Source of the DNA: a virus
Reading direction: 5' to 3' (one strand)
DNA: 64,000 nt
Virus record (IMG/VR): IMGVR_UViG_3300033074_002003
The notes under the pieces are model-generated. The model searched no databases and had not been told where the DNA came from. It saw only the letters and a program-made list of their open reading frames with translations. The position numbers and the translations under genes were made by a program. Within the stretch, counting starts at the first letter, position 1; each line of letters starts with the position of its first letter. Positions 1 to 64,000 of this stretch are shown piece by piece.

Positions 1-20
1 TCCGTCCCGTTGCCCTCAGA

Positions 21-335
21 ATGGGCGTTCCCATCACATGGGATTCCCACCACCATACTTTCCGGGGCGGCTCTGTGCCTCCCGGCGAGGCACACATGAT
101 GGCACTGGACACTTGGCCCAGTCACATTCGCCCGCTCCAGCACGTTGCCAACACAGAGCCCGAGCTCGCGGGTGGTTCGTTCTCGGATCGCAGGAAGCAC
201 AGCGATTACCTGCACGCGATCCCTGAGGTGCAGCTCGCGGCGAACAACGCGGGTGAGATCGACCTCGAGTGCGAGTGCAAGATGAAAAACCTCGCTGTTT
301 TCAGGGCTGTGGAAGAGTTGGGCGCAAAATTGTGA
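21..335 (+). CDS. hypothetical protein (start uncertain, may begin upstream of window or at internal Met)
   Basis: ORF track; coherent non-repetitive translation. Confidence 0.3.
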   Translation: MGVPITWDSHHHTFRGGSVPPGEAHMMALDTWPSHIRPLQHVANTEPELAGGSFSDRRKHSDYLHAIPEVQLAANNAGEIDLECECKMKNLAVFRAVEELGAKL

Positions 336-348
336 AAGGTACGTTGAA

Positions 349-759
349 ATGGCGACACTCATCAATGTGGTCATCATCCTGTCGATGATCGGTGCGTGCG
401 GTGCGCTCGCCGCCGGAATATGTGCGGCGGAGGGATTGTTGTCGAAGTATCACATCGATGATTCAGGCTCGACGGCGTGGGCGATCCTCGTGGGTCTCCT
501 GCTCTTCGCGCCGCTCACCGGCACTGTGCTCATCTGTGGTCTCTTGGTGCGCTTCGTCAACATCATTCGACGGATAATTTCTGCGAATCTCGCCGAGCGA
601 CGCGCAGAGGCGAAGCGCCTCGCCGACGAGATCGCACGCTCAAAGCCGGTGACAGAAGGTCACTATCGCAAGCACCACGAACTGTTGGCTCACGATCCCA
701 TGTGGACGGTCGAGTACAGCAACAAGCCCGTGAAGGCGAAGGAGATGGGGTTGAAATGA
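349..759 (+). CDS. small membrane protein (2 predicted TM helices), paralog of 756..1142
   Basis: hydrophobic N-terminal half, basic C-terminus; shares architecture and motifs (TG.V..I..LV.RF) with next gene. Confidence 0.5.
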   Translation: MATLINVVIILSMIGACGALAAGICAAEGLLSKYHIDDSGSTAWAILVGLLLFAPLTGTVLICGLLVRFVNIIRRIISANLAERRAEAKRLADEIARSKPVTEGHYRKHHELLAHDPMWTVEYSNKPVKAKEMGLK

Positions 760-1142
760 TCGCTGTTTACGTCGTGGTTTTCTTGTTGTGGATAATCGGA
801 GCTGTCGCGGGCTTTCACTGGGCATTTGAAGCCAGTTCTGGCAACATCGAAGATGTCGATGGGTCGGGATTCACGGCGCCTGCGATCATACTCATGTTCA
901 CGTTGTTCGGCCCACTTACGGGCGCAGTGACAGTGATTCACCTCGTGTGCAGATTTTTCAGCGTTGCCGCCCGGGCAATCTCCGCTCGCACGAAGAGGAG
1001 ACGCGAGGCGAAGCAGAAGCTACACCAAGAGATGCTCGCAAATGCGCCAGTGCGCGATGGGTGCTACAGGGAACTCGATCCGCACAGGGAGACGTGGGCA
1101 CTCCTCAGAGGGGCACGCACGAAGGTGGTGGAGAATGACTGA
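756..1142 (+). CDS. small membrane protein, paralog of 349..759
   Basis: start MIAVYVV; ATGA overlap with upstream stop; 2 TM segments. Confidence 0.5.
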   Translation: MIAVYVVVFLLWIIGAVAGFHWAFEASSGNIEDVDGSGFTAPAIILMFTLFGPLTGAVTVIHLVCRFFSVAARAISARTKRRREAKQKLHQEMLANAPVRDGCYRELDPHRETWALLRGARTKVVEND

Positions 1143-1449
1143 CGAAGAAGAGAAACAGACCCTGCTAGAGAGCGCTCTTGACGTGTGTATGGATTTTACA
1201 TCGCGTCTCGATTCCGTTTTCGAGGGCAAGAGTGACTCAGAGCTCGTCGACACGATTGCAGAAATCGACAGAATTCCTGCAGTCAGCGGGATGATTTGGT
1301 ACAAAATCGTGCGCGATCGGCTACAAACAGAACTCAACCTCCGCGCCGCGGCCGTAGCTGCTCGGGCGGCGTTCGCTGCGGGTGCCCCGTCGTTCTGTGT
1401 GAGTCACTGGTGCGACTCGAGGCAGTGCATTGGGAAGCACGGCGACTGA
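1136..1449 (+). CDS. hypothetical protein
   Basis: ATG MTDEEEKQ overlapping upstream stop (ATGACTGA). Confidence 0.4.
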
Positions 1450-1480
1450 ACACAGTGAGCCCTCTTGTTAGAATCTCAAA

Positions 1481-1873
1481 ATGAGCGAGGAGAGTAAGTC
1501 ACAAATCGAACGCGTTAGGCAACTGGCGCGATCGTGGATCTCTGATCTCGACAAAGGAGAGCCACTTCACGCGATCGGACAGGTAATCACGATCGTTTGT
1601 GATGACCACGACCGTCTGACAGACGAGCTCAAAGCCGAACGTGCAAGAGTCACCGCACGCGACGTAGAACTCCAGAACCTCAAAGAAGCCGCTCGGCGCG
1701 TCGCTGGGTTCCTGCCTCGTCACCATCACCTGTGTGGAATCGTGTGTGAGGCGTCACTTCTTTTTGAGGGCGAGGCCAGACAGTGTGACTGTGGGACAGA
1801 TCGTCTGTACGCGGCACTCGGGGAAGAACAGATGTCAGATGAGGTGACGAGCGATGGCGAAGAAGAAAATTGA
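1481..1873 (+). CDS. hypothetical protein
   Basis: ORF track 130 aa, coiled-coil-like charged sequence. Confidence 0.45.
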   Translation: MSEESKSQIERVRQLARSWISDLDKGEPLHAIGQVITIVCDDHDRLTDELKAERARVTARDVELQNLKEAARRVAGFLPRHHHLCGIVCEASLLFEGEARQCDCGTDRLYAALGEEQMSDEVTSDGEEEN

Positions 1874-2132
1874 CCTGTTCGCGTTCTGGCACTATTCGCC
1901 GTCGCCTCCGTGGCGCGGTGGTCATGTTATTGCGTTCGAACCTGATGGTTGGGTGGTGACAGAAGAGCTTCCTCACAAGGCGGTTCGTCCTGTTCTCATC
2001 CTACCCGTCCTCGAAGGAGAGGCACTCATGGCGAAAATTCGGGAAATTGACCTCGAACGGGCGAGTGAGCTCGCGCGCGTCAAACAGAAGTACGACGATC
2101 TCTTCAGATCACTACACAACGGGTTGAAGTAG
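1854..2132 (+). CDS. hypothetical protein
   Basis: ORF track 92 aa. Confidence 0.4.
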   Translation: MAKKKIDLFAFWHYSPSPPWRGGHVIAFEPDGWVVTEELPHKAVRPVLILPVLEGEALMAKIREIDLERASELARVKQKYDDLFRSLHNGLK

Positions 2133-2411
2133 ATGGCAAAGACATTTGAGGTCACGTTTCAACTAGAAGACGTCGATAGCTGGGTCACAGTAGACGCGGA
2201 GAGTCCGCCCGACGCGATCGAAGAAGCACTTCGAAGAGACCCTGACGCAGACAGTTACACAGAGCGATTTCACGCTTGGGTGCGCGACCCGGGCGAGAAG
2301 CGCACCGCGAAGCGCTACAGCGTTCGCCAAGAGATCGTGTACCGCTTCGAGGCGAAGTTCTCGGGCATCGAGGACGTGAAAGAAGAGGAGACCCCCGATG
2401 GTGAGCCATGA
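2133..2411 (+). CDS. hypothetical acidic protein
   Basis: ORF track 92 aa; adjacent to upstream stop. Confidence 0.45.
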   Translation: MAKTFEVTFQLEDVDSWVTVDAESPPDAIEEALRRDPDADSYTERFHAWVRDPGEKRTAKRYSVRQEIVYRFEAKFSGIEDVKEEETPDGEP

Positions 2412-2979
2412 CAGTACGGGCGAAGACGCTTCTCGCAACACTGATGTGGAGTCGGAAGAGCACGACCCGCTTCGCAGCATCAGTTCGCGCAGGACGACTG
2501 GAACGCTCAGTGTCAGGACCTGTGCGGCCGCTCGAGACGATAGGACCGAAACGACAAGGCTCACGCCGCGAGAGCTCCTCAATCGCGGCGGCGAGTGGCT
2601 GGGTGCGGCGCGAAGCTGGATCCAGTGCCGGGCTCGAAATGGCAGCGAAGTGACGTGGGGAAGCAACGAGACGCTGCAGATGCAGGTCACTGTCGCTGAT
2701 ATCGAGCACCTTGCGGCCTGCGTTGCATCACTCGCGATGGCACCGCAGCCCAGCGATGTGACTCTTGGCGAGACGATGAGAGCGAAGTGGGCGGCCGAGA
2801 TCGAACTCGCACAGTTCATGGTCGCGCACAGGAAACTGATCGTGGACGTTGCCAAACTCTGCATGCAAGCGAGCGACGGATCCGATCGTGACACAAAATT
2901 CTCAGCGGCAGCTGATGAGATCGTGAACCAGATCAGCGAGCGAGTGCGCGAGGAGATGAAAGCGAACGGGAGGACATAG
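2398..2979 (+). CDS. hypothetical protein
   Basis: ORF track 193 aa; antisense ORFs here are Arg/Ser-rich junk. Confidence 0.4.
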   Translation: MVSHDSTGEDASRNTDVESEEHDPLRSISSRRTTGTLSVRTCAAARDDRTETTRLTPRELLNRGGEWLGAARSWIQCRARNGSEVTWGSNETLQMQVTVADIEHLAACVASLAMAPQPSDVTLGETMRAKWAAEIELAQFMVAHRKLIVDVAKLCMQASDGSDRDTKFSAAADEIVNQISERVREEMKANGRT

Positions 2980-3176
2980 TGGAAGACAGCGAACTTCGCG
3001 AAACGATCAAGCTTCTCGCGCAGTGCATCGACGAATTGGGTGTCGCAGTGCAAGATCTCCAGCAACGTGCCGGTATTGCTGGATCGACATGGCACAACAG
3101 TGAGTGGGTGCGTGTAGAAACACTCCGACGTACCGCTGCGTCGATCGCAGAGAATATCAACAACGGGCGACCATGA
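2979..3176 (+). CDS. hypothetical protein
   Basis: ORF track 65 aa. Confidence 0.35.
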   Translation: MEDSELRETIKLLAQCIDELGVAVQDLQQRAGIAGSTWHNSEWVRVETLRRTAASIAENINNGRP

Positions 3177-3763
3177 CCTACAGCGACAGCGACTCCTTCA
3201 ATTGTTGTGGTGGGAACGACGAACACCCACCGTACCACTGCTCTGATTGCGAAGAGCACCCGTGGGTCGGTGAACCCGATCCGCGCTGCGTTTCCCACCC
3301 AAGCACTTGCCCGCACGCGACAAACCGTCGCGGGGCTAGCGCACAGCTTCGTATCGCATTCGATATCGGTGGTGTTCTCAGCAAGCGTCCAGACGTCTTT
3401 CGCCCGCTCGTCGCTGCGCTTCGTCGCGGAGGGGCAGAAGTATTCGTCATCACTGATATGCACGATCACGAACAGAGCGTTCGCTTCGTGAGAGGGAACG
3501 GTTACGACATTCCCGCCGACAACATTCTCAACAGCAACTACACGGAACACGGCGAGACTTGCAAGGCTGAAACTGTGCGGGCGCACAACATTCACGTCCT
3601 TGTCGATGATTTCCCGGGCTATTCGGCAGCGGTCGCGTCCGAGACGGACGCAGTGAGCCTCTTTGCGTGGCCCGACCCGCATCGCCCTTACTACGCCGAT
3701 GACTTCAAGACAGACGGCACAGAGGGCGATTTCGGCCGGCGAAAGCCGAAGGGCAAGTCATGA
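3173..3763 (+). CDS. hypothetical protein with weak HAD-like motif (IAFDIGGVL)
   Basis: start MTYSDSD with ATGA overlap; Cys/His-rich N-term; motif resembles HAD motif I but second Asp replaced. Confidence 0.4.
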   Translation: MTYSDSDSFNCCGGNDEHPPYHCSDCEEHPWVGEPDPRCVSHPSTCPHATNRRGASAQLRIAFDIGGVLSKRPDVFRPLVAALRRGGAEVFVITDMHDHEQSVRFVRGNGYDIPADNILNSNYTEHGETCKAETVRAHNIHVLVDDFPGYSAAVASETDAVSLFAWPDPHRPYYADDFKTDGTEGDFGRRKPKGKS

Positions 3764-4071
3764 GCTTAACAGAGACCCGCGCGATGCAGGAGGCGACGCG
3801 ACTCGCGAAACATCGCGACGAGCTCCAGATCGAAGTGACACGCCTGCGCGAGGCCCTGCGCGAGATGAGCGATGCACTTTCGCGCATCAGTTACATGTGT
3901 GGACCGCCCAATGATCAGCACGTGTCAATATACGATGTCGCGCCCGATCCCAACACAGTCGTCACACAGGTGACGCGAGTCCTTGAAACAAGCGAAGCGG
4001 TGTTGAAGTGCCACGCGTCGCCGTATGGGATACACCGGTGCGTGCACTGCGATTCAGAAATCACGGAGTGA
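3760..4071 (+). CDS. hypothetical protein
   Basis: ATGA coupling; 103 aa. Confidence 0.45.
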   Translation: MSLTETRAMQEATRLAKHRDELQIEVTRLREALREMSDALSRISYMCGPPNDQHVSIYDVAPDPNTVVTQVTRVLETSEAVLKCHASPYGIHRCVHCDSEITE

Positions 4072-4074
4072 AAT

Positions 4075-4509
4075 ATGACTGACAGTCCCATACGAACAGA
4101 TTGGGTGGGTCCCTACGCTTTTTCGCTCTTCCACGACGATCGTACGTTGCTCGTCGATGCGATCGCGCTCGCGGCAAGATCGGGATGGACGACAGCGGCG
4201 CCCACGACATTCTACGCCTATCGCGTCAGCGTGGCTCTCGACGAATACCAAAGCAACCCGTCTCCAGCTATCGAATTCGCGCGAGCTCCTCTTGTTGGTG
4301 CGCGAGAACTTGCGATACCCGAAGGGTTTACCGCGCTGCCAGGGAAAATCGGCACGAACACCGTATCAGAGCTCGTGAGCGCGTGGCTCGATCAGGGTGA
4401 CTACCCACACGAACCTGACCACGACGGTTCGAACAAGCGCGGGTTCGAGGTGATCGCGACGAACAACGGAGTCGCTGTCGTCAAGCGCTGGGTAGAGTTC
4501 CACAAATGA
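4075..4509 (+). CDS. hypothetical protein
   Basis: ORF track 144 aa. Confidence 0.45.
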   Translation: MTDSPIRTDWVGPYAFSLFHDDRTLLVDAIALAARSGWTTAAPTTFYAYRVSVALDEYQSNPSPAIEFARAPLVGARELAIPEGFTALPGKIGTNTVSELVSAWLDQGDYPHEPDHDGSNKRGFEVIATNNGVAVVKRWVEFHK

Positions 4510-4946
4510 AGACTGATCATCCCGAAAATGTCTCTTTGAAGCTTGCGGAGGCGGCGACGCCGGGGCCGTGGGGCGAGGACGACGGCCACGTGTTCTGCAA
4601 GCCGCTCTCGGACGCGCGTCACGCCGCCTGCATCGCCTCCATCGAGGGCCGGCCGCACGACCCCGCGCACCTGACCTTCGACGCCTTCGTAGCGACGACG
4701 CAGCAGAGGCATGGGCAGCAGAGCGACGCCGACGCCACCCACATCGCCCACGCGCACCCGGGCCGCGTGAGGGCGTGGCTGGGGGCCGTGGCGAGGCTGC
4801 GGGAGCGGGCGGCGGAGGGGCATGCGGAGTACTGCATGACGCAGGAGCTTGATGCTCGCCGAGGGTTCCGGCTCGACCAAGTGGTCTGCACCTGCGGGCA
4901 CGAGGACGACCTTGCCGCGCTGGCCGCGGTGGATGCGGAGGGGTGA
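4506..4946 (+). CDS. hypothetical protein with ATPGPW motif (Ea22-like?)
   Basis: ATGA coupling; N-terminal LAEAATPGPW motif reminiscent of ead/Ea22-like phage proteins. Confidence 0.4.
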   Translation: MKTDHPENVSLKLAEAATPGPWGEDDGHVFCKPLSDARHAACIASIEGRPHDPAHLTFDAFVATTQQRHGQQSDADATHIAHAHPGRVRAWLGAVARLRERAAEGHAEYCMTQELDARRGFRLDQVVCTCGHEDDLAALAAVDAEG

Positions 4947-5365
4947 GCATGGACAACAAGACACTGGGCGAGGCGCTGCCTCTGGAGATGGCGCGCGTGC
5001 GTGATGACGTGATGCCTGCGTATCAGGAGGTCGGGGCTGCTGGCATGTGCGCCGTCGTCGCCGCGATCCGCGCCCTCCCGCTGCCGGAGGAGACGCCCAC
5101 GCCGCGGGAGAAGCTACGGCGGGTGCGGGAGGCGCGGGAGTTGCTGGCCTCGGCGCGGGTGGCGCGCGTGCCGGTGGGCGGTGAGTCTGTGTTCGACGAG
5201 GGGACGGGGCAGCCCATTGGCGGCTGGCGCAGGTACGTCGCGGCATGGGCGCGACCAGTGGACGAGCTGACGCGATGGGCGCCTGGCAGTGAGTTGCGCG
5301 ACGCCCGCACCTGGGTGCTCGACACGCTGCGGGCTGAAGGCTGGGACGTGGTGGAGGAAGAGTGA
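4943..5365 (+). CDS. hypothetical protein
   Basis: ATGA coupling; 140 aa. Confidence 0.45.
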   Translation: MSMDNKTLGEALPLEMARVRDDVMPAYQEVGAAGMCAVVAAIRALPLPEETPTPREKLRRVREARELLASARVARVPVGGESVFDEGTGQPIGGWRRYVAAWARPVDELTRWAPGSELRDARTWVLDTLRAEGWDVVEEE

Positions 5366-5577
5366 ACATGGACGACCTGATTGCAGCGCTGACGATCTTC
5401 GCGAAGTACCAAGAGCCGACGCACTATCCGACACACTGTGAGCACGATACGCTGATGATCGTCGGAGTGACTGTTGACCAGATGAGCGAAGAAGACGTCA
5501 CAGCAGTGAAAGCCCTCGGGTTCTTCTGGAGCGAAAGCGATGACGCGTGGATCTCATGTCGCTTTGGGAGCGCGTGA
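5362..5577 (+). CDS. hypothetical protein
   Basis: ATGA coupling; 71 aa. Confidence 0.4.
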   Translation: MNMDDLIAALTIFAKYQEPTHYPTHCEHDTLMIVGVTVDQMSEEDVTAVKALGFFWSESDDAWISCRFGSA

Positions 5578-5801
5578 TGACGAAGCGCGAGCGATATAGC
5601 AAGAAACTTCTCGAGCAGACACTGAAGTGCGAAGAGTGCAAGGACACCGCGTACGCGCTCTGGTCACACTCGTCTGAGTCGGGTCGCGGCACAGACTTCT
5701 TCGGTCTATGCGAGCCATGTGAGGTCAAGTTCATCGCTGAGTGTGAGGCCAACGTTCGTGCCGTGAAAGAAGCGAAGGAGAGGGCAGACGATGGTCGTTA
5801 G
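5577..5801 (+). CDS. Cys-rich small protein (putative zinc ribbon)
   Basis: TGATG overlap start MTKRERY; CEEC...CEPC motifs. Confidence 0.4.
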   Translation: MTKRERYSKKLLEQTLKCEECKDTAYALWSHSSESGRGTDFFGLCEPCEVKFIAECEANVRAVKEAKERADDGR

Positions 5802-6243
5802 AACGATCGTAGAGCGCAAACCGCTCTGGTTGCGCAGCGAGCGCGATTGTGGTGGGTTTTACAACACCGTACAGGAGAGGTGCGTGTGTGGTGGGACGCT
5901 CGTTGCTCGTGATGATCTCATGCCCGTGACCGCAGAAGCTGTCGGCGCGCGCATTCGCGATATGCTATTTTCGCTTGTTTCAGACGGGCACTCTCGAGAA
6001 GAGGACCTGCGCGGCGTGCACAGTCACGCAACTGACGAGCTCAGGCGCACTGCGCTCGATCACGCCGGATTCTGTTGGGTTGCACCCGGTGAGATGGCAC
6101 CAAGCTGCGGGTGCTCGTGGACGCACGATCAACCGCAGGGTCCAAGGGTGCGCCTCCGAAGACAGAACCCAGGAAAAAAGAGCTGCCGCGCAGTGGGAGC
6201 GTATCACTTCTGTTCCGTGCCTCTGTGGTGCGAAGCCCGGTGA
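5791..6243 (+). CDS. hypothetical protein
   Basis: ORF track 150 aa. Confidence 0.35.
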   Translation: MVVRTIVERKPLWLRSERDCGGFYNTVQERCVCGGTLVARDDLMPVTAEAVGARIRDMLFSLVSDGHSREEDLRGVHSHATDELRRTALDHAGFCWVAPGEMAPSCGCSWTHDQPQGPRVRLRRQNPGKKSCRAVGAYHFCSVPLWCEAR

Positions 6244-6299
6244 ACCGTGTGTGGACGTTGGCGAATTTTCGTGGCACGTCATGAGGAAAGCGCAGTACG

Positions 6300-7178
6300 A
6301 TGGAAAACTTTGAATTCGAGCGTGAGCTCTCAGAGCTGGGAATTGACGTATCTTTCGAGAGAGTGTGGGTGGGAACGCCCGGCGCCGATCGACACTGGGA
6401 GAACGACAGGACGAAGATCGAGTCTGTCACCTTCAACTTCACCCCCGATGAGTGGTCACGACTCGTAGTGTGCGACGGTGACGAATATATCGGACCGTGC
6501 TGCGGGACCACCGGCGCGATGCAGGACATCATCTGTGGCGTTCACCGCGCAGGCGGTGCCATCCAGTGCTACGAGTTCAAGGAACTGGGCTTCCTTGGTG
6601 CGTCACACGACGGGATGGAATGGTGGTCAGAGCCCGTCACGAAAGAGGCGCTCGACGAGCGAATCGCTGAGCGAGACGGCCTTTCACTGTGGGACAGGAT
6701 CGGGGTAGCGTACCAAGCGTGCTCTTCGTTCATGCGAGAGTCGAGCGTGAGCAAGAGCAAGCCCACTCCTGCTGATCTCGAGTCGGGTGATGGCGTCCTG
6801 AATGTCGTGCGGAACGGCCTGCGACTTCTGCACTGGGGTGATGTCATCGGACGTCCCGAGGGCACAGGACCGAAGTTCGACGCCGACAGGTTCCAGGCTC
6901 ACGCGAACAGGCAGGTGCTCGTATCGCGGGTGATCCCTGCGGCTCGGAAGCTCGTCGAGACACTCGAGCGCGAGGCGGGAGAGCCAATCGACGCCGTGTG
7001 CCTCGTCCAGCGCGATAACGTAGACGTTCCCCTGCAGAACGGGTATGGTCTCACTGTGTACAAGGACGCGGAACAGGTGAGAGTGTTGTTCGGCACCGTC
7101 GAGAAAATACTGATCAGACCGTGCAGGGTTTCTATGGAGCGTGGGTTGGAATTTACCGACGAGGCCCGAGAGGCGTGA
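6300..7178 (+). CDS. hypothetical protein
   Basis: ORF track 292 aa, coherent composition. Confidence 0.5.
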   Translation: MENFEFERELSELGIDVSFERVWVGTPGADRHWENDRTKIESVTFNFTPDEWSRLVVCDGDEYIGPCCGTTGAMQDIICGVHRAGGAIQCYEFKELGFLGASHDGMEWWSEPVTKEALDERIAERDGLSLWDRIGVAYQACSSFMRESSVSKSKPTPADLESGDGVLNVVRNGLRLLHWGDVIGRPEGTGPKFDADRFQAHANRQVLVSRVIPAARKLVETLEREAGEPIDAVCLVQRDNVDVPLQNGYGLTVYKDAEQVRVLFGTVEKILIRPCRVSMERGLEFTDEAREA

Positions 7179-7513
7179 ACTACACAGAAGCTCTCGAAGA
7201 GCTCGTCGAGTTGGTTGAGCTCGAGGCACAGTGGATCCACGACGATAGTGGTTGGCCCTCGTATACTTACTGTCCCTCGTGCGGAGCGCGATTTCGCGCA
7301 TGGGATGAACTTAAACACGATGAGGGGTGTAAGCTCGCCGAGGCCCTTCGAATCGTGCGAGAGGGCAGCGAACACGACCCACGAGCGATTGCACTGTCTA
7401 TCCGCGAGCGGTGGACTGAGACGGGCACCGAAAATTGTTGGAAGGATATGCCCACAATTGACGCGCTGCTTACCGCGTGCGGGGCACCAAGGATCGAGAG
7501 GAAGAAACCGTGA
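7175..7513 (+). CDS. hypothetical protein (GTG start, GTGA overlap)
   Basis: VNYTEALEE start overlapping upstream stop; CPSC motif. Confidence 0.4.
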   Translation: MNYTEALEELVELVELEAQWIHDDSGWPSYTYCPSCGARFRAWDELKHDEGCKLAEALRIVREGSEHDPRAIALSIRERWTETGTENCWKDMPTIDALLTACGAPRIERKKP

Positions 7514-7767
7514 AAATCTACAAGATCGAAGTTACGGGAACTGTCATTGTCGCTGCGAATGGCGATCTCGAAGCCAAACGTGTCTTTGAGAGTGTGAAGC
7601 AAGACTCTCTGGAAGATGCCAAGATCTCCTCTGTGACACACATCACCGACGTAGATCAGCTGCCAGGTGAGTGGGATGGCGACTGCTTGCCGTATGTTGC
7701 AGCATACTCAGAGTATGAAGACATGACGATTCGCGAAATTCTGAACGGAGACAAACCTAAAGAATGA
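7510..7767 (+). CDS. hypothetical protein (GTG start)
   Basis: GTGA overlap; VKIYKIEVTG... Confidence 0.4.
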   Translation: MKIYKIEVTGTVIVAANGDLEAKRVFESVKQDSLEDAKISSVTHITDVDQLPGEWDGDCLPYVAAYSEYEDMTIREILNGDKPKE

Positions 7768-7970
7768 AGACGCGCAAACAGAGGGATCGGAAGCGGTGGC
7801 GCCGTCGGGCGGCTCGCGTACAGCGACAGCGGGAGTGGTTGTCCAACTTCAGGGACGCGTACGTGTGCGGGTGGAGCGAGAAAGACGAAGCGCTCAAGCG
7901 TGGGGTCGAGCTGATGCGCACTATCCTGCGCGGTGACGTGAAATCTCTTCTTACAAGCGGGAGCGTGTGA
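7764..7970 (+). CDS. hypothetical basic protein
   Basis: ATGA coupling; 68 aa Arg/Lys-rich. Confidence 0.35.
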   Translation: MKTRKQRDRKRWRRRAARVQRQREWLSNFRDAYVCGWSEKDEALKRGVELMRTILRGDVKSLLTSGSV

Positions 7971-8030
7971 CGGTAGAGACAAAGTTGAGCGACGTGATAC
8001 ACACTGCTCTCTCGGCGTAGAGTAGGTCAA

Positions 8031-8444
8031 ATGGCAGCATCACGAATATTCGAGTTCGAACAGGTGATCCGAGACGTGGCTGTCGACGACCTCGATGCCG
8101 GGCGTGTTGTTTCTTGGATCGCACCCGCTGCGAAGACAGCACACTCGCTGCACACCTGGGTCGCGCGCAGGATTGGTCCCAGAGATACGCGCTGCATCTT
8201 GTTCTGGAACGACGTGAACAGGCGGGAACCCGTAGACGTTCGCGGGATATGGACATACAGGCGCGTGGTGAAGCGCCTCCACGAGGCCCGCGCGATCGTA
8301 TCTAGCGACGTCGCCGCAGCAGAGTTCGCAACGTGGATCGAGGGTAACAAACAGCGCCTCCACGATTTCTTCGATGACGGGGACGTTCCTGAGTTTCTGA
8401 AAGACAAAAACGTGTCAGAGTACCTGAAAGACGAAGCAAAGTGA
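8031..8444 (+). CDS. hypothetical protein
   Basis: ATG 7 nt after TAGAGT -10-like hexamer at 8018-8023 (leaderless architecture). Confidence 0.45.
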   Translation: MAASRIFEFEQVIRDVAVDDLDAGRVVSWIAPAAKTAHSLHTWVARRIGPRDTRCILFWNDVNRREPVDVRGIWTYRRVVKRLHEARAIVSSDVAAAEFATWIEGNKQRLHDFFDDGDVPEFLKDKNVSEYLKDEAK

Positions 8445-8626
8445 ACGTCTCAGACCTCGACCGCGTCCTGACGATTCTCGGTATCGCGATCTGCCTCGTC
8501 GACATGTTCCTCGTCATTGCGATCTACCGCCAGAGATCGCAGCGCCCCGCGCCGCTCTCTAGGGCCGCGCTCGCGTTCAGGGGCGCAAAGAAAAAAGTCG
8601 CACTGCACGTGCATTCAAAGCACTGA
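8441..8626 (+). CDS. small membrane protein
   Basis: ATGA coupling; hydrophobic segment ILGIAICLVDMFLVIAIY. Confidence 0.35.
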   Translation: MNVSDLDRVLTILGIAICLVDMFLVIAIYRQRSQRPAPLSRAALAFRGAKKKVALHVHSKH

Positions 8627-8638
8627 GGGTGTATAGTC
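8627..8638 (+). promoter_or_regulatory. putative -10 element GGGTGTATAGT upstream of 8682 gene (leader with AGGAGAGAG SD)
   Basis: TATAGT hexamer at 8633-8638; same GGGTGTA(G/T)AGT family as many other gene starts in window. Confidence 0.35.
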
Positions 8639-8681
8639 ACAGGATGTCGGGGAATTTACCCCGCTAGGAGAGAGACAGAGA

Positions 8682-9047
8682 ATGAACGTCGACAAGATCA
8701 TCGCGCACGATCCCAACCTGGGACCTGTCATGATGAGGCAGTTCTTCGCGAAGGAGCAGAAGCGTCCCAACTCGCCCAGGTTCTCGCCCGGCGAGACCGA
8801 CATCCTCGTGGCTGCGGGGTGGCAGCGCCGCGGGAACCACGCGAGCGGGAAGACGGACATCTGGGCGCATCCCGTCCACTCTCCACGCTCCACCGTCGCC
8901 CCCGAGGAGCGCGTGAGCGTGAACGACCGCGGCGACAGGCAGGTCGTGATCGTTCCCGTGGAGCGCACGAGGTGGCGTCACTTCACCCGTGAGGAGGCAC
9001 TGACGCTCGAGGGCCACCGTCGGACGGATCGCGTCGCGCGGTTCTAG
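8682..9047 (+). CDS. hypothetical protein
   Basis: strong RBS AGGAGAGAG 8 nt upstream of ATG. Confidence 0.5.
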   Translation: MNVDKIIAHDPNLGPVMMRQFFAKEQKRPNSPRFSPGETDILVAAGWQRRGNHASGKTDIWAHPVHSPRSTVAPEERVSVNDRGDRQVVIVPVERTRWRHFTREEALTLEGHRRTDRVARF

Positions 9048-9072
9048 GCGTCACAACGGGCGTCAGTTGGTT

Positions 9073-9100
9073 CGGGGTCGATGAGGCCCCGTTCCTATTT
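9073..9100 (+). terminator. putative intrinsic terminator (7-bp GC stem CGGGGTC/GGCCCCG, loop GATGA, then TTCCTATTT)
   Basis: hairpin 25 nt after stop of 8682..9047. Confidence 0.45.
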
Positions 9101-9107
9101 AAAGCGC

Positions 9108-10004
9108 ATGGAAGTCTTGAGAGAATTCGTGAGGCGCGTCGTGTGCGAATCGACCGTGAACTGGCCGCCGGCGCCCATACAATCGATCGAAGAGTTTCCG
9201 CGGCGAAACGATCTGTCTTTCAAGGCCGAAGAGTTTGTGGTAGCGCTGCTCGCGCTCCGCGGCCCGCTCACGCAAGGAGAGATCAGCGAAGCGTTCTACA
9301 TGTACTGGGGGAGCGGCGCAGCGATGACACTCTCGAAGATGTTCGCTGCGCCGCTCCGCGGTCACACGCCCGACGACGCAGACGCGCTATGGTGGTGTCC
9401 CGCAAAGAAAAGGGGAGCTCACGTCGAACTGACGCACGCCGGAAAAAAGCTCTCGGCGATGGTGCTCCAGAAGGCCGCAGCTGCGAGGGTCTCGCCGCCC
9501 GTCGAGGAGCCCGGGTTCCACACCTTCAGGGATCGACGGTCATACGTTGCCGTGGTAGATGCCGACGGATTTACAGTCCCAGAATTTGCTGGGTTCGAAC
9601 ACAACCCACGTGTCCAGCTCACGGCGCTGCAACCCGCAAAGCTCAAGCGTGGATCGAGAATAACCAGTAAAAGCGCACCCGACAGGAATTTCGGTTTCGT
9701 TAACGTTGTCGAGCGCCCAGAATTCACTGATAGCTGGCTCCATGGCGCCGACGACGAAGATCCGGGTCGCCACCACAGCACGCTCTATGGCGTAGTGATG
9801 GACGACGGCGAGCTTTTCGCATTCAAGTCGTATGACGATTTCGCGAGGACGTTTGTGGCCTCTGATGTGAAGGGTGACATAGCCGCTCGCGCGCAGCAGA
9901 GGCTCGTCTACTACGACTGGCTTGAAGAGGTTGGCTACATCACGCGCAAGATAACCGCTCGCGATCGTAAAGAGCTTCAGCGACTCGCCTCGTCTGACCT
10001 GTGA
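9108..10004 (+). CDS. hypothetical protein
   Basis: ORF track (9081 start lies inside terminator hairpin; second Met MEVLREF at 9108 preferred). Confidence 0.5.
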   Translation: MEVLREFVRRVVCESTVNWPPAPIQSIEEFPRRNDLSFKAEEFVVALLALRGPLTQGEISEAFYMYWGSGAAMTLSKMFAAPLRGHTPDDADALWWCPAKKRGAHVELTHAGKKLSAMVLQKAAAARVSPPVEEPGFHTFRDRRSYVAVVDADGFTVPEFAGFEHNPRVQLTALQPAKLKRGSRITSKSAPDRNFGFVNVVERPEFTDSWLHGADDEDPGRHHSTLYGVVMDDGELFAFKSYDDFARTFVASDVKGDIAARAQQRLVYYDWLEEVGYITRKITARDRKELQRLASSDL

Positions 10005-10139
10005 GAGCCGCTTCCCACGAGTGACACACAGAGAGGTCACACCGTCAGGAGGCTGTGGAACCCACCGGACCTGTAGAGTGTGCCCAGGGTGGGTCGTGGG
10101 GCGGCTGAACACCCATACAGTGCGGCATACTTTGGCAAC

Positions 10140-10325
10140 ATGCAACAGGCCAAGAAGAAATCGACGACAGTCGAGGATTACCTTGTCGAGTGCGAGAAGC
10201 TGGTGAAAGAGGGCTTCGCGACGCTCCTTCCCTTCGACGGTTCGTCGATCCCGAGGTACGAGCTCACAGAGCTCGGTCGCCGGGTGATGATCGCAGAGAT
10301 CTCGAAGCCCATCGGGAGCGCGTGA
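10140..10325 (+). CDS. hypothetical small protein
   Basis: internal Met MQQAKKK of ORF 10080..10325. Confidence 0.3.
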   Translation: MQQAKKKSTTVEDYLVECEKLVKEGFATLLPFDGSSIPRYELTELGRRVMIAEISKPIGSA

Positions 10326-10588
10326 TGATCAACATCAGGGTAGAGCTCGACAGAGCGAACAGGATCTTCTCGTACGTCATTGTCCCGTACGCGTCTGTCG
10401 CTCTCCTGGTTGCAGTCGGTTTCTTCCTCGGCCGCGATCCATCGCCCTTTGGCCTCATGATGGTCACGTTCGTGGGCGCGCTCATCGGTACGCTCTACAA
10501 GGGCATCATTGACGACTGGACTGAGGCGAAGCTCAGCAACTCTGCGCTCAATCTCGCGCTCAAAGAGGGCGAGAAGAAGGCCGAGTGA
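10324..10588 (+). CDS. small membrane protein
   Basis: TGATG overlap; hydrophobic core VIVPYASVALLVAVGFFLG. Confidence 0.45.
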
Positions 10589-10800
10589 CCGTGACGCTCG
10601 TACTGCTCGGAAAAGCGCTCGCGCTGTGGGTTGCGGGCGCGCTCGTCTTCAGAGCGTTCGTCGCTGTCACTTTCAGGCGAAAGGTCGAACCCGTCGAGCG
10701 TGAGTGGTTGCTAGCGGCGCTGTGGCCGCTCATGTGTCCCATTTACTTCGCGGTCACGATCGTGATCGTAGTGAGACTTCTAGTGAGAGCGGTGGCGTGA
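10585..10800 (+). CDS. small membrane protein (GTG start)
   Basis: GTGA overlap; two hydrophobic segments. Confidence 0.4.
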   Translation: MTVTLVLLGKALALWVAGALVFRAFVAVTFRRKVEPVEREWLLAALWPLMCPIYFAVTIVIVVRLLVRAVA

Positions 10801-11174
10801 TGGTGTGGATCATACTAGACAGTATTATAGCGCTTCTCGTTGTGATTGGTATCACGATGAAAATGCGGGATGTCGTCAGAGAGAAGCGTCGCCAAAGAGA
10901 GGCGAACTGGAACGCGATGGAAGCTGACGAGAGCCTTCATGTAGTAAGAGAACCTTATGATAGGTGTCTGATATGTCACACCTCCAACCAGGGCTGTCCG
11001 GGTAAATTCGGGCTCTTTTTCTCGTGGCCGTTCAGTGGACCTTCTGGACTTCGTCTTGAGGATAACAAGGGTCCCGTGCTTGCCAAAGCAACAGTCAACA
11101 CACTTCAGAGATGTCTCACCTGTGGTGCAACCTGGCGCGTGACACAATTTAGTCCCTACAGACGAAAAGCGTGA
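10798..11174 (+). CDS. membrane-anchored Cys-rich protein
   Basis: ATGA-type overlap; N-terminal TM helix then CLICH...CPG...CLTC motifs. Confidence 0.4.
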
Positions 11175-11177
11175 CCC

Positions 11178-12833
11178 TTACGATACGAGCTGGCGCCTGA
11201 TCACACCGAACGTCGTGTAGCTCACGAGGTTAGAGTTGAAGGGTGAAGCGGCCCACTGTGCCCATGAGTTGCAGGTCGCCTCTGCGGGAACGGCAGCAGA
11301 ACCAGTGAGAACAGGGATCATCTTTGTTCCGCCCTCGAACATAATCTCTCCCAGAGATCCTGAGAGTGATGGTGTAGTTGTCGTCGGGTGAATGAGGAAT
11401 TTTGCGCCGTTCTCGACGCGCACACCGTACGTGAGTGATGCAGTGCACTGTCCATTGACGCCGCACGAAGTTCCGTTTGCAAGAACAAATACAGAACCTT
11501 CCCCACGAATAACAAGTGCGGCGTCTGCTGTAGACAGCCCTTCCCAGTTGAAGAAGTGCATAAAACCGCTGCAAATGACGCGTGTGCCCAAACCAGGCCA
11601 GCCAGAAGAAACCATTCTGATCCTGCTGCCACCAACCATCAGGACGTCATTTGCGAAATCAACAAACACGCCAAATAGCGGCTCGACAGTCATGCTGCGA
11701 AATACATTTCCGCCCGCGAGGCGAAGTCGTGACGTCGCCGCAGGGAAGAACTGGATCGTCGAGGGCGTTGCAGGAGTTCCTGTTTCTGATTTTATGAGGC
11801 ACGACGCGATTGTCATCTGAACGATGTTTGGCGACCAGCTTGCGGCTGTCGACGTAAATTTACACCGTGTGAACTGTGTTATTGCTGTCGAGTAGTGAAT
11901 GTTTGAGTTCGCCGCCGCGCTGCGAAATTCGAAATCGCGGAACTGAAGAAGGAAGCCTGTTTGCGGCGGTGAAACCACAAATTCACAGTTCCACTTCGTA
12001 AGCTCCACAATCTTATAGTTGCCCGTGAAGCCACCACCAGCGAGTCCCGTACCCGCAGTGTTACCAGGAGAACTCACTCGGCACACACCAGAACCGAGAT
12101 TCTCGTCGATCCAGCCAGTCGTTCCCGAGGAGCCGCCGCTCGTAACATGGAAGAGTTTGTCGCGTTCTAGGTTCCAGTCGCCAGCGTTTGTGTCTGTGAT
12201 CGTCGCCTGTGCTGAAACAGTCGTCGATGTCGAAGCTCCGGTGAACGTTCCCGTGCGAACTGTCGTCTGTGTGCCCTGGAATACGACCGACGCGCGCTGG
12301 CCGCCACCCAGCGTCGTCGATCCCTCTCTCCGGGGCAACATGATCGGGTTCCAACACATCTTGTCGGCACCCGAAATGTCGTTCAAGACGTTGATGAGGT
12401 AGGGGAGTCCCTGGTAGAGGAACGAGAGCCGCCACGTGAGCTCCTCCAGCGTCTTGATCGCAGACCCGCTCGCGGCACCGTCGTTGTCATCGCTGCCGCT
12501 CACGGGATCGAGGAACCACAGGTCCTGCGACGCCCAGTGCGAGTTCGGAGCGATCGACCTCACCCACTTTCCGACGCCCGATTTTGTCGCTGCGACCGAG
12601 CTCGTCATCACAGACAGTGGAGATGACTTGTCGAGGACGAAGACACCTTTCCTCGATCCGACGTACGCGAGCGCGCCTGTCTGCATCTTTGAGTCCTTGA
12701 TCTGCGACAGCTCAGCGAACGTGCTGACAGATACTTGCGCTGTGGATCCGACAAGGATTCGGAACCCCGGAACGTCGGCCTGTTCGTGCACAATTCCGCG
12801 CTCGTCAATTGTTGTGAGGATTGGTTTCGCCAT
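11178..12833 (-). CDS. tail fibre / tailspike-like protein (Gly/Ser/Thr-rich beta-helix-like repeats)
   Basis: 551 aa, low-complexity G/S/T-rich repeats (e.g. GASTSTTVSAQATITD); convergent with upstream plus-strand block; antisense ORFs are junk. Confidence 0.5.
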   Translation of the reverse strand: MAKPILTTIDERGIVHEQADVPGFRILVGSTAQVSVSTFAELSQIKDSKMQTGALAYVGSRKGVFVLDKSSPLSVMTSSVAATKSGVGKWVRSIAPNSHWASQDLWFLDPVSGSDDNDGAASGSAIKTLEELTWRLSFLYQGLPYLINVLNDISGADKMCWNPIMLPRREGSTTLGGGQRASVVFQGTQTTVRTGTFTGASTSTTVSAQATITDTNAGDWNLERDKLFHVTSGGSSGTTGWIDENLGSGVCRVSSPGNTAGTGLAGGGFTGNYKIVELTKWNCEFVVSPPQTGFLLQFRDFEFRSAAANSNIHYSTAITQFTRCKFTSTAASWSPNIVQMTIASCLIKSETGTPATPSTIQFFPAATSRLRLAGGNVFRSMTVEPLFGVFVDFANDVLMVGGSRIRMVSSGWPGLGTRVICSGFMHFFNWEGLSTADAALVIRGEGSVFVLANGTSCGVNGQCTASLTYGVRVENGAKFLIHPTTTTPSLSGSLGEIMFEGGTKMIPVLTGSAAVPAEATCNSWAQWAASPFNSNLVSYTTFGVIRRQLVS

Positions 12834-12890
12834 CGGTGTCTTCGATCCTAAGTATTCCCATCACTGTACACCGCGGCTCACAGAGTTATA

Positions 12891-13268
12891 GTGCCCTGCA
12901 TGTACGGAGCACTGACTCACTGGGAAATCTTTGCGATCTGTGCGCTGGCGTACCTTGCGTGTGCTGTCGTATTTTTCGTGGTGACAAACTGGCTCTACGG
13001 GTACTTGGGCGCGCGCACCGGGAAGTTCAGCGAGATTTTGGGATTCTTCAGTGAGGTGACACCCTCGTTGGTTTTCCCGCTGGCGATTCTTCTCGTCATT
13101 GTCGGCGAAACGTTCGACGTCCTCATCAAGAGGGTACTCGATCCTGTCAGTGTTTCTTTGAAAAGGTACGCAAAGCAGATCGCCGAAGCCGGTCACCGTA
13201 CGGGCGGCGGGACCGTAGAAGATCCCGTCGTTACGTCTCGTAGGGGCGTGAAAACAGAGGAAGAATGA
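12891..13268 (+). CDS. membrane protein (3-4 TM)
   Basis: ORF track; strongly hydrophobic. Confidence 0.45.
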   Translation: MPCMYGALTHWEIFAICALAYLACAVVFFVVTNWLYGYLGARTGKFSEILGFFSEVTPSLVFPLAILLVIVGETFDVLIKRVLDPVSVSLKRYAKQIAEAGHRTGGGTVEDPVVTSRRGVKTEEE

Positions 13269-13606
13269 ACGACGACAGCGGTTTCTGGATGGTTCTGTTT
13301 ACTATTCTTGGTCTTTTGGGCCTGCTAGGGTTTGTCTCGTGGGGCGTACACGCCTGCAACACAGCAGAGAACGCGGCATTCGGAGGAGTCGATCAGGAGA
13401 TCGCGAGGCGCAACTTCGAGAGGTCGCAGGCGTACCGCGAGGGCCTCAGGCGAGACTTTGACGAGCTGATGCTTGCACACTCGAAAGCGAAGTCAGACGA
13501 CGAGAGGGCGACGATCATGTCCGTCCTAAAACACAGGGCCGCTGGTGCACCTCCTGAGGCTGTTCCCGAAGACGTGAAGAAGTTTCTTGCTGCTCACTCG
13601 AACTGA
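13265..13606 (+). CDS. membrane-anchored protein (N-terminal TM)
   Basis: ATGA coupling; MVLFTILGLLGLLGFVSW. Confidence 0.45.
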   Translation: MNDDSGFWMVLFTILGLLGLLGFVSWGVHACNTAENAAFGGVDQEIARRNFERSQAYREGLRRDFDELMLAHSKAKSDDERATIMSVLKHRAAGAPPEAVPEDVKKFLAAHSN

Positions 13607-13618
13607 AAGAGAACGACA

Positions 13619-14161
13619 ATGAAGAAGATTTTTGGAAGTGTCATCGCGCTCGCCGTGCTGTTTGTTTCCGCGTGCGGCTCGGAGTCCACAGACGCGAAGC
13701 AAGCTGCCGCGCAGGCACAGGCGCTCGAACAGGCACACATGCAGATCGGGATGCCCGCGATCGGAAACTTCTCAGAGAAGCGGATGATGAAGGACCTCTA
13801 CGAGCTCCGCGACAAGCCCTTCCCGACGCACACGTACATCGTGAACGAGCAGACGGGATGTCTCATGTACCTCGGCCCGTCTGTGGGCTACGGGCTTCCC
13901 TACGCGACGCAGTACACCTCGCCCACGAAGTGGGGGTACGTCGGAAATGGTGCTTACGACAAGTCGCCGCAAGCAGAGCCCAATGGCCTCTTCATGCCCA
14001 CCTCCGCAGAGGGGACGTGGATCATGCTGAAAGATCCCAACGGTCCCGACGTGAAGCCCGTCTACGTCGAGCCTCGTGTCGTCGTGTCTCCTTTCCGCGT
14101 CACTACTGGCGAGTGCTCCGAGCGCCCGCACTCTGCGATGCAGGCACCCAAGGAGAAGTGA
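13619..14161 (+). CDS. putative lipoprotein
   Basis: signal peptide MKKIFGSVIALAVLFVSAC with lipobox VSAC-G. Confidence 0.55.
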   Translation: MKKIFGSVIALAVLFVSACGSESTDAKQAAAQAQALEQAHMQIGMPAIGNFSEKRMMKDLYELRDKPFPTHTYIVNEQTGCLMYLGPSVGYGLPYATQYTSPTKWGYVGNGAYDKSPQAEPNGLFMPTSAEGTWIMLKDPNGPDVKPVYVEPRVVVSPFRVTTGECSERPHSAMQAPKEK

Positions 14162-14162
14162 G

Positions 14163-14459
14163 ATGATCTTCTATGTTGCGGGCGTCGTAGCGTATCTCTC
14201 TGTCGGTTTTTTCATCTTCTCGCTCGCGCGCTTCCTCTACGGGTTCGTAGACGAGCCCTTGGACGTCCTGGAGGCGATGACGTCTTTTGGCGAGCTCGTC
14301 ATCCTCGCCTGGCCTATCGCCATTGCTGTCCTTGTCATCTACCCACTTGCGGTGAGACTCGGGGAGTTTGCAGACTGGTGCGGGAGAGGGGCTACGTACC
14401 TCGGCGGGCGACTGAAGATCGCGCTGAAGGGCACCAAGCTGGAAAAGAAGGACGAGTGA
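14163..14459 (+). CDS. small membrane protein (2 TM)
   Basis: ATG directly after upstream stop; hydrophobic. Confidence 0.45.
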   Translation: MIFYVAGVVAYLSVGFFIFSLARFLYGFVDEPLDVLEAMTSFGELVILAWPIAIAVLVIYPLAVRLGEFADWCGRGATYLGGRLKIALKGTKLEKKDE

Positions 14460-14460
14460 A

Positions 14461-14697
14461 ATGAGCAAGGTATTTCCACACGTACCCGAAACATTTTACG
14501 CTGTCATCGTGGAGAACAAGCCTCGAGTGATCGTGTTTGCCACAGAGACTTCTCTTGAGGGGGCACAGCAGCTGTGTCGCGAAGCTCATACATGGTACCC
14601 TGACAGGCGCGTGATCATCAAGAAATATCACTCGCTCTCTGTCCACGGTCGTAGGACGTGGGAGCCGAAACGAAAGATCGAACTGGAACGCAAATGA
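14461..14697 (+). CDS. hypothetical protein
   Basis: ORF track 78 aa. Confidence 0.4.
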   Translation: MSKVFPHVPETFYAVIVENKPRVIVFATETSLEGAQQLCREAHTWYPDRRVIIKKYHSLSVHGRRTWEPKRKIELERK

Positions 14698-15155
14698 AAG
14701 AAGCAAGGAAGCCGCGCAAGGGTGAGCTGAATTTTGAGCTCGAAAAGATGATCAGATCTGTCGTGGACGACGATCTCCCGTTCTTGTACGCGCTGGAACT
14801 GATTCAGCTTCGCACCCGACGCATTGCGAGGAAGTTTGGCGTCGATGAGTTTACGATCGATTACGATCACGGTTGTGATATCAGGTCTCCTCGAGCGTGG
14901 ATCAATGATGGGATCACGATCTTGATGTTTCGCAGGCGTCCCAATGGTTCGATGGCGATCCATCGAGCTGGCTGTGCACGCTCACCCGTGCCGCAAAAGA
15001 AGAACCCAACGCTTGCAAATCTCTACGTGAAGCGCGAGCTCAGAATTTTCTCGTTTGTCGATGAGAGGTACGCGTGGGAGAAGTTCACCGTGCTCAAGCC
15101 GAGAAAATCTCTCGTGAAGCAGTGGAAAGCGCGCGAGGCTCGATCCTCACGCTGA
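14695..15155 (+). CDS. hypothetical protein
   Basis: internal Met MKEARKPRKG overlapping upstream stop. Confidence 0.4.
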
Positions 15156-15893
15156 CTGGCCCATGTAGTGCGTCGCAAATATCTCTTCAGTAAGACCAGT
15201 GTCCAGGAGAACGATCCTGCCGTCCGCGCCGAAGCCGATGTTGTCGGGCGAGAACAGTTCGTTCGTCATCCTCCCGACACGAGCGGCAAAGTTGATGATG
15301 TTGAGGACCTCTTCACACTTTAGCATGCGCTCCCACTGTCCCTTGCGATGTCGTGGCACACGAGCTGATAGCTCTCGTCCCCCCTCCTCGAAGCGCTTGA
15401 TGAGTGCGTCCTCGTACGCGATGCTCTTCTTGAGGTGCTCCCTCACGTCGCCGCGAAATACCTGGGAGAGCCCGAACGTCGTAAGCTCTGCGAGCGTGAG
15501 TCCCGTCACTGCCTCGAACTTCTTGTTCCCACCCGGAGTGCTCTCGACGCTGCGACAGAGCTCTACGAGGATCCACGAAAAATCCGCTGCGCGGTGGAAA
15601 GCCCTCGGCAAGAAGGGTTCAGTGTGCCCCAGCGACTCCCACTCTGCTTCGTTCTGCGCGTGACCGACGTCCTCTGACATCGTGACAGAGTCTGCGACCT
15701 TGAAAACCTTTCGAGTGTTCGCTATGTACACTGCGCGGGAGCTGCCGTATCCTATGCAGGGCAGGCGAGATTTGATGTAGCCCACCTGCTCGCCAGGCGT
15801 CTTCAGACGGAAGAACTCCTTGTCGTAGAAGGGTTGTTTGCGCTCTAGAAGCGCTTGCTTGACGAACTCGCGAAGCAGGTCTGACACTCGCAT
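15147..15893 (-). CDS. hypothetical protein with atypical protein-kinase-like motifs
   Basis: start MRVSDLLREF; GYGSSRAVY Gly-loop-like, VFKVA, SPDNIGF...LLDTG resemble kinase VAIK/catalytic/DFG-like elements (weak). Confidence 0.45.
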   Translation of the reverse strand: MRVSDLLREFVKQALLERKQPFYDKEFFRLKTPGEQVGYIKSRLPCIGYGSSRAVYIANTRKVFKVADSVTMSEDVGHAQNEAEWESLGHTEPFLPRAFHRAADFSWILVELCRSVESTPGGNKKFEAVTGLTLAELTTFGLSQVFRGDVREHLKKSIAYEDALIKRFEEGGRELSARVPRHRKGQWERMLKCEEVLNIINFAARVGRMTNELFSPDNIGFGADGRIVLLDTGLTEEIFATHYMGQSA

Positions 15894-15947
15894 AAATACG
15901 TCGCAGCAATGTGATGCTTTAGAAGTTTCTACTAATACGTATGATGT

Positions 15948-16730
15948 GTGAAGAAAGCATACGTATACATTATCACTTGTCACGAAAACGGGAAACAATA
16001 TGTGGGTGTAACAGTAAATCCAACTACGCGCTGGGGTGCGCACATTTACGGTGCATTTGCTGACGGCAGAACGAAATTTGCTCGTGCTATTCGCAAATAT
16101 GGCAAAGATGCGTTTGAGTTCAAGCTCATTATCGGATTTCTAACGCAAGATGATGCATATGAGTTCGAAATTCAGCTGATTCATGAACTTGACACAGTCA
16201 AAAATGGCTACAATTCAAATTACGGCGGCATGGGAGGTGTGTGTCCCTCTGAAGAAGTTCGCAAGAAAATCGCTGATGCAATGCGTGGTCGTGTACCATC
16301 AGATGAAACTAGAAAGAAAATTTCGGATGCGTGTTTACGTCGACGAGATATACTAGCAAAAAATGCTAGTGAACGTTTTCGCGGGAAAACTCTTACAGAA
16401 GAGCACAAGAGAAAGCTTAGTGAGGCAGGAAAAGGTAAGCACTCTGATCGTGTTTTTTCGGAAGAAACGCGCTATAAAATGGGCTCTACAAACCGTGGTA
16501 AGTGTCTTTCTGCAGAACACAGACGAAAAATAAGCGAAGCTGGGAAGGGCAGAAAGCACAGCGCAGAAACAAGAGCAAAAATGCGCCGGAAGGAAACACC
16601 TGAGCAATGCGAACAACGACGTCAATCTGCTTTGGCACGATGGGAAAGAATCAGAAATGAGCGTAACATCAAAGATGTGGAAATATCCACGGACTCGGCA
16701 TCTGGAGGGCAGCAAGTTCCAGAACGGTGA
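15948..16730 (+). CDS. GIY-YIG homing endonuclease with repeated NUMOD3-like DNA-binding motifs
   Basis: N-terminal YVYIITCHENGKQYVGVT...R...H motif; repeats TEEHKRKLSEAGKGK / SAEHRRKISEAGKGRKHS; markedly AT-rich relative to flanks. Confidence 0.85.
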   Translation: MKKAYVYIITCHENGKQYVGVTVNPTTRWGAHIYGAFADGRTKFARAIRKYGKDAFEFKLIIGFLTQDDAYEFEIQLIHELDTVKNGYNSNYGGMGGVCPSEEVRKKIADAMRGRVPSDETRKKISDACLRRRDILAKNASERFRGKTLTEEHKRKLSEAGKGKHSDRVFSEETRYKMGSTNRGKCLSAEHRRKISEAGKGRKHSAETRAKMRRKETPEQCEQRRQSALARWERIRNERNIKDVEISTDSASGGQQVPER

Positions 16731-17502
16731 TCACGATCTAGAATCGGTACCCTTCTCTGAAATCAGAGGAAAACACCTGATCATTGAAGAAAAGCTCGAC
16801 GGTGGAAATTTCGGTATTTCATTTGACAACGACGAAATGCTTTTGCAGTCAAGAGGACATTTTTTGCGTGGCGGTCCTCGTGAAAAAGAGTTTGAAATCT
16901 TAAAACAGTGGGCTGCGACACATGAAGAGACGCTTTTTAGTGTTCTTGGTGAGCGGTATGTGATGTACGGCGAAAACATGACAGCTGCACACACGATTTT
17001 TTACGATTCGCTCCCACACTACTTCATGGAGTTCGACGTCCTCGACAAGGAGACGGGAAAGTTCCTCTCGACACCGGCTCGCGACGCGCTCCTCCGCGAC
17101 GATTGCCTTCCGATGAGGATCGAACCCGTGCGTGTGATGGGCGTCGGGTACGTCGGTTCTCTCACAGAACTCCGCGGGATGGTGGGAAGGTCGAAGTTCG
17201 TTTCCGACGACATCGCTCGCAGTGCCATCGCCGCTGTCGAGAGGTCGCAGTTCGGGAAGCAGTGTGCCACTGAGCTCGAGCTCGATGGGCTCATTCGCTC
17301 GACATTCTATGTGGGACCCACGATGGAGGGACTCTACATCAAATGGGAGGAAGACGGCGAGGTGAAGGGCCGCTACAAATTCGTGCGAGATTCCTTCGTG
17401 AGTCACGTTGCGGGTGCAGAGGAACACTGGCACGACAGGCCTATCGTGCAGAATGGCCTCGTCGAGGGCAGGCTTGAGGCGATGTTTTCGATGGAGACCT
17501 GA
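16675..17502 (+). CDS. ATP-dependent RNA ligase-like nucleotidyltransferase (KxDG motif)
   Basis: KYPRTRHL, motif I EEKLDGGN, motif IV-like EGLYIKWEEDG, motif V-like RYKFVR; start overlapped by GIY-YIG ORF. Confidence 0.55.
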   Translation: MWKYPRTRHLEGSKFQNGDHDLESVPFSEIRGKHLIIEEKLDGGNFGISFDNDEMLLQSRGHFLRGGPREKEFEILKQWAATHEETLFSVLGERYVMYGENMTAAHTIFYDSLPHYFMEFDVLDKETGKFLSTPARDALLRDDCLPMRIEPVRVMGVGYVGSLTELRGMVGRSKFVSDDIARSAIAAVERSQFGKQCATELELDGLIRSTFYVGPTMEGLYIKWEEDGEVKGRYKFVRDSFVSHVAGAEEHWHDRPIVQNGLVEGRLEAMFSMET

Positions 17503-17509
17503 CGGGCGT

Positions 17510-18211
17510 TCAAGAGTACTTAGATTCGAAGTACTTCTTCGCCGCGACCCTGATGGCCGCAGAGACGTCGGCCTCAGTGACGCCGTCGATCGAGAATCCG
17601 ATGTCACCCACGAACTCGTCGTGTGCGGCCTCGAGCTGACCCGTCTGGGTCCCGCCCGATTTCTGCCTGTACGCGTAGTCGAGGTAGGGACGCTTCGGGT
17701 CCTTCACGAGCTTCGAGTCGTCCTTCGTCGGTTCTGTCTTTGGATCCTCTTCGTCGTCGAGCTTCAGTACCTCGATGCCACCGCTGCCCTGCGCAAACTT
17801 CGACCACACCCCGCCAGCATCTCCCGAGACGTCCTGCCTGTCTGACATGATCGTGTGTGTCGGGACGTGTGCCATCGTGATGTAGTACATCAGCGGACCG
17901 TACCCGCTGCCCTTCTCTGCGGCAGAGCGACGAATCTCCCATGCACCCTCGGCCTCTCCCGTGACAGAAGGAGAGAACATCGTCATCGCCTTCACGTTCT
18001 GCACGATGATCTCAGGAGCCTCGTCGCGGAATTGGAACTGCGGGTTGTGCGCGGCATCCTCGAGCTGTTGCGCCGCCGATCCGCGATCGTAGAGGACGGC
18101 GTAGTGCTCGTCACCGTCGTCGACAAAAGCGAGCGCGAGCCCAGCCTTCTGCGCCACCTGTGGAGTTGCCATCGCCTCAGAGATGACTGCACGGATGAAT
18201 TTCCTGATCAC
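17510..18211 (-). CDS. hypothetical protein, paralog triplet member 1
   Basis: shares GYGPLMY..[IM]..V.P...[IM].[SA]DR..V[ST]G.A.G[VI]W block with two downstream genes. Confidence 0.55.
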   Translation of the reverse strand: MIRKFIRAVISEAMATPQVAQKAGLALAFVDDGDEHYAVLYDRGSAAQQLEDAAHNPQFQFRDEAPEIIVQNVKAMTMFSPSVTGEAEGAWEIRRSAAEKGSGYGPLMYYITMAHVPTHTIMSDRQDVSGDAGGVWSKFAQGSGGIEVLKLDDEEDPKTEPTKDDSKLVKDPKRPYLDYAYRQKSGGTQTGQLEAAHDEFVGDIGFSIDGVTEADVSAAIRVAAKKYFESKYS

Positions 18212-18975
18212 GACAGCTCTCGTTCCTGTGACATTCCGATGGTCGCAGCAAAGTATTTCAGTGCTGCGTGCTCAAAGACCTTCTCAACCCACGACTGCGC
18301 TGCACTACCGATGACGGGACGCATGCGCTCCGTAAGCTCGCGAGCGAACTCCTCATGCTTTACATTCATAGAGCGTCCCGAAGGCGTGCTCGTTGAACTG
18401 TACGAATAGTTCAGTGGGTTAGCGTCCTCACCCTTCCTGATCTCTTCGGGATACACAAGTCCGTCATCGCTCTTTGGTGGTGTCTTGGGATCATCCACGT
18501 CGTCGATGTGATGTTTCTTCACGTCCTTGCGATTGTGGAAGTAGAACGACCACACGCCCCTCGCGTCACCCGATACGTTCTCGCGGTCAGACACGATTTC
18601 GTGTGATGGAGCGACAGACATCGCGATATCATACATCAGCGGACCGTACCCTTGCTCTGCCGCCGAGCCGACGACCTCTAGAGCACCATTCGTAGGTCCG
18701 CCGCGTGGCTTCCTCAGCGATACAGTACCGACAGATGCCCCCACGATGTCACCACGAATTCCTTCGAGGTACTTGAGGAGCGACGCCTTGTCTGTGTTCT
18801 TTGGTACTGGGCGCTTCAGCGCTCGCGCAGCACGGGCGGGCGAGTACATCAGGAGGTCGATAGTCTGTCCCTTCATGAGCACGAAGAGTGCCATGCCCGC
18901 CTCGCCCGCGGCGTCTGCACCGATCGCTGCCTCAGTGAGGCACCCTCGCACGAACTGTCTGATGCTATCGCTCAT
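18208..18975 (-). CDS. hypothetical protein, paralog triplet member 2
   Basis: ATGA coupling to member 1; conserved blocks. Confidence 0.55.
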   Translation of the reverse strand: MSDSIRQFVRGCLTEAAIGADAAGEAGMALFVLMKGQTIDLLMYSPARAARALKRPVPKNTDKASLLKYLEGIRGDIVGASVGTVSLRKPRGGPTNGALEVVGSAAEQGYGPLMYDIAMSVAPSHEIVSDRENVSGDARGVWSFYFHNRKDVKKHHIDDVDDPKTPPKSDDGLVYPEEIRKGEDANPLNYSYSSTSTPSGRSMNVKHEEFARELTERMRPVIGSAAQSWVEKVFEHAALKYFAATIGMSQERELS

Positions 18976-19700
18976 GGTTCCACCGAGTTCATGTATGCCT
19001 CATCGAAGAAGTACGAGCCCGCTGACCAGATCCTGTGTTCGATCGCGCTCTCTTTGTATCCTTGCAACCTGAGAATCTCGTGAGCTCTCTTCAGGAACGA
19101 AGCGTGCGAAGACTGAAGCGGGCCGAGAGGCAGCGGAGCCTCTGCGGTGTAAGCGTAATTGAGCGCGGGTTCACCCTTCGCGAGCTTGCACTTCGCGCCA
19201 TCAAGCTTCTGCGCCGCGACGCGCCCGTGCACGCCCGAACCCAGCGAGAGGTACTTGCGCCAGATTCCTTGGGCTGCACCCGTGACATTGTTCCTGTCAG
19301 CCATGATGCCGCCCGGCGATACAGACATCGCGATGTCGTACATCAGCGGACCGTAGCCCTTCCTCGCCGCAGACATCTTTACCTCACGCGCGCCATCGCA
19401 CCCACCGCCCAGCGAGATGAAACCAAGGATGTTGTTCTGAAAAGACTTCACTACGAGGTCATCAACGTCTGTGGTCTCGTCCTCGCGGGCGCGACCCACG
19501 ATGTCAGTGAGTTCGCGCAGGATCGACTTCGTGTCGTAGAGGATGTATGCAGGGTCGCCACCCGCATCACCGCCCACACACAGGGCGGCCCCGCGCCCGC
19601 TCGCGAAAGAAGAGTGGACCGCAGCCTCACGTATGACAGACCTGATGAATGCAATGAGGGGAAGCACGCCGGAGCTTAAATAGGTGTATTTAGGAGACAT
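18972..19700 (-). CDS. hypothetical protein, paralog triplet member 3 (start uncertain: 19700 ATG or 19667 GTG)
   Basis: ATGA coupling to member 2; conserved FIRSVIREA N-terminal block. Confidence 0.5.
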   Translation of the reverse strand: MSPKYTYLSSGVLPLIAFIRSVIREAAVHSSFASGRGAALCVGGDAGGDPAYILYDTKSILRELTDIVGRAREDETTDVDDLVVKSFQNNILGFISLGGGCDGAREVKMSAARKGYGPLMYDIAMSVSPGGIMADRNNVTGAAQGIWRKYLSLGSGVHGRVAAQKLDGAKCKLAKGEPALNYAYTAEAPLPLGPLQSSHASFLKRAHEILRLQGYKESAIEHRIWSAGSYFFDEAYMNSVEP

Positions 19701-21297
19701 GGGCGTCAAGACAAGGATCACCGACAAGGGAATTATTTCCACCAATGTTCCCAACGAACCGTCTTCATTTGACACGGACGTTCAGCTTGGAGACGGCAAG
19801 TTCGGTGCGATTCTTAGTACTGTTCGCACAGTTGCCACGACAGTTAACACAGCAATGATCTGTGGCGACTCTATGACTCGCGGCGGTGCTGTTGCAATGG
19901 ACGATACGACGTTGGCATGGCGTGGTCCGTTCTGGGACTATATTCAGAACTACGGATCTGGCCTTAAGCTGCTTGGACAAACAGTCGGTGGACTCTACTG
20001 GATTTCTACGTCGGCAAAAGGCGGGTGCGTCAAGCTCGGTGATTGGCACTGTTCAGCGACAGGTGGCCATACGTTGGCACAGATCAATACCGCGGCGGGT
20101 GTCGAGGAAGCCGCCACAGGCGCGGCAGATTGCTACTTGTTGCTCGGTGGCGAGAATGATAATGACGGGTCAGCTGGTTGCGTCGCCGCGATCCTCGCTG
20201 GGATCAACGCCTTCATCGTGGCACGCAAGACAGCAAATCCAAATTGCGTAATTCTTGTCGGCGATCTCACCTTCCACGCCAGCCCACTTGCTAGTTTTGC
20301 TAACAAAAACACACGACGCGACGCCGTAAACGCACAGCTCACGGCATCAATTGCGCAGCTCGGGTATCAGGGCGTCTATGTGGTCGCGTGCGGTTCACTC
20401 CTGACTTCAGCACATCTTGCTTCTGATGGCCAGCACCCGAATGGCGCGGGGTATGCGTTGATTGGCCGCGCATTTGCAGAGGCATTCGTACGCTATTGCA
20501 ATCTCCCAGGACTCTCTGGTAACCGTCCACCGTACTTTCGCAAGGCGAAAGCGCGACTCTCAATCACAGCGACAGATAACACGGCGAACGCGAACATCAC
20601 ATCGAGCGGATCTGACGGACTACTTCCGGCGGGCAACGAATCATGGTCGTTCGGTCTCGTCTTCCAACCGACAGACCTAACGAGCGCGTCTCAGCAGCGT
20701 GTGGTTAGTATCGGCGCAACATTCGCGACGGGCATATATCTTTTTTCAGAGCGTGGCTCGGGTGATTCGACAGGACGATCGCTATCACTTTACATCGCGG
20801 GTGTCGGTTACAGCGTAGCCAACGAGGCGCTGAAACTTAACAAATGGACGGCGATTACTGTCTCATATGACGCTGTTCGAACAGAGTTGACGATCTATGC
20901 CTATCGCGAAGGCGGTACGGGTGCTAACGGTAAGCCTGTGTCGTCGTGTGTATCTCTGTACCGAGGCGTGCCAACTCTAGCCCTTTCCCTCGGCGCGGGG
21001 GTCATCTCGTTTGGCTGGAATGCGAGTTATACTGTCGTGTCGAAGGGGCTAAAGGGAGATTTCTGGATCGCGCGAGGTCATGTTGCGACAGAAGCTGAAG
21101 CTGCTGCATTCTACTTGGAGGGTGAACTCCCACAGGGTGTCACTGCTTACTACCCAATGGACGACGGTACAGGAACCGCGCTCGCTGTACCTGCTGGATT
21201 TACGGCACTTCCCGCTGGTGTGATCAGTGGCGCTGGTGTGTCGTGGAGCGCTGCTGCGGCTGTTGCTGAGCCCTGGCATCGCGAGGCTGACGCGTAA
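19699..21297 (+). CDS. SGNH/GDSL hydrolase with C-terminal concanavalin/LamG-like region
   Basis: blocks I ICGDSMTRG, III GGENDND, V DGQHPN; RBS TAGGAGAC before ATGGGC. Confidence 0.65.
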   Translation: MGVKTRITDKGIISTNVPNEPSSFDTDVQLGDGKFGAILSTVRTVATTVNTAMICGDSMTRGGAVAMDDTTLAWRGPFWDYIQNYGSGLKLLGQTVGGLYWISTSAKGGCVKLGDWHCSATGGHTLAQINTAAGVEEAATGAADCYLLLGGENDNDGSAGCVAAILAGINAFIVARKTANPNCVILVGDLTFHASPLASFANKNTRRDAVNAQLTASIAQLGYQGVYVVACGSLLTSAHLASDGQHPNGAGYALIGRAFAEAFVRYCNLPGLSGNRPPYFRKAKARLSITATDNTANANITSSGSDGLLPAGNESWSFGLVFQPTDLTSASQQRVVSIGATFATGIYLFSERGSGDSTGRSLSLYIAGVGYSVANEALKLNKWTAITVSYDAVRTELTIYAYREGGTGANGKPVSSCVSLYRGVPTLALSLGAGVISFGWNASYTVVSKGLKGDFWIARGHVATEAEAAAFYLEGELPQGVTAYYPMDDGTGTALAVPAGFTALPAGVISGAGVSWSAAAAVAEPWHREADA

Positions 21298-21385
21298 AAG
21301 CCTCGTCATGAGCTGGATGCCGTGCGGCACACTGTAAATTCTCTCTTCACCCCCTATAGTGACACACAGACAGGTAGGGTGTGAC

Positions 21386-21952
21386 ATGGGTAGTAGCAGC
21401 CGGAGACTCAGTGAAACATACTCTGCGCCTCCTGCAGGGCAACTAGCGGCTGTACCCGTCACACCGCCCACACCCGTAATGCCCAGGCGCTTCGCGGGAC
21501 CAAAGAGCCCACACGATCTCATTCAGGAGCGCTACCCACACGACGGTTGGGCAGTCCTCGTGTGCTGTCTCATGCTCAACTGCACCACACGCGTGCAGAT
21601 GGAACGAGTGATCGGCCCGTTTCTGGAGAGGTGGCCCACTCCCTACGCGGTGCTGTCGGCCGGTTCTGACGAGATGGCCGAGGTCGTCCGCTCGCTCGGG
21701 TTCAAGAATCGCCGGACTGAGAGGATCAAGAGGCTGGCGGGAGATATCGTCGCGCTCGGCGACGGACCCATCACGAGCGAGAACGTTAGGTCTCTGCACG
21801 GCGTGGGCGAGTACGGAGCCCGAGCGTACGAGATCTTCTGCCTCGGCGTCCTAGGTGCAGAGCCACCCGAAGATCACAATCTCGTGAAGTACTACGAGTG
21901 GGCGCTCGCCAACCCCGACGCGTACGCTGCTGGATGGTCAGGTGACGTGTGA
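21386..21952 (+). CDS. HhH-GPD DNA glycosylase, MBD4/MIG-like (T:G / U:G mismatch glycosylase family)
   Basis: LHGVGEYGARAYEIFC closely matches MBD4 glycosylase-domain HhH motif LHGIGKYGNDSYRIFC; WAVLVCCLMLN; RBS GGTAGGG. Confidence 0.65.
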   Translation: MGSSSRRLSETYSAPPAGQLAAVPVTPPTPVMPRRFAGPKSPHDLIQERYPHDGWAVLVCCLMLNCTTRVQMERVIGPFLERWPTPYAVLSAGSDEMAEVVRSLGFKNRRTERIKRLAGDIVALGDGPITSENVRSLHGVGEYGARAYEIFCLGVLGAEPPEDHNLVKYYEWALANPDAYAAGWSGDV

Positions 21953-23671
21953 CGCGACCCAGTCGGGATTGTCCGCGCGCCACAGTTTAGCGTCCTCGTC
22001 ATCTGATGTCGCGTCGACGTCAGTGAAGGTCATCGTCTTCTCGTCCCACAGTACTAGCCCGGCTCCGCCGTCGAGGCGCGCAGACCAGACGACCGCCCAC
22101 CCTCTCCACGTATAGAACTCCGAATCGAGCAGGCTGTCAGACTCGTCGTCCCACACGCCCGAGAGGTGCTGTTCGAGGGACTGGAACGCGTCTGGGAACT
22201 GCGACTCGAAGTCTCTCATCGACATTTCGACGGCCGACTCAGAACCCGCGGGAACGTCCTCAGAGTGCGGGGGAAGCTCGGGTTTCTCCCTGCTGTCGAA
22301 CTCATCGGGATCGATGATCGGCTGTGAGATCGCTGCGGTGCCAGCAGAGTGGAACGAGCGTGAGATCACCTCATCTGACAGCCAGACAGCCCTGCGCTCG
22401 TCCCACGCGAGCGTGATGTGCGGGCGCTCGTGCGACCTGTGTTCCGGTTCGGCGCGCGATGCCGACCAGTCGCTCGTCTGAGGTAGCAGGGCGTCTTCCT
22501 CGCGCACGACGCTAGCGTAGAGGTGTCCGTCGTCGCCCGCGAAGAAATCGGGCTCGACTGCATAGTACGCGAGCTTCGCGCCCTCATCGCCCGCACTCTT
22601 TCGCTCGCTCACCGCGTCTGCCCACGAACCGAGCCACGCTCGCCAGGCCGCAGGGAACCTGCGCTCTACGTCGTCTGCCCACAGTCGCTGCGTCCCGGGC
22701 GGGATGGTGATCTGTTCGGTGGTGGGCGCAGAATAGAGGTCTTCTGAGAGGAGAGCGCGAAGTGTCTTCTTCGTCTCGAGAAGACGAACAATTTTCGTGA
22801 GAAGCTTTAGGTGCTGTGGGTTGATGTCGGCGGAATTTTTTTCTTGCGCCTCGTCAGTCTGTACGAGCAATCTCTTTGCGACTTCAGCGCTGTCGCGATT
22901 GTAAGCGTTGCTATACAAGTACCTCAGGTCGTACATCAGATATATCTCGTTGCCGCTTTCAGATTTTATCACGGCCTGCTTGTTGTCGATACTGATGACG
23001 ACATACACTCCGTTCGGAACCTTGCTCGCGACTTGATCTGGGCGTCCAAATGTTTGTTCGGCCCACCTGCCGCCCTTAGCGACCCACTCTTTGTATGCAC
23101 CGGGATAAATTTCAAATCCACCAGGATAGCACGTTGGGATATTTTCGTCGGGACTCAACTGGATGCGCATGCAGCGCCACTTGTATCCTTCGATGAAAAT
23201 CTTGTCGCCCGCTGATATGTGCGATTCGATGTTTGCGATCGTCGGTTTCTTGAACTGAAATTTTTCTTTCTTTCCCTGGACGCTCGCGTGCGCTTTTTTC
23301 GCAACTTCGAACCCGCGCGCCGTAAGCTGAAATTGGGCGCGCGCTCTGTTCTGTGGCGCCCACCACCACACTTGTTCACCATCGTTGTTATTTGTGCGAA
23401 AATCACTTTCGTTGTAACCACGAAATCGTAATTTCCCGCCCATCGGCCAGTATGCAAATAGATCGCCCATTTGTCCCACGGACCCGCGCCAAGCCACAAC
23501 AGCATTTCTGATCTCTTCTTTCGTTGCGGGACCGTGGTTCGCAAGGAAGACAGCGATAAATTCAGGAATAGAGATCGCCCCCTTGGGTACCGTCTCCCAG
23601 GCACGTTTTATCTCTTCTTCGCTCTCGCGGATGACGCGCGCGGCAAACTCTCGTATGATCTCTCTTGACAT
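21938..23671 (-). CDS. large hypothetical protein (about 577 aa)
   Basis: coherent translation from MSREIIREF; convergent with glycosylase gene. Confidence 0.5.
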   Translation of the reverse strand: MSREIIREFAARVIRESEEEIKRAWETVPKGAISIPEFIAVFLANHGPATKEEIRNAVVAWRGSVGQMGDLFAYWPMGGKLRFRGYNESDFRTNNNDGEQVWWWAPQNRARAQFQLTARGFEVAKKAHASVQGKKEKFQFKKPTIANIESHISAGDKIFIEGYKWRCMRIQLSPDENIPTCYPGGFEIYPGAYKEWVAKGGRWAEQTFGRPDQVASKVPNGVYVVISIDNKQAVIKSESGNEIYLMYDLRYLYSNAYNRDSAEVAKRLLVQTDEAQEKNSADINPQHLKLLTKIVRLLETKKTLRALLSEDLYSAPTTEQITIPPGTQRLWADDVERRFPAAWRAWLGSWADAVSERKSAGDEGAKLAYYAVEPDFFAGDDGHLYASVVREEDALLPQTSDWSASRAEPEHRSHERPHITLAWDERRAVWLSDEVISRSFHSAGTAAISQPIIDPDEFDSREKPELPPHSEDVPAGSESAVEMSMRDFESQFPDAFQSLEQHLSGVWDDESDSLLDSEFYTWRGWAVVWSARLDGGAGLVLWDEKTMTFTDVDATSDDEDAKLWRADNPDWVASHVT

Positions 23672-23747
23672 CGTGTGGATGACACTAAGTATCCCGAGAA
23701 TCCCACCGACACATCGATACTTAAATTTGTAGGGGCTCACAATCCCG

Positions 23748-24035
23748 GTGCGACACATGAAAGTATCAGCAGTGCCGAAGATAGCCACCAAGAATCCCAT
23801 TGATGGTTCGACCAAATTGGAGCTTCACATCTCACACCAACCAGACATCCAGAAGGGCGGCGCTCGCCTCATCGACTTCAGCGAGAGAAAGTTGAAGAAG
23901 ATCCTGAAGGGCCTCTTCTCCTCTGAGAAGCGCACACAGGTCGCTAACCTCATAGACAAGTATGTCGCTGGGCGCGCTGCTGTCGGCTGGAAGGGCGGTG
24001 CCCCCGTCTACGTTGACGTTCAGAAAGAGCGATGA
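23748..24035 (+). CDS. hypothetical protein (possible partner of downstream zinc-finger protein)
   Basis: ATGA coupled to 24032 gene; upstream TTGACA/TAAGTAT sigma70-like elements. Confidence 0.4.
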   Translation: MRHMKVSAVPKIATKNPIDGSTKLELHISHQPDIQKGGARLIDFSERKLKKILKGLFSSEKRTQVANLIDKYVAGRAAVGWKGGAPVYVDVQKER

Positions 24036-24250
24036 CCCGCAAGGTAACGCTGACGCACCTCGCACCGTGTAAATCGTGTTCGCGGGGGAAATTCGTCACA
24101 ATGTGGGGTCGCGGGCGATCACTGGTCTCGGGTGACAAGGTCCTGGTGATCCCGAACGGGATGCCCGTTCGGACGTGCGATGCTTGCGGCGAAATGCTGC
24201 TCGACGGCGACGAGATGAAATACCTCGAGGACGAAAATCGCGGGTTTTGA
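24032..24250 (+). CDS. YgiT/MqsA-type zinc-finger protein
   Basis: C.KSC...G.F......G.S..V..VP...C..CGE...D..E pattern typical of YgiT-type zinc ribbon. Confidence 0.45.
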   Translation: MTRKVTLTHLAPCKSCSRGKFVTMWGRGRSLVSGDKVLVIPNGMPVRTCDACGEMLLDGDEMKYLEDENRGF

Positions 24251-24289
24251 TGTTTGAACTTTGCTGAGCTCGCGCCGTATATTTGCGGA

Positions 24290-25906
24290 ATGAGCACAGA
24301 TTCTCTCTACACGGGTCGCAAGGTCGTTCTTCTTGGTGATGAGGCGCGGGCGGGACTCGTCGCCGGCCTCTCACTCCTTGCTGGAGCAGTCGCATGCACG
24401 CTCGGTCCGAAGGGCAAGTGTGTCCTCATTCAGTCGCAGGATTCAGGACCGCTCGTGACGAAGGACGGCGTCTCTGTCGCTCGTTCAATCTCCCTTCGCG
24501 ACCCGGCGATGCGCGCGGGTGCTGACCTGATCAGGGAGGCCTCACAGCGCACGGCAGACGTCGCGGGCGACGGGACGACAACTGCAACTGTGCTCGCACA
24601 CGCGATGGTGATCGAGGGGCTCGCGGCGATCAACAAGAAGAGCAATCCTGTCTCTGTGAAGAAGGGGATCGATATCGCGGTAGACGCCGTCGTCGCGGAG
24701 CTGAAGAGGAGCTCGAGGAACATCGACGCAGAGCACCTCCTGAAGCAGGTCGCGACGATCTCAGCGAACGGTGACGAGGCGATCGGCCTGCTCATCGCCC
24801 AAGCCGTGAAGAAGATGGGAGACGCGGGCGTCATCACCGTCGAGGAGGCGCGAGGGTCGACCGCCACGACCCTCGAGTTCGTCGAAGGCCTCCAGTTCGG
24901 GTGTGGGTGGATGAACTCTTACTTCGCGACGAACACGGACAAGATGGTCGCGGAGCTACTAAACCCGCTCGTGCTCCTCTGCGATCAGAGAGTCTCGACG
25001 TCGAGCGACCTGAGACCCGCACTCGAGGCCGCGCACAAGTCCGGTCGCCCGCTCCTCATCATCGCCGAAGACGTCGAGGGCGAAGCCCTGCAAACACTTA
25101 TCGTGAACAAAGTGAAGGGCCTGCTACAAATCTGCGCCGTGAAGGCACCCGGATGGGGAACCGCCCGCGCAGAACTCCTCAACGACATGGCGACCCTCAC
25201 GGGCGCGAGGGTCGTGTCGCCAGCGACGGGCCTCAAGATCACTGACGTTCGCCTCGAGCACATGGGCTCTGCGGAGCGCGCGACATCAGACAAGGCGACA
25301 ACGACGATTGTGGGAGACGGAAAGACTGTCGACGCGATCTCTGGACGCGTGACAGAACTTCGCGAGCGACTCGCCGTCCCTTCGCTCACGTCAGAAGAGC
25401 GATCGCAGCTTATCGAGAGGATCGGAAAGCTCTCGGCGGGCGCCGCTGTCATTCGCGTGGGCGGGTTGACGGAGGTCGAGGTGCGAGAGCGAAAGGATCG
25501 CGTCGATGACGCTGTCTGCGCGACGAGGGCGGCTCTGGAGGAGGGCATCGTTCCGGGCGGGGGCACCGCTCTGGCGCGGGCCTCTGGGTGCCTCGCAGAA
25601 ATTATTTCGGGCGAAACGAACAGGGACATCAGGACGGGATGCGAAATTGTCCGAGCGGCGTGCCTCGCGCCCATCAGACAGATCGCCTCGAACGCTGGTG
25701 TGTCACCTGACGTCGTCTCGGAACGGTCGCTTCACCCGGCGAACGCGCCTTTCTGGGGCTGGGACGCGGCGAGCGGAGACTGGCGCGACCTCGGCAAGGC
25801 GGGCATCATCGATCCGACGAAGGTGACGCGCACGGCACTTCAACACGCCGCGTCCGTCGCGGGCGTATTCCTGACGCTGGACGCCGTCGTCCTCGACGAG
25901 GTCTGA
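24290..25906 (+). CDS. groEL: GroEL/Cpn60-like chaperonin
   Basis: LGPKG, VTKDGVSVA, DVAGDGTTTATVLA, GGG.AL; 538 aa. Confidence 0.9.
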   Translation: MSTDSLYTGRKVVLLGDEARAGLVAGLSLLAGAVACTLGPKGKCVLIQSQDSGPLVTKDGVSVARSISLRDPAMRAGADLIREASQRTADVAGDGTTTATVLAHAMVIEGLAAINKKSNPVSVKKGIDIAVDAVVAELKRSSRNIDAEHLLKQVATISANGDEAIGLLIAQAVKKMGDAGVITVEEARGSTATTLEFVEGLQFGCGWMNSYFATNTDKMVAELLNPLVLLCDQRVSTSSDLRPALEAAHKSGRPLLIIAEDVEGEALQTLIVNKVKGLLQICAVKAPGWGTARAELLNDMATLTGARVVSPATGLKITDVRLEHMGSAERATSDKATTTIVGDGKTVDAISGRVTELRERLAVPSLTSEERSQLIERIGKLSAGAAVIRVGGLTEVEVRERKDRVDDAVCATRAALEEGIVPGGGTALARASGCLAEIISGETNRDIRTGCEIVRAACLAPIRQIASNAGVSPDVVSERSLHPANAPFWGWDAASGDWRDLGKAGIIDPTKVTRTALQHAASVAGVFLTLDAVVLDEV

Positions 25907-26095
25907 TCAGTCGACGAGCGTCGACTCGTTCACCTGGATCGCGTCAACGCGGAGGGGATGAACGCCCGTACGCTGCATGTCTACAATCACGACACCCTCA
26001 ACGTTGCCGCGTATGACAACACCCAGATCGTATGCTTTTCTATCCGTGGGAGATTTCCACAGGATGAGCGCGCCCATCTTCACTTCTCTGTGCAT
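25907..26095 (-). CDS. small hypothetical protein (possibly degenerate array-family member)
   Basis: KMGALILW...YDLGVVIRG resembles array core; overlaps 26040..26285. Confidence 0.3.
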   Translation of the reverse strand: MHREVKMGALILWKSPTDRKAYDLGVVIRGNVEGVVIVDMQRTGVHPLRVDAIQVNESTLVD

Positions 26096-26285
26096 CAGAG
26101 ATAACTAGGCGAGCGCCCTGATAAAGCGAACGGAGCCGCGCTCCGTCACTCGGGTAGATCTTCTCGAGGTGTGTCAGTGCGTGATCAGAGTAGCACTTGT
26201 CACACACCTCGCGACCGCAGACAGAACAGTCCCACCGGTCGCTCTCGTAGATGAGTTCGCTTCGACAGTTTCCGCACTTGACCAT
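26040..26285 (-). CDS. Cys-rich zinc-finger-like small protein
   Basis: CGNC...CSVCGREVCDKC pattern. Confidence 0.35.
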   Translation of the reverse strand: MVKCGNCRSELIYESDRWDCSVCGREVCDKCYSDHALTHLEKIYPSDGARLRSLYQGARLVISDAQRSEDGRAHPVEISHG

Positions 26286-26288
26286 CGT

Positions 26289-26558
26289 TCACTCTCCTGG
26301 AGCAATAAGCCTACACAGCTCTGATTTGAAGTGTCGGACGCGCAGTGCGTCAGACGTTACGATCGACACCATCTCGATTAACTGCACGCCGCCCCGCGCC
26401 TGAACGTGAGCGGTGATTTTGATCGGATCAAAGTCGAACTCGCCATCCCAAAAGTCGTGCTCGGCCTCTTGTATGTAGACTTCCGAAATTACACCAACCC
26501 AGTTCCCGCCCGCCACCTCGACGAGGTCACCGACCCTGAAACTTCGTCTTGCGCCTAC
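26289..26558 (-). CDS. array-family small protein (KOW/SH3-like motif FRVGDLVEVAGGNWVGVISEV)
   Basis: GTG start overlapping upstream stop (GTGA); canonical N-terminal motif. Confidence 0.5.
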   Translation of the reverse strand, partial: VGARRSFRVGDLVEVAGGNWVGVISEVYIQEAEHDFWDGEFDFDPIKITAHVQARGGVQLIEMVSIVTSDALRVRHFKSELCRLIAPGE

Positions 26559-26965
26559 TTTGAGGGTTCGCCGACGGGCCATGTCGTGTACTTCTGTTCG
26601 TTGCGCTTCGGTTCTGCGGTGGGCGCAGAACGCGCACCAGTGGGAACTCGCGTCCCGTTCGGGGGCGGCGAAATCTTCTTCTTCATGGCGTCGGGTATGA
26701 GGTAAACGATGAGGTCTTTCAGGTGTTCACCGACAGACGACATCACATCAATCGCAATCTCGCGAGTATCACCCTCGGGCAGCGTATCGCTTCCTGTCTT
26801 CTTCTTTGCGACGTCAGAAGCGATACGCCACACGAAATTCTGCAAGAGCTTCATCGTGTCCTCACCGACGAACGGAAACTTGTTTCTCAGGACTGCGGTC
26901 GACGTCGTCTCTTCTTTGAGGATTGTCGAGACGATTTCGCGGAGGACACTCTCTTCGATGCGCAT
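26555..26965 (-). CDS. hypothetical protein (non-family, inside array block)
   Basis: 136 aa coherent translation MRIEESVLREIV. Confidence 0.45.
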   Translation of the reverse strand: MRIEESVLREIVSTILKEETTSTAVLRNKFPFVGEDTMKLLQNFVWRIASDVAKKKTGSDTLPEGDTREIAIDVMSSVGEHLKDLIVYLIPDAMKKKISPPPNGTRVPTGARSAPTAEPKRNEQKYTTWPVGEPSK

Positions 26966-26985
26966 GCACCTAAATATGCGTCACA

Positions 26986-27375
26986 TCACCAGGGCTTGCC
27001 GCATGTCGGGCAGTTGTTGCTCGCCGCGTTCGGGCCGCGACCCGCGCGAGAACCGTGCGCACCGCGAAGGCGAAGCTCGTAGTTCGCGCGGCTCACGATC
27101 GCCCTGCCGACATTTGCGACAGCGGGGTGGCGATCGTTCGAGAGCTGCGCGCCCACGCGCTCCATGTCAGCGTGCGTCAGCGTGTGATCGACGTCAGAGC
27201 GGACGCGTGTCGCCTCGTCGAGGACGGCGACGATCACCGTGAGCAGATCGCCCGAGGGCGCCGGCCGACCAGCGAGGTAGCGCCAGCAGATCGAGTGCCA
27301 GTGAGAGGGCCGCGTGCACACGTCAGTGACGAGCTGTGCGATGGTCTGTGAGCTTGGTTGATAATAATTCGCCAT
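26986..27375 (-). CDS. hypothetical protein with C-terminal CPTCGKPW (non-family)
   Basis: ATG MANYYQ 6 nt downstream of extended -10 TGGTATAAT (leaderless). Confidence 0.45.
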   Translation of the reverse strand: MANYYQPSSQTIAQLVTDVCTRPSHWHSICWRYLAGRPAPSGDLLTVIVAVLDEATRVRSDVDHTLTHADMERVGAQLSNDRHPAVANVGRAIVSRANYELRLRGAHGSRAGRGPNAASNNCPTCGKPW

Positions 27376-27381
27376 GCGCAG

Positions 27382-27390
27382 ATTATACCA
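27382..27390 (-). promoter_or_regulatory. extended -10 promoter TGGTATAAT driving leaderless 26986..27375
   Basis: minus-strand TGTGGTATAATctgcgcATG. Confidence 0.45.
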
Positions 27391-27406
27391 CAGGCAGAGA
27401 ATTTGT

Positions 27407-27595
27407 TCACTCAACAATGACACGCACGAGGTCATCTCGCAGGGCGATAAGCATTGTGGTGCGCGTCTTCGGACAGTACGCGTCACAGATAAGCCGGTCA
27501 GCTGTCTCGTGCTTGTCGCGCCAGGTGCGCAGGACGACGAATATGTTGCCCGTGACCGTGCCTCGAATGAGGCTACCTACCCGAGCGCTCTCCAT
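27407..27595 (-). CDS. array-family small protein (divergent; ends LVRVIVE)
   Basis: ARVGSLIRG motif; start ambiguous. Confidence 0.4.
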   Translation of the reverse strand: MESARVGSLIRGTVTGNIFVVLRTWRDKHETADRLICDAYCPKTRTTMLIALRDDLVRVIVE

Positions 27596-27839
27596 TTCGA
27601 GAACTAACTACCACTTCAGCGAAGGCGCTCCCACTCAGGACAAAAATCTCGCGCCTGAAGTTGGAAAACAGGCCACTCACCCCGGGTGCCAGCCCGTACG
27701 ACATATTTCCGATCCAGAATACTCGGACGGGATCGCTGTCCGTAACGACGCCGAGCTCGGAATCGTCATCTGGCATCGAGAGGTGCGCGCTCGCGTCCGA
27801 GAGCACGAGGTCTCCCACACGAACGTGTCGAGGCGTCAT
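27573..27839 (-). CDS. array-family small protein
   Basis: MTPRHVRVGDLVL; ATGA overlap with upstream stop. Confidence 0.55.
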   Translation of the reverse strand: MTPRHVRVGDLVLSDASAHLSMPDDDSELGVVTDSDPVRVFWIGNMSYGLAPGVSGLFSNFRREIFVLSGSAFAEVVVSSRNGERSGR

Positions 27840-28051
27840 CGAGTTATCTTCCACCACTTTGCGACCCCCTCGCTCGAAGCTAGAGACGAATACATGACAC
27901 CGCCCATCGCGCACATCGAATCTATCCAGACAATCTCAAATTCGGCCTTCTCAACGCCCTCGACATCGCTGCGTACGAGCTTCACGACGACGCCCAGCTC
28001 GTTGTCAAACCCATCGAGGATGAGGTCACCGACCCGTAGGGTGTCGTTCAC
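27836..28051 (-). CDS. array-family small protein
   Basis: MNDTLRVGDLILDGFDNELGVVV. Confidence 0.55.
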   Translation of the reverse strand: MNDTLRVGDLILDGFDNELGVVVKLVRSDVEGVEKAEFEIVWIDSMCAMGGVMYSSLASSEGVAKWWKITR

Positions 28052-28065
28052 CCGCGGATCATACG

Positions 28066-28260
28066 CTACTCGTCGCGATTGTTACTGCCCCTCATCGCGG
28101 CGACCGAGACAGACGCCCTGATGTCCGCCTCATCGCTCTCACTTTCGCACACGTGATTGACAGTGGGACCCATCACCCACACGAGCGATCGAGTGCCAGG
28201 TGATGGGACGGGTACCCAACCAGCTCGTGTGGGATCGAATTCGGCAGCGGCTGATTTCAT
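28066..28260 (-). CDS. small hypothetical protein (non-family insert)
   Basis: MKSAAAEFDP..; ATGA coupling to upstream family gene. Confidence 0.35.
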   Translation of the reverse strand: MKSAAAEFDPTRAGWVPVPSPGTRSLVWVMGPTVNHVCESESDEADIRASVSVAAMRGSNNRDE

Positions 28261-28454
28261 CTCGCGATCACCATATCTCTTCTGAAAACCACCATTGTGC
28301 ACAGGGAGTTTCCACAAACAAACGTGGCATCAAACTCCTCTTCAAGTGGATCGTAGTCAACCACAACACCGACATTGAATTCGCCGGTTGGCATATCGCG
28401 AGTCAAAATCAGGTCACCGATCCTGAAGCGCGGGACCAAGTTGGCGTGTGTCAT
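28257..28454 (-). CDS. array-family small protein
   Basis: FRIGDLILTRD...MVIAR; ATGA coupling. Confidence 0.55.
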   Translation of the reverse strand: MTHANLVPRFRIGDLILTRDMPTGEFNVGVVVDYDPLEEEFDATFVCGNSLCTMVVFRRDMVIAR

Positions 28455-28651
28455 CGCGCGATGATCCGATCCGATCCGATGATGGGCATGGACATCAACT
28501 TCCCACGCTCGACAAGGAACATACCGAGAGAATGCCGTCCCCAAATGTTGTCACGGTACGCGACACCGATTGTCTGCGAAGAGTCACCCGTCAGCACGAG
28601 GTCGCCGACACGCACTGTGTCGTCACCACGACAAATCTCGCGAACGATCAT
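28451..28651 (-). CDS. array-family small protein
   Basis: VRVGDLVLTGD...RIIAR; ATGA coupling. Confidence 0.6.
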   Translation of the reverse strand: MIVREICRGDDTVRVGDLVLTGDSSQTIGVAYRDNIWGRHSLGMFLVERGKLMSMPIIGSDRIIAR

Positions 28652-28863
28652 TTCGCGATCACCCGATCCGATTGAATGAGCGATAGTGCAGTGAACCCAT
28701 GAAAGTCCACGAACAGTGCCCTCGGCGTCGTTATTACTATTCGTAGAGCGTCAGCTCTGGGATTGGTGGCGTAGACAACGTGAGCGGTGACAACACCCAG
28801 CGATCCATCGCGGGTGGTCACAAGGTCTCCCACGCGAATCTCATCGTAGGTGTGCGCGCTCAT
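28648..28863 (-). CDS. array-family small protein
   Basis: IRVGDLVTTRDGSLGVV...RVIAK; ATGA coupling. Confidence 0.6.
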   Translation of the reverse strand: MSAHTYDEIRVGDLVTTRDGSLGVVTAHVVYATNPRADALRIVITTPRALFVDFHGFTALSLIQSDRVIAK

Positions 28864-29048
28864 CTCGCGATCGCCGTGTCAGTGTGAATGATCGCAATCC
28901 TCACGAGCTTGCCCTCAAATACTACGTGAGCGGCGAACGAGGGATAGTTGTACTCGTACGAATTCGTAATGACGCCGACGTATCCCGGGTAGGTCATAAT
29001 CAGATCTCCCACCTTGGGTGGACGCAACTCTGGATGCGTGCGTCTCAT
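28860..29048 (-). CDS. array-family small protein
   Basis: PKVGDLIMTYPGYVGVI...TAIAR; ATGA coupling. Confidence 0.55.
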   Translation of the reverse strand: MRRTHPELRPPKVGDLIMTYPGYVGVITNSYEYNYPSFAAHVVFEGKLVRIAIIHTDTAIAR

Positions 29049-29401
29049 CCCACCACCCTGTCCTCGTACGAGAGCGCGAGCATTGCGAGCCCGCTCACGC
29101 CTTGCACGACACAGAGAGCTCTGGGCCAGCTGTGTTCCCACCCGAGCTCGAGGTCGATCCGCTCTAGCACGACACCGACCAAACTGCCCATGCGATACTC
29201 GCCCGCGACGAGGTCACCGAAACGCACGTGATGGTACTGCTTGGTGCCCGCGGCCATACCCACACTGTAGCTCACGCGGGCGGCTCCTACACGTGCAACC
29301 CTCGGTGACCCGCAGGACCCTCCGGTGTGTGGGAAGTGGTACCACCCATCCCTGTCGGTAAGGGTCCCACGTGGGTCACCCGGGGGACACGGGACGGTCA
29401 C
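29045..29401 (-). CDS. array-family small protein (N-terminally extended)
   Basis: VRFGDLVAGEY...DRVVG; ATGA coupling. Confidence 0.5.
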   Translation of the reverse strand: MTVPCPPGDPRGTLTDRDGWYHFPHTGGSCGSPRVARVGAARVSYSVGMAAGTKQYHHVRFGDLVAGEYRMGSLVGVVLERIDLELGWEHSWPRALCVVQGVSGLAMLALSYEDRVVG

Positions 29402-29676
29402 CGGACCACCCGTGCACGGTGCAGGTCCAAGTCAGCCGTCTCGCCTGCGTGAGTGTCTTCCCACAGTTCTGCCGAGCGAGTCTCGATGTCGATGACGTTT
29501 TTCACGTGTTCGTACGTGGTGATACCCGTCACTACGAAAATCTCGACGTCGTAGTCTTCGTGGAGGAGGATAAGGTCTCCCACGAAGAGTCGCAGGTCTG
29601 ACAGTTTGACGTAAGCGTCGCACTCTTCAACGTCGCACTCTTCAAAGACACTGGCAGTATCGCGTTCCTTGATCAT
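29398..29676 (-). CDS. array-family small protein
   Basis: LRLFVGDLILLHEDYDVEIFVV...ARVVR. Confidence 0.55.
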   Translation of the reverse strand: MIKERDTASVFEECDVEECDAYVKLSDLRLFVGDLILLHEDYDVEIFVVTGITTYEHVKNVIDIETRSAELWEDTHAGETADLDLHRARVVR

Positions 29677-29894
29677 CGCGCTAGCACCTGCGATCTGTTT
29701 ATGACGTACTCGGGCGACTCGGCCGGGTAGTGACGATACATTGCGACCGCGTTGCTGCAAAAAAACGTGTCGACATCGATAGTGCCGCGAACGAACCCTT
29801 CCTCAATGCCGGTGATGACGATCAACCCATCTGATGCTAACAGCAGGTCTCCCACGAACAACCGAAGCTCTGATAGCGACAGCGTTTTAGTCAT
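29673..29894 (-). CDS. array-family small protein
   Basis: LRLFVGDLLLASDGLIVI...SQVLAR (near-duplicate N-term of neighbour). Confidence 0.55.
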   Translation of the reverse strand: MTKTLSLSELRLFVGDLLLASDGLIVITGIEEGFVRGTIDVDTFFCSNAVAMYRHYPAESPEYVINRSQVLAR

Positions 29895-30133
29895 CTCGCG
29901 AGCACCCTGAATTTCCCGGCAAACCAGTGATGTTTTTCCGCACCATGTGGTGTAGAGCCACAAGTAATCGGATCGAACACCCAAACGTTCACGCCGTAAT
30001 CGTGGTGAGGTACGACTGCGTGAATCACTCCGATCCTTCGCCCGTTGCGCTCAATGATAAGATCTCCCACGCAGAACTTGATGTCCAACATGCCGAGGTG
30101 ACCCGGAGTGGGTGTGGGATATTCCTTCGCCAT
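29891..30133 (-). CDS. array-family small protein
   Basis: FCVGDLIIERNGRRIGVI...FRVLAR. Confidence 0.55.
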   Translation of the reverse strand: MAKEYPTPTPGHLGMLDIKFCVGDLIIERNGRRIGVIHAVVPHHDYGVNVWVFDPITCGSTPHGAEKHHWFAGKFRVLAR

Positions 30134-30134
30134 T

Positions 30135-30344
30135 TCACCTCGCTAGCACTGTGAGTTCGCCAGCGAAAGCTCGATCGACGTTGATGCCGTTGCCGAACTT
30201 CTCGACGATCGCGGCTTGGTAGTGCGGTCCTACCCATCCCGTGACGACAGCAACTCTTCTTCTTGGCTGCACGATCTGCCCGTCGCTCGTATAGAAGCAC
30301 TCGCCGAAGAGCACGAGGTCGCCCACGCGAAATATCGAGCTCAT
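30135..30344 (-). CDS. array-family small protein
   Basis: MSSIFRVGDLVLFGE...LTVLAR. Confidence 0.6.
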   Translation of the reverse strand: MSSIFRVGDLVLFGECFYTSDGQIVQPRRRVAVVTGWVGPHYQAAIVEKFGNGINVDRAFAGELTVLAR

Positions 30345-30532
30345 CTCGCGATCACCGAAGCGCCCCAGATTATGACCTGCGGGTAGAGCGTCGCACTTGC
30401 ACGCTTGACTCCCGTGCCGTAGAATTGATCTGTGCTGTCGTACGCAATGAGGGTGATGACGTATATGCCCACCCGGTCAGCGACGAGGTCACCGAAGCGC
30501 CCTCTCGGGAATGTCAGAAGCGGATGGCTCAT
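30341..30532 (-). CDS. array-family small protein
   Basis: GRFGDLVADRVGIYVI...ASVIAR; ATGA coupling. Confidence 0.6.
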   Translation of the reverse strand: MSHPLLTFPRGRFGDLVADRVGIYVITLIAYDSTDQFYGTGVKRASATLYPQVIIWGASVIAR

Positions 30533-30756
30533 CGCGCAATCACCCTGGCACTCCGCACTGTGATATCTGCAAGGAAGATCTCCTTCGCACAGCCTGTAAC
30601 GTGAAAGTAGAACACCCTGTGCGAGTCGTCCATCATGTGAATCATGTGAGGGGCGTCGTGGTTGATGTGTGTGATGACGTAAACACCGCGCAACGTCGTG
30701 ATGAGATCACCCACCCGGGCATCTGGAAACCTGAGCGTGTGTACTGACAGGTTCAT
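30529..30756 (-). CDS. array-family small protein
   Basis: ARVGDLITTLRGVYVI...ARVIAR; ATGA coupling. Confidence 0.6.
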   Translation of the reverse strand: MNLSVHTLRFPDARVGDLITTLRGVYVITHINHDAPHMIHMMDDSHRVFYFHVTGCAKEIFLADITVRSARVIAR

Positions 30757-30989
30757 TTGCTGTCACTCGCGAGCGTCACTTCGGTGACGAGTCCCGTTCT
30801 CACCGTGCGCCTCCCACGGCCGTCAATATACCAATTTGCTTGCGCATTTTCCGTGCCGTCTGTCACAAGACCAAACTGATTCCAGCGATCTCTACCTGTG
30901 ACGACGAGCACGTCTTTGTTAGTGATGAGAAGATCACCCACACGCACGTATGGGTTCGTGTACGGAAAGTTCGATGCGAGAAATTTCAC
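30753..30989 (-). CDS. array-family small protein (ends ASDSK)
   Basis: YVRVGDLLITNKDVLVV; GTGA coupling. Confidence 0.5.
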   Translation of the reverse strand: MKFLASNFPYTNPYVRVGDLLITNKDVLVVTGRDRWNQFGLVTDGTENAQANWYIDGRGRRTVRTGLVTEVTLASDSK

Positions 30990-31228
30990 CCTTTTGCCCA
31001 CTTGCAGTACTCGCTGTGAGCGTGCTTCTGTTCGGGAGAACCCACGATGTACAGGTCAACTGCCCCGCGGAGCATAGTCTCCGCGTTGCCGCGGATCGAT
31101 ACGCGGTAGATCTCTAGAAGTTCTCCGCGGGCATCCAACTTGCGACACCGACCGATGACGACGCCCACCCACTTCCCGCGCTGGCCCGTGACGAGGTCAC
31201 CGACGCGAAATAATTTCAGGTGATCCAC
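30986..31228 (-). CDS. array-family small protein (C-terminus divergent)
   Basis: MDHLKLFRVGDLVTGQRGKWVGVVIG. Confidence 0.5.
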   Translation of the reverse strand: MDHLKLFRVGDLVTGQRGKWVGVVIGRCRKLDARGELLEIYRVSIRGNAETMLRGAVDLYIVGSPEQKHAHSEYCKWAKG

Positions 31229-32295
31229 TTGATCCCCTCGGTGAAGGCGACGTGCTCTGCCTCTTCGTTCGGGTTCGTCGTGTACCGACAGTCCCTCCCG
31301 AGTCTTTTCTCGCGTTCATCTTCGATAATGCTGTAGCATGTCCCGGTCCCGTAGCCATTTATCTTCTTCGTGTCGCGCCTGATCTCCTCGATCGTCTCGA
31401 TGTCGACAGGATCACACGCGACCTCTGTATCGTACGCGGGCGAGGTGATGAAGTAGACGTTGCGTATGCGGCGGGGTACTTCGCCGCCATGGCGGAAGCG
31501 TTCGACGTAGAACCAATCGATGCGATCTGCCCACGACAGTTTGTCCCACTCTGTGTGGTGGCGATTGTTGATTTCGGCTCGGGCTTTCCATTCGGCGTGG
31601 TAGTGCTCGCAGCCCGCAGTGGGCCAGAAATCTGGACGTATTGGAGTTCCGAGGAACGCGTACACTTTCTTTCCTGGTTTCGTTGGGATCGTACACGCAC
31701 CCAGGAAGATGTCCGTTGCACCGTTTCGCCTCGCGTATACGCGCCCGACGACGAGCGACGAGGGCGTGATCGCTGGGCGCGATTTGCTGCCCCCGCGTGT
31801 CCCATCGATCAGGTCGCGCTGCTTCTCCATTTCACTGTGCTGTTCGCCGCCCACGAGCACGAGCCTCACGGCGGAGCCAAGGATCCCCCAGACGAACTGC
31901 CCCACGATTTGGCCTCCCGCGAGGACACCGCGGTGTCGCAGCGCCTCGAGGAGCTGGTCCTCGCGGAGGTCGAAGAGTCGCTTCTTCTCGTCGATGACGC
32001 GGTACGCTCGTCCGCCCTCGTTCCGCACTTCGAGGTCGATGATCCGCAGCGTCGTTGGGTCGTTCTTCTCGCGTGTGACCTCGACGTCAGGCGTGGGCGT
32101 ACCCGTGAGCGACCACCTGTACCCGTTTGCCCAGCGTTCCGCAGTCGCGGGCGCTGTTTTCGAGTCGGGATTGTACGCGAACGTAGGGACGACCTCTACG
32201 ACCTCTCCTGTGAGAAGTATCCTCTTCTCTGCCTTGCGAGAGACGTAGCACACCTCGTTGAGCAACCTCATAGCACCCGTCGTCTTGCTCTTCAT
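31216..32295 (-). CDS. hypothetical 359-aa protein embedded in array (non-family)
   Basis: ATG MKSKTT overlaps upstream family stop (ATGA); coherent translation; antisense ORF is Arg/Pro junk. Confidence 0.5.
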   Translation of the reverse strand: MKSKTTGAMRLLNEVCYVSRKAEKRILLTGEVVEVVPTFAYNPDSKTAPATAERWANGYRWSLTGTPTPDVEVTREKNDPTTLRIIDLEVRNEGGRAYRVIDEKKRLFDLREDQLLEALRHRGVLAGGQIVGQFVWGILGSAVRLVLVGGEQHSEMEKQRDLIDGTRGGSKSRPAITPSSLVVGRVYARRNGATDIFLGACTIPTKPGKKVYAFLGTPIRPDFWPTAGCEHYHAEWKARAEINNRHHTEWDKLSWADRIDWFYVERFRHGGEVPRRIRNVYFITSPAYDTEVACDPVDIETIEEIRRDTKKINGYGTGTCYSIIEDEREKRLGRDCRYTTNPNEEAEHVAFTEGIKWIT

Positions 32296-32483
32296 GTTCT
32301 CTCTCCCTCGAGCTCGCTCTCCCACACGTAACTCATCGTCCCGTCACACCACATGATGTGATGATCGACAGCGTGCAGATGTGTATCACCAAAGCTTTTT
32401 ACGATGACACCAGTGACGTTATCTTTCTCGCGACCCTCAATTAACCGCGAGTGAAGCACCAGATCGCCGACGTGTCTGATCAC
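32292..32483 (-). CDS. array-family small protein (GTG start)
   Basis: VIRHVGDLVLHSRLIEG; GTGA coupling. Confidence 0.45.
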   Translation of the reverse strand: MIRHVGDLVLHSRLIEGREKDNVTGVIVKSFGDTHLHAVDHHIMWCDGTMSYVWESELEGERT

Positions 32484-32695
32484 TCGCACAGGAGGATCGC
32501 CTCTGGGTGCGTGCGTACCCACACCGTGCCAACTTCAAATACGTGCCGCCCATCTAACCCGCTGTGTGCGGAATGAATCTGAAGGGCGCCTGGGTCTGTG
32601 CCGATAACGACACCGATACCAGACGGGTCGTACTTCACGCCGTCCACTTCCTCCTCGACGTGAACGAGATTCCCGACGCGGAACCCGTGTGTCAT
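32480..32695 (-). CDS. array-family small protein (divergent: FRVGNLVHV)
   Basis: ATGA coupling. Confidence 0.5.
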   Translation of the reverse strand: MTHGFRVGNLVHVEEEVDGVKYDPSGIGVVIGTDPGALQIHSAHSGLDGRHVFEVGTVWVRTHPEAILLCE

Positions 32696-33072
32696 CGCGC
32701 GAGCAGTCTGAAGTTGCTGAGCATCATCGCGCGGTGCTTGCTGATGTTACTACCCACGGCGATCATGACCTCGCTTCCACCCAGAACGACAACGAGCGCG
32801 GGGAACATCTTGCTGTCAGCGCGGCTTAGGTAGAGGTCGCCCGCACGCGCGAGCGACACACTTCGCCCATCCTCGAACGCGTCAGCGATCTCACCGACGT
32901 CGACAGTATCACTCGCGCTCGTATCACTGCTATCCAGCTCGGTGACCACTGTGCCCCGGAGTTTCACACACGCGTTCGCGAGCGCCATCGCGCGCATCCG
33001 GAACTCGTCTGTGTACTGTTGCGCTGTCATGGGTCTCTCGGTGAATGTACCACACAGAGTGCGAGAGTTCAC
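32692..33072 (-). CDS. array-family small protein (N-terminally extended; ends FRLLAR)
   Basis: ARAGDLYLSRADS...; ATGA coupling. Confidence 0.5.
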   Translation of the reverse strand: MNSRTLCGTFTERPMTAQQYTDEFRMRAMALANACVKLRGTVVTELDSSDTSASDTVDVGEIADAFEDGRSVSLARAGDLYLSRADSKMFPALVVVLGGSEVMIAVGSNISKHRAMMLSNFRLLAR

Positions 33073-33075
33073 GTG

Positions 33076-33390
33076 TCACCGGTACTCCATGACAGCGATG
33101 CTGCGTCTAAAAGTGCTTCGATCCGGGCGGCAAGTCATCCTGCGGTTGTCAACGAGAGCGCTCGAAGAGAACGTAGAATCGAGTGCAATCCAGATCGAAT
33201 GTGTGATAATTGCGATGTCACCCACTCGACCCAGCTGTTTGCAACGTGTGGCGCCCTGGCGCAACATTGCCACGAGCAGCTCTCGCGTCTCGACAACAAA
33301 CCACGTATAATCACTGTCGCGCGCGTGGCTCAGTATGACGAACCCGCCGCTATCGATCCACCGGAGCGCTACGTCAATATCGACTGTCAT
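33076..33390 (-). CDS. array-family divergent member (RVGDIAI motif internal; ends AVMEYR)
   Basis: ATG MTVDIDV overlaps upstream stop (ATGA). Confidence 0.4.
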   Translation of the reverse strand: MTVDIDVALRWIDSGGFVILSHARDSDYTWFVVETRELLVAMLRQGATRCKQLGRVGDIAIITHSIWIALDSTFSSSALVDNRRMTCRPDRSTFRRSIAVMEYR

Positions 33391-33686
33391 CGGGCGATCC
33401 TCCGACCCCTGAGGTGAATGACAGCGTTTATGTCTGTTCTGATTGCCATCATCGACTGCGAGTAAACCATGTAGATACCGACAAGCTCGCCGGGTGGGAA
33501 CATGTCTATGCTCGTTATCACCATCAGCACGGCCGTGCCTACCAAGACTAAGTCGCCGACGCGCACGATAGTGTCTTGTGTCGTGCGAGCGGCGCCTGAC
33601 TTCGAAAAGTTCCCGTACGTGAACCACGTCCACCCGCGCTTCTCGGGACAGAAATCGCGGTCTACGAGAGACGCGTACGTCGACAC
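33387..33686 (-). CDS. array-family small protein
   Basis: IVRVGDLVLVGTAVLMVI...GRRIAR. Confidence 0.55.
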   Translation of the reverse strand: MSTYASLVDRDFCPEKRGWTWFTYGNFSKSGAARTTQDTIVRVGDLVLVGTAVLMVITSIDMFPPGELVGIYMVYSQSMMAIRTDINAVIHLRGRRIAR

Positions 33687-33982
33687 TACGCGATCCTCTT
33701 GCCCAAAATGGCGGCTATGCTAGAGCGCGTATCAATGCGGTACATTTGGGAAACGGGAAGAGCGAAGCGCCGGGATGTATGTCGGTGTTTAAATCCCTCG
33801 TAGATGATCGCGTCGGCCGTGCTACACGAGAGGAGAAGAGCGCCGTCGTCACGAATGATCAGGTCTCCACATCGCACGAGCGACATCTTTCCCGTTCTCG
33901 CTCTTACCTCACAGATGTTTCCCGCTGAGAACGCATAGCTTGTTCGCGGTACATCCTTGTGATCGTAGTGCAAGTGGATCAT
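33686..33982 (-). CDS. array-family small protein (start uncertain; core begins MSLVRCGDLII at about 33886)
   Basis: ends ILGKRIA; upstream 33983-34118 coding status unclear. Confidence 0.4.
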   Translation of the reverse strand: MIHLHYDHKDVPRTSYAFSAGNICEVRARTGKMSLVRCGDLIIRDDGALLLSCSTADAIIYEGFKHRHTSRRFALPVSQMYRIDTRSSIAAILGKRIA

Positions 33983-34118
33983 GTGGTGTATGTCGCGCGA
34001 ACTTTTGTCTGCTGAATGCACGGTGAACAAGAATAGCCCGGGAAGGGGAGGCGCGAACGAGACGAGCCTCTCTGTCCACGAGTACGTCCCACCCGTGCGC
34101 CACAGGTAGCGATTGAGA

Positions 34119-34541
34119 TCAAGCGTCTTCACTGGGCATCTCCCCGACGTACGCGCCCATCCACCCGACTGTGATGAGTTTGCCGTACGTTGTCGACCAG
34201 TACGTGAACTCCTTCCTGTCGTTGAATTTAAGGTGAACGAGCACGTCATAGCGAGTGATGATGAGGTCACCGACCATCGCGTGACGGAGGCGCGGTCCAG
34301 GCGACATGCTCGCGTTGTAGATGTCGTACGCGCGATAATGGCTATCGTGTAGGTAGAGCTCTGTGTACTCCATGCGCGTCTGCACCACGTGGCCGTCAGC
34401 GCAGTACATCTTCATCGTGAGCACGTATCCCAGTCCCGTGCGCGAAGAAGGGACGACGTCAGTGATCACACACGCCCTCCCGTTGCTGTTGGGCATCACT
34501 TTCACACCGATGAGGTGCGTGCAGTCTCGCCTCTTCTCCAC
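34119..34541 (-). CDS. array-family protein (140 aa; AMVGDLIITRYDVLV; ends MPSEDA)
   Basis: family motif central; longer N-terminal region. Confidence 0.45.
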   Translation of the reverse strand: MEKRRDCTHLIGVKVMPNSNGRACVITDVVPSSRTGLGYVLTMKMYCADGHVVQTRMEYTELYLHDSHYRAYDIYNASMSPGPRLRHAMVGDLIITRYDVLVHLKFNDRKEFTYWSTTYGKLITVGWMGAYVGEMPSEDA

Positions 34542-34543
34542 AG

Positions 34544-34969
34544 TCAGTCCTCCTCAATGAGACGACCGACTAGGAGCTCAGCATTTACGATGTACTGTAG
34601 TGGTGACGGGAATTCTACTTCTGCGGGACAGAAAAATTGAAAGTATTCCGAATCTTCGAGTGACTCGCCGAGGAAGACTTTGATTCGTGGCTCGTCCTCC
34701 CATCGCCACCTGAACTCGACGAGGTCTCCCACCCTGAGAACGACGGCCCTACACTCGCCCCGCCTGATGATGTCCCTGAACGGAACGGCGATCGCGTGAC
34801 GGTGAGCGTCGCGATCGTATGTCTCAAACTGGAGCGGTTCAACGTACTCCCGGCCGGGAGCGTCTAGGAACCCAATGGCTTTCGGGTATGGCTGCGTCCA
34901 CTCTACGATTTGTTCGGGAACGATGTGTGGTGCACTGTACGTTAGGTACCGCGAAAAATCTGGGTGCAT
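34544..34969 (-). CDS. array-family protein (141 aa; LRVGDLVEF; ends RLIEED)
   Basis: TGATG junction with upstream gene. Confidence 0.45.
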   Translation of the reverse strand: MHPDFSRYLTYSAPHIVPEQIVEWTQPYPKAIGFLDAPGREYVEPLQFETYDRDAHRHAIAVPFRDIIRRGECRAVVLRVGDLVEFRWRWEDEPRIKVFLGESLEDSEYFQFFCPAEVEFPSPLQYIVNAELLVGRLIEED

Positions 34970-35343
34970 CAGGCAAGCCTCTTGCCGATGAAGATGTCAA
35001 CATCATACATGACATTGCACGATCTCTTGGGTGATGCGGATCTAAATACGCAGAAGTTGCCAAGCCAGACGCCGAGGTGACCCATGTCGTTCGCCATGAG
35101 ATCACCAACTCGTAGGAGCTGCGCGAAGTCGCTAAGTCGAGTGCCCGGGCGAACGTCCAAATCGAGTCGCTGGCTCATGCGTGCCCACCCCAGTCGCTGG
35201 CGCGGGCCAACAATGCTGGGTGAGATGATGTGTGCGCGTGGCCATGTGACGTATCGCCTCTCGAGGATCAAGTTGTCGTTCGTGTCCGTGAACGAGACAC
35301 GGAAGTGGTGAGACGTGTCGGGATGTTCTGCGTCTGCTCTCAC
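34969..35343 (-). CDS. array-family protein (124 aa; LLRVGDLMAND; ends GKRLA)
   Basis: ATGA coupling. Confidence 0.5.
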   Translation of the reverse strand: MRADAEHPDTSHHFRVSFTDTNDNLILERRYVTWPRAHIISPSIVGPRQRLGWARMSQRLDLDVRPGTRLSDFAQLLRVGDLMANDMGHLGVWLGNFCVFRSASPKRSCNVMYDVDIFIGKRLA

Positions 35344-35702
35344 GCGATACGATCTCCTACGACGACTGAGCAGTTCCCACCGAAATCATAGAGCCCCACG
35401 AGGTCCGGAAATTCGCCTGGTGACGAGGACATGAACACAACTCTATCACCTGTGTACACGAGCAACACGCCGTCTGACACGACGAGATCACCGACGCGAA
35501 GGAGTACGAGACGCGAGTGCCTGTAGTGAAGCACGCTCGTATATGAATTAGACGCTTTTACGAAGCGCGAGCCGCTCACCATCTTCACATACTCGAGGAG
35601 GTGCGGTGGCGTGTAGCGGTGGGCGTCGGGATGAAATCGCACGATGCCGTCGATCGGGGAGATTTGGATCTCGAAACTGCAGACATTTGACCTGAACCTC
35701 AC
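35340..35702 (-). CDS. array-family protein (120 aa; VLLRVGDLVVSDGVLLV; ends GDRIA)
   Basis: ATGA coupling. Confidence 0.5.
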   Translation of the reverse strand: MRFRSNVCSFEIQISPIDGIVRFHPDAHRYTPPHLLEYVKMVSGSRFVKASNSYTSVLHYRHSRLVLLRVGDLVVSDGVLLVYTGDRVVFMSSSPGEFPDLVGLYDFGGNCSVVVGDRIA

Positions 35703-35917
35703 GAGATCACCCTCAACACGCGAAAGATGTTGTCAGTCACCAAGTCAACGAGCGTTCCACGATAAGGATTCAACGAAGGAAAATAGAATTCGAGGCGGTC
35801 GTGACCGTAAGCAGCAGTCGTACCGCAGTACACAGCAATGCAAGCGCCAGTAACGCTCTCGAGCTCGAGAAAGTCGCCCGTCCTGTACACGCGCCTCTCC
35901 ACCTGTGTTTTCTTCAT
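35699..35917 (-). CDS. array-family small protein (YRTGDFLELE; ends LRVIS)
   Basis: ATGA coupling. Confidence 0.5.
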   Translation of the reverse strand: MKKTQVERRVYRTGDFLELESVTGACIAVYCGTTAAYGHDRLEFYFPSLNPYRGTLVDLVTDNIFRVLRVIS

Positions 35918-36120
35918 CGCGCGAGGATCCTGAACTGCCCATTGTGCGCAAACTGCCTGAATTTCACGACGCCCACGCCCGTCGACGCGAAGAACACGCG
36001 CAGTTCCTCGCCGTCGGGCCCACCAATCCAGACGCACATCCAGAGGGGCGTCCCTGGTTTCGAGCTCAGGTGCAGGTCGATGAGGTCGCCCGTGCGGAGC
36101 GATTGGTGTGACGCATTCAT
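35914..36120 (-). CDS. array-family small protein
   Basis: LRTGDLIDLHL...FRILAR; ATGA coupling. Confidence 0.55.
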   Translation of the reverse strand: MNASHQSLRTGDLIDLHLSSKPGTPLWMCVWIGGPDGEELRVFFASTGVGVVKFRQFAHNGQFRILAR

Positions 36121-36638
36121 CGAGCGAGGACCTTACCGAAGACGATAAACCCGTACGGGATCACGCGAGCGTAGAATTCACACATACCGATACGGTTTGG
36201 GAAATAAAACTGTGCTGAGACAGATTGTTCACCGCGAGGACCAAAGTAGATCCCGGGCGCGTCAACCTCCGTCCTCGAGAAGAGGTCACCCACTCGCAGG
36301 CGTCGAGGTTCCCACTCACCAACGGGACGAAATTCCGCACGGGGAAACCACATGACACCGCACTTCGGAACGTAGCGCGGGGGTTCTCTCCCACACCATA
36401 CCTGCCCGATCGAGCTACCATCGATCGCGATCACGCTCATCTCACTGCCACACCCGCGCGGGTACCAGCCGACGACCTCACCGCTCGCGACGAGAAAGAC
36501 CTCACCGCAGATCTCTACAAGCTCGAGGCCCGAGTGGATGTCGAAGTCTGTGGACATGTCGCTGAGCATATACTCAGCCTCTATCGCTGACGGCAGCGAC
36601 TGGCGATCTGGGTGCGGGAGTGAGACACTCTTCTTCAC
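36117..36638 (-). CDS. array-family protein, long form (173 aa, about 110-aa N-terminal extension)
   Basis: C-terminal half RLRVGDLFSRTE...GKVLAR; ATGA coupling. Confidence 0.5.
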   Translation of the reverse strand: MKKSVSLPHPDRQSLPSAIEAEYMLSDMSTDFDIHSGLELVEICGEVFLVASGEVVGWYPRGCGSEMSVIAIDGSSIGQVWCGREPPRYVPKCGVMWFPRAEFRPVGEWEPRRLRVGDLFSRTEVDAPGIYFGPRGEQSVSAQFYFPNRIGMCEFYARVIPYGFIVFGKVLAR

Positions 36639-36832
36639 CTGATGACGTACTCCCGTGCCGTCGTCTCGAAGTCGAGCCGCGCAAGATAAAGGGGCCCGTG
36701 CATATACTTCGGATGTGTCCAGATGTACATTGTGGAAAATTTTCCGGCGTCTGTGCGCGACGTCGTTTTCAGGACAACCGCGACGCCGAAGTGTTTGATG
36801 ACGAGGTCTCCCACACGGACAAAATCGATCAT
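36635..36832 (-). CDS. array-family small protein (YIWT subgroup)
   Basis: FVRVGDLVIKHFGVAVV...EYVIR. Confidence 0.55.
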   Translation of the reverse strand: MIDFVRVGDLVIKHFGVAVVLKTTSRTDAGKFSTMYIWTHPKYMHGPLYLARLDFETTAREYVIR

Positions 36833-37053
36833 CGCACCAACAGACACCCGTAGAGTGTCATGAGATCAACGCGCGTCATCTCACCGCGCCTTTTGGGCCC
36901 GCAGTCCGTGGTCCAGAGGTAGATTGCTGTGACACCTGAGGTACTGCTGTGGTCAAGTGTCATATCGAATAGCTCGAGCGCGACGGCAAATCCATGCAGT
37001 CGAACTAGCAAGTCGCCGGCACGGACGCAAGTGAAGTCTTGTGTGCACTTCAT
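36829..37053 (-). CDS. array-family small protein (YLWT subgroup)
   Basis: CVRAGDLLVRLHGFAVA...CLLVR. Confidence 0.55.
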   Translation of the reverse strand: MKCTQDFTCVRAGDLLVRLHGFAVALELFDMTLDHSSTSGVTAIYLWTTDCGPKRRGEMTRVDLMTLYGCLLVR

Positions 37054-37277
37054 CGCACGATCTCGTGCTCGAGGATGTCAGAGATTTGCATCTCACGGCT
37101 AACGTAGTGCTGTTCGGGATCGTCGGTCCAGAAGTACATGGTCCAGAAGTACGTTGTTGTGAAGCGTGGATTACCCGTGATGAACGGTCTCACCACGACG
37201 GCGATGCCCCTCTTCCTGATCACGAGGTCGCCGAGCCTGACGTACGGTATCAGCTTATCGGGCACCCTCGGTATCAT
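37050..37277 (-). CDS. array-family small protein (YFWT subgroup)
   Basis: YVRLGDLVIRKRGIAVVV...HEIVR. Confidence 0.55.
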   Translation of the reverse strand: MIPRVPDKLIPYVRLGDLVIRKRGIAVVVRPFITGNPRFTTTYFWTMYFWTDDPEQHYVSREMQISDILEHEIVR

Positions 37278-37501
37278 CGAACGACGCTGCTTTCCATGAT
37301 GCAGATCATGTTCATCGCCGAAATCGTACCCAATCTAGAATCGGTACGGTCGGTCCAGAGGTACATCACAGTGAAAAATCCGGGGGTGTCCTTGTGCTGT
37401 TCACGACCGATTTCGACCATGACAGCGAGTCCGGCAGCACGACACACGAGGTCGCCCGTCCTCACGAAGCGAGCGACGCGAACAGAGGGCCACGCGCTCA
37501 T
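37274..37501 (-). CDS. array-family small protein (YLWT subgroup)
   Basis: FVRTGDLVCRAAGLAVMV...SSVVR. Confidence 0.55.
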   Translation of the reverse strand: MSAWPSVRVARFVRTGDLVCRAAGLAVMVEIGREQHKDTPGFFTVMYLWTDRTDSRLGTISAMNMICIMESSVVR

Positions 37502-37698
37502 CTGACAATCGCCTCTCCACTGAGCATGATGTTTTTAATCTGTGTGGACGAACTGCGCCCAGAGGGCAGGAACACTACAGCGTTTGAGCGTTTGAGTGAC
37601 TCTTCGCCCCCGATGACGATGGCGAGGAAGTCGAATCGCACGACGAGATCGCCCACGAAGAACTGAACCCGTCCGTCATTGATATCGAACTTGATCAC
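37498..37698 (-). CDS. array-family small protein (GTG start)
   Basis: FFVGDLVVRFDFLAIVIG...EAIVR. Confidence 0.5.
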   Translation of the reverse strand: MIKFDINDGRVQFFVGDLVVRFDFLAIVIGGEESLKRSNAVVFLPSGRSSSTQIKNIMLSGEAIVR

Positions 37699-37913
37699 CT
37701 GACGATCCCCTTCAGCGCGCGCTGTGGGCCATACGCAGAAATGAACTCTGTCGAGAGGGACTCCCTCTCGTCCCACAAACCGCAGGCTCGCGTGGTGTTC
37801 CCGCTAACCGGTCCGATTACGACAGCGATACCATCTACTCTGATGACGAGGTCGCCAACGAACGTACGGTGGGTTGCGCCCGTGGGAATGTGCCACTTTT
37901 CTGCTCGCGTCAT
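37695..37913 (-). CDS. array-family small protein
   Basis: RTFVGDLVIRVDGIAVVIG...KGIVR; ATGA coupling. Confidence 0.55.
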   Translation of the reverse strand: MTRAEKWHIPTGATHRTFVGDLVIRVDGIAVVIGPVSGNTTRACGLWDERESLSTEFISAYGPQRALKGIVR

Positions 37914-38212
37914 CGCCATATTTGGTGCTTCTTCGTGAAGCGTGATTCCAAAATATAATGCAGCGGGAGGACCCTAGCACTGCGCAGGATGCAGTAGACC
38001 GGCACGTACCCTAGCGCACAGAATATAGTGAGGTCGCCGATGACCACACACACCGCTTCGTCACTGATCACAAGGTCACCCACCCTGAAATACTTCTGTG
38101 AACATCTCACCGAATGAGCCTCTCGTGCGCGCCCACAGTCCCCTTCACCTCGACGTCTCGAGTCACCCGTCATGAGAAGAGATCCGATTTCCGAGGACAA
38201 AATTTCGCTCAT
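37910..38212 (-). CDS. array-family small protein
   Basis: YFRVGDLVISDEAVCVVIG...HQIWR; ATG 4 nt after upstream stop. Confidence 0.5.
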   Translation of the reverse strand: MSEILSSEIGSLLMTGDSRRRGEGDCGRAREAHSVRCSQKYFRVGDLVISDEAVCVVIGDLTIFCALGYVPVYCILRSARVLPLHYILESRFTKKHQIWR

Positions 38213-38216
38213 CGGA

Positions 38217-38468
38217 TCACCTCCACACCCGGTCACCATCCACGAGCGTCTCATACGTGGTCGTTCTCGCCCAACGTGGGAGGTCCGCGCCGCCCGTGCG
38301 TTCGCAGAATCCCGTCGCGAGGCACAGCTCTAGGGGAATTTCTCTCCCACCCGTATCGTACGGGTCCCACTTCGTCTTAAAGTGACCCAAAATCACGTAG
38401 ACGTACGTTCGAGACACGAGGAGATCGCCGATCCGGAGACGGGTTCCTGTCTCGCGAATCTCGCTCAT
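38217..38468 (-). CDS. array-family small protein
   Basis: LRIGDLLVSRTYVYVILG...DRVWR. Confidence 0.55.
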   Translation of the reverse strand: MSEIRETGTRLRIGDLLVSRTYVYVILGHFKTKWDPYDTGGREIPLELCLATGFCERTGGADLPRWARTTTYETLVDGDRVWR

Positions 38469-38677
38469 CGGATCACGTATTCCTCTCCCATGACTCGGGA
38501 TGAGATGCTAAAGGTCAACCACAGCCAGCTTCCGTCACCGCGAGTGTAGAATCCAACCATCTCCGCGTTACCTCTTTCTGGATCCACACCGCACGTGATT
38601 AGAGTGCAGTTACGCCCAGCGAGGAGGTCTCCTACGCGTAAGTGCTGTGCGTTGTACTGATGTGTATCGGCGCTCAT
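38465..38677 (-). CDS. array-family small protein
   Basis: LRVGDLLAGRNCTLITCG...EYVIR. Confidence 0.55.
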   Translation of the reverse strand: MSADTHQYNAQHLRVGDLLAGRNCTLITCGVDPERGNAEMVGFYTRGDGSWLWLTFSISSRVMGEEYVIR

Positions 38678-38895
38678 CGCACGAAATCCTCTCCGCGACA
38701 GAGATAGTTTCCGATCTCTACTTTCCCGTAGTCTCGACTGTACCACCAACCGTAACAGACATTGAGGATCGTGTCGTTAGTGATCCCGCCCGTACCGCGC
38801 CGACCCGGTCGCACGACAACGCAAAGCGAGTCGGTGCGAATTATCAGGTCGCCCACACGATATTTCTCTACCCAGCGTCCCGAGGCGTCGCTCAC
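38674..38895 (-). CDS. array-family small protein (GTG start)
   Basis: YRVGDLIIRTDSLCVVV...EDFVR. Confidence 0.5.
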   Translation of the reverse strand: MSDASGRWVEKYRVGDLIIRTDSLCVVVRPGRRGTGGITNDTILNVCYGWWYSRDYGKVEIGNYLCRGEDFVR

Positions 38896-39107
38896 CTGAT
38901 CACCAAGTCTGGCCGCGCAAGCGCCTCTGCCCAGGTTGTCGTCTCCCACTCAACGTGTCTGTCGTTCCACCGATAGAATCCCGTTGTCATCACGACGGGC
39001 ACTTCATTTTCTTTTCCCTCGTCGCGTTCTGTGATCACGTAAATGTAGCGGAATGAGACGAGAAGGTCGCCGACGCGAAACTTACCAATAGTACCAGCAG
39101 TGCTCAC
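38892..39107 (-). CDS. array-family small protein (GTG start)
   Basis: FRVGDLLVSFRYIYVI...DLVIR. Confidence 0.5.
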   Translation of the reverse strand: MSTAGTIGKFRVGDLLVSFRYIYVITERDEGKENEVPVVMTTGFYRWNDRHVEWETTTWAEALARPDLVIR

Positions 39108-39292
39108 GAGATCACCTTCCAATCCTCCGAACGGTGCGCGGGCAATCTGATTCCCAACCAGCGACAATTATTGCTAACGTAGTTGAATCCCACCACAGAA
39201 CAGTAGGCATCGAAGGGCTCGTGTTCAACAACGACGTAGGTCGAAAGCCTGGTCACGACGAGGTCTCCGATCTGGAGTGTCATCGAGTTCAT
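39104..39292 (-). CDS. array-family small protein
   Basis: LQIGDLVVTRLSTYVVV...WKVIS. Confidence 0.6.
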   Translation of the reverse strand: MNSMTLQIGDLVVTRLSTYVVVEHEPFDAYCSVVGFNYVSNNCRWLGIRLPAHRSEDWKVIS

Positions 39293-39483
39293 CTCACCCT
39301 CTTCACGCCCGCGCGGGGAAAATCCAGCGAGGAAACCCAGTCTTCGCGCGGTACTCTAGTCCATCCCGGTGTTGTCCTGATCGCGGGCCAAATGCCATCA
39401 ACGTCGCGACCAACGATCACATAGAGGTCAAACCTGAATATGATCAGGTCTCCGACTCGCAGGCGTCGCTCCGCTTCACTCAT
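39289..39483 (-). CDS. array-family small protein
   Basis: LRVGDLIIFRFDLYVIVG...VKRVR. Confidence 0.6.
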   Translation of the reverse strand: MSEAERRLRVGDLIIFRFDLYVIVGRDVDGIWPAIRTTPGWTRVPREDWVSSLDFPRAGVKRVR

Positions 39484-39671
39484 CTTACCACCCGCGCGCT
39501 CGCATCACGGATGTCGAAGGCGCCCACGTCGAGGCCCACCCACTCGCACGAACCGCTCCTGCGATAGTAAAATCCCTTCGCTGTCCATATTCCCTTCTTC
39601 TCGCTGACGATCACGTAGAGAACGAGCGGAGTCACCACGAGGTCACCGATCCTGTAGCTGAAGCCGTTCAC
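39480..39671 (-). CDS. array-family small protein
   Basis: YRIGDLVVTPLVLYVIV...ARVVR. Confidence 0.6.
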   Translation of the reverse strand: MNGFSYRIGDLVVTPLVLYVIVSEKKGIWTAKGFYYRRSGSCEWVGLDVGAFDIRDASARVVR

Positions 39672-39871
39672 GAGATCGCCCTTCTTGCATCTGTCGCCCG
39701 CGCGCCGAGCCGAGTGCGGACCCAGTCCCAGCTCCCTCTCCAGTAGAATGACCCGACCACCGTGCAGAAGTCGTCACCGGGTCTGTGCTCGATTACAACG
39801 TAGGTTCCAGACTTCGATATGAGCAGGTCGCCGAATTTCACTTCGCGACCTGTGGACAAAATCTCGCTCAC
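39668..39871 (-). CDS. array-family small protein (GTG start)
   Basis: VKFGDLLISKSGTYVVI...RRAIS. Confidence 0.5.
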   Translation of the reverse strand: MSEILSTGREVKFGDLLISKSGTYVVIEHRPGDDFCTVVGSFYWRGSWDWVRTRLGARATDARRAIS

Positions 39872-40077
39872 CTGAACACTTTCCTTTCGCGCCGCGGCGC
39901 AGTGTGGTACCCATTGATCCACTCCCACCCGCTGCGAGTTGTGTAAAGCCCGATCGCCGTTCCGCAATCCGCGCGATAGTCTTCGCACCACTCACAGAAA
40001 ATCGCCGTCTCGTATTTAGAGACGATCAGGTCTCCGACGCGGAACGTAAATCCGGGTGACAATTTCTCTGCGCTCAT
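39868..40077 (-). CDS. array-family small protein (KLSP N-term)
   Basis: MSAEKLSPGFTFRVGDLIVSKYETAIF...RKVFR. Confidence 0.55.
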   Translation of the reverse strand: MSAEKLSPGFTFRVGDLIVSKYETAIFCEWCEDYRADCGTAIGLYTTRSGWEWINGYHTAPRRERKVFR

Positions 40078-40286
40078 CGGATCACCCGATCTGTTCTCAG
40101 CTGCTCCCTCGCGACATCGAGCATCCTGAATATCCAACTTCCGTACCTCGTCGAATACGCGAATCCTACTCCGCGTAAGCACCACGGATTTTCCTCTGAC
40201 TTTCCCACGATCACCCACGTTCCGACGTGGGTGATGAGGAGGTCACCCACCCTGAACCGCGCGGGGGACAAATTCTCATCGCTCAC
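40074..40286 (-). CDS. array-family small protein (ENLSP N-term; GTG start)
   Basis: VSDENLSPARFRVGDLLITHVGTWVIVG...DRVIR. Confidence 0.5.
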   Translation of the reverse strand: MSDENLSPARFRVGDLLITHVGTWVIVGKSEENPWCLRGVGFAYSTRYGSWIFRMLDVAREQLRTDRVIR

Positions 40287-40519
40287 GAGATCACTCTCGT
40301 CTCCGGACCCAGCCACCGCCAGACGGATATCACATCGTGGTTGTTCCACAACGATCTCCCCGTGCTCACGTTCCAGAAGAGCCCGGTCCCAAACCATTTA
40401 TTCTCGAGATCGGGTGTGGCGTCAGGATTAGCCAAGCGACCCACGATCACGTAAAGGAAAGAACTGTAGCTTGAACTGTAGACGATGAGGTCGCCCACTC
40501 GAAGTTCGACAGCGCTCAT
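40283..40519 (-). CDS. array-family small protein
   Basis: MSAVELRVGDLIVYSSSYSSFLYVIVG...TRVIS. Confidence 0.55.
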   Translation of the reverse strand: MSAVELRVGDLIVYSSSYSSFLYVIVGRLANPDATPDLENKWFGTGLFWNVSTGRSLWNNHDVISVWRWLGPETRVIS

Positions 40520-40746
40520 CTCACCACCCGTTCCCTCACGTACGTCGACGTGTGTACTCGAGTGCTCTCCCAGCACACGTCCTTAGCATTCCAGAAATAG
40601 AATCCCGTCGCGTCCCAGTACGATCGCGAAGTATCGGAGCTCCGACCCACGATCACATGGATACAGTATTTTCGCACGAGCAGGTCGCCGATTTTGAAGT
40701 TGTATGCATCCTCGTGGAGGATGGCGGGTGACAAATTCTCTCTCAT
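40516..40746 (-). CDS. array-family small protein (ENLSP N-term)
   Basis: MRENLSPAILHEDAYNFKIGDLLVRKY...ERVVR. Confidence 0.55.
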   Translation of the reverse strand: MRENLSPAILHEDAYNFKIGDLLVRKYCIHVIVGRSSDTSRSYWDATGFYFWNAKDVCWESTRVHTSTYVRERVVR

Positions 40747-40937
40747 CTGTAAATCTCGTGGTTCCACCCCGCCCACGTGTGAGCTGATGGCGCCCACACC
40801 GTGGGAGACGAAATTACAGGCGAACAGTAGACGAACCCAGAACACTCTGGCCACTCGTTCTCTCTTAACCCCACGATCACGTAGACGTAATCACGAGAGA
40901 CAAGGAGATCGCCGAGGCGAACGATCGGTTCGCTCAC
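40743..40937 (-). CDS. array-family small protein
   Basis: IVRLGDLLVSRDYVYVIVG...HEIYR. Confidence 0.6.
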   Translation of the reverse strand: MSEPIVRLGDLLVSRDYVYVIVGLRENEWPECSGFVYCSPVISSPTVWAPSAHTWAGWNHEIYR

Positions 40938-41134
40938 CTCACGACCCTCCCGCTAGCGTACTCACGGTACCATCCCGGAAAGTCCGAGAACCACCACCAC
41001 ACGTCGTTAGCCCAGTAGAACCCACTCATGTAGACATTCCCTTCGTGGGGCTCTTTGCTGTGCGGTCCGATCACGACCGCGGTCTCCTCGCCCATCACCA
41101 CGAGGTCCCCGACGCGGAATCTGCTCTCGCTCAC
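40934..41134 (-). CDS. array-family small protein (Trp-rich C-term GFYWANDVWWW; GTG start)
   Basis: FRVGDLVVMGEETAVVIG...GRVVR. Confidence 0.5.
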   Translation of the reverse strand: MSESRFRVGDLVVMGEETAVVIGPHSKEPHEGNVYMSGFYWANDVWWWFSDFPGWYREYASGRVVR

Positions 41135-41334
41135 GAGATCACCTCGTGGTCCCACGATGAGTGAACAACATTGTTTTCAAGCAGCGCACACCCGCCGCCC
41201 TTCACATAGACGATCCCAAATCCAACCGGCCACTCTCCCTCCTGTTTCACGATCACGTAGACATAGCTCTCCGAGATCGCGAGGTCTCCCAACCTGAGGC
41301 GACCGCGAGCCGCGCCCGAATCGGTGTCTCTCAC
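41131..41334 (-). CDS. array-family small protein (GTG start)
   Basis: LRLGDLAISESYVYVIV...HEVIS. Confidence 0.5.
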   Translation of the reverse strand: MRDTDSGAARGRLRLGDLAISESYVYVIVKQEGEWPVGFGIVYVKGGGCALLENNVVHSSWDHEVIS

Positions 41335-41543
41335 GAGATCACCCTCACGATCGCCGGACTGCTGGAGTGAATGCTCTTGTCGACCATCGACCGCGCGCTG
41401 CTCGGGTACCAGAAGCTGAACCCGCGAACGCGGCGTCGCGATTCGTCCGACCACGCGACGACAACATACAACCCGTACTCGCTGATGACTAGGTCACCGA
41501 TCCGGAGGCCGAACCGCCGGGGTGACAAATTCTCATCGCTCAT
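41331..41543 (-). CDS. array-family small protein (ENLSP N-term)
   Basis: MSDENLSPRRFGLRIGDLVISEYGLYVVV...VRVIS. Confidence 0.6.
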   Translation of the reverse strand: MSDENLSPRRFGLRIGDLVISEYGLYVVVAWSDESRRRVRGFSFWYPSSARSMVDKSIHSSSPAIVRVIS

Positions 41544-41740
41544 CGCACGACCCTTCCGCTAGCGATCTCTAGGTCCCACACCGAGTGGCTCGCGTACCAC
41601 CACCACTCGCCGTTAGCCCAGTAGAACCCGCTTATCGAGACACACTCTGCCTCCAGTTCTTCGCCCGAGATTCTGGTCACAACTGCGATCTCGTCGTGCA
41701 GGGCCACGAGGTCGCCCAGGCGGAACCTATTCTCGTTCAC
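41540..41740 (-). CDS. array-family small protein (Trp-rich C-term GFYWANGEWWW, near-duplicate of 40934..41134; GTG start)
   Basis: FRLGDLVALHDEIAVV...GRVVR. Confidence 0.5.
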   Translation of the reverse strand: MNENRFRLGDLVALHDEIAVVTRISGEELEAECVSISGFYWANGEWWWYASHSVWDLEIASGRVVR

Positions 41741-41961
41741 CGGATCACCCGCCTGTCCGTATACTGCAGGTCGTATGTCATCCAGTCGATGTTCACCCAC
41801 GCGCGCTCGCCCCTCAGATAATAGAGCCCGGCCGCCGGCCACACCCTCCGTACTCTGTGGCCGGTGATCACGTAGAGGTAGCGGTTCGTCACGATGAGGT
41901 CTCCCATCCTGTAGCTGAAATCGTCCGCGCAATGTGCGGGTGACAAATTCTCATCGCTCAC
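41737..41961 (-). CDS. array-family small protein (ENLSP N-term)
   Basis: MSDENLSPAHCADDFSYRMGDLIVTNRYLYVI...RRVIR. Confidence 0.6.
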   Translation of the reverse strand: MSDENLSPAHCADDFSYRMGDLIVTNRYLYVITGHRVRRVWPAAGLYYLRGERAWVNIDWMTYDLQYTDRRVIR

Positions 41962-42173
41962 GAGATCACCCTCACGATCGCCGAACTCCCTGGGTGGATG
42001 GCGTGTGTGGTCACCCGCTTCGCTCTGCTGGGTATCACGCCGTTACCGAAGAAGATCCCCAACCCAATAGCGTGTTCGTTCTCTTCCCCGAAAATCACGA
42101 CGTACGACCCGCGTCTCGTGATCACGAGATCACCGACACAGAGGCGACGAGCGGGTGACAAATTCTCTCTCAT
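41958..42173 (-). CDS. array-family small protein (ENLSP N-term)
   Basis: MRENLSPARRLCVGDLVITRRGSYVVI...VRVIS. Confidence 0.6.
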   Translation of the reverse strand: MRENLSPARRLCVGDLVITRRGSYVVIFGEENEHAIGLGIFFGNGVIPSRAKRVTTHAIHPGSSAIVRVIS

Positions 42174-42367
42174 CTCACGATCCTATGGTTCCAGTCGGCG
42201 CGCACCCAACTAACGGTCAGCCAGACAGGAAGCCCGCCCTCTTCTCCCCAGACGAACCCGCAGCATATGGCATGGGTGCTCTCGCCCCACACATCTCCCA
42301 CAACAACGTAGAGGTAACCCATCGAGACGATCAGGTCGCCCACACATATATGACGCTTCTCGCTCAC
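42170..42367 (-). CDS. array-family small protein (GTG start verified as GTGA overlap)
   Basis: VSEKRHICVGDLIVSMGYLYVVVG...HRIVR. Confidence 0.5.
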   Translation of the reverse strand: MSEKRHICVGDLIVSMGYLYVVVGDVWGESTHAICCGFVWGEEGGLPVWLTVSWVRADWNHRIVR

Positions 42368-42600
42368 GAGATCACCCGATCTTCGGGATACAGGTTCTTC
42401 TGGTCGAGCACCGCCCGGGCGAACTCCCAGCGACCCGTGTGGAGGACCCACATGAATCCCATCGCACCGTTGCACGTGAGATTCCACTCGGAGTATCCTA
42501 GGAACACCCACGTCCCGCGCACTGTGACGATCAGGTCGCCGACCCGCAGCGTAGAATTCCGCACTGGGACTCTGCACAATTCGGCCGTCCCGTCACTCAC
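42364..42600 (-). CDS. array-family small protein (GTG start)
   Basis: LRVGDLIVTVRGTWVFLG...DRVIS. Confidence 0.5.
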   Translation of the reverse strand: MSDGTAELCRVPVRNSTLRVGDLIVTVRGTWVFLGYSEWNLTCNGAMGFMWVLHTGRWEFARAVLDQKNLYPEDRVIS

Positions 42601-42863
42601 GCCCACCGGAATACCCTGCTTCCCCGACACGCATCAAGCCCGAGAATGTGAAATGACGTCCACTTCCAACACCCGTACCAGAGGTAGAACCCGCGCCCGA
42701 GTCCCGTATCGGTCACAACCAGGATCTCACACTCGTTGACGAGGAGGTCGCCGACACGGACACCGGTCTCGCCCGCGAGAATTGTCCCACGTGCACCGAA
42801 TAATTCGGCCTCCGCGCTCTCGTGAGGGGGTTGGGGATACTTGTCCATGGCTTGCAGACTCAC
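42597..42863 (-). CDS. array-family small protein, first gene downstream of the regulatory gap (ends RVFRWA)
   Basis: VRVGDLLVNECEILVV; GTG or internal ATG start. Confidence 0.45.
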   Translation of the reverse strand: MSLQAMDKYPQPPHESAEAELFGARGTILAGETGVRVGDLLVNECEILVVTDTGLGRGFYLWYGCWKWTSFHILGLDACRGSRVFRWA

Positions 42864-42870
42864 GAGAGTG

Positions 42871-42925
42871 GAATTGGGTGAGGGAATTTGAGCGAGGGTG
42901 ACGGGAGGGGGAATTGAGGGTGGGT
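42871..42925 (-). repeat. three tandem about 14-bp G-rich direct repeats (GGGAATT(T)GAG...GG) immediately upstream of 42597..42863
   Basis: ggaattgggtgagg / ggaatttgagcgagg / ggaattgagggtggg. Confidence 0.45.
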
Positions 42926-43032
42926 CGCATTTGCCACTCTATCACACACTGCAAGGAGTTGCACAGTCCCCTCTGTGCGAGAGAAACATCAGCGCTCCTG
43001 ATTCTGCACCCAAGAAAACTCACGGTGGCCTC

Positions 43033-43060
43033 CGAAAAATACCCGATCTCGGGTTTTTCG
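43033..43060. terminator. bidirectional intrinsic terminator-like hairpin (AAAAAT-ACCCGATCTCGGGT-TTTTT)
   Basis: GC stem CCCGA/TCGGG flanked by A-run and T-run; lies in 640-bp non-coding gap downstream of 43505..43702. Confidence 0.45.
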
Positions 43061-43242
43061 ACACACAGTGGGCCCTCTTTCGTACTCGCAGTCGTGTTTT
43101 TCGGTGCCCAACTCCACTCAGTCGATGTTGACCGCAGATTGTCGCTTGAGTGTGCGCAGTCGATCTCGATTCGACAGAGAAATCTCGGTGGGCGAGGCGC
43201 AACGGGTCGACCCGTTCACTTCCGATTGTCGTGAGTCTGCGC

Positions 43243-43431
43243 CTCAGTTGGGTCTCCCCGAGCAGGGGGGTAGCACCGGTGTCGAGACATGTGTTCTGTC
43301 CCTGCACATCACGAGTGGGAGTGGGCCCGCGGAGAGGGCGGGACGACCCGAGATTTTGCGCCTCGAGGCCCGTGAAATCTGCGGTGTGCACGCCTGCGCT
43401 CACCTTGGGTCTCCCCGAGCAGGGGTAGAAC
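43243..43431. repeat. two copies of a roughly 24-bp direct repeat TTGGGTCTCCCCGAGCAGGGG(G)TAG about 165 bp apart (each contains hairpin CCCC-GAGCA-GGGG)
   Basis: copies at about 43243-43266 and 43408-43431 in non-coding gap. Confidence 0.5.
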
Positions 43432-43504
43432 GCGGGTCGTCGGGAAGCGGGACGCGCCTCAGGAAGTCGAAAGCCACGAGGGTTGTCGATGCGATGGGGA
43501 CGCG

Positions 43505-43702
43505 TCATTGGGCGATCACCTCGAGCATTGTCGTGTGTACCACCAGCAGTCCTTCCAACCGCGGGTCTGAATCGTATACTTTGACGAGGCGGTGCGTGCG
43601 GCCGTCGAAGTGGAACAGGTGATTGTCGATCACGACAGCGAGTGTATGACTGCTCCACGTGAGATCGCACAGGTCACCGATCCTGAACTCGCGAGCGATC
43701 AT
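43505..43702 (-). CDS. array-family small protein (ends LEVIAQ)
   Basis: MIAREFRIGDLCDLTWSSHTLAVVI. Confidence 0.5.
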   Translation of the reverse strand: MIAREFRIGDLCDLTWSSHTLAVVIDNHLFHFDGRTHRLVKVYDSDPRLEGLLVVHTTMLEVIAQ

Positions 43703-43911
43703 CGTCCCACCAGAACCCTAATAAGGAGACCTGACGTGCAGTTGTCAAAGTATGCGGCGTGAGGTCCGGCCCAAAATGCTGTAACAACCGCGCGACTCGA
43801 GAAAAAGTCATCTTTGCTGTGGTGGACGACGACTCCAACCTCGCGCGTAGGTTCGAAATAGATGAGGTCACCGATGTGGCACTCACCAGCTCGGATTCGC
43901 GGGTGACTCAT
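43699..43911 (-). CDS. array-family small protein
   Basis: MSHPRIRAGECHIGDLIYFEPTREVGVVV...; ATGA coupling both sides. Confidence 0.5.
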   Translation of the reverse strand: MSHPRIRAGECHIGDLIYFEPTREVGVVVHHSKDDFFSSRAVVTAFWAGPHAAYFDNCTSGLLIRVLVGR

Positions 43912-44102
43912 CTTCCGCGCAGCTCCACGGGGAGCGTCCACAATCCCGCACCGCGCCTGTCGAACAGGATGCTGTCGAGGTTAACCCAAACACACTCACT
44001 CCGCATGCTGTCTTTTCGAATGACGATACCGAGCATGCTAAAGTACGTGAAGAGGTCTCCCACTCGGAGTTCGTGGATACTCATCGATGTGGGTGCCATC
44101 AC
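43908..44102 (-). CDS. array-family small protein
   Basis: LRVGDLFTYFSMLGIVI. Confidence 0.5.
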   Translation of the reverse strand: MMAPTSMSIHELRVGDLFTYFSMLGIVIRKDSMRSECVWVNLDSILFDRRGAGLWTLPVELRGR

Positions 44103-44323
44103 CTGATCACCCGCGTGATCTCGTCGCTGTAGATCAGTTGTCGGTTGTTCACGTAGTCACCCATCACGAAGTAGCACCCGATCGCTTCGACGGAGTCATA
44201 TGCTGCTGTCACAACAGCGAGCCCGTGGCGCGGCGTCCTCGCGCTCGCCGGCGACTGGGCAGTGATGAAGGTGACGCTAGGGACTGTGCGCGTGAGGATG
44301 AGGTCTCCCACGCGAGGCTTCAC
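44099..44323 (-). CDS. array-family small protein (GTG start)
   Basis: VKPRVGDLILTRTVPSV...TRVIR; GTGA overlap. Confidence 0.5.
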   Translation of the reverse strand: MKPRVGDLILTRTVPSVTFITAQSPASARTPRHGLAVVTAAYDSVEAIGCYFVMGDYVNNRQLIYSDEITRVIR

Positions 44324-44532
44324 GCGATCCTCGCCATCTCGTCGTGTTCGAAGCACAGGTCGGTCTCCCAGCGATGTCGCGGGTGTATCCAGAGAACCGC
44401 ACGGCTCCCGTCACCTTTGAATTCTGATTTGGGTGCGAGGACGATGCCGAGAGCACTGCTGAACACAGCAATGTGCTCCTCGACGATGACGAGATCTCCT
44501 ACTCTCACGTCTTCGGGACGACTGTACCTCAT
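44320..44532 (-). CDS. array-family small protein (ends MARIA)
   Basis: VRVGDLVIVEEHIAVFSSALGIVL. Confidence 0.55.
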   Translation of the reverse strand: MRYSRPEDVRVGDLVIVEEHIAVFSSALGIVLAPKSEFKGDGSRAVLWIHPRHRWETDLCFEHDEMARIA

Positions 44533-44538
44533 GGTCCC

Positions 44539-44868
44539 TCACATGAAGAGGTGAACAACCCACAGACACGCGAGGGTGAAGGCACACCAGCCCAGCCGCC
44601 ATGCCCATTCCAACCCCCAGTCGGCCGCTTGTGCATCCCGCAGTGAGGTTGAGAGGGGCACCATGCGGGTGAGTAGGGCTAGGCCTAGGATGTGGGCGGG
44701 CCTCAGGAAGGGGGCCCCGAGGGGGACGATGAACCACTTCCACAGGACCGTGCACGTCCACCCGTAGGCGAGGCCCTCGAGGGCGAGGGCCATCAGGAAA
44801 ATGGGGACGGCGCGGGCGACAGAACCCTGCCCCGCGCCGTCACTCGGTGTCTCTTCCCCTTCGCTCAT
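44539..44868 (-). CDS. small membrane protein (2-3 TM) embedded in array
   Basis: MSEGEETPSDG then hydrophobic helices; ATGA overlap with upstream gene stop. Confidence 0.4.
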   Translation of the reverse strand: MSEGEETPSDGAGQGSVARAVPIFLMALALEGLAYGWTCTVLWKWFIVPLGAPFLRPAHILGLALLTRMVPLSTSLRDAQAADWGLEWAWRLGWCAFTLACLWVVHLFM

Positions 44869-45167
44869 TCCTCGCGCTCCACCCACCTCGCGGTGTACAC
44901 TGCGTCCTCGAAGATGCACCGGGCTCTGATCACCTGGCCCGATCGCTCGTACGCGTACGCTCCGAGGAGACGGACGTCGTGCCCGGCGTGCAGGGGTCGC
45001 AGGACGGCGTCTCCGCCGATGATCCGGACGACGACGTAGGGCGTCTCTACGTTGAGGATGGGTGCCTCGAAGATGCGACCCTCCTCGTAGACGTCATCGC
45101 ACAGGAGGAGAAGGTCGCCCACCGCGGGCTGCGACTCACTCCGGGGGTGCGGCGCCACGGCGTCCAC
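44865..45167 (-). CDS. array-family protein, first member (GTG start; AVGDLLLLCDDVYEEG; divergent C-term)
   Basis: family motif; upstream AAGGGAAAGGG purine tract; start uncertain. Confidence 0.4.
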   Translation of the reverse strand: MDAVAPHPRSESQPAVGDLLLLCDDVYEEGRIFEAPILNVETPYVVVRIIGGDAVLRPLHAGHDVRLLGAYAYERSGQVIRARCIFEDAVYTARWVEREE

Positions 45168-45444
45168 CCTTTCCCTTCTTGGGAGCGGACTTCGCGTCCT
45201 CGCGAAGGGACGCTTCGAACGCCTTCCCTTTCTTCGCGGCGACCTCTTCGAGCTTGATGCGCGCGCGCTGTCGGGCGGCGCCCACGCCCGCACCGAGCCT
45301 CGAGTCGAGCACCGCGAGCTGCTCCTTGGGAGACAGCTGTGCCCACGCCTCGTTCCTCGCGATCGCCTCCGCGCGCTTCTCTGCGCCGCCCACCGGGTTG
45401 TGGCGTCGCCCTCCGATGCCCGGGTACTTGCGAACTCTCGCCAT
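45136..45444 (-). CDS. hypothetical basic protein
   Basis: strong SD GGAGG 8 nt upstream of ATG MARVRKYPG; Lys/Arg-rich C-term. Confidence 0.5.
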   Translation of the reverse strand: MARVRKYPGIGGRRHNPVGGAEKRAEAIARNEAWAQLSPKEQLAVLDSRLGAGVGAARQRARIKLEEVAAKKGKAFEASLREDAKSAPKKGKGGRRGAAPPE

Positions 45445-45618
45445 ATCTTCGTCCTCCCCACCCAGTGGGTGGTTCACGGGTTGTCACGTCCTCAGGTGGA
45501 CGCGGTGCTCCACGCGGGTTATGAGCCCGCGTTTGTCCTCGGGAGGGGACTTCACACATGTGTGGAGCTGCCCACCCTTTCCGGGTGGGGATTCTCTTGC
45601 TGTCCCGGAGGGGGACGA

Positions 45619-46314
45619 TCAGCCGTTCGCGGCCTTGTCCTCGTCCGACTCGTCGGTGATGTCGAGCTCCGTGACGCCGTCGTTGTAGTGCTCCACCTCG
45701 GACGAGAAGAGGTACACGGGGTGCTTCACGGTGGCGAGCTGCACGAAGATGCGGATGCGGTTCGCCCGGGTGACGGTGCCCACCTGGCCGATGAAGCGCG
45801 GGTTGCCGGACGCGGCGATGATCTTCACGCGGTCGCCCTCCTTGATGGGACAGGCCTTCGCGTTGCTCGAGGCGATGATGGTAGCGCGCTTCCGAGCGTC
45901 GAACGCGATGTGGGTCGCGAGGACGTTCATGTCACCCGTCGAGAGCGCGCGGGCGAGCTCGAGGAGCTCGACGACGGCGGCCGAGGGCGTCGGGAGGCCC
46001 TTGCCGTAGGCCTCGACCTTCGCGAGGTGGGCGTCGACCTTCTCCTTGGGAGCCTTCTTCTCGCGCTCCTTCTTGGGAGCCTTCTCCTTGCCCTTCTTCG
46101 CCTCCGCGGGCGCCTCGCCCTCGGCCGTCGTCTCGGTGTTGGTGTCGGGCTTGTCGTCTCCCGTCGCATCACCGTTCGTCTCGTTGTCGGGCTTCTCGTT
46201 CGACGCGTTCTCGAGGTTGGTGTCGACGACCTTGTCGTCCTTCGCCTCGGCGGTCGTGTCGGACGCGTTCTTGTTCTTGTTCTTGCCCGACTTCTTGTTC
46301 GCGGTGTTGCTCAT
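45619..46314 (-). CDS. protein with Lys/Glu/Asp-rich disordered N-terminal half and KOW-like C-terminal domain (KEGDRVKIIAASGNPRFIGQVGTVTR)
   Basis: KOW consensus GD.V.V..G...G..G.V; motif related to array-family core. Confidence 0.5.
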   Translation of the reverse strand: MSNTANKKSGKNKNKNASDTTAEAKDDKVVDTNLENASNEKPDNETNGDATGDDKPDTNTETTAEGEAPAEAKKGKEKAPKKEREKKAPKEKVDAHLAKVEAYGKGLPTPSAAVVELLELARALSTGDMNVLATHIAFDARKRATIIASSNAKACPIKEGDRVKIIAASGNPRFIGQVGTVTRANRIRIFVQLATVKHPVYLFSSEVEHYNDGVTELDITDESDEDKAANG

Positions 46315-46490
46315 GTTCGATCTCCTCCGGGCGACGCGGGCTCACTGCCCGCGCTCCCAATTGTTTGACACAGTACACTACACTGCTCACAGTTTACACG
46401 CTGCTCGGCAACTATTTGCCGATTGGTGCACACTGTGGGGACTTTTCCCACCCTCTTCCCGTACTATATCACGGTGATATGGTGGGAACA

Positions 46491-46796
46491 CTAGCGAGGC
46501 GGGGGACGTTCTACGCCAAACTCGGCGAGGAAGCGATCACGGGAGCACGTGAAGAGACCCGCGATGAAGCGGTTCCTCTCGTCCACGGGCAGCTGTGCAG
46601 CCCCTCGTTCGATGTCGGGACGCTGTTTGTACGCGAGCCTGATCACCTCGTTCACCTGGTCCCACGTGTAACCGTGGAAGCGCGCGGCGGACGACTCGAC
46701 TTCTGCCCGTCGTGCACGGTACTCCTCGTGCACTCGCTTGACACCGAGTGCCGCAAGGAACCCAAACCACACACGCGCGGTCGTAGAAATCCTCAT
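46491..46796 (-). CDS. hypothetical protein
   Basis: ORF track 101 aa. Confidence 0.4.
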   Translation of the reverse strand: MRISTTARVWFGFLAALGVKRVHEEYRARRAEVESSAARFHGYTWDQVNEVIRLAYKQRPDIERGAAQLPVDERNRFIAGLFTCSRDRFLAEFGVERPPPR

Positions 46797-46877
46797 ATAG
46801 AGCTACCTTACCACAGCCTGAGAACGCAAGCACGCGGGTGTGGAGAGGCCGTTAACCCCACACCCGCGTGCAACTTG

Positions 46878-47702
46878 TCACTCGCCGTCTTCGGGATCGG
46901 GCACGCCGTCCGTGAGGCAGTACTTCGAGTGCACGCCCGAGGCGGACATGCCGATGACCCACTCGCGGTCGCTCGGCCCGTATCGGTTCTTGTCGCACTC
47001 GATGATGCGCTCGCCGTACGTCTCCGACTTCTTCTTCTTGTCGATGTAGGCGTGGATGTGCACGTCGAGGGCGTGCTTGATGATGTTCTTGCCCGCGAAC
47101 GTGCCGTCCTTGGTGACCTGTCCGATGAGGATGCCCACGCCGTAGGTCGCCTTCACCCACCCGAGGAGCTGCTCCGCGACGCGGACCGGCGTGTTGCCGT
47201 TGGTCCCGCCGTTTGTGTAGAACCCATCGTCGAGCGCCTGGATGGAATCGCCGATGAACACGGGCTTCTTACCCTTGTTCGAGGGGAGACTCATCAGGTA
47301 CCGCATGTGTTCGAGCGCCTTCGGCATGAGTCGGTCGCGGCCGATGATGAACCCGTGCTTCAGCTTCAGGCGCTCCACGGTCATCTTCACCTGCTGCGCG
47401 CCCTCCTCGTTCGTGTTGTAGAGCACGAGGTAGCCTGCAGCCGTGAGGGCGTCGGCGATCTGCAACGAGATCGTCGTCTTGCCGCAGCCAGACGCACCCG
47501 AGATCAGGATGCCAGTGCCGGCGTTGAAGCCGAACCCGGCACCTGCGAGGTCGTCGATGAAGTCGATCCCCGTGCGGACCTTCACCCGCATCTCCGGCGG
47601 GACGTGGACCGCGAGGATGTTCGTGTTCCTCTTCACCTCGTCCTCGAGCTGGATGTTCATTCCACCAGCACCTGACAGCTTCGCGGGGGCAGCTTTCGCC
47701 AT
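46878..47702 (-). CDS. RecA-superfamily ATPase (RadA/Sms- or KaiC-like recombination/repair protein)
   Basis: Walker A GASGCGKTT, Walker B-like LVLYNTNEE; ATG MAKAAP with AGGAGG SD; N-terminal extension in ORF track rejected. Confidence 0.55.
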   Translation of the reverse strand: MAKAAPAKLSGAGGMNIQLEDEVKRNTNILAVHVPPEMRVKVRTGIDFIDDLAGAGFGFNAGTGILISGASGCGKTTISLQIADALTAAGYLVLYNTNEEGAQQVKMTVERLKLKHGFIIGRDRLMPKALEHMRYLMSLPSNKGKKPVFIGDSIQALDDGFYTNGGTNGNTPVRVAEQLLGWVKATYGVGILIGQVTKDGTFAGKNIIKHALDVHIHAYIDKKKKSETYGERIIECDKNRYGPSDREWVIGMSASGVHSKYCLTDGVPDPEDGE

Positions 47703-47846
47703 TGAATCCTCCTGGGCGGCACCTCGCCGCCATGACTCCGTTATACATCGACTCCCACACTCGGACACGCGATCGCGTCTGAAAGTGACTTTCAACCGGT
47801 GTAACCGCGAGTTCACAGTTGCGTCCCGCGTGACATCTCGGACGGG

Positions 47847-47858
47847 TGGATATAGAGT
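47847..47858 (+). promoter_or_regulatory. extended -10 TGGATATAGAGT, 6 nt before ATG of 47865 (leaderless)
   Basis: recurrent motif class. Confidence 0.4.
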
Positions 47859-47864
47859 CGGACC

Positions 47865-48383
47865 ATGACCAAACCCCACGACTCGAGGTATAGGAAGGTG
47901 CAGTTGGACCGCGGTCGCAAGGTCGTCGAGTGGTTCGGTGCCAAGTTCCAACCCACGGCAGGGACAGTCTTCCTCAAGGGAGACGAGGTCCAACTCTTGG
48001 ACGGCAGCAACGTCGACACCATCTACATCGGTCACTCGCGTGGGCCGACGCAGGTGGAGAAGTGGGCAAACACTGGGATCGTCGGGGGTGCACGCAACTG
48101 GGGGAAGACGGTGGACTCGTGGGCGAAGGTCGGGAAGCTGCCGACGCTCGAGGAAGCACGCACTCGCGAGGAGAAGGTGCGTGCGGTCACACACGTGCCG
48201 GTCGACAGCGTGAAGGTCCTCGAGGGGATCCTTGGCATGTTCCCCGTGCGCACGCTCGGGTCGGCAGTGCACGTCGAGTCCTGCCTCGACTCCGAGCTCC
48301 AGGCGCAGTTCGAGCGTGCACTGTCGCGCTCGTCCTTCAAACACCAGATGCTGGACGACGGTACGATGCTCGTCTGGAAATAA
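47865..48383 (+). CDS. hypothetical protein
   Basis: ORF track 172 aa; divergent from RecA-like gene. Confidence 0.5.
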   Translation: MTKPHDSRYRKVQLDRGRKVVEWFGAKFQPTAGTVFLKGDEVQLLDGSNVDTIYIGHSRGPTQVEKWANTGIVGGARNWGKTVDSWAKVGKLPTLEEARTREEKVRAVTHVPVDSVKVLEGILGMFPVRTLGSAVHVESCLDSELQAQFERALSRSSFKHQMLDDGTMLVWK

Positions 48384-48410
48384 GTCCGGTCGCGCGTGAA
48401 GCCACTGCCA

Positions 48411-48424
48411 CGGTGGTTTAGATT
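48411..48424 (+). promoter_or_regulatory. putative -10 GGTGGTTTAGATT with structured leader (hairpin GGCGG-TAATGCACT-CCGCC) and SD AAGGAGAGAGAAC
   Basis: upstream of 48476 gene. Confidence 0.3.
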
Positions 48425-48475
48425 GATGTTGTCAGGCGGTAATGCACTCCGCCGGAGAGACCAAGGAGAGAGAAC

Positions 48476-48775
48476 ATGGCCATCACGGACAAGCCCAAGT
48501 ACGGTTCGAAGAGCAGCCCCGATCCCGAGAAGCGCCACTTCTTCAAGTGGGCCGGCGAGAAGTCGGGCGAGGGCATCGGCACCTGCATGCACTGCGGCCT
48601 GCAGATGAAGTTCGAGGAGAACGGCGCGCGGGGCGGGAAGCACCGCGTGTACAAGAAGAAGGGCGAGCGCGCCTGGTCCGAGAAGGAGACCCAGTGCGTC
48701 GCCCGCTCGCGGTCGCTCGCCCTCGCGGCGAAGGAGCCGAAGCCCGCCAAGAAGGCGGCGAAGAAGGCCGCCTGA
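48476..48775 (+). CDS. small basic Cys/His protein (putative zinc-binding), paralog of 58764..59039
   Basis: shared H.FKW.....G.GIG.C.HC...LKF.ENG.RGGKHR.Y; Lys/Ala-rich tail. Confidence 0.55.
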   Translation: MAITDKPKYGSKSSPDPEKRHFFKWAGEKSGEGIGTCMHCGLQMKFEENGARGGKHRVYKKKGERAWSEKETQCVARSRSLALAAKEPKPAKKAAKKAA

Positions 48776-48830
48776 GACCTCGCGGAGACATCCTGAACAA
48801 CCCGTGCGGGTGACGTATAGTTATCCCCAC

Positions 48831-48915
48831 GGGTTGGATGCTCTAACGGTAGGGCAACGGGTTGTAGCCCCGTCAGACCTCCGGGTCTAAGCAGGTTCGA
48901 TTCCTGCCCAACTCA
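48831..48915 (+). tRNA. tRNA-Tyr (GTA), type II with long variable arm
   Basis: acceptor GGGTTGG/CCAACTC, anticodon loop TTGTAGC, variable stem AGACC/GGTCT, T-arm GCAGG-TTCGATT-CCTGC. Confidence 0.7.
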
Positions 48916-49036
48916 CAAAAAAAGCGGTGAACACCCGGGCTGTGCGCCATATACTATCTCTTGCGGGGTAGTGTACAGAGCACGTGCAGCCTCATAAGCT
49001 CACAGACCGAGGGGCAGCTCCCGGCGACCGCACCCA

Positions 49037-49681
49037 ATGTTGATTGTATGTGACGAGTGTGGAAAAGAATACCCTCCCAAAGGTATCGCCACACATAAAT
49101 GGCGAACTCACGGTGATGGAATTGGGTTCAAGCCAACGGGCAACAAGCGTGTGGTTTGGAATAAGGGCCTTACTAAAGACTCTGATATTCGTGTCGCTGT
49201 AGGAGCTGAAAAGCTTTCTGTCACGATGACACGACTCTGTCAAGAAGGCAAAATCAAACCACCATTGATGTCAGTAGAGCAACGACAAAAATTGTCTCAG
49301 CGGCAATCACTACATAACTCGGGCGGTAAATCACGATGGTATGAAGTCAGTGGACAAAAGGTGCAAGGACGCTGGGAACGTGATTTTGCACTAATGATGT
49401 TGAAGCTGGGCATCACATGGATCAAACCCAAGATCGGAAGAGATATTTGGCGCTACACTCGACTAGATGGCGTGATTAAATCATACACACCAGACTTCTT
49501 CTTAGAAGAACTCTCGTTGTTCATAGAGATCAAAGGTTTCTGGTGGGGTGCTGATCGCATAAAGATGAAGCTTGTTCAAGAACAATTTCCTGAACGTAAG
49601 ATAAAAATTATCGAGAGAGAGCTATATAATAAGCTCTTGCTTGCTGAAAGCAAATCTGATTTTCTTGGGATGTTAGCTTAG
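49037..49681 (+). CDS. AT-rich putative PD-(D/E)XK-type (homing) endonuclease with N-terminal Cys/His zinc-finger-like motif
   Basis: CDECGKEY...HKWRTHG; C-terminal PDFFLEELSLFIEIKG fits PD-x(n)-ExK; low GC versus flanks; 3-prime end overlaps tRNA-Phe. Confidence 0.45.
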   Translation: MLIVCDECGKEYPPKGIATHKWRTHGDGIGFKPTGNKRVVWNKGLTKDSDIRVAVGAEKLSVTMTRLCQEGKIKPPLMSVEQRQKLSQRQSLHNSGGKSRWYEVSGQKVQGRWERDFALMMLKLGITWIKPKIGRDIWRYTRLDGVIKSYTPDFFLEELSLFIEIKGFWWGADRIKMKLVQEQFPERKIKIIERELYNKLLLAESKSDFLGMLA

Positions 49682-49738
49682 ACGGTTAAGCGATCGGTTG
49701 AAACCCGGTAGTCAAGGATTCGAGCGCCTTACATCCCA
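49667..49738 (+). tRNA. tRNA-Phe (GAA)
   Basis: acceptor GGGATGT/ACATCCC, D-arm GCTT..AAGC, anticodon loop TTGAAAC. Confidence 0.8.
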
Positions 49739-49745
49739 CTAATTT

Positions 49746-49817
49746 CGCTGTGAGGTCGAGTGGTGAGACGTCCGCTTCATAAGCGGTAGGATGCGGGTTC
49801 GAGTCCCGCCACAGCGA
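49746..49817 (+). tRNA. tRNA-Met or Ile2 (CAT)
   Basis: acceptor CGCTGTG/CACAGCG, anticodon loop TTCATAA, T-arm GCGGG-TTCGAGT-CCCGC. Confidence 0.8.
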
Positions 49818-49832
49818 CGGTCCGAAAGATAC

Positions 49833-49912
49833 GCGCTCGTAGTCTAAAGGATAGGCAGCGGCTTCCTAAGCCGAGACGAAAGTCAATGTAGGTTCGAGTC
49901 CTACCGGGCGTG
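49833..49912 (+). tRNA. tRNA-like, candidate anticodon CCT (Arg) with 13-nt variable arm (GAC-GAAA-GTC)
   Basis: acceptor GCGCTCG/CGGGCGT (2 GU), T-arm GTAGG-TTCGAGT-CCTAC; D-arm weak. Confidence 0.4.
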
Positions 49913-49963
49913 CTGAGATTCGAGTGAGAGGAAGCTTCGAACCTCCCACTCGTTTTCTCTTAC

Positions 49964-50359
49964 GGGGGTGACAGGTTTCGACGGAGGAAAGGAGTCCCAC
50001 CTGCGAGCGAGCAGCAATCAGTGACGACTGCTCTGAAAGATGGCACTGACGCTTAAACGCGAACGATAACGGCACTTCTCTCGCCCTCGCGGCCTGAGCG
50101 TCCCCCGTAGCAAGAGATGAGCACTGTAGCTCTCGGGACGTCATCTACTGTGCATCTATGTGGGCGGCACCGGTCCGCTCTCAGAATTTCACGGTGTAGG
50201 AGCGTGCGGGTTTCGTTCCCCGGGCGCTCCGAAGTAGTGAGAACGAATGTGCGCCAGCAGAGGACTGTCGGACCGACGGTGATAGGTGAAATTCACATAC
50301 GCTCGTAGACGGTGAGATGAACTGACTTTCGGACGAGGGTTCGATTCCCTCCACCTCCA
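49964..50359 (+). ncRNA. ssrA: tmRNA (SsrA); tag ORF 50059..50097 encodes ANDNGTSLALAA
   Basis: 5-prime GGGGGTGACAGGTTTCGACGG, 3-prime GGACGAGGGTTCGATTCCCTCCACCTCCA with G3-U70 Ala identity pair; canonical AND...LAA tag. Confidence 0.85.
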
Positions 50360-50462
50360 CTGTAGTGAGCTCTGTGAGGAATGCAGAGAGCCCGTGACTA
50401 TCACGGTGCAACATGGTAAAGAGTTGTTAGGCGACGGTGAGTCGCGGTAACAAGGGAGCATC

Positions 50463-51668
50463 ATGGACATCCATACTTTCAAGCGTGTCGTCAAGTACCT
50501 CGAGCCGACCAAGACCTCGGACGGGAAGGTGATGAGGCCCCCGGCGATCATGATCACCGGCAGACACGGCATCGGGAAGAGCGGTGTCATGAGGCAGATC
50601 GCGGCGGAGGTCTGCGGGCTGCCCCTGATCGATAGGCGCATCGGGCAGATGTGCGAAGGCGACCTCGTGGGTCTCCAGAAGATCGACGGCGAGTTCACGA
50701 AGTTCCTCCCGGTCGAATTCATCCACCGCGCCTCCAAGGAACCGCACTTCCTCTTCTTCGACGAGGCGAACCGCGGCACGAAGGAAGTGATGCAGGTGAT
50801 GTTCCAGCTCGTCCTCGACTACGAGCTCAACGGCGTCGTGCTCCACCCCGATACCCGCATCGCCATCGCGGTGAACGAGGGGTCCCAGTACACGGTGACG
50901 CAGATGGACCCGGCCCTTCGCGACCGGTTCTTCTACGTGGAGCTCGAGCCCACGGTGGACGAGTGGATCGAGTGGGCGAAGGTGGAAGGCCTGCGCCCGG
51001 AGATCGTCTCCTACGTCACGCAGCATCCCGCGCACCTCGACACGCCCGCGGACACCAGGATCGCGGGTCGCACGCCCTCGCGCCGCGCGTGGCACATGTT
51101 CTCCGCTCCCCTCGATCGCATGATGATGCAGGACGGTTTCGCTGTCGAGAAGGACGAGTGCGTGTTCGAGCTCTTCTCGCTCGCGAGCGGGTTCCTGGGC
51201 GCCGCGGTGGCGGCCGACTTCAAGGAGTACGTGCTGGAGAACTGCAAGCGTCCCACCGCGGAAGACGTCCTGAACGACTGGCCCACCACCCGCGCCCGCC
51301 TCGCTCGCATGGGCGGCAACCCGTGGATGCACATCATCGACACCGTCTCAGACTGGGCGAAGAACGGCCGGATGACCGACGCACAGCGCGACATGTTCTG
51401 TGACATGTTCAACGAGGCGCCCGCCGAGTACCGCATGGCGCTCTGGCAGAAGATCGCGCAGATGCGCGTCGTCGAGGACGAGGGCACCCTGCACAACATC
51501 GTGCTCATCCACTCGAAAATCAAGCGGAAGCTCGTCGCCGCGATGATCGGCGAGGAGGAGGCGGAGAAGCGGTTCGCGGAGGACGAGGAGCGCTACCAGA
51601 AGTTCATGGCCGAGGAGGCCGCACGCGCCGCCGAGGCGGAGGGTGGCAATGTCGCTGCTGGAGCCTGA
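50463..51668 (+). CDS. MoxR-like AAA+ ATPase (AAA_5)
   Basis: Walker A ITGRHGIGKS, Walker B LFFDEANRG; SD AAGGGAG. Confidence 0.7.
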   Translation: MDIHTFKRVVKYLEPTKTSDGKVMRPPAIMITGRHGIGKSGVMRQIAAEVCGLPLIDRRIGQMCEGDLVGLQKIDGEFTKFLPVEFIHRASKEPHFLFFDEANRGTKEVMQVMFQLVLDYELNGVVLHPDTRIAIAVNEGSQYTVTQMDPALRDRFFYVELEPTVDEWIEWAKVEGLRPEIVSYVTQHPAHLDTPADTRIAGRTPSRRAWHMFSAPLDRMMMQDGFAVEKDECVFELFSLASGFLGAAVAADFKEYVLENCKRPTAEDVLNDWPTTRARLARMGGNPWMHIIDTVSDWAKNGRMTDAQRDMFCDMFNEAPAEYRMALWQKIAQMRVVEDEGTLHNIVLIHSKIKRKLVAAMIGEEEAEKRFAEDEERYQKFMAEEAARAAEAEGGNVAAGA

Positions 51669-53121
51669 CGTGTCACCCTCGAGCGAGGGTGATACTGTCG
51701 GGGGTATGAGCGACACCGACGACGGTGAGAAGAAGTGGTCGCCCCTCTCGAACGACGCCTTCTTCGTGAAGGGCAAGAAGATCGAGCCGGCTAACACCAC
51801 GCACGTGAGGCAGCGTCTCGACGATTACCTCGTGAAGCTGTACATCGACGAGCCCTTCTGGGCGCGGCTCTCCGCACACACCTCGAAGGTGATCACCCGT
51901 GCCATCCCGACTGCCGCTGCGACGTGGCACCAGGGCGGGTTCATCATGATGTTCAACCCCGATTTCATCGGTGGCCTCGACTCTGCCGGGAGGCGAGAAG
52001 AGGTCTACGGGGTGATCAAGCACGAGCTCTCGCACATCGGATTCGGCCACCTTGGTTCTCGGTACTACCCCGATGACATCGAGGAGCAGGTGAAGAAGAT
52101 GAACCCCGACGAGTACAGGGCGTTCGAGAGGAGGAAGAAGATCCTGCAGGCCGCGACGGACTCCGCGATCAACACCCTCCTCCTCGACGACGGGGAGATG
52201 AACGGCAAGAAGTGCGAGCTGCCTGGCGCGCCCTGGGTTCCCGGGCTCCGTCCCGGGACGCCGCTCGATCCCGTGAAGGACCCGCTGAACCCGCTCCAGG
52301 CGCTGAGGCTGGCTCTGCCTCCGTCCCCGTTCGACGAGGCCGTGATGGGTGCAGAGAAGCTCCAGTCGACGGACTACTACTACCAGCTCTATGACAAGTT
52401 CATTGCCGAGAGCGATGGCGAGGGCGGAGCCGGGACCGATTCCCACGACATGTGGGGGACGGGCTCGAAGCGGATGATCGAGGTCGAGGCGAGGCGCATC
52501 CTGAAGGACGCGGTGAAGGAGGGAGAGGGCCGCGGGTGGGGGACAGTCCCCATGAGGATGCGAACCATCCTCAGGCAGATGGTCTCCAACGAGGTGAACT
52601 GGCAGGACCGCCTGCGACAGTGGATCGGGATCAACGGCGACCCTGCGACACGCTTCAGGACCCGCAGGCGCGTCGACCGCAAGTACCCGGGTCTCTTCCC
52701 CGGCGTGAAGCGGCAGCGCGGCGTTCGCGTTGCGGTCGCGATCGATCAGAGCGCGTCTGTTCACGACGCGCTGCTCACCCGGCTCCTCGCCGTCATCGGT
52801 GGACTCTCAGAGGTCGCCACCGTCACCCTCATCCCCTTCGACACTGCGGTCGTCGAGGAGAGGATCGAGGCGCTCACTGTCGGGCAGCAGCCGTCGTTCG
52901 AGCGCGTCGCCTGCGGAGGGACGGACTTCGATTGCATCACCGGGTGGGTGAACATGCCGAAAAACGAGAACGTGTTCGATGTCCTCATCATCGCGACCGA
53001 CGGTGAAGCTGCACGCCCGCAGGCGTGTCGGATCCCGCGTGTCTGGGTCATCGGTCCGGGCTGCAAGCTCCACTTCGAAACCGACGAAGAGGTCATCCAG
53101 CTCAGCGACGAGACGGTGTAA
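51649..53121 (+). CDS. VWA-domain protein with N-terminal putative zincin-like domain (DUF2201-like), MoxR partner
   Basis: HELSHIGFGH (HExxH-like), MIDAS DQSAS in RVAVAIDQSASVHD. Confidence 0.6.
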   Translation: MSLLEPDVSPSSEGDTVGGMSDTDDGEKKWSPLSNDAFFVKGKKIEPANTTHVRQRLDDYLVKLYIDEPFWARLSAHTSKVITRAIPTAAATWHQGGFIMMFNPDFIGGLDSAGRREEVYGVIKHELSHIGFGHLGSRYYPDDIEEQVKKMNPDEYRAFERRKKILQAATDSAINTLLLDDGEMNGKKCELPGAPWVPGLRPGTPLDPVKDPLNPLQALRLALPPSPFDEAVMGAEKLQSTDYYYQLYDKFIAESDGEGGAGTDSHDMWGTGSKRMIEVEARRILKDAVKEGEGRGWGTVPMRMRTILRQMVSNEVNWQDRLRQWIGINGDPATRFRTRRRVDRKYPGLFPGVKRQRGVRVAVAIDQSASVHDALLTRLLAVIGGLSEVATVTLIPFDTAVVEERIEALTVGQQPSFERVACGGTDFDCITGWVNMPKNENVFDVLIIATDGEAARPQACRIPRVWVIGPGCKLHFETDEEVIQLSDETV

Positions 53122-53198
53122 CCCACACGGGACCGTGGTAGAGTCTCTCTAGTTGCCGCCGCCGAATTACCTGCGGCCGCTAACTCGGAGAGTGTCCC

Positions 53199-53753
53199 AT
53201 GGCCAAGCGTGTCGTCACGAGTCACCTTTCACCGATCGTCGCCGCTGCCGTCACCGACGGGCTGCAGGAGCTGAAGCGCTCCTCACACGTGATGGTGTGG
53301 GGAGTCCTGAAGCGGGTTGAGGCGTTCTGCAGCCGAGAGATCGCGAAGCTGCGTCCCTCCGTCGACGAGTGGGTTACGGGGGAGCTCGGGAAGCTCGATC
53401 CCGGCGAGTACGAGCGGGTGGTGAAGCTACCCAATAACCTGGTGGTGCACCTGCGCAACCGGAACGCGAAGGCGAAGGTCGTCCTCGAGGGACCCGCGAA
53501 GGCGCTCCTGCGCGCGAAGCGCGTGTCCCAGGAGTCCATCCTCACGGCGGTGTCGGAACCCGTGCGCGCCTTCGATCCGGAGAAGATCGAGGCGCTGGTC
53601 GCGATCGGGAAGGTCACGCGGGCCGAGGCAGACGCGGTGCTCGCTCCCGCGCCCGTCGCCCCCGAGCTGCACGTGAAGTCGTACCCGGGGCTCGAGGAAC
53701 ACATCGCGGTGTCGGTGATGGCGTTTGCCGAAGCCACCCGGCGCGGGCGGTAA
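53199..53753 (+). CDS. hypothetical protein
   Basis: ORF track 184 aa. Confidence 0.5.
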   Translation: MAKRVVTSHLSPIVAAAVTDGLQELKRSSHVMVWGVLKRVEAFCSREIAKLRPSVDEWVTGELGKLDPGEYERVVKLPNNLVVHLRNRNAKAKVVLEGPAKALLRAKRVSQESILTAVSEPVRAFDPEKIEALVAIGKVTRAEADAVLAPAPVAPELHVKSYPGLEEHIAVSVMAFAEATRRGR

Positions 53754-53775
53754 GCGCGTGAATCCTTGCCGCTCG

Positions 53776-53786
53776 TGGGATATAAC
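53776..53786 (+). promoter_or_regulatory. -10 element TGGGATATAAC, 6 nt before ATG 53793 (leaderless)
   Basis: motif class. Confidence 0.4.
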
Positions 53787-53792
53787 AGTCTC

Positions 53793-54122
53793 ATGAGCGG
53801 CACCGATATCACAGACGAGATCTGCGAGTCCGAGAATCCGGGACCGAACGTCCACCCGTTTTGGGTGGACACGGTTCGTCAGCAGATGGAAGAACGGTTG
53901 CGGCGTATTCGCCCCACCGATCACGACGCCGACAGGTTCAACGTGATGGTCGATGCACAGATTCGTGCGCACGAGTCTTCTGACGAAGAGCTGCTCGCCC
54001 TGCGCGAGAACGCGCGCCGAACGATGGTGTTGCACCCCGACGCGGAAGCGCAGGTGCGTGCCTACCTTCGCGAAGGTGTGTATGATAGAGACATCATCCG
54101 CAGGAAGATGGCGATCCGATGA
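53793..54122 (+). CDS. hypothetical protein
   Basis: internal Met MSGTDITDE preferred because of leaderless promoter. Confidence 0.45.
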   Translation: MSGTDITDEICESENPGPNVHPFWVDTVRQQMEERLRRIRPTDHDADRFNVMVDAQIRAHESSDEELLALRENARRTMVLHPDAEAQVRAYLREGVYDRDIIRRKMAIR

Positions 54123-54475
54123 GGGACATCGTTCGAATCTGCAACGAAATCAAGGAAGCCACGCTGCACGAAAAAGCGTGGGGGACAGCGTTCTGGAAGT
54201 TCGAAGAAGAGGCGGTTCGCCTGGGACTTGCTGTTACGGCAAAGTCCGACGATCCATCTGCGTGTGCAGAGGTGCGCGAGCTGTTGCTTATCGCAATCGA
54301 GCGCGTCGACTTCCTGAGGAGCTACACACGCGAAGAGTTGTACGCTCTCCATGATGCTGCGGCTCGCGACATGAGAGAGAAGACAGACGCTCGAGAGCGC
54401 GTGATCGCATTCCACGTCGCGCGATTTTATCTCATGAAGGTGTTCAACCTGGGCGTGAAGGAGTATCCGAGATGA
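54119..54475 (+). CDS. hypothetical protein
   Basis: ATGA coupling. Confidence 0.45.
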   Translation: MRDIVRICNEIKEATLHEKAWGTAFWKFEEEAVRLGLAVTAKSDDPSACAEVRELLLIAIERVDFLRSYTREELYALHDAAARDMREKTDARERVIAFHVARFYLMKVFNLGVKEYPR

Positions 54476-54684
54476 TCAATGCAATCTGGTACGGTGATCC
54501 GCCCGAGAAGTGCGACACGTGCGAGTCGCCCATCACCGACGAGTTCGTCGACGGTCGAACTGTGGGTGGCGTCTGGGCGTGCATGTGCAAGCGCTGCCAT
54601 GGGATGTTCGGGCACGGCCTGGGCACGGGCAAGGGACAGCGCTACAAGCTCGTCGACGGGAAGTTCGTGAAAGCGGAGGGATGA
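54472..54684 (+). CDS. small zinc-ribbon protein
   Basis: CDTC...CMCKRCHG; ATGA coupling. Confidence 0.45.
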   Translation: MINAIWYGDPPEKCDTCESPITDEFVDGRTVGGVWACMCKRCHGMFGHGLGTGKGQRYKLVDGKFVKAEG

Positions 54685-54881
54685 TGCTCGCGATCACACC
54701 GAGGCAGGCGACGATCCTCACCCACCTCGCTGCAGGGCTCGTGAAGAAAGAGATCGCCGAGGAGCTGGACATCACCACCGACACGGTGAAGTTCCACCTC
54801 ACCGTCATCCGCCGGCGCCTCTGCGCGAAGAACGCTGCACACGCTGTCGCGATCGCCGTCAGGAAGGGAATCATAGCGTGA
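54681..54881 (+). CDS. LuxR/GerE-type HTH transcriptional regulator (66 aa)
   Basis: LTPRQ..IL..LA.G...KEIA..L.I...TVK.HL..I..KL...N...A pattern; GGAGG SD; ATGA overlap. Confidence 0.55.
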   Translation: MMLAITPRQATILTHLAAGLVKKEIAEELDITTDTVKFHLTVIRRRLCAKNAAHAVAIAVRKGIIA

Positions 54882-55297
54882 GCGTGCGGACGAAGCCGTT
54901 CGAGGACGCGGTCATCAAGGGATTCCACGATCCCAACGGGCTCCTCGTGTTCGATTACCAACCCGGGAACGGGACGCGGTACGTGATCTCGATCACGACG
55001 CTCGACGAGGTGTCACCCGAGGCCCGCGACCTCATGGGCCTCAAGTTCGACACCGTCGGGATGCTGTGCCTCCACAACATGGGATCGCACCGCTGGCTCG
55101 AGGTGCCGGACAGCCGCGGGACCCTGATGCTCTCTGACGTCATCAGGCAGCTCGGCCTCGAGAAACACGTGTCAGACGCCGTCGTGGTCGCCGAGTTCGC
55201 TGCGCACGTCTGCAAGTGCTACCTCTCGCACCCCGCCAACGAGGAAACCGTCCGCCAGTTCGTGAACGCGCGTGACCCCGACATGTCCGGGTGGTAG
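54878..55297 (+). CDS. hypothetical protein
   Basis: ORF track 139 aa. Confidence 0.45.
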   Translation: MSVRTKPFEDAVIKGFHDPNGLLVFDYQPGNGTRYVISITTLDEVSPEARDLMGLKFDTVGMLCLHNMGSHRWLEVPDSRGTLMLSDVIRQLGLEKHVSDAVVVAEFAAHVCKCYLSHPANEETVRQFVNARDPDMSGW

Positions 55298-55300
55298 AGT
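55292..55300 (+). promoter_or_regulatory. extended -10 TGGTAGAGT, 6 nt before ATG 55307 (leaderless)
   Basis: motif class. Confidence 0.45.
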
Positions 55301-55306
55301 CTACTC

Positions 55307-55789
55307 ATGGCAAACAACGAACCCCGGATGCTCTTCGCTCTCCCGTCCATCGAGTGCGCTGCACTCTGGGAGGCCTTCTGTGTGGGACAGCTCTCGGACG
55401 GCTACTGGGAGGGTGCACGCCCGCTGCATCACTGGGTGCCGTGGTGCTCCGCGCGTGTGGTGGTCGACGCCGTCCGTCCCGGTCGCGAGGGCGCGTACGT
55501 CCCGCGTGACAAGTACGCGCTCGACAACAAGGAGCTCATGGAGATCCTCGGGTTCGAGATGCAGTACTTCCTCGGGCTCGTGCGCAAGTACCCGGGGCAC
55601 GCGCTCGTCCTCCCCAAGTGGGACCTGCCGCGCAGCCCATCATGTCACGCGGAGATGAACGCGGACCCGGGCAGCAAGTTCGGTGCCCTCGGGCTCGCTC
55701 CGCTGTCACCGAGTGAGGTGCCCTCGCTCCTCGAGGTGAAGAAGGTGCTGCGCGCCATCAAGCTCGCGATGCGCACCCCTCGCGTGTAG
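55307..55789 (+). CDS. hypothetical protein
   Basis: ORF track 160 aa. Confidence 0.5.
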   Translation: MANNEPRMLFALPSIECAALWEAFCVGQLSDGYWEGARPLHHWVPWCSARVVVDAVRPGREGAYVPRDKYALDNKELMEILGFEMQYFLGLVRKYPGHALVLPKWDLPRSPSCHAEMNADPGSKFGALGLAPLSPSEVPSLLEVKKVLRAIKLAMRTPRV

Positions 55790-55835
55790 TTCGACAACGG
55801 GTGGGATACATTCAGCTCTAGGAAGGCAGGAAACC

Positions 55836-56291
55836 ATGAAGAAGATGATGATGCTCGCGCTCGTGTTGTGTGCAGTCGGTTGCGGTGCGGCGGTGGAGGC
55901 GCCCCCGATCTCGACGAGCGACACCGGATCGTCCCCCACGGACACGGGCCCGCCCATCGCGGTGGACACGGGTGCGGCCGACACCTCCCCCGAGGTCGCA
56001 GTCGACGCGGGTCCCAGCCTCGGGTGCACCGCGTACCCGAAGGAGGACAACACGATCTCGTGCAGCTTCGAGGCCGCGGCGGGCGCCGCCTACTACGCGG
56101 AGGCGCGCGACAGCGAGTTCGGAGCCATCGTCCCGGCGCTGGTGGAGTCGCGCGTGTGCGACCTCGACGGCTGCACCGAGTTCGAGGCGGTGTTCACCGA
56201 GGCGACCCCCACCGAGGGTCGGAAGGTCCGGACGGACGTGACCCCGCGTGCCTCCACCCGGCTCGTCACGGTGAAGTGGTCCGCCTGGTAG
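55836..56291 (+). CDS. putative lipoprotein
   Basis: MKKMMMLALVLCAVGCG lipobox; SD GGAAGG. Confidence 0.55.
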   Translation: MKKMMMLALVLCAVGCGAAVEAPPISTSDTGSSPTDTGPPIAVDTGAADTSPEVAVDAGPSLGCTAYPKEDNTISCSFEAAAGAAYYAEARDSEFGAIVPALVESRVCDLDGCTEFEAVFTEATPTEGRKVRTDVTPRASTRLVTVKWSAW

Positions 56292-56317
56292 CGCTCGCGT
56301 GACTGGGTTTCCCCACA

Positions 56318-56327
56318 GGGATATAAC
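56318..56327 (+). promoter_or_regulatory. -10 GGGATATAAC with 18-nt leader containing SD GGAGAGA
   Basis: upstream of 56346. Confidence 0.35.
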
Positions 56328-56345
56328 TGGAAGTAGGAGAGACCC

Positions 56346-57074
56346 ATGGACGAAAAACTGAAGTCGGTCATCGAGAAGATCAACAAGCTCCGCGCGCTCG
56401 CCACGAGCTCAAACCCACACGAGGCCGCCTCGGCGGCGGCCCGTGCTGCGGCTCTCATCGACGAGCACCAGCTCTCGGAGGCCCAGCTGGAAGCTGTGGA
56501 GAACCGCGAGTCACCTCAGGTCGCGGACGATCCGATCCTTCGCGGGAAGGTGATGTCACAGTGGAAGGTGTGGCTCGTTCACGGGCTCGCCGAACACTTC
56601 GGTGTCTACTCGATCCGGCAGGTTCGTCGTGGGGGCGAGGACGACATCAAGCTCACGGGCCGCGCTCGTGACGTGGAGATCGTCCGGTACTTCTTCACGT
56701 GGCTCTCTGCCGAGGTGGAGCGCCTGTGCAGGGCGAACAAGCCCCCGAGCTGTGGGATGAAGTGGACCGTCACGTACCGCAACGGCGTGTCGCACGGGAT
56801 CTGCGTGAAGCTCAAGGAGATGAAGCGCGCCGAGGTGGCTGCACGCGTGTCCACGTCAGCGGCGATGGTGTACCTCGACTCGCGGTTCGCCCTCGCGCGT
56901 GAGGTGTACGTGAAGTCGATGGCGCCGGGACACCGTGTCGTTGCCACGAAGGGCTGCTACGGCTCCGATCTCAACGCCTTCAACCAGGGCGTGCGTGACG
57001 GCAAGGCGATCAACCTCGGTGCCCAGCTAGGAGGCGGCGACGGGTCGAGCGCGGGACCACGACTCATGCGGTGA
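56346..57074 (+). CDS. hypothetical protein with DUF2786-like N-terminus
   Basis: KINKLRALATSSNPHEAASAAARAAALIDEH pattern. Confidence 0.5.
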   Translation: MDEKLKSVIEKINKLRALATSSNPHEAASAAARAAALIDEHQLSEAQLEAVENRESPQVADDPILRGKVMSQWKVWLVHGLAEHFGVYSIRQVRRGGEDDIKLTGRARDVEIVRYFFTWLSAEVERLCRANKPPSCGMKWTVTYRNGVSHGICVKLKEMKRAEVAARVSTSAAMVYLDSRFALAREVYVKSMAPGHRVVATKGCYGSDLNAFNQGVRDGKAINLGAQLGGGDGSSAGPRLMR

Positions 57075-57494
57075 CTCCCTCTCGTGAGCGGGTTACAACA
57101 TACTTACAGAGAGGAACGAACCCATGTCCAAGAACACTGCCAAGAAGCCGCGCGATACGGTCCTCCGGGACGAGCTGATGCACTGCAAGTCGGGTGGCCC
57201 GATGCGCGACCGCCGGGAGCGCCGCGCGAAGGAGAAGAAGCACGCGTGGAAGAAGGAAGAGCTCTGATGTTCGGCTTCGACCCCGACGTCGTGTTCGCCT
57301 TCGCTCCCATCGTCGGGGGCGCGGGGTACCTCGTCCTCGAGGGGATCGTGGCCGCCTGGGAGTACATGGCACTCTAGGGTGTGCCTCGCGGCTGACTTGA
57401 GAGCACACTTTGTGCCCGGGATGGGTTCCTATACCTCCCGGGCACAGTGCTTTTCTACGAGGTTCTGTGGGTCGCGTGTAATCGCGGGTGCCGC

Positions 57495-57502
57495 GGTATA
57501 CA
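57495..57502 (+). promoter_or_regulatory. -10 GGTATACA, 8 nt before ATG 57511 (leaderless)
   Basis: motif class. Confidence 0.35.
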
Positions 57503-57510
57503 CTGTCGAT

Positions 57511-57810
57511 ATGGCAAAGCGAATCGATGTCCTCGTTGGTAACGCGACCCTGCTCGTGCGTGAGGTCCCGGGGGAGCACTCGACCCTGAAAGACGACGGC
57601 GAGCGGGCGGAAAACCGCCTCTTGCGTGCTGTGGCGAGGTGGTACGGCTTTCCCGTGAAGGGCGTGTGGCGGTGCGGTACCCTCGTGGCGATCGACATCG
57701 ATTGCGGTGACGACTACGAGCTCTGCTCGCAGTGCAACCGCGATCACGAGTACGATGGGCACGGTCCCGAGTGCGCCCGTGATATCAATGACGCGGTGGA
57801 GTATAACTGA
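57511..57810 (+). CDS. hypothetical protein
   Basis: MAKRIDVLVGN; Cys-rich C-term. Confidence 0.45.
   Translation: MAKRIDVLVGNATLLVREVPGEHSTLKDDGERAENRLLRAVARWYGFPVKGVWRCGTLVAIDIDCGDDYELCSQCNRDHEYDGHGPECARDINDAVEYN
57797..57807 (+). promoter_or_regulatory. extended -10 TGGAGTATAAC, 6 nt before ATG 57814 (inside 3-prime end of previous CDS)
   Basis: motif class. Confidence 0.4.
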
Positions 57811-57813
57811 GTC

Positions 57814-58077
57814 ATGGACAAGGCAACCACCCAGAAGTTCCTCGAAGCGTGGATCGCGTACACGGGCTTCTCGCCCGGTAGTGTGAAGGACATCCGCGTC
57901 GAGGAGGACCCGATGTACAAGGGTACGTACGCCGGCCGCGTCGATGTGGGCGATCCGAAGCCCTTCGACTTCATGGTCACCGGGTGCAACCCGGTCACGA
58001 TGACGACCGACGCGATCGCCGACCTCATCGAGGAGTGCGAGTTCGTCGCGTTCCCACCTCGCGTGCGGGGTCGGTGA
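57814..58077 (+). CDS. hypothetical protein
   Basis: ORF track 87 aa. Confidence 0.45.
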   Translation: MDKATTQKFLEAWIAYTGFSPGSVKDIRVEEDPMYKGTYAGRVDVGDPKPFDFMVTGCNPVTMTTDAIADLIEECEFVAFPPRVRGR

Positions 58078-58274
58078 TGCCCCTCGAGGCCATCACGCTC
58101 GCGCAACTGCGGGATCGCAACCGCGGCGCGTTCAGTCGCATGCCCGCGAAACTCGCTCGCGCCTCCTTCCTCACGGACGGGAAGAACGTGTCTGCCACCC
58201 TCCCGGAGTCCACCCACGTATGGACGGGCCGGAAGTGGGTGGTCGCGCGTGATAGCGGATCGGAAACGAAGTAG
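58077..58274 (+). CDS. hypothetical small protein
   Basis: TGATG overlap; MPLEAITLAQL. Confidence 0.35.
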   Translation: MPLEAITLAQLRDRNRGAFSRMPAKLARASFLTDGKNVSATLPESTHVWTGRKWVVARDSGSETK

Positions 58275-58277
58275 AGT
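58271..58277 (+). promoter_or_regulatory. -10 GTAGAGT with leader SD GGAGAGAG before ATG 58297
   Basis: parallels 56318 element. Confidence 0.35.
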
Positions 58278-58296
58278 GGGAAGTAGGAGAGAGCAC

Positions 58297-58674
58297 ATGG
58301 ACCCGAAACTCGGAATCGAAATCACCAACGAGGACATCACGTTCGCCGACGGGATCGACGACTCCGACGGCTGTCGCCCACCGCTCGCAGAAGAGGTCGA
58401 GCTGCACGCGTGCACTCGCGATCCCGACTGGCTCCTCGCCCTCCTCATCGCGGAGATCGCGCGTGGCGCTCTGAAACATGGCGATCCCGACGTGACACCT
58501 CGCCAGATGCGGTGGATCGTCGCCACAGAGATCGGTGCACTCGAGAGTGCACTTGCGGAACACGTTCGAGACTTCTACACGCGGGTGAACGACGATATCG
58601 GGCGTGTCAAGGCCCACAACACGAGCTTCTCCGGGGGGACGAAGGGGGAGGAAAAAGAATGCGAAGACGCGTGA
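58297..58674 (+). CDS. hypothetical protein
   Basis: MDPKLGIEITNED; 125 aa. Confidence 0.45.
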   Translation: MDPKLGIEITNEDITFADGIDDSDGCRPPLAEEVELHACTRDPDWLLALLIAEIARGALKHGDPDVTPRQMRWIVATEIGALESALAEHVRDFYTRVNDDIGRVKAHNTSFSGGTKGEEKECEDA

Positions 58675-58763
58675 GGTTCGGCGCACGGTGAGATAAAACT
58701 AGATCATCAGGTGGGAACAACCACCGAGAACACCAACCAAGTTACGAAGGAAGAGAGAACACC

Positions 58764-59039
58764 ATGTCCAAGAGCACCAAGACCACTGCCAAGAAGCCCG
58801 TCACCCGCTACGGCGCGAAGACCGCCCCCGGGAAGGGTCACTCGTTCAAGTGGGAGGAGGCCCCCGGCGTCGGCATCGGGGTCTGCAGCCACTGCACCGC
58901 GAAGCTGAAGTTCGTCGAGAACGGCCCGCGCGGCGGCAAGCACCGCATGTACTGGCATGCCGGTGTCGACGGGGCGAAGGGCAAGTGGCTCCCGGAGGAG
59001 CCCAAGTGCAAGCGCGAGCCGGCCTCCAAGGCGGCCTGA
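58764..59039 (+). CDS. small basic Cys/His protein, paralog of 48476..48775
   Basis: conserved HSFKWEEAPGVGIGVCSHC...KFVENGPRGGKHRMY; leader hairpin GGTGG-GAACAA-CCACC; SD GAAGGAAGAGAG. Confidence 0.55.
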   Translation: MSKSTKTTAKKPVTRYGAKTAPGKGHSFKWEEAPGVGIGVCSHCTAKLKFVENGPRGGKHRMYWHAGVDGAKGKWLPEEPKCKREPASKAA

Positions 59040-59051
59040 CGCACTCCCACT

Positions 59052-59085
59052 GTCGGGTGGCGGCTCACACGGGTCGCCACCCGAC
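59052..59085 (+). terminator. strong 13-bp GC-rich hairpin (GTCGGGTGGCGGC...GTCGCCACCCGAC) without U-tract
   Basis: 12 nt after stop of 58764..59039, immediately upstream of tRNA-Met. Confidence 0.5.
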
Positions 59086-59095
59086 ACGCGTCTCA

Positions 59096-59169
59096 GGGCA
59101 CATAGCTCAAGAGGTTAGAGCTGTCGCCTCATATGCGATCGGTTCCGGGTTCGAGTCCTGGTGTGCCCA
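59096..59169 (+). tRNA. tRNA-Met or Ile2 (CAT)
   Basis: acceptor GGGCACA/TGTGCCC, D-arm GCTC..GAGC, anticodon loop CTCATAT, T-arm CCGGG-TTCGAGT-CCTGG. Confidence 0.8.
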
Positions 59170-59658
59170 CTGTAACAGCCCGTTGTCTAGTTCCCAATGG
59201 TGATTTGGACACAGGATTGCGATATTCGATTCAGCGTTGACGACGCTAAGTCGTGTGTCGAGATCAAAAGACGCAATTCCTTTGATGTGTGCAAATTCGA
59301 CGTGTTTGTCGTATGCACAAATCATACATTTGCGAGGAAGATGATCGTTCCACCGACGAGCGTAATAACGAACTGGTGACCACTTCTGATGTGAACTGAC
59401 ATTTTCTCTTTTGCACTTGTCAGCATAATATCGAAGCGTGAGATTGCGCGCGCGTCTGTCACTGTCCAGACATTCAACGACGCACTTGCTACAGAATCGT
59501 GTTTTGTTCGTTAGAGTACGTTTGAACTCGACTTTACACTCGTGACAAATACGTGTCGGTGCTCTCTTTGGACTGTTGAAGAGAGCGGCACACTTGCAGT
59601 TACAGAATTTGCGTGCTAGATTAGTCAGGGGTGTGTTACAGTATACGCACTTTTTCAC
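59107..59658 (-). CDS. HNH homing endonuclease (AT-rich)
   Basis: Cys-rich N-term; HNH core CMICAYDKHVEFAHIKG...NIAILCPNHHWELDNG; ORF 3-prime end runs into tRNA-Met. Confidence 0.75.
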   Translation of the reverse strand: MKKCVYCNTPLTNLARKFCNCKCAALFNSPKRAPTRICHECKVEFKRTLTNKTRFCSKCVVECLDSDRRARNLTLRYYADKCKRENVSSHQKWSPVRYYARRWNDHLPRKCMICAYDKHVEFAHIKGIASFDLDTRLSVVNAESNIAILCPNHHWELDNGLLQWAHQDSNPEPIAYEATALTS

Positions 59659-59723
59659 TCTCTGACTTTACAGATATTTTGTCATTTGTAACGGTGTGCC
59701 CACACGTGTTCCCAAGTTCGCTG

Positions 59724-59734
59724 TGGTGTAGAGT
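59724..59734 (+). promoter_or_regulatory. extended -10 TGGTGTAGAGT followed by conserved leader TATCTCAAGGAGCAAGGAAC-ATG
   Basis: near-identical copy at 60131. Confidence 0.45.
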
Positions 59735-59754
59735 TATCTCAAGGAGCAAGGAAC

Positions 59755-60099
59755 ATGGCAATCTTCACCGCCCCCGCGAACTGGAAGGAAAACGAGCGCT
59801 GGTTCGACGACGCGGGCAAGGGCCAGCGAGAGGCGTTCGTGAAGCAGTTCTGCAAGGCCACGTTCACCTTCGGCGGGCAGACGCTTGTCATCATCTCGTA
59901 CCCCCGGAACGACGGGAAGGATGTCACCGTGTTCGATCTGGACTCGGGTGATGTGTACGAGATGCCCATCGAGGACGTGTTCGAGTGCAAGCAGACACGT
60001 CCCACGGAACGCTCCGACTACGAGTTTTCGCACGTCTGGAACTCGCGTGTCTGTGTGGAGGCCGAGGACATCGCGATCCTCCTCTTCGAGGAAGAGTGA
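59755..60099 (+). CDS. hypothetical protein
   Basis: ORF track 114 aa; SD AAGGAG. Confidence 0.5.
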   Translation: MAIFTAPANWKENERWFDDAGKGQREAFVKQFCKATFTFGGQTLVIISYPRNDGKDVTVFDLDSGDVYEMPIEDVFECKQTRPTERSDYEFSHVWNSRVCVEAEDIAILLFEEE

Positions 60100-60130
60100 G
60101 CGAGCCCGCGTGCCACTGATCTCACCGCGG

Positions 60131-60138
60131 TGTAGAGT
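60131..60138 (+). promoter_or_regulatory. -10 TGTAGAGT followed by conserved leader AATCTCAAGGAGCGAGGAAC-ATG
   Basis: duplicate of 59724 element. Confidence 0.45.
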
Positions 60139-60158
60139 AATCTCAAGGAGCGAGGAAC

Positions 60159-60539
60159 ATGAGCAACTTCGAACTTCTGGGCAGCATCTCGGCCTCCATC
60201 GCGGGTGACCACCGCTACACTGATCGCCTCGAGATCCTCATCAACACCGAGGAGAAGCTCGTGCGTGTCACCGTGAGCGGTACCGTCGCCTCGGGCGGTA
60301 TCGACGGTCCTGGTGGCGCGAACGCTCCCAACGAACACGCGCGGAGCGAGCACCCGCTCTCCGACGTCGCCGGGATCGCGAGGGCAGTGTCAGCCCACTT
60401 GAAGTCCTCGCGCTTCAACTTCCACCAGTATGGGAAGCCGACGAAGCGGTTCTATTGGTCGAGCTCCCTCGACGGCGCTGTGGCACCCGGATGGTCCGGC
60501 GCGAAGCTCCGCGAGGCGATCAAGGGATTCACCGCGTGA
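60159..60539 (+). CDS. hypothetical protein
   Basis: ORF track 126 aa. Confidence 0.5.
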   Translation: MSNFELLGSISASIAGDHRYTDRLEILINTEEKLVRVTVSGTVASGGIDGPGGANAPNEHARSEHPLSDVAGIARAVSAHLKSSRFNFHQYGKPTKRFYWSSSLDGAVAPGWSGAKLREAIKGFTA

Positions 60540-60733
60540 ACAGGGACTCGGGAGGTCGCCCGATCAGGTTGGGCGACCTCGTCCGCAACGAGTTCGGTGT
60601 CATCGTTGCGCTGGGACCCACTACCACTTCGACCGGCTTGCGACTCGAATTCTTCTACTTGCCGTACTCTCGCACGGAACGGATTCGTACGGCATCACCC
60701 AGCATGTTCGGGAAGCGGGTCATCGCTCGCTGA
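60535..60733 (+). CDS. array-family small protein, solitary plus-strand copy (GTG start, GTGA overlap)
   Basis: VNRDSGGRPIRLGDLVRNEFGVIVALG...GKRVIAR. Confidence 0.55.
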
Positions 60734-60757
60734 GACGCGTGCAGACCCGGCGCTCGG

Positions 60758-60767
60758 GTGGTAGAGT
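60758..60767 (+). promoter_or_regulatory. extended -10 GTGGTAGAGT, 6 nt before ATG 60774
   Basis: motif class. Confidence 0.45.
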
Positions 60768-60773
60768 CTCATC

Positions 60774-61085
60774 ATGGACAGCAACAAGGTTCCGAAGGGC
60801 TTCAAAAAGTGGAGCTACGGCACCGCCGATTGGGTGCACCTGGGATCAGGCGAGATCATTGCACCCGATCCGAAGCGCGCACAGGAGATACACGAGGAAT
60901 GGCTCGTCGATGAGGCTCGTCGCCTTGGGTTCTGGATCGAGCGGCAGCTCCCTGCGTGTATCGAGAAGCTGGCACGCGAACCGTCGCTCGACATCCACAT
61001 CGACGAGTTCGGGTTCAAGTTGCACGCGAGGATGGTTGACGGCACCCTCGTCGTCACGAGTGACTTCGATCGCATGGAAGGATAG
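60774..61085 (+). CDS. hypothetical protein
   Basis: ORF track 103 aa. Confidence 0.5.
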   Translation: MDSNKVPKGFKKWSYGTADWVHLGSGEIIAPDPKRAQEIHEEWLVDEARRLGFWIERQLPACIEKLAREPSLDIHIDEFGFKLHARMVDGTLVVTSDFDRMEG

Positions 61086-61088
61086 AGT
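61080..61088 (+). promoter_or_regulatory. -10 GGATAGAGT, 6 nt before ATG 61095
   Basis: motif class; inside end of previous CDS. Confidence 0.4.
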
Positions 61089-61094
61089 ACTCTC

Positions 61095-61364
61095 ATGGCC
61101 GACATGAACAACACGATGGTAGTCATCAGGGCGAACGGGTCTCGCGGGTCGATTTCGCCGACCTGGGACGCTGCGAAGGCGGCGCTCGGTGGCGCGATGA
61201 TCGAGGTCGTCTACTTGAGAGGTGGTGCGGTGTTGCTCGTCGACGAGGAGGGACTCTTGAAGTCGCTCGACTTGAACATCGTCGCGACGAACATCGCGGG
61301 CCACGAGATCGTGGGGGATGCCGTGATGGTGCCCAAGGAGCTCGTCACCGCGGTGCTCGACTGA
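61095..61364 (+). CDS. hypothetical protein
   Basis: ORF track 89 aa. Confidence 0.45.
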   Translation: MADMNNTMVVIRANGSRGSISPTWDAAKAALGGAMIEVVYLRGGAVLLVDEEGLLKSLDLNIVATNIAGHEIVGDAVMVPKELVTAVLD

Positions 61365-61690
61365 TGTGCGACCACGGAACAGTTGGGTGCACCCGATTCT
61401 GCAGGTGCGAGCTCTGCGTGCGTGACGGGATCGCGTGGCTCGCGGCGTCGATCGCTAGGCGAGCAGTGCTCGGACCTTCGCACACTTCAGGGGCGATCGC
61501 GTACGCGCAGCGCATCCTCAGGCGCGATCGGGTCGACGATGCTGTGCAGACGGACAAAGAACCCGAGGCAATGACGGGCAGCGAACACTCGCGCCTCGAG
61601 CGCCGCCGAGCGACGAAGAGGAAGTGGCAGGATGCACGTGGGAAGAAGAGGCGAAAGGGCTTCTCCCAGTTCAAGCGAGCCGCTGCGTAA
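61364..61690 (+). CDS. hypothetical Cys-rich basic protein
   Basis: TGATG overlap; CDHGTVGCTRFCRCELC. Confidence 0.45.
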   Translation: MCDHGTVGCTRFCRCELCVRDGIAWLAASIARRAVLGPSHTSGAIAYAQRILRRDRVDDAVQTDKEPEAMTGSEHSRLERRRATKRKWQDARGKKRRKGFSQFKRAAA

Positions 61691-61729
61691 TCCCGTGCAA
61701 CGACTGACCAGAAAGGATAGATTGGGAAC

Positions 61730-62008
61730 ATGAACAAGCTCACCACCTCCAAGCGCAAGCCCGGTCGTCCCGCCCGCTTCCTCTTCATCAAGACGGCACG
61801 AGGCCGCGACTTCTACCTCGACCGGAAGCACTCGGTTTTTTACAGCGTGCCGGCCCACGGGATCTGCACCGAGCGCTCGAGGCGCGAGGGGTACGTGCAG
61901 GCCGAGCACTCGCGCGAGGAACAGTACGCGACCGCACTTTCGCTCGCCCGTGCTGCTCATCGCCTCGGGTTCCTCACGGCGACGACGTTCTACCAACTCG
62001 CGGTCTGA
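61730..62008 (+). CDS. hypothetical protein
   Basis: ORF track 92 aa. Confidence 0.45.
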   Translation: MNKLTTSKRKPGRPARFLFIKTARGRDFYLDRKHSVFYSVPAHGICTERSRREGYVQAEHSREEQYATALSLARAAHRLGFLTATTFYQLAV

Positions 62009-62014
62009 GCGCGA

Positions 62015-62088
62015 GTGCTCGTAGCTCAGTTGGATAGAGCAGCGGCCTTCTAAGCCGCCGGTCGCCCGTTCGAGTCGGGCCGGGCACA
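62015..62088 (+). tRNA. tRNA-Arg (TCT)
   Basis: acceptor GTGCTCG/CGGGCAC, D-arm GCTCAGTTGGATAGAGC, anticodon loop CTTCTAA, T-arm GCCCG-TTCGAGT-CGGGC. Confidence 0.8.
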
Positions 62089-62099
62089 CGGAGAAAAAG

Positions 62100-62303
62100 A
62101 TGCAGCACAAACTCAACACCGTGAAGCCCGGTGATCGCTTCAGGGCACAGAACGGTTCGATCGTGAAGGTCATGGAGGTGGACGGGTGGAAACGCCCGGC
62201 TGTGTACGTCACATACACGTACGAGTTCGACTCCACCACCAAGTGGGAGCGCACGGAGCGCGCCTTCCTCTCCCGCTTCACCCCCATCGAACCCTCGCCG
62301 TGA
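62100..62303 (+). CDS. hypothetical protein
   Basis: SD GGAGAAAAAG before ATG. Confidence 0.4.
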   Translation: MQHKLNTVKPGDRFRAQNGSIVKVMEVDGWKRPAVYVTYTYEFDSTTKWERTERAFLSRFTPIEPSP

Positions 62304-62367
62304 CCCGCTCGGGCCCTTCGGGACCCGGGATGGGTTCCCCTACCACCCGCACCAAAGTGAACCCACA

Positions 62368-62562
62368 GTGACCCTCGCGACCCATCCGTACCACTGCTTC
62401 TTCATCGTCGTGCTCGTGACCCTTGGTCACCTCCTCGGTGGGCTCAAGGGCGCCGAGATCGCGCTCGTGTCCATCCTGTCGCTGATGCTCATCATGCGCT
62501 GGTTCGTCCTCCTGCACGCGTGGTGGGAGGAACGCAAGTTCCGTCGCACGCGCAGCTGGTGA
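62368..62562 (+). CDS. small membrane protein
   Basis: two hydrophobic segments. Confidence 0.4.
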   Translation: MTLATHPYHCFFIVVLVTLGHLLGGLKGAEIALVSILSLMLIMRWFVLLHAWWEERKFRRTRSW

Positions 62563-62576
62563 CATCGCACCCGCGC

Positions 62577-62587
62577 GGGTGTAGAGT
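62577..62587 (+). promoter_or_regulatory. -10 GGGTGTAGAGT, 6 nt before ATG 62594
   Basis: motif class. Confidence 0.45.
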
Positions 62588-62593
62588 CTACCC

Positions 62594-62902
62594 ATGGCAC
62601 ACAAGCAAGTCACCATGGCGAAGGCGATCGAGTACGGGTATCCCATCGGGCGCCTCATGGAGGCACTCATCATCGATCGATACGAGTTCGTGAGTGTCGA
62701 CGAGGACGCCATCACCGTGCGTCTGGTCGAACCCGAGACTGCTGTCGAATCGATCGAGACGACCCTCACCGAGTCGGGTGTCATCAAGCCCACGGCCCAC
62801 ATGCCGGGTTGGTACGAGCTCGACTGTGACGAGGGCATGCTCCGCGTGACCATCGAAAACTTCGGGGCGATGTTCACGTTCTTCTGCCTCGACGAGAGGT
62901 GA
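62594..62902 (+). CDS. hypothetical protein
   Basis: ORF track 102 aa. Confidence 0.5.
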   Translation: MAHKQVTMAKAIEYGYPIGRLMEALIIDRYEFVSVDEDAITVRLVEPETAVESIETTLTESGVIKPTAHMPGWYELDCDEGMLRVTIENFGAMFTFFCLDER

Positions 62903-62917
62903 CAGCCGCTCGCGAGT

Positions 62918-62927
62918 GGGATAGGAT
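62918..62927 (+). promoter_or_regulatory. -10 GGGATAGGAT, 6 nt before ATG 62934
   Basis: motif class variant. Confidence 0.35.
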
Positions 62928-62933
62928 CGTCTC

Positions 62934-63173
62934 ATGTTGAAACTGGTTGGTCGCGGCGTGTTCGCGGCAGACGTGCAGTGTGTCCAACTCATCGACACGG
63001 GAACAGACAAGCTCGATCGCTTTCTGAGTGATCTAGAAGACCTCATGCGGGCTGTCCCGTACTCCAGCTCACGGGATCGCGAAAGGGACTCGCGGCGCAT
63101 CAGTCGAATCAGGCGGTCTGTCGAGCTCCTCCGCGAGGAGATGCGTGACTTCCGCACGAACTTCCCGAAGTAG
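62934..63173 (+). CDS. hypothetical protein
   Basis: ORF track 79 aa. Confidence 0.45.
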   Translation: MLKLVGRGVFAADVQCVQLIDTGTDKLDRFLSDLEDLMRAVPYSSSRDRERDSRRISRIRRSVELLREEMRDFRTNFPK

Positions 63174-63210
63174 CGAGTCGCTTCGCATCTCGTGAAGGCG
63201 AGCGACGGGT

Positions 63211-63220
63211 GAGATAGAGT
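63211..63220 (+). promoter_or_regulatory. -10 GAGATAGAGT, 7 nt before ATG 63228
   Basis: motif class. Confidence 0.4.
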
Positions 63221-63227
63221 CTCGATC

Positions 63228-63476
63228 ATGGCCTACACCACCCGGCAGTTCACCATCACCACCGTCGACCTCGCTGGACACTCTCTGGGCGCTCCCATCA
63301 CGTACGTCGTCCACTCGCTGTACAACGCGAAGGGCGAGGTCGCGGACTGGATCGACGTGAAGGGGATGGACGACGAGGACGAGTTCCGCGAAGATCTCGA
63401 GGACTGGGACGGGATCGAGTCCCTGACACTGGAGAACGGCGACGGTGAGTCGATCACCGTCGAAGAAATCAAGTAG
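63228..63476 (+). CDS. hypothetical acidic protein
   Basis: ORF track 82 aa. Confidence 0.45.
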   Translation: MAYTTRQFTITTVDLAGHSLGAPITYVVHSLYNAKGEVADWIDVKGMDDEDEFREDLEDWDGIESLTLENGDGESITVEEIK

Positions 63477-63515
63477 ACGAGTGACTATCTGACGGGGAAG
63501 GATATACTCTCGATC

Positions 63516-63731
63516 ATGGACAACAACGACGTCACCCACCTGTTCTCCAACGACATCGTCACCCAGTTCCGCGGGGTGGACTGCTAGGCCGTTGGCTTCG
63601 TGCGCCGATATGACTACGAGCATCCCGACGGTCGTGCGGTGAGCTGTCACACGGGCTCGAGCAGCGACTACTGGGTCGCGGGTGACAAGCGCGGGTACTG
63701 GGGCGAGCTCGAGTCCTGGTGCAAGTCACAG
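63516..63731 (+). other. 71-codon reading frame interrupted by a single in-frame TAG at about 63585 (MDNNDVTHLFSNDIVTQFRGVDC*AVGFVRRYDYEHPDGRAVSC...)
   Basis: preceded by -10 GGATATACT + 7 nt + ATG; downstream segment keeps high-GC3 coding look. Confidence 0.3.
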
Positions 63732-63753
63732 TGATCTGGGATACAAGAAGATC

Positions 63754-64000
63754 ATGAGCGAGTTGCAAGCACACTACGAGATGATGCGGACGGGTTGTTG
63801 GGCCGATGCCGACGAGTCACACTGCCCGTGTGGTGGACGCGGATACGCCCTCTCTGAGGTGGATACCTGGCACGAGTGCCCGATCCATCACGTCACGGGC
63901 CAGCACCACCCTGAGGACGAGTGCGACTGTGGTGAGATCCCGTGTGTCTCATTCTCTACTCCCACGGTTCCCGTGATGGTGCCGGCGGTTCCCACGTCCT
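63754..64000 (+). CDS. hypothetical Cys/His-rich protein (partial, runs off window)
   Basis: MSELQAHYEMMRTGCWADADESHCPCGGRGY...; no stop before 64000. Confidence 0.4.
   Translation, partial: MSELQAHYEMMRTGCWADADESHCPCGGRGYALSEVDTWHECPIHHVTGQHHPEDECDCGEIPCVSFSTPTVPVMVPAVPTS

Follow-up and report, generated by a model that had tools for sequence, protein, structure and literature searches.

We find that the window, the 64,000-nt stretch of viral DNA analysed here, carries 63 paralogous genes of one small-protein family, all on the minus strand between 26.3 and 45.1 kb. Our account of the whole, which we hold at even confidence, is a lineage-specific "accordion"-type expansion of coupled genes for SH3-like proteins in a large uncultured phage, providing a repertoire of small binders or inhibitors. 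A phage origin is indicated by the tRNAs, tmRNA, GroEL, RNA ligase and PHROG matches in the context, and by the T7-endonuclease-I gene that adjoins the array in another lineage (L006). One contig bearing a family member is 329 kb long. The tmRNA tag ANDNGTSLALAA looks proteobacterial, which is weak evidence, and the suggestion of an actinophage finds no backing in our results.

The family is confined to one strand and one region. A strict motif search ([RK..][VIL..]GD[LFI]h) returned 57 minus-strand matches, every one within 26.5-44.5 kb, with a single match on the plus strand and none in the rest of the 64 kb. A looser motif regex yields the 63 genes, and two extra ORFs carry variant motifs (RVGNL, 32480-32695; RVGSL, 27407-27595). 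A scan of stop-to-stop ORFs with an HMM of the members recovered 58 at E<1e-3; every one is on the minus strand at 27.5-44.5 kb, and the plus strand gave zero matches. No member lies between 25907 and 26285. Members have a median length of 73 aa (range 62-198; 60-80 aa in 46 of the 63), and in most the motif stands a near-constant 50-64 aa from the stop. Some depart at the N terminus, with extensions of 40-110 aa at 32.7-36.6 kb and an MSDENLSPA leader on some members at 37.9-42.6 kb.

The array consists of at least two head-to-tail blocks on one strand, separated by a non-coding island (Table 1). The sequence-only reading had described about 65 consecutive minus-strand ORFs from 26 to 45.5 kb, sharing an N-terminal h-R-V-G-D-L-[VI] followed by a hydrophobic G.xGVVV strand. 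The motif search and HMM bear out the shared N terminus over the array, and the single strand and approximate number stand, but the run is not strictly consecutive, as unrelated genes and the island interrupt it. The dense core is broken solely by the 369-aa gene, the variant ORF at 32480-32695 and the island, while several further unrelated ORFs interrupt the run below 27.5 kb. At the opposite end, the 198-aa ORF at 44865-45461 is over-extended, being member-like in its last ~90 aa only; a better ORF upstream of the possible first member lies in another frame (45136-45477).

Table 1. Features of the array and its surroundings (positions in the window).
Feature	Position	Strand	Evidence or remark
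Possible first, divergent member, AVGDLLLL..., ~90 aa, start uncertain	44865-45140	-	HMM domain E=1.9e-4
Predicted membrane protein, 126 aa, unrelated	44539-44919	-	Between possible first member and array proper
Dense core, 59 members	28257-44532	-	Motif and HMM matches, junction statistics
Upstream block, 5 members (44320, 44099, 43908, 43699, 43505)	43505-44532	-	ATGA/GTGA-coupled, stops at non-coding island
Non-coding island within array, 640 nt	42864-43504	-	Conservation across lineages
Main block, 41 members	32292-42863	-	Motif, ending types, cross-lineage comparison
Swapped member	41331-41543	-	Unrelated family member in its place in strains L001, L002 and L004
Example junction AGAGTGATCTCGTGA	40283-40298	-	Last codons R-V-I-S hold GTGATC Shine-Dalgarno-like core; TGA stop overlaps GTG start of next gene (40286)
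369-aa gene, unrelated, conserved, PHROG 12487/2475 (function unknown)	31216-32325	-	PHROG match
Lower block, 13 members, V-[IL]-A-R ending in most	28257-31228	-	Syntenic with L005, 57-86% aa identity
83-aa ORF, unrelated, interrupts run	28066-28317		Just below the dense core
Two outlying members (27836-28051 and 27573-27839)	27573-28051	-	Motif/HMM
Marginal last member, 97 aa, RVGDLVEVAGGNWVGVI	26289-26582	-	Motif; misses E<1e-3 cut-off of stop-to-stop ORF scan, called protein gives HMM 2.2e-05 in --max run

The array genes are truly coding, and each is under purifying selection. Within the motif, R, G, D and L each draw on all their synonymous codons, GC1/2/3 of the members is 0.58/0.45/0.70, and the gene callers of JGI and ENA agree on these ORFs. 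Between strains pN/pS is 0.34, and dN/dS ranges from 0.13 to 0.57 across 13 orthologue pairs; these gene-wide values, being under 1, give no hint that positive selection is pervasive. Long plus-strand ORFs do overlap the array (e.g., 31252-32331 and 42155-42739), as would be expected if GC-rich DNA had opened the minus-strand frames by chance or if the plus strand bore the true genes. That reading is refuted, and we give it a negligible probability: the motif keeps to one strand and one region, the HMM is silent on the plus strand, synonymous variation within the motif accompanies dN/dS well below 1 and the order GC3>GC1>GC2, and one member has a confident fold prediction. The check for an opposite-strand or frame artefact thus came out in favor of real minus-strand genes.

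Judged by their sequences, the members appear to form a previously undescribed beta-barrel family of ~65-75 residues. Pfam, PHROGs and NCBIfam lack the family and the literature searched holds no description of it, in agreement with the earlier statement that this is not a described phage system. Among 1.84e9 representative proteins there are 38 matches, all with the same signature, and those whose surroundings were checked sit in similar arrays. We found neither a homologue of known function nor a domain fusion. The paralogues are very divergent (mean pairwise identity 24%, maximum 51.5%) and alignable by HMM. Besides an invariant Trp, they have in common h-R-V-G-D-L-h-h, a second strand rich in V and a strand with G-F-Y. 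An AF2 model of one member (pLDDT 82) has five strands and a short helix, and the members are predicted to be small SH3-like barrels, with a five-strand meander and a short helix before beta5. A second model (member 28651-28863) reached a pLDDT of just 62.6, with its C-terminal half disordered, so the fold is confidently modelled for one subfamily only. The divergent paralogous family and the small barrel of the sequence-only reading both find support here, the latter as a predicted fold.

Conservation is restricted to the barrel core (R-V-G-D-L, V-h-h-G, G-F-Y, W and R-V-h-R). Loops, surface residues and net charge vary freely; column entropy exceeds 3.3 bits outside the core, and member pI runs from 4.4 to 11.2. 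KOW, Tudor, CarD/Mfd, Sm and chromo-like Sso7d barrels resemble the family in the predicted five-strand meander with a short helix before beta5, and SH3-like barrels also have the G-D that opens beta1, followed by alternating hydrophobics. However, the family has no sequence-level membership in any of these, its charge is highly variable, and it has no conserved ligand-binding surface. A fit of the motif to the KOW consensus had been noted, but membership of the KOW family is unsupported: with cut-offs as loose as E<=1 or E<=10, PF00467 matched none of 51 members, nor the family consensus. G-D-L-h-h is invariant in the family, Gly occurs at +8 in 24 of 62, and positions +11 to +14 read V-h-h-G; this spacing is near that of the KOW pattern G-D-x-V-x-V-x-x-G-x-x-x-G-x-x-G-x-V with its invariant Gly, not identical to it, and of a kind common to many SH3-like barrels. 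The CarD_TRCF family also gave no sequence match. The KOW domains of NusG/Spt5, the RNA-polymerase-interacting domain of CarD or Mfd and the C-terminal Tudor domain of UvrD are model binders of the kind that such barrels could be, binding RNA polymerase, the ribosome or nucleic acid and reprogramming host transcription or translation; we regard this as unlikely. The uniform RNA- or ribosome-binding role suggested earlier likewise lacks support, given the pI range and the conservation of core positions only.

A profile search of the PDB pointed in another direction, to MepS (E=0.003; hhalign probability 64%, over 26 columns only). The R-x-G-D-L-V ... h-V-G-I-h-h-G hairpin would then be homologous to the catalytic-His strands of cell-wall peptidases, and the members would be dead NlpC/P60 (or LRAT-like) relics that bind peptidoglycan or lipid substrates. 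We consider this very improbable, since the match is confined to one beta-hairpin, no column of the 63-member alignment conserves a Cys or a His, as a catalytic Cys-His-(His/Asn/Gln) triad would require, neither NlpC_P60 nor LRAT of Pfam matches any member or the consensus, and the predicted topology is a closed barrel.

Junctions between members are laid out for coupled translation. Start and stop codons overlap by 4 nt (ATGA/GTGA) at 49 of the 62 member-to-member junctions and by 1 nt at two more, which confirms the start-stop overlaps first noted. The junction logo is GGGTG[AG]T[CG]nG-ATGA, and the last beta-strand (R-V-I/V-x-R) favours codons that spell GGGTGATC or GGGTGGTG, which are complementary to the 16S rRNA 3' end and lie ~7-10 nt upstream of the next start. 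With an anti-Shine-Dalgarno sequence that may not be the host's, duplex energy is -10.5 kcal/mol at junctions vs -5.0 at internal controls; an independent lineage (L005) replicates the design (41 junctions, -9.9 vs -5.6 kcal/mol). The third base of codon -4 is G in 36 of 49 cases regardless of the amino acid, and 16 of the 17 Arg codons at this position are AGG/CGG; GTG accounts for 18 of the 22 Val codons at -3, and ATC for all 16 Ile codons at -2. This synonymous-codon bias shows that the conserved C terminus is partly an RNA signal, in which GGGTGATC would act as the Shine-Dalgarno sequence for the following gene. A near-invariant R-V-[IV]-[AS]-R ending had been claimed, and does not hold: one member has it exactly, and four related endings cover 44 of the 63 (h-h-R, 21; h-h-A-[RK], 11; [VA]-I-S, 8; [RK]-h-A, 4). 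Each gene would carry its successor's ribosome-binding site and each block would be read as a coupled polycistron, as the overlaps and Shine-Dalgarno enrichment indicate. Such tight coupling suggests roughly equimolar output.

The island probably marks a boundary where one operon ends and the next starts. It is highly conserved, 87-90% identical at the nucleotide level among four lineages. Within it lie a tandem duplication of 157 nt, a hairpin that resembles a terminator (43054-43041) and a leader of ~180 nt that is rich in C. It cannot be coding, because lineages differ in it by indels of 1 nt and 157 nt. An Rfam search of the island gave no match, and no covariation was detected in it.

The family evolves through whole-gene gain, loss and replacement, while the unrelated genes embedded in it stay conserved; its repertoire changes fast from one related phage to another. 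L005 has 47-48 members in 17.7 kb, with only partial orthology to the window; ~17 precede the island there vs 5 in the window, and 12 vs 23 follow it. Further lineages also carry such arrays. Many members have no orthologue, whereas embedded non-family genes are 87-92% identical across lineages. The 369-aa gene, whose start overlaps the stop of the member at 32292-32522, has 88% aa identity to its L005 orthologue, and the predicted membrane protein, for which Pfam gave no match, has 90% to its counterpart. Turnover within the main block is fastest at 37.9-42.6 kb, where h-h-R and V-I-S endings occur. At the swapped member the breakpoints are the start-codon junction and GGGTGATC near the stop, and the replacing member is 93% identical to P0029. 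Divergence from strain to strain is mosaic, and a small sample contains at least 91 clusters at 50% identity.

Diversity does not appear to come from a diversity-generating mechanism in the strict sense, as had been suggested. A search for diversity-generating retroelements found no template/variable-type repeats and no adenine-specific mismatches within the array; the longest DNA repeat in it spans 129 nt with 74% identity, its mismatches involving all bases, and no reverse transcriptase was present among the part of the window's ORFs that was scanned. With purifying selection on each gene, diversity arises instead by gene turnover and cassette replacement, and recombination between phages, not dedicated mutagenesis, may maintain it. 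Chromosomal integrons also have long arrays that run in one direction, in which small and mostly uncharacterized genes are exchanged as cassettes, but every cassette here comes from one protein family. We rejected an integron cassette array: no attC-type imperfect inverted repeats occur between array genes, the repeat families found being coding motifs; genes that overlap by 4 nt leave no room for an attC; and no integrase was seen.

Sixty-three clustered paralogues whose content varies between relatives constitute a lineage-specific expansion, and ~63 copies is the largest single-family expansion that we found reported for a phage in the literature searched. Bacillus phage G has a Zn-ribbon expansion of ~35 copies, which was termed "unprecedented" in a set of 224 jumbo phages; the protein has no established function, though a regulatory or biological-conflict role has been proposed (Iyer et al. 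2021, PMC7824862). Both cases amplify a tiny single-domain protein to dozens of copies in one large phage genome. By the published description of phage G, they differ in fold (Zn-ribbon there, SH3-like barrel here) and in number, with about twice the copies here; the present array is also contiguous and translationally coupled, with documented turnover between related phages. Genomic "accordion" expansions in poxviruses and giant viruses (Elde et al. 2012; reviewed in PMC13359090) are read as adaptive responses to the defences of the host. They too are tandem multigene families of large DNA viruses that vary in copy number or content among close relatives. In contrast to their recent, near-identical copies, those here are ancient, as their low identity indicates, lack long DNA repeats and are each under purifying selection.

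Near-equal output would suit the subunits of one complex more than inhibitors that act independently. The paralogues could build one large hetero-oligomer, whether a ring or filament of Sm-like type, a scaffold, or part of a decoration or compartment, with coupling enforcing equal dosage. We hold this to be quite unlikely, as copy number and content differ greatly among related phages on both sides of the island and single members are swapped between strains, two facts that are hard to reconcile with a fixed assembly, and no Sm motif was found.

The hallmark of immunity-gene arrays is a tandem run of small, divergent paralogues whose cores are conserved and whose turnover is fast, and orphan immunity genes reportedly form arrays in bacterial polymorphic-toxin loci. 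By analogy, each barrel might neutralize a different toxin, whether a polymorphic toxin, a bacteriocin, a toxin-antitoxin or abortive-infection toxin, or that of a competing phage. Cassette-like turnover by recombination and per-gene purifying selection fit this reading. Nevertheless, the array is phage-borne, no toxin or toxin-delivery genes were seen beside it or elsewhere among the window's ORFs that were scanned, Pfam shows no known immunity family among its members, and its genes overlap where orphan immunity genes have intergenic spacers. We consider an immunity or antitoxin repertoire rather improbable, though it overlaps strongly with a binder or inhibitor role, and sequence alone cannot separate the two.

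A repertoire of small, stable binders or inhibitors, each for a different host or competitor factor, remains our preferred reading. Its use could be anti-defence or host take-over; either role is plausible, and the array neighborhood has no association with known anti-defence genes. Counting against such a repertoire are the gene-wide dN/dS values under 1 and the near-equal output that tight coupling suggests. In a more specific and tentative form, which we think possible and short of probable, the array would be a binder library: one stable SH3-like scaffold diversified into at least 60 specificities in each genome and over 90 in a few related phages together, its cassettes exchanged between phages at conserved, dual-purpose junctions in which the same bases would serve the last beta-strand, the stop/start overlap and the Shine-Dalgarno signal. 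If so, the inhibitors in the phage population would make up an innate repertoire, shuffled among phages and directed at host defence or toxin systems, a viral counterpart to the multigene repertoires of eukaryotic parasites.

The mini-genes are real protein-coding genes on the minus strand, as the sequence-only reading had proposed. The strict motif expression matches 57 times on that strand, always between 26.5 and 44.5 kb, once on the plus strand and nowhere else in the window. A looser form of the expression defines the set of 63 members analyzed here; two additional ORFs have the variant motifs RVGNL and RVGSL. With an HMM built from the members, 58 ORFs score at E<1e-3, and all of them lie inside the array on the minus strand. 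All available synonymous codons (five for Arg, three for Gly, both for Asp) occur at the invariant G-D and at the neighboring R, V and L, and the GC content of members by codon position is 0.58/0.45/0.70. Against the near-identical strain L001, pN/pS is 0.34 overall and 0.15-0.36 within differing cassettes, while dN/dS is 0.13-0.57 for 13 orthologue pairs between the window and the diverged lineage L005. The JGI and ENA gene callers independently call the same ORFs. That the members are artefacts has, on this evidence, a negligible probability.

The array is compact and interrupted. Members have a median length of 73 aa with a nearly constant distance from motif to stop, and most junctions (49/62) between successive members are 4-nt ATGA/GTGA overlaps, in agreement with the sequence-only reading. 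The run of roughly 65 mini-genes is not strictly consecutive, as claimed there: a 640-nt non-coding island and several unrelated genes break it up. The array also does not reach down to 25907, since no members lie below 26289, and the 198-aa ORF counted at the upstream end is over-extended. One interrupting gene, encoding 369 aa, is covered over nearly its full length by an antisense ORF, which is probably a GC-rich artefact because the gene call in L005 is on the minus strand and the minus-strand gene is coupled to those beside it. Neither this protein nor the 231-aa protein upstream has relatives in the PDB. The N-terminal extensions of the long members are not a second copy of the barrel. 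In six other members, the DNA of a shared leader (ATGAGCGATGAGAATTTG) stretches junction homology to ~30 nt; recombination might use it as a substrate, or it might enhance translation.

Features of the array and its surroundings in the window, with related loci from metagenome assemblies
Feature	Position	Strand	Remarks
GroEL-type chaperonin	24254-25906	+	PHROG 5725, E=1e-141; convergent with downstream end of array
Small Cys-rich protein	26040-26285	-	CGNC...CSVC...CDKC, Zn-ribbon look; directly downstream of array
369-aa gene	31216-32325	-	Conserved, function unknown; inside array; antisense 359-aa ORF 31252-32331 (+)
About ten members with N-terminal extensions	32692-36638	-	Extensions of 40-110 residues; no Pfam match
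Six members with shared leader	39868-42173	-	M-[SR]-[DE]-E-N-L-S-P-A; also conserved in DNA
Non-coding island	42864-43504	- (sense)	Between two member blocks; L005:7246-7838; L020:250-842; L023:1-456
tRNA cluster and tmRNA	48831-50362 and 59096-62089		Tyr, Phe, Met, Arg-CCT; further on Met, Arg-TCT
MoxR-like AAA ATPase (PHROG 1297), then DUF2201 metallopeptidase-like/VWA protein	50463-53121	+	

The array is built from a protein family contained in none of the libraries searched: Pfam, PHROGs and NCBIfam match no member, long members included, nor the consensus. We find that conservation across the 63-member alignment is confined to h-R-V-G-D-L-h-h, a Gly four residues on, h-x-V-h-h-G, G-F-Y, one Trp and a terminal R-V-h-R. 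Entropy exceeds 3.3 bits in all other columns, and member pI ranges from 4.4 to 11.2. From this alignment, AlphaFold2 gives a confident model (pLDDT 82, pTM 0.63) of member 40077-40283, with five strands and a short helix preceding the last; this subfamily is thus predicted to form an SH3-like barrel. The model of a second member, 28651-28863 (pLDDT 62.6), is confident for the first three strands only. A Foldseek search with the member model against the PDB and viral models (BFVD) returned nothing significant, and a literature search did not find the family described. The earlier KOW/SH3-like assignment therefore stands at the level of the predicted fold, whereas KOW membership is not supported, given the missing library matches. 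That the members act on RNA polymerase or the ribosome as KOW/Tudor-like regulators appears unlikely. The PDB profile search gave one borderline match (E=0.003), which falls on a hairpin (GDLV...HVGIYIG) in MepS, an NlpC/P60 peptidase; we keep this match as a weak lead toward a dead NlpC/P60 relic. However, hhalign aligns the family to MepS over 26 columns only (64% probability) and the catalytic residues are absent, and such an origin is very improbable.

An RNA signal accounts for part of the C-terminal motif. A near-invariant ending R-V-[IV]-[AS]-R had been described; the exact form occurs in a single member, and four related endings cover 44/63. When aligned on the downstream start codon, junctions have the consensus GGGTG(A/G)T(C/G)nG-ATGA. 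The 3' end of 16S rRNA is GAUCACC, of which GGTGATC is the exact complement, and the placement of GGTGATC in the R-V-I-S and R-V-I-R classes corresponds to an equivalent GGAGG-to-start spacing of ~7 nt. The predicted anti-Shine-Dalgarno duplex energy is -10.5 kcal/mol at 55 junctions versus -5.0 at 630 internal control positions. Codon -4 ends in G in 36/49 cases, regardless of the residue encoded (R, V, A, L, E, K); Arg at this codon is AGG/CGG in 16/17 (32% elsewhere), Val at codon -3 is GTG in 18/22 (43% elsewhere) and Ile at codon -2 is ATC in 16/16. Codon choices near the stop, both synonymous and non-synonymous, keep nucleotides and not residues. The signal recurs in the independent lineage L005, where G occupies -9 at 32/41 junctions and the energies are -9.9 versus -5.6 kcal/mol. 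Codon bias, duplex energy and this recurrence together indicate that three elements are superimposed: the final beta-strand, the stop/start overlap and the Shine-Dalgarno sequence for the gene that follows. We infer that translational coupling of members is functional. Tight coupling also suggests stoichiometric subunits of an assembly, a role that we consider quite unlikely. GATC lies in the last 18 nt of 24/49 coupled genes against 5.5 expected (junctions at 28-44.5 kb). This excess is probably a by-product of GGTGATC, and would also put methylation sites at nearly every gene boundary.

The island is conserved at 87-90% identity across four lineages, and its coding neighbors are far less conserved. 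It contains a C-rich leader, a terminator-like hairpin with a T-run behind it (43054-43041), and a 157-nt tandem duplication, present as one copy in L023. It is non-coding, because lineages differ by indels of 1 and 157 nt, which rules out a protein. As a structured RNA it has no Rfam match at E<=1, and RNAalifold finds essentially no covariation. The island probably closes one operon and supplies the regulatory region for the one that follows. Promoter and terminator scans gave counts no different from those of shuffled sequence.

The family appears to evolve by birth-and-death and by recombinational exchange of cassettes, with each copy under purifying selection. Paralogues in the window share 24% identity on average and 51.5% at most, which marks them as old, and pairwise identity decays weakly but significantly with array distance. 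The closest pairs each lie exactly three genes apart (41958/41331, 44.6%; 41540/40934, 51.5%; 40934-42173, minus strand), suggesting an old duplication of a three-gene segment at 40.9-42.2 kb. Long DNA repeats are absent from the array, the longest spanning 129 nt with 74% identity. A diversity-generating retroelement is excluded, since the mismatches in this repeat show no adenine specificity; an integron mechanism was likewise rejected. Between lineages, embedded non-family genes are 87-92% identical (dS 0.12-0.56), and family orthologues 58-86% (dS 0.37-1.5). Whole stretches lack a counterpart: 37.9-42.6 kb of the window (~23 members) and 4.2-7.2 kb of L005 (~14 members). Among near-identical strains, most members have pS=0, and single cassettes or short runs differ at pS 0.13-0.33. 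The extended-member sub-block has the highest between-strain divergence (pS 0.13-0.28 for 33686-35343). Member 41331-41543 has been swapped outright for an unrelated member, with breakpoints at the start-codon junction and at GGGTGATC. The likening of the array to a diversity-generating arsenal is not supported in the mechanistic sense, as the absence of such repeats and the dN/dS range reveal neither hypermutation nor pervasive positive selection.

The family is restricted to one phage clade. Six relatives were recovered from 5.8 billion proteins by a word-indexed search. Among 1.84 billion cluster representatives, searched exhaustively with a profile, 38 score at E<1e-3, all of 56-109 aa with the common signature and no fused domain. 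Even a small sample of 351 sequences forms at least 91 clusters at 50% identity. Relatives come from JGI, ENA (one record is labeled ‘aquatic metagenome’) and Logan metagenome assemblies and represent at least four related lineages: the window's own (L001-L004, 97-99% nucleotide identity), L005-L007, L020 with L023, and L008-L010. Retrieved loci of every lineage carry members in similar head-to-tail arrays, with 47-48 in 17.7 kb of L005. Neither the 369-aa gene nor an island 18-mer had a true match in IMG/VR, and the member alignment proved too divergent to yield search patterns for it; scanning metagenomes with the 18-mer gave 16 loci, and L020 and L023 are the only true relatives among them. 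Megablast of the array DNA against 50,697 deposited phage genomes found nothing similar, and the flanking proteins have only distant phage relatives (<50% identity, tblastn).

The window looks like a non-structural region of a large uncultured phage. It has six tRNA genes and one tmRNA, and its proteins include a KaiC/RecA-like ATPase and an RNA ligase, together with several PHROG families whose function is unknown. One family protein (P0003) is recorded on a 329-kb contig, and in one related lineage a T7-endonuclease-I gene lies directly upstream of the array. The tmRNA is complete, and its tag, ANDNGTSLALAA, is presumably closer to proteobacterial than to actinobacterial tags, a hint at the host. 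No GroES gene was noticed adjoining the phage GroEL; a very weak NCBIfam GroES match of one member (E=0.067) is regarded as chance. The MoxR-like ATPase matches records annotated ‘N4 gp24-like protein’, and part of the ATPase/VWA pair resembles a phage N4 gene.

The reading that fits best is a repertoire of small binders or inhibitors directed against variable host or competitor factors, because it accounts for a stable scaffold that has free surfaces and charges but no common ligand site, for the exchange of cassettes at strain level and for the family being confined to a phage clade. We advance this function tentatively; the explanation taken whole, with architecture, coupling and turnover, is about evenly balanced. 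Targets might be toxins, host machinery or defense systems. As a separate account, a repertoire of immunity proteins or antitoxins, which overlaps this explanation, is improbable.

Lineage-specific expansions and accordion-like families are already known in large viruses (PMC13359090). The nearest precedent we found in a phage is the expansion of a Zn-ribbon protein to ~35 copies in Bacillus phage G, called ‘unprecedented’ among 224 jumbo phages (PMC7824862). The array differs from it in fold, in having about twice the copies, and in its contiguous coupled layout, dual-coded junctions and documented cassette turnover. If the count holds genome-wide, this would be the largest single-family expansion we found reported for a phage.

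If the products inhibit host systems, the array would offer a ready catalogue for defense-system screens, with over 60 small proteins that are probably very stable, and a natural scaffold for binder engineering. Codons for a beta-strand here also form the next gene's ribosome-binding site, a clear instance of dual coding in nature, which cautions that conserved C-terminal ‘protein motifs’ of overlapping genes may be RNA signals. The family also provides a test case of a multigene family that is both compact and diverse, in which, without long repeats and under purifying selection, whole-gene replacement renews the content.

Follow-up and report, generated by a model that had tools for sequence, protein, structure and literature searches.

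Large eukaryotic DNA viruses are well known for tandem multigene families that shuffle their members, and these families have been linked to host range and immune evasion. For instance, the multigene families (MGFs) 110, 360 and 505 of the large DNA virus African swine fever virus (ASFV) are long tandem runs of divergent paralogs with a documented role in host range and interferon evasion. Like the phage array described here, they differ in copy content among close isolates, owing to recombination and deletions inside the array, and their paralogs are kept distinct rather than homogenised. The ASFV families belong to a eukaryotic virus, lie near the genome ends and encode much larger proteins of unrelated sequence, whereas the phage array has a bacterial host and a domain unit of about 70 amino acids. 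The poxvirus "genomic accordion" (K3L amplification) is likewise a recombination-driven change in the copy number of a tandem host-interaction gene. Poxvirus accordions consist of identical copies that serve dosage and later collapse. In the phage array, in contrast, no two copies exceed 52% identity, and thus dosage amplification is not seen. Among phages, the hyperplastic regions and host-takeover modules of T4 relatives and SPO1 are also clusters of numerous small ORFs, co-oriented and variable from one related phage to the next. Those ORFs are mostly unrelated, whereas the phage array has about 65 members of one family, stop-start overlaps and conserved in-frame recombination joints. A full-text literature search turned up no account of any phage array comparable to this one.

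The window analysed here is a stretch of 64,000 nucleotides from an uncultivated giant phage represented by contigs of 306-329 kb. The array, which consists of one orphan family, accounts for ~6% of a roughly 306-kb genome and forms a ~19-kb chain of about 65 co-oriented, divergent genes with a unit of ~70 residues. Its features are as follows.

26289..45167, minus strand: whole array, 66 ORFs in a single orientation
29398..29676 and 29673..29894, minus strand: adjacent pair with LRLFVGDL[IL]L, 32% identical overall
31216..32295, minus strand: embedded unrelated gene, 359 aa (phrog_12487 / phrog_2475)
36117..42600, minus strand: interval under study, 29 consecutive family genes, 36117..36638 through 42364..42600
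36117..36638, minus strand: 173-aa member, family domain C-terminal (residues about 112-173)
36635..37501, minus strand: run of four genes with the [YF][LIF]WT core motif
38217..42600, minus strand: most rearranged block, 21 genes, Trp-rich (4.5% W), C-termini R-V-[IV]-[RS]
40054..42167, minus strand: span with six copies of the leader GAGAATTTGTCACCC (E-N/K-L-S-P)
40054..40068, 40263..40277, 40726..40740, 41520..41534, 41938..41952 and 42153..42167, minus strand: the leader copies
40934..41134, minus strand: Trp-rich member 1, GFYWANDVWWW...SGRVVR, 51% aa identity to 41540..41740
41540..41740, minus strand: Trp-rich member 2, GFYWANGEWWW...SGRVVR, 129 nt at 74%, spacing 606
41936..41973, minus strand: gene junction of 38 nt (RVIS and stop, then the start MSDENLSPA), 95% identical to 40261..40298
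42849..43504, minus strand: spacer of ~650 nt with no family gene, dividing the array into two runs
43471..43487, minus strand: deletion scar, nine family genes missing from the window

An N-proximal [RK][VIL]GDL[VIL]-type motif is present in 65 of the 66 array ORFs, and a search for it gave 55 matches on the minus strand versus 1 on the plus strand. The proteins are typically 62-83 aa long, and the only near-invariant or invariant columns of the family are M1, a G, a D, an L and the terminal R. At 57 of the 66 starts the sequence is ATGA or GTGA, a start that overlaps the upstream stop, and these coupling signals mark the chain as translationally coupled. An earlier, sequence-only reading had adopted the short gene forms that overlap the upstream stop; these starts match both our own calls and independent calls on public contigs, on one of which (L005) the gene calls for 36117..42600 are the same. 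The spacer is kept in all lineages at 85-92% nucleotide identity. Lineages B and C keep the embedded gene at 87-95% conservation; a junction-to-junction crossover removed it from lineage D.

That reading also held that nearby genes are more alike than distant ones and that subfamilies are tied to array position, and the statistics agree with it. The Mantel correlation between rank distance and similarity is r = -0.16 to -0.22 (0 of 3000-5000 permutations were as low), the nearest relative lies at most three positions away for 27 of 65 genes (5.9 expected), and same-cluster adjacent pairs number 33-35 against an expected 16-18. Old tandem expansions probably left subfamilies side by side, which would make neighbours somewhat more alike. 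Each motif that had been singled out is confined to its own genes among the 66 array ORFs: GFYWAN..WWW..SGRVVR to the Trp-rich pair at 40934..41134 and 41540..41740, [YF][LIF]WT to the four genes of 36635..37501, E[NK]LSP to six genes between 39868 and 42173, and LRLFVGDL to 29398..29676 and 29673..29894. Both genes of the last pair have 90-93% orthologs in lineage C. Lineage C also has two extra [YF][LIF]WT-type genes, and the run is missing from lineage D. An N-terminal extension does lengthen the product of 36117..36638, with about 110 unrelated aa before the family domain. The idea that such extensions are degenerate second domains was ruled out, because the family HMM, which matches the domain in members, gave no second match. 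Lineage D carries an in-frame fusion of the 36117..36638 domain with the N-terminus of the 38465..38677 gene.

The claim that neighbours include near-duplicates does not stand. The closest pair consists of the two Trp-rich genes, with a protein identity of 51% and a DNA identity of 74% across 129 nt. Paralog identity averages 25.8% and reaches at least 40% in just 11 of the 2080 pairs; no gene in 26-38 kb has a paralog more than 43% identical to it. In lineages A, B and C the maximum between paralogs is 51-52% in amino acids and 74% in nucleotides. Inter-lineage orthologs, in contrast, are 75-98% identical, and paralogs evolve independently, without concerted evolution. Within 38217..42600 the longest exact tracts common to non-adjacent members are 25-28 nt, a comparison restricted to non-adjacent pairs because adjacent extracts overlapped.

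Our comparison set comprised contigs from four related lineages, all of them metagenome contigs rather than isolates; the source samples include ERZ4198739, ERZ4216102, SRR12487013 and SRR31051132. Strains whose flanks are 99.6-99.8% identical differ by 2-9 genes through gene-sized indels, and lineages B, C and D differ in gene content far more than strains do. For some of these indels, parsimony over four lineages is what decides between loss and gain. In the most rearranged block, about half of the genes have orthologs outside their own lineage: none in B, three in C (42364, 41958, 40743 and 39289 with the edge gene counted) and six in D (42170, 41331, 41131, 40934, 38892 and 38674). Genes that seem restricted to a single lineage mostly turn out to have an ortholog in another one, so that the differences in content look as if old paralogs had been differentially lost and exchanged. 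Alleles have been exchanged between lineages as well.

The unequal recombination between members that had been proposed is visible in relatives as in-register chimeras, with crossovers in the sequences that the earlier reading had listed as shared. Six of the eight breakpoints are in-register, in-frame crossovers. They fall in homologies of 9-30 nt, and each lies at one of three conserved joints: the leader with ENLSP, the motif RVGDL or the junction of stop and start. The checks it had suggested, a breakpoint search and comparison with the arrays of relatives, located crossovers at the Trp-rich 3' junction and the ENLSP leader, and also at the RVGDL motif. For instance, strain L003 is missing 606 bp between the 3' ends of the Trp-rich pair, with the crossover between them, and has a crossover at the ENLSP leader, a fusion seen on a single contig. 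The two out-of-register breakpoints are the window's own nine-gene deletion and one in L003 at 11373. The nine genes missing at 43471..43487 are present in strains L001 and L004 and in lineages B, C and D; in the window the join leaves a remnant that starts MTRPHRI. Deletion, fusion and allelic replacement are the only rearrangements seen. Ongoing birth, as proposed, is not supported: in none of the lineages does a duplicate postdate the splits between them (flank dS about 0.13). Relatedness does track position, but recent duplicates are absent from lineages A, B and C. Unequal recombination is ongoing and the expansion is probably old. Growth may have occurred long ago, or via unequal exchange between already diverged genomes; birth was presumably by unequal crossing-over, of which no duplication product was observed. 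The array thus shares with viral tandem multigene families the paralog array itself, differing gene content, breakpoints in paralog homology and independent paralog evolution, and differs in that recent, highly similar duplicates were not found in lineages A, B and C.

Selection on the array is purifying but relaxed. At a lineage divergence of dS about 0.13-0.3, the pooled dN/dS of array orthologs is 0.30-0.43 in every protein segment versus 0.16 for neighbouring genes, and per-gene values run from 0.03 to 1.15; no protein segment has a dN/dS near or above 1. The proposal of selection for variety rather than dosage is supported in part: the gap between orthologs (75-98%) and paralogs (at most 52%) fits the upkeep of distinct copies, but positive selection is unsupported by dN/dS. 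Hypermutation of the diversity-generating retroelement (DGR) type was rejected, because substitutions are evenly spread over the protein segments and the array has no near-identical template/variable repeat of about 100 nt (the longest pair, 129 nt at 74%, is between two paralogs). There was no reverse transcriptase among the scanned subset of window ORFs.

The array is probably an old one that is being remodelled today by recombination at the joints and by inter-lineage exchange. If instead the array were growing now by in-genome tandem duplication, with fast divergence under diversifying selection, the positional signal would follow, as would the faster evolution of array genes relative to their neighbours, and the unequal recombination that does occur should yield duplication products too. 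However, a gene born after the lineages split should remain more than about 85% identical to its parent, and no paralog pair in three lineages comes near this value. The seemingly lineage-specific genes have orthologs elsewhere and dN/dS stays well below 1 in every segment, and we regard present-day growth as improbable. Somewhat less improbable, though still unlikely, is the neutral decay of an old and now dispensable expansion, in which strain differences reflect erosion by deletion rather than adaptation. It would account for a record of deletions and fusions only (two of them out of register and leaving remnants), for a dN/dS above that of neighbours and for the loss of about half of the array in lineage D. 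Yet all four lineages keep 37 to 75 intact copies whose starts and stops still overlap, the majority of crossovers leave intact genes because they preserve the frame, orthologs are under purifying selection (median dN/dS near 0.35) and the array edges are conserved at 92-98% aa.

Neighbour similarity might also reflect reused DNA or RNA junction signals (ribosome-binding site, start context, leader) rather than protein descent. The C-terminal R-V-I-[RS] is encoded by aGG GTG ATC ncG TGA, and GGTGATC, which is complementary to the 3' end of 16S rRNA, sits 2-3 nt before the next start; the junction consensus GGTGATCnCG-ATGA (C-terminal codons and stop-start) resembles a Shine-Dalgarno site for the next gene. 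The 15-nt leader DNA, whose six copies all fall within 40054..42167 against 0.14 by chance, shows no synonymous differences even between genes that share at most 50% identity elsewhere, and its presence does not track body similarity. The genes flanking the junctions 41936..41973 and 40261..40298 are likewise at most 50% identical. However, the subfamily motifs (GFYWAN..WWW, [YF][LI]WT) lie mid-protein and the similarity of the Trp-rich pair runs from end to end. The idea of a hairpin in which pairing between the ENLSP leader and the GGGTGA upstream would conceal the ribosome-binding site also failed, as it folds at only 2 of 6 leader junctions, with MFE and z-scores no different from those of other junctions. 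Junction signals are thus a very unlikely source of the similarity. We give even less credence to chimeras and indels being artefacts that arose at repeats during metagenome assembly. The relatives were all assembled from short reads and contig L005 ends exactly at a polymorphic site, but the chimeric proteins recur on 2-4 contigs that differ in sample or source, and the flanks are collinear at 99.6-99.8% identity. Moreover, the 9-30-nt crossover homologies are shorter than the k-mers in several contig labels (k119, k127), and k-mers typical of such assemblers are longer than this.

Under joint recombination and inter-lineage exchange, old tandem expansions rather than recent ones would have created the subfamilies, and 36117..42600 would be the most dynamic part of the chain. 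Two processes may then act on it. In-register recombination over 9-30-nt homologies at the three joints would delete gene runs and create in-frame chimeras, and homologous exchange would move alleles and blocks among co-circulating lineages, such that each genome may carry a different subset of an older, larger repertoire. A bolder version, which we consider doubtful but worth stating, is that the array is a built-in cassette-shuffling system, the joints being conserved in DNA partly as in-frame recombination joints at which co-infecting relatives delete, fuse and trade small binder genes. If so, phage populations could meet variable host defences with a combinatorial repertoire, and the array would be the phage equivalent of the multigene families of eukaryotic viruses or of antigenic-variation loci. 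Public metagenomes hold enough close relatives to read single recombination events at base resolution, which makes the turnover rate, the selection of joints as recombination sites and the ligands of the small barrels testable.

The proteins may be diversified small binding modules for host takeover or counter-defence, in which case the pan-repertoire would be a catalogue of host targets. One confidently modelled member is predicted to be an SH3/Tudor-like small beta-barrel; the AF2 model of 28648..28863 has a pLDDT of only 64, which limits the fold claim to the modelled subfamily. The predicted fold may lie near Tudor/SH3-like domains that interact with RNA polymerase, namely the CarD/CdnL N-terminal domain, the Mfd RID and the UvrD/PcrA C-terminal Tudor domain. 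In Pfam, no family was matched by more than one of 49 members (E up to 5), ten members gave nothing at E up to 1 except one SH3 match (E 0.2), and the CarD_TRCF, KOW and Tudor families had no significant match. Profile searches of PHROGs and PDB gave no meaningful family, Foldseek against viral models nothing below E 0.027, and Rfam no match on the array. An NlpC/P60 peptidase, suggested by a MepS/Spr PDB profile match (E about 0.007, ~45 residues), was rejected as the catalytic Cys/His are not conserved. Scanning IMG/VR with the 173-aa protein yielded no matches. The interval likewise had no Megablast match among 50,697 phage records and tblastn of neighbouring genes gave only distant relatives, so that this collection holds no cultured close relative. 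Members range in pI from acidic to basic (23 below 6, 27 above 8), which does not suggest a single nucleic-acid ligand common to all.

Between about 26.3 and 45.2 kb, the minus strand is packed with small ORFs, whose products have the motif [RK][VIL]GDL[VIL] near the N-terminus. In a six-frame scan of the window, the motif [VILMF]GD[LI][LIVMA] matched 55 times on this strand versus once on the plus strand. At almost every boundary, one ORF stops just where its successor starts. With starts placed so as to overlap the preceding stop, there are 66 genes, mostly of 62-83 aa, and 57 of the 66 called starts are overlapping ATGA or GTGA. Independent calls on L005, a public metagenome contig identical to the window, gave the same genes. 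The 12 nt upstream of array starts carry the consensus GGTGATCnCG, and a conserved C-terminal R-V-I-[RS] is encoded by aGG GTG ATC ncG TGA. Given that GGTGATC can pair with the 3' end of 16S rRNA, these last codons probably double as the Shine-Dalgarno site of the following gene.

The family is nearly isolated in sequence. No Pfam or PHROG family matched array members, and a profile searched against 1.84 billion representative proteins returned only 43 matches, nearly all small and resembling array members. An AlphaFold2 model of 40074-40286, built on an alignment of 49 members, has five strands and a short helix (pLDDT 83.8); a second model, of 28648-28863, was poor (pLDDT 64). The predicted fold is similar to Tudor/SH3 barrels, for example that of the CarD N-terminal domain, although sequence-profile tests place the family in no Tudor/SH3-type family. 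Length was proposed to vary through N-terminal extensions, and long members do carry the domain at their C-terminal end; the extensions are not second domains. Members range from acidic to basic in pI, and Trp is unusually abundant at 38-42.6 kb.

Exact-protein look-up retrieved contigs from four lineages, which share their flanking genes (flank nucleotide identity to the window is given).

Lineage A: the window and L001-L005, 99.6-100%
Lineage B: L006, 89%
Lineage C: L010, about 94%
Lineage D: L014, 95%

Two elements interrupt the chain.

31216-32295: unrelated 359-aa gene
42849-43504, minus strand: spacer of about 650 nt, 85-92% conserved in nucleotides across lineages

Within the spacer are a motif of about 22 nt, ACCCCTGCTCGGGGAGACCCAA, in two copies (near 43419-43398 and 43270-43247), and a hairpin resembling a terminator (43054-43041); the spacer may be the end of one transcription unit and the start of the next. 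A 64-aa minus-strand ORF within the coupled chain, 28066-28260, is without the GDL motif. Its conservation (97% in lineage C, dN/dS 0.08) points to a real gene, either of a different kind or a strongly diverged member.

The sequence-only reading held that neighbouring genes form subfamilies, and this is borne out. Its quoted motifs are each present and restricted to the genes it named; the 15-nt DNA form of the ENLSP-type leader occurs six times, only in 40054-42167, with 0.14 expected by chance. Similarity drops with distance along the array (Mantel r = -0.16 for identity and -0.22 for normalised score; 0 of 3000-5000 permutations as low). The nearest relative lies at most three positions away for 27 of 65 genes (5.9 expected), and adjacent pairs that fall in one cluster number 33-35, where 16-18 would be expected (at 10-15 clusters). 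C-terminal types are also zoned, with [IL]A[RK] endings at 28.2-36.1 kb and V[IV][RS]-type endings at 35.7-42.6 kb. The near-duplicates of that reading were not found: mean paralog identity is 25.8%, only 11 of 2080 pairs reach at least 40%, and the closest pair, the Trp-rich genes 40934-41134 and 41540-41740, share 51% of protein and 74% of DNA positions.

Gene content differs most at 38.2-42.6 kb. Outside the core of the interval 36117-42600 (minus strand), lineage C is collinear with A, and 1:1 orthologs have 75-98% amino acid identity; at 38.2-42.4 kb the two lineages align in patches only. For the 21 genes of the 38.2-42.6 kb block, C has three orthologs (41958, 40743, 39289, named by left coordinate) plus that of the edge gene 42364, D has six (42170, 41331, 41131, 40934, 38892, 38674), and no clear ortholog was found in B. 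Lineages B, C and D each have genes at 38.2-42.6 kb that are absent from A, and the array of D is much shorter. The outermost motif-bearing genes, 44865-45167 and 26289-26582 (both minus strand), are longer (97-100 aa), and the former is 92-97% identical in amino acids across lineages, comparable to non-family flanks. The array thus has stable edges and a middle that is turning over.

Unequal recombination, which had been proposed as the source of this pattern, does operate, as breakpoints in related contigs reveal. L001 and L004 carry nine extra family genes at the site of a scar in the window (43471-43487); these genes are also present in B, C and D, and thus the window is the one that lost them. 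A gene in L002 equals the seventh extra gene of L001 as far as GCGCGTCCC and the ninth from there on, which is an in-frame crossover within the common K/TRVPLP motif that removed two genes. L003 follows the window through the Trp-rich gene 41540-41740 to the stop/start junction and continues with the sequence after its partner 40934-41134, a 606-bp deletion; it also has the 40516-40746 leader joined to the 39868-40077 body, with the join inside GAGAGAAwTTGTCACCCG. In lineage D, crossovers lie in IGDLLV codons (N-terminus of 40516, body of 38892), in RVGDL codons (N-terminus of 38465, domain of the 173-aa gene 36117-36638) and in an LAR-stop/ATG junction (end of 32692, start of 30341, with the 359-aa gene removed). 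Two other deletions are out of register. Misassembly is an unlikely source of these junctions, given that the homology tracts at crossovers are shorter than assembler k-mers; the chimeric proteins each occur on 2-4 independent contigs, except for one seen once. The public protein set holds further chimeras (P0014, P0017, P0027). The longest exact tracts between non-adjacent members (25-28 nt) all lie at 38.2-42.6 kb, which fits this block being the most rearranged part.

Exchange between lineages is also visible. L001 departs from the window chiefly in patches, and its segment 36600-37060 is 87% identical to the window versus 95% to lineage C. Synonymous divergence between A and C is 0.20-0.29 in the array versus 0.13 in neighbouring genes. 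Pooled dN/dS over 46 A-C ortholog pairs is 0.31 for leaders, 0.37 for the motif and second strand, 0.30 for the middle and 0.43 for the last eight codons, versus 0.16 in non-family neighbours; array genes are therefore coding and constrained, yet less so than their neighbours. Neither these pooled segments nor per-gene values (0.03-1.15) gave, at their resolution, a sign of positive selection. In line with the sequence-only reading, copies are kept different and not homogenised, with A-C orthologs at 75-98% whereas paralogs never exceed 52%.

As to ongoing birth, that reading is wrong about the timing. Lineages differ by a dS of only about 0.13-0.3, yet in none of them does a paralog pair exceed 52% identity, and thus no gene was demonstrably born since they split. 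The present-day processes are loss, fusion in frame, and exchange of alleles or blocks between lineages, and they leave each genome holding a different subset of an older repertoire. The array may have grown through duplications long ago, or through unequal exchange of already diverged genomes, which would yield 'paralogs' divergent from birth. A large set of dissimilar, conditionally dispensable and fast-evolving small barrels would fit binding modules for host takeover or counter-defence. In its behaviour the array is similar to African swine fever virus multigene families; poxvirus gene accordions are less close because they make identical copies. A limited literature search turned up no account of a similar array in a phage, which does not prove absence.

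The surroundings are those of a phage; related contigs are as long as 306-329 kb.

Within the window around the array: T7-endonuclease-I-like gene
15948-17502, plus strand: GIY-YIG homing endonuclease ORF overlapping the start of an RNA-ligase-like ORF
24254-25906, plus strand: full-length Cpn60/GroEL gene converging on the array end; best phage matches only 45-48% identical
46878-48344, minus strand: KaiC/DnaB-like ATPase flanking the array, kept in every lineage
48831-50360, 59096-59170 and 62015-62089: genes for six tRNAs (Tyr, Phe, Met x2, Arg-CCT, Arg-TCT) and for a tmRNA whose tag is ANDNGTSLALAA
50463-53121, plus strand: farther out, AAA_5 ATPase paired with a DUF2201 (VWA/metallopeptidase-like) protein, kept in every lineage

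L005, which equals window 26117-43462, ends next to the polymorphic deletion site 43471-43487, where strain heterogeneity probably breaks assemblies. One extra array gene (L001 11443-11682; L002 and L004 11481-11717) has a short stretch in another frame, SEPSREGTSTW versus SVGATGPSTW, with a 35-nt difference upstream of it; the two alleles look like a compensated double frameshift.

Follow-up and report, generated by a model that had tools for sequence, protein, structure and literature searches.

Why is a long tandem array of small phage genes broken at a single place by several hundred nucleotides of apparently non-coding DNA? We addressed this question in a window of 64,000 nt (the whole stretch of DNA that was analysed, to which all coordinates refer). 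Its source is an uncultivated jumbo phage of about 300 kb, and one relative is represented by a contig of 305,889 bp. The array comprises 36 contiguous paralogs that encode small beta-barrel proteins. The genes neighbouring the gap all lie on the minus strand, and transcription runs in that direction. Gene callers placed the start of the downstream gene at ATG 42848, not at GTG 42863, on more than 12 related contigs; thus, the gap was taken as 42849-43504. The GC3 periodicity of the flanking genes collapses across about 42870 to about 43440. The original prediction of a sizeable non-coding gap was right in that this is the only such break among the 36 paralogs, but positions 43504-43400 proved to be the tail of a truncated array gene.

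The gap is present in about 8 lineages, and its rate of evolution is far below that of the paralog array around it. Contig L024 is diverged, and its one long match to the window (802 nt, 87%) covers the gap and the first ~190 nt of the downstream gene; the neighbouring array genes barely align. The number of array genes differs among otherwise near-identical genomes, with 0.3-1.9 kb of extra array genes in relatives. Megablast and blastn searches found no close relatives among GenBank phages, and the neighbouring RadA-like ATPase reached a best identity of only ~30% in them. We found nothing specific in the literature on similar jumbo-phage arrays. CarD/Mfd-like RNA-polymerase-binding domains were considered as an identity for the array proteins and rejected (best Foldseek E = 0.32; no profile match among PDB sequences; hhalign 8%). 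A replication origin in the gap was also rejected, since the cumulative GC-skew minimum lies at 46-48 kb, where gene orientation switches, away from the gap.

We suggest that two transcription units meet at the gap, in which a candidate terminator is followed by a promoter of a phage-wide family and a C-rich leader, and in which the direct repeats are relics of gene junctions. Judged from sequence features, this reading has a probability of about 0.6. The original prediction that the array is expressed as at least two units is supported by this anatomy, namely by a conserved family promoter and a unique A-run/hairpin/T-run. The features are listed in Table 1.

Table 1. Positions of predicted and observed features in and around the gap.
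Feature	Position	Strand	Remarks
Start of a gene that is intact (64 aa) in relatives	43487-43508	minus	first 7 codons (MTRPHRI)
Truncated 3' remnant, last array gene of the upstream subgroup	43400-43486	minus	ends ...TTLVAFDFLRRVPLPDDPRSTPARGDPR before the stop TGA 43402-43400
Distal ~48-nt repeat copy	43394-43439	minus	core 43405-43425; SD-like GGGGAG, then GTGA (start overlapping stop)
Inter-repeat interval	43269-43393	minus	part of 157-bp unit; hypervariable stretches and conserved islands 43300-43319, 43335-43360
Proximal ~48-nt repeat copy	43237-43284	minus	core 43248-43268, non-coding
Unassigned stretch	43399-43060	minus	about 340 nt; holds the proximal 21-mer
127-codon ORF	43403-43020	minus	candidate for translational coupling to the last upstream gene
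106-codon ORF	42914-43234	plus	annotated by gene callers on several contigs
12-nt perfect inverted repeat	43229-43240 and 42854-42865	n/a	brackets the conserved core
A-run/hairpin/T-run	43035-43058	minus (symmetrical on both strands)	candidate intrinsic terminator for upstream-gene transcripts
Promoter (predicted)	42936-42964	minus	-35 GTGCAA 42964-42959; 17-nt spacer; extended -10 TGA-TAGAGT 42944-42936
ATG of possible leaderless upstream ORF	42928-42930	minus	5 nt past the -10, where transcription is predicted to start
5' leader (predicted)	42849-42929	minus	81 nt; C-rich, G-poor, unstructured; no good Shine-Dalgarno
First downstream array gene	42597-42848	minus	83 aa; first ~18 nt and preceding 30 nt invariant in all lineages

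An extended -10-like element had been noted on the minus strand, and our analysis confirmed it as TGATAGAGT at 42944-42936. Its hexamer TAGAGT (42941-42936) fits TANNNT, the TGA ahead of it makes an extended -10, and it lies on the strand of the downstream gene. We defined a promoter family from other sites in the window and trained a weight matrix on 9 of them, with the gap site excluded. The gap promoter, GTGCAA-N17-TGATAGAGT, matches the family consensus GTGACA-N17-TAGAGT with a matrix score of 12.0 (rank 18 of 127,908 positions). Sites scoring at least as high number 18 in the window, compared with 2.65 in shuffles. A match of this quality would arise by chance in the gap on the minus strand with a probability of 0.014, and no other match occurs on either strand of the gap. 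The score falls in the lower half of the family. The identical -35 variant GTGCAA is found at sites 61718 and 63742, and GTGCAG at 60762. Both hexamers are kept across the ~8 lineages, with TAGAAT as the -10 in L023 and L028.

Family sites followed by an ATG are more numerous than expected in the region 44-64 kb (8 vs. 3.0 ± 1.5). Because this ATG stands 6-7 nt after the -10 in most members, most transcripts of the family are probably leaderless. The gap promoter has no gene start at that distance and, like few other members, is followed by a long leader. The motif GTGATANAGT was also tried on its own; it had 3 matches, all on the minus strand and one within coding sequence, and was replaced by the full promoter matrix. 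A literature search on the promoter hexamer returned nothing specific.

The predicted -35 element lies, in the minus-strand direction, ~70 nt downstream of a short hairpin flanked by an A-run and a T-run. The stem pairs ACCCG with CGGGT (43041-43045/43050-43054), the A-run occupies 43035-43039 and the T-run 43054-43058. In the minus-strand RNA the order is ACCCG-AGAU-CGGGU and then AUUUUU, and the folding energy, which includes an A/U extension of the stem, is -13.8 kcal/mol (z = -2.5); on the plus strand it is -12.3 kcal/mol (z = -3.0). The element thus has the G+C-rich stem-loop and the run of at least five U residues of an intrinsic terminator, with a short stem (5 pairs, 4 of them GC). It lies on the same strand as the stop codon of the last upstream gene and past the gene end, at the long distance of ~345 nt. 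The A-run/hairpin/T-run architecture occurs once in 64 kb against an expectation of 0.08, and the element was also picked up by a terminator scan. The general scan of 30-50 kb showed no enrichment of terminator-like sites (12 vs. 13.5 expected).

Seven of 8 lineages have an intact hairpin. In L001/L002, one GC pair is lost with no compensating change, and the minus-strand energy is -8.6 kcal/mol (z = -0.55). There is no covariation to judge in the stem because the other seven lineages are identical there. The original prediction had called this element a bidirectional terminator. The A-run and T-run do stand on both sides, but no family promoter on the plus strand points into the hairpin, either from the gap or from the downstream array (top-40 matrix sites), so the element is bidirectional in structure only. 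A CCCG-N-CGGG palindrome was considered as a shared operator; it is mildly enriched in the window (23 vs. 13), but the gap copy lies outside the promoter spacers and the idea was dropped.

The third part is the leader, and it is the unusual one. The leader contains 39 C and 9 G, including the most G/C-skewed 70-nt stretch of the window. Its C/G ratio over 78 nt is 4.6-5.4, and the local maximum of 5.43 is the highest in the window. It is also the least structured stretch in the window (minimum free energy -6.0 kcal/mol vs. -24.6 ± 5.4 for 275 same-strand windows; -3.3 to -6.0 in relatives), and its composition is kept across all lineages. The same tract had been described as three tandem GGGAATT(T)GAG-type repeats. 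GGAATT does occur at 42870, 42883 and 42910, but with spacings of 13 and 27 nt the copies are not tandem. An equivalent cluster appears in 5% of shuffles, and the tract is kept in all lineages. For the "G-rich triple repeat", a more fitting description is, in our view, a 5' leader on the transcribed strand that is extremely rich in C and poor in G.

On the plus (template) strand, the leader carries a canonical G-quadruplex motif (42896-42920; four tracts of at least three G, loops of 1-7 nt), one of 5 in the window compared with ~0.17 per strand in shuffles. The motif is kept in the window, L003, L004 and L023 lineages and lost in L001. No Shine-Dalgarno sequence and no conserved ORF was found in the leader, and a possible upstream ORF may cover part of it. 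This ORF, from 42930, is out of frame with the first downstream gene and has 67 codons here and 9 in L001/L024/L026. A 10-bp hairpin around the start codon of the downstream gene was rejected as a functional element, since it is present only in the window lineage.

Such a leader could simply aid translation that is independent of a Shine-Dalgarno sequence. Another explanation is that Rho loads onto it and attenuates transcription, or that a phage antiterminator or RNA-binding protein targets it; either way, it would gate the downstream two-thirds of the hypervariable array. RhoTermPredict (PMC6407284) describes RUT sites by a 78-nt window with C/G > 1 and a C every 11-13 nt, and Rho-dependent attenuators occur in mRNA leaders (examples in PMC5314796). 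The leader fits this description (C/G 4.6 and a full chain of 7 spaced C residues). Like rut sites and Rho-dependent leader attenuators, it is a ~80-nt unstructured, C-rich and G-poor leader between a promoter and a start codon. No conserved pause hairpin was found downstream of it, and a possible leaderless upstream ORF may lie over part of it. Gating by the leader is a tentative idea, which we think unlikely. If it were true, expression of the two halves of the array would differ in time or with the state of the host, and the leaderless upstream ORF and the quadruplex-prone template strand could modulate the switch.

At its upstream end, the gap begins with the remains of a gene. The start of this gene overlaps, as ATGA, the stop of a 65-aa gene (43505-43702). 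The 100% identity of the window to its relatives stops at 43487, where the relatives go on with ...CATCGCATCGGTGACCTC; on this alignment, 43487 is the left edge of a deletion specific to this window. It is at this place that the relatives have their 0.3-1.9 kb of extra array genes. No record was found of the chimeric ORF that spans the deletion junction in the window. The minus-strand tail 43504-43400 matches the HMM of the upstream subgroup (hmmsearch, E = 3.9e-6), and the same tail ends the intact homologues P0003-P0006 and the 75-aa gene of L003. HMMs found no array-gene remnant in the gap other than the tail 43504-43403. The last upstream gene would survive in this window as a 33-codon remnant left by the deletion.

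Two copies of a 24-bp repeat had been predicted in this half of the gap. Both exist, but the exact repeat is 21 nt long (TTGGGTCTCCCCGAGCAGGGG), at 43248-43268 and 43405-43425, 3-5 nt away from the positions first assigned. The 21-mer occurs twice in the window against an expectation of 0.01. It is the core of an imperfect repeat of ~48 nt (43237-43284 and 43394-43439) with an alignment score of 51, compared with 17.4 ± 2.3 in shuffles. The distal copy lies, in every lineage, inside the coding tail of the last upstream gene (...PARGDP(R/T) and the stop). The repeat resembles true gene junctions (CCGGGAGACGACAGATGAGG vs. TCGGGGAGACCCAAGGTGAGC), and the proximal copy resembles a decayed one, with CTGA in place of GTGA and an extra CC. 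If the extra CC is removed, the unit becomes 54 codons. One sister contig (L002) lacks exactly one 157-bp unit and with it the interval between the repeats, a one-copy form that is either real or a collapse at a 21-mer. The 21-nt repeats are probably leftovers of duplicated gene ends and not control sites. On this comparison, they would be two copies of a gene-end/gene-start junction (C-terminal codons, the SD-like GGGGAG and an overlapping stop and start), left by a tandem duplication, a process of the sort by which the array is built and eroded.

The 21-mer cores are nearly invariant in the ~8 lineages. Only 2 of 21 columns vary in the proximal copy, compared with 31% in the surrounding half, and the interval between the copies is 74% identical. 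In L003 and L010, both copies show one and the same T-to-A change. Near-invariant cores and a paired change of this sort could mean selection on the repeats, rather than relics.

The repeats had originally been proposed as protein- or RNA-binding operators. In a wider form, this proposal holds that the 21-nt (48-nt) repeats are operators for a DNA-binding protein that would loop out the 157-bp interval, or else sites at the end of the upstream transcript for RNA-protein binding or processing. The invariant cores, the paired change and the exact match found twice count in its favour. However, the paired change in L003 and L010 equally fits gene conversion between the copies, and L028 has a substitution and an indel in its proximal copy. 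There are only two copies, with no further one elsewhere in the window or at any other position in 28 related loci (3-4 mismatches allowed), which is unlike operators or iterons, and the dyad is only 4 bp. The CCCC-GAGCA-GGGG hairpin predicted in each copy is present in the sequence, but its stability is like that of shuffled sequence (z = -1.3 and +0.8). Furthermore, the distal copy is coding in all lineages, both copies read like ordinary junctions of the upstream gene subgroup, and the only promoter-like site is 300-460 nt downstream of them, on the other side of the terminator-like hairpin. We therefore do not retain the operator proposal, and functional repeats of any kind appear quite unlikely.

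Other sequence signals in the gap were few. The gap and the rest of the window have only chance-level 10-14-mers in common, and the enrichment of the short motifs CGAGAT, CGACAATC and AATTCC in the conserved core is within the shuffle range. The GerE/LuxR-type protein at 54681-54881 is real, and nothing was found that connects it to the gap.

The conserved core (about 43245-42849), or its distal half, might also be a structured non-coding RNA that acts itself, on either strand. None of 100 shuffles folds as well as the 397-nt core on either strand (z = -2.5 on minus, -3.3 on plus), the core is bracketed by two long-range helices with adjacent 3' arms, and it evolves much more slowly than the array genes. 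The helix 43097-85/42955-44 shows a compensatory double change in L023 and L028, but it carries a disruptive change in L024, and compensatory change affects only 1 of 118 pairs (covariation term +0.58). The 12-nt inverted repeat also forms a bracket, and its arms show 2 wobble-compatible, 2 disruptive and 0 compensated variants. Inverted repeats of at least 12 nt occur in 2.4% of shuffles and in 6 of 97 real window segments, so they are not rare. This repeat is probably not functional, and we rejected the long-range RNA bracket on its uncompensated disruptive variants. The fold of the distal part is weak (z = -1.1), Rfam gave nothing in the gap at the gathering score and only an 11.6-bit chance match up to E = 10, no family promoter leads into the core on the plus strand, and the predicted helices span the promoter itself. 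We consider an RNA that acts itself very unlikely.

We also examined whether part of the gap is protein-coding, through either the 127-codon ORF on the minus strand or the 106-codon ORF on the plus strand. The former has a GTGA/TTGA overlap as its start, with GGGGAG 7 nt ahead of it, and is open in most lineages (127-130 codons in all the two-copy lineages examined), but it was never called by gene callers. On the plus strand, gene callers annotated ORFs of 94-119 aa in L006, L007, L008, L010, L023, L024 and L028, but their length and position vary among contigs, and calling is inconsistent or absent. The GC content of the long gap ORFs is flat over the codon positions (GC1/2/3 of.60/.63/.58 vs..56/.44/.72 in array genes), and nearly all SNPs in them are non-synonymous, many of them radical. 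Substitution tests proved to have no power here and leave room for translation of the 127-codon ORF, because the real first downstream gene also shows no codon-position bias. The frame is shifted by a 1-nt deletion in the L001, L024 and L026 lineages, L028 has more indels, and neither ORF has a Pfam or PHROG match. On composition, indels and the lack of family matches, we rejected protein-coding ORFs in the gap, which we hold to be highly improbable.

Finally, the perfect 12-nt inverted repeat GCAGACTCACGA/TCGTGAGTCTGC flanking 363 nt could suggest a small non-autonomous, MITE-like mobile element inserted between parts of the array, but this explanation is close to refuted, as there is no target-site duplication in the sequence, no lineage with an empty site, a single copy per locus at a constant position with no second copy in the window, no occurrence of an invariant probe in 185,579 bacterial and archaeal genomes or in IMG/VR, and inverted repeats of that length in 6 of 97 window segments.

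The gap is most likely an ordinary terminator-promoter module with one unusual part, the C-rich leader. In this module, upstream transcripts would pass the stop of the last upstream gene and cross ~340 nt of sequence that is decayed and either untranslated or translated as junk, and a fraction of them would terminate at the hairpin and U-run (43054-43035). About 70 nt further on, a host-type RNA polymerase would restart at GTGCAA-N17-TGATAGAGT (42964-36), a site whose match to the family and conservation are observed and whose activity we infer. The same promoter family would drive many other genes of the phage. The new transcript would open with the 81-nt leader and then reach the ATG of the first downstream gene, and the leader would either keep the ribosome-binding region open without a Shine-Dalgarno sequence or load Rho to gate the downstream half of the array. 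The distal half of the gap (~340 nt) contains conserved islands of which this explanation makes no use.

These results give a testable transcription map for a large gene block in an uncultivated phage of ~300 kb. The analysis also revealed a phage promoter consensus, GTGACA-N17-TAGAGT, that is mostly leaderless and useful for annotating the rest of the genome. Should the leader turn out to act as a switch for Rho or antitermination, it would offer a clean natural case in which a phage gates part of a fast-evolving array; otherwise, the region is an inter-operon spacer of the ordinary kind.

Cortes et al. (2013, PMC3898074) have reported that promoters of M. tuberculosis have a TANNNT -10 with an extended TGN, that leaderless mRNAs occur, and that no -35 was found. 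The phage family is similar to such actinobacterial-type housekeeping promoters, since TAGAGT fits TANNNT with TGN ahead and, in most members, the ATG stands 6-7 nt past the -10, which implies leaderless transcripts. In contrast to M. tuberculosis, the phage family has a clear -35 (GTGACA). The promoter consensus hints at an actinobacterial-type host.

The array itself may be compared with T7SS immunity gene strings, which are reported (PMC9484751) to be tandem paralogue arrays evolving by homologous recombination between repeats. As in the strings described there, gene number varies between near-identical genomes, here by 0.3-1.9 kb. The deletion end points in conserved motifs and the direct-repeat-bounded 157-bp unit, present or absent in sister contigs, can be likened to the same account. 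The array proteins are unrelated to those of the strings, and the setting is a phage genome.

The gap resembles terminator-promoter intergenic modules, which divide phage or bacterial gene clusters into transcripts with separate starts (an intrinsic terminator, then a sigma-70-type promoter). It has the same order of stop codon, hairpin with U-run, -35/-10, leader and start codon; all parts lie on the coding strand, and the promoter fits the consensus of the genome itself. It differs from these modules in that the hairpin is short and ~345 nt from the stop, and in that its parts are predictions from sequence. It also differs in its setting: the gap sits in a tandem paralog array and is far more conserved than the genes it separates.

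We examined an array of small paralogous genes split by a non-coding gap at 42849-43504. The array comprises 36 contiguous genes on the minus strand (35914-44532), mostly with 4-nt overlaps, and the encoded proteins of 62-87 aa have only an R(V/I)GDL motif in common. No match to this family was found in Pfam, PHROGs or PDB. A typical member was predicted to form a five-stranded beta-barrel (pLDDT 81), and the model had no significant structural neighbours. The G+C content of the window is 59%, and no nucleotide relatives were found among GenBank phages. Exact look-up of two flanking-gene proteins retrieved many metagenome contigs, including one of 305,889 bp; the source of the window is therefore an uncultivated jumbo phage. 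Genomes with 95-100% identity elsewhere (the window and contigs L003, L023 and L024) vary in the number and content of array genes.

GC3 periodicity was strong in the flanking genes and was lost from about 42870 to about 43440, and the downstream gene (42597-42848) starts at the ATG at 42848 in every gene call. All sequence features listed in the original prediction were present. Gap-bearing relatives were gathered by a pattern scan and protein look-ups. The same gap was found in about eight distinct lineages (window, L003, L004, L023, L028, L001/L002, L024/25 and L026/27), with 86-98% identity to the window. For L024, the most diverged long contig, the sole long match to the window was the gap plus ~190 nt from the start of the downstream gene (802 nt, 87%), and the array genes around it were barely alignable. 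Between L023 and the window, identity was 94.6% in the gap, 94.2% in non-array genes, and 74-89% in those array genes that could be aligned at all. The gap is thus not ultra-conserved but is a stable island within a hypervariable array.

A consensus scan showed that sigma-70-like sites were enriched in 44-64 kb (8 vs 3.0 +/- 1.5 expected), several of them reading GTGACA-N17-TAGAGT. Listing all TAGAGT/TATAGT sites revealed a family usually with an ATG 6-7 nt past the -10 element, which implies leaderless mRNAs. This geometry is typical of Actinobacteria (PMC3898074). The family, cGTGAC(A)-N17-TAGAGT, appears to be phage-wide and would imply many leaderless mRNAs and a host polymerase of actinobacterial type. 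A similar site at 46468 on the minus strand probably drives the upstream unit. A weight matrix was trained on nine family sites, none of them from the gap. The candidate gap promoter, with TGATAGAGT at 42944-42936 on the minus strand, ranked 18th of 127,908 positions, and 18 sites reached at least its score vs 2.65 in shuffled windows. The chance of such a match in the gap on the minus strand is 0.014, and it was the only one there on either strand. Both hexamers are unchanged across all lineages, and the -35 variant GTGCAA is found in two other family members.

The palindrome CCCG-N(2-8)-CGGG is mildly enriched in the window (23 vs 13 +/- 3.7). It lies between the -35 and -10 elements of four family promoters (48801, 55277, 60746 and 62570), adjoining GGGTGG-TAGAGT, and also forms the gap hairpin at 43042; it may serve as a common operator, or it may reflect a preference in the spacer. 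The stand-alone GerE/LuxR-type protein has further matches to sigma-70 region 4 and to a PHROG with a sigma-factor annotation, and may modulate recognition of the -35 element.

Downstream of the promoter, the G-rich triple repeat of the original prediction is present as GGAATT at 42870, 42883 and 42910, but the cluster is only marginally unusual (matched by 5% of shuffles), and its RNA strand is a C-rich leader. With 39 C and 9 G in its 81 nt, this leader has the strongest G/C skew of any 70-nt stretch in the window (0.80, the next being 0.61), its C/G ratio over 78 nt is the window maximum (5.43 vs a 99.9th percentile of 2.9), and no other of the 275 windows sampled on the same strand is as unstructured (-6.0 vs -24.6 +/- 5.4 kcal/mol). 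All lineages retain this composition in spite of about 10 substitutions, and the leader satisfies published rut criteria (PMC6407284). No good Shine-Dalgarno sequence was found in the leader. An ATG coincides with the predicted start of the transcript and could, depending on the lineage, begin a leaderless upstream ORF of 67 or 9 codons. The template strand carries a canonical G4 motif, one of only 5 in the window (vs ~0.17 per strand in shuffles), which is lost in L001. The leader could be either a Rho-loading attenuator or merely an open, SD-independent ribosome landing site.

The candidate terminator and the -35 element downstream of it are about 70 nt apart. This genome has few hairpins followed by a T5 run, yet they are enriched (6 vs ~0.7 expected), and the A-run/hairpin/T-run architecture occurs once in the window, only here (0.08 expected). 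The hairpin is intact in 7/8 lineages, one GC pair being lost in L001/L002. The element had been called a bidirectional terminator; its structure is indeed symmetrical, but "bidirectional" holds as a structural description only, because nothing suggests opposite-strand transcription into it. Strong G+C-rich hairpins without U-runs (46797-46877 and 45571-45589, minus-strand reading, e.g. CACGCGGGTGTGG...CCACACCCGCGTG) sit in intergenic regions of the upstream minus-strand unit and may be U-less terminators or RNA-stabilising structures.

Coordinates of features in and around the array
Feature	Position	Strand	Remarks
Candidate terminator	43035-43058		A-run/hairpin/T-run; from sequence
Candidate gap promoter	42964-42936	minus	GTGCAA-N17-TGA-TAGAGT; matrix score 12.0
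Family -10 elements	47853, 53139, 55295, 60133, 60762, 61083, 62582, 63215	plus	range 47830-63510
Family-like site	46468	minus	
Other canonical G4 motifs	42233-42259, 31164-31187	minus	
Other canonical G4 motifs	52521-52542, 62311-62334	plus	
Plus-strand ORF	42914-43234	plus	called by gene callers on some contigs
Minus-strand ORF	43403-43020	minus	coupled to last upstream gene; open 127-130 codons in most lineages
tmRNA	49964-50362	plus	phage-encoded; tag ANDNGTSLALAA
Six tRNAs	48831-49913, 59096 and 62015		
GerE/LuxR-type HTH protein	54681-54881	plus	stand-alone, 66 aa; Pfam E=1.5e-14

In the relatives, the genes adjoining the gap on its upstream side make up a subgroup with the ending ...LP(x)DDR*, and the last of them ends ...PLPDDPRSTPARGDP(R/T)*. 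The minus strand of the window at 43504-43400 encodes RVPIASTTLVAFDFLRRVPLPDDPRSTPARGDPR* and matches the subgroup HMM (E=3.9e-6). Judged by its sequence, the distal end of the gap is the remnant of an array gene. Between the 65-aa gene (43505-43702) and this remnant tail, relatives carry 0.3-1.9 kb more genes, so the window has a specific deletion of that size at 43462-43508 when compared with every relative that was fetched. The deletion joins the initial 7 codons of one array gene to the tail of another in a different reading frame and creates a 162-codon chimeric ORF ending at 43020. No independent assembly confirmed this junction; several contigs are interrupted or diverge at the position corresponding to 43462, as a variable point should.

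The exact repeat is a 21-mer, TTGGGTCTCCCCGAGCAGGGG, at 43248 (proximal to the downstream gene) and 43405 (distal), two copies vs 0.01 expected in the window, embedded in an imperfect repeat of about 48 nt. In every lineage, the distal copy encodes PARGDP of the remnant tail. Its minus strand has an SD-like GGGGAG, 7 nt and then GTGA (start overlapping stop), which is the coupling junction found throughout the array, and it resembles true subgroup junctions (CCGGGAGACGACAGATGAGG vs TCGGGGAGACCCAAGGTGAGC). The proximal copy carries CTGA instead and is longer by a CC; minus the CC, the inter-copy unit is 54 codons, the size of the smallest array genes. We read the 21-mers as probable relics of a tandem junction duplication. 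Against this, hardly any variation is seen in either core, whereas identity in the interval is 74%, and L003 and L010 share a T-to-A change in both copies (window positions 43255 and 43412). This parallel change suggests that the copies undergo gene conversion or are co-selected; gene conversion would account for the shared change but not fully for the near-invariant cores. In L004 and L011 the change is confined to the distal copy. Sister contigs L001 and L002 agree at 704/705 shared positions; the difference between them is exactly one 157-bp unit (window equivalent 43269-43425), arising through either recombination between the 21-mers or assembly collapse of L002 at k=21. As for the proposal that the repeats are operators, the coding and junction-like nature of the distal copy, the instability of the CCCC/GGGG hairpins and the lack of further copies in the window or related loci speak against it.

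Three long ORFs cross the gap, none with a family match. In the plus-strand ORF, SNPs are nearly all non-synonymous, the called length varies by contig, and the frame is shifted in L001/L002. The minus-strand ORF has flat GC1/2/3 (.60/.63/.58 vs.56/.44/.72 in array genes) and radical substitutions, and a 1-nt deletion alters its end in three lineages. Because the first downstream gene, which is genuine, itself lacks codon-position bias (24/25/29 variable columns), substitution tests are powerless here, and the ORFs may possibly be translated as "junk".

A structured RNA appears unlikely. On both strands the fold of the 397-nt core is more stable than those of shuffled sequences (z -2.5 and -3.3), and its covariation comprises one compensatory pair vs several uncompensated breaks. 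The 12-nt inverted repeat bracketing it is not rare, the core belongs to no Rfam family, and no second copy was found anywhere. The gap shows no origin-like skew.

The proposed division of the array into two transcription units is well supported by its anatomy and by the comparative data. Two peculiarities remain: the leader, with its extreme rut-like character, and islands of conservation within the ~340-nt distal half that lie outside the proposed explanation. Otherwise, as far as sequence comparison can tell, the gap is an ordinary terminator-promoter-leader module of known type.
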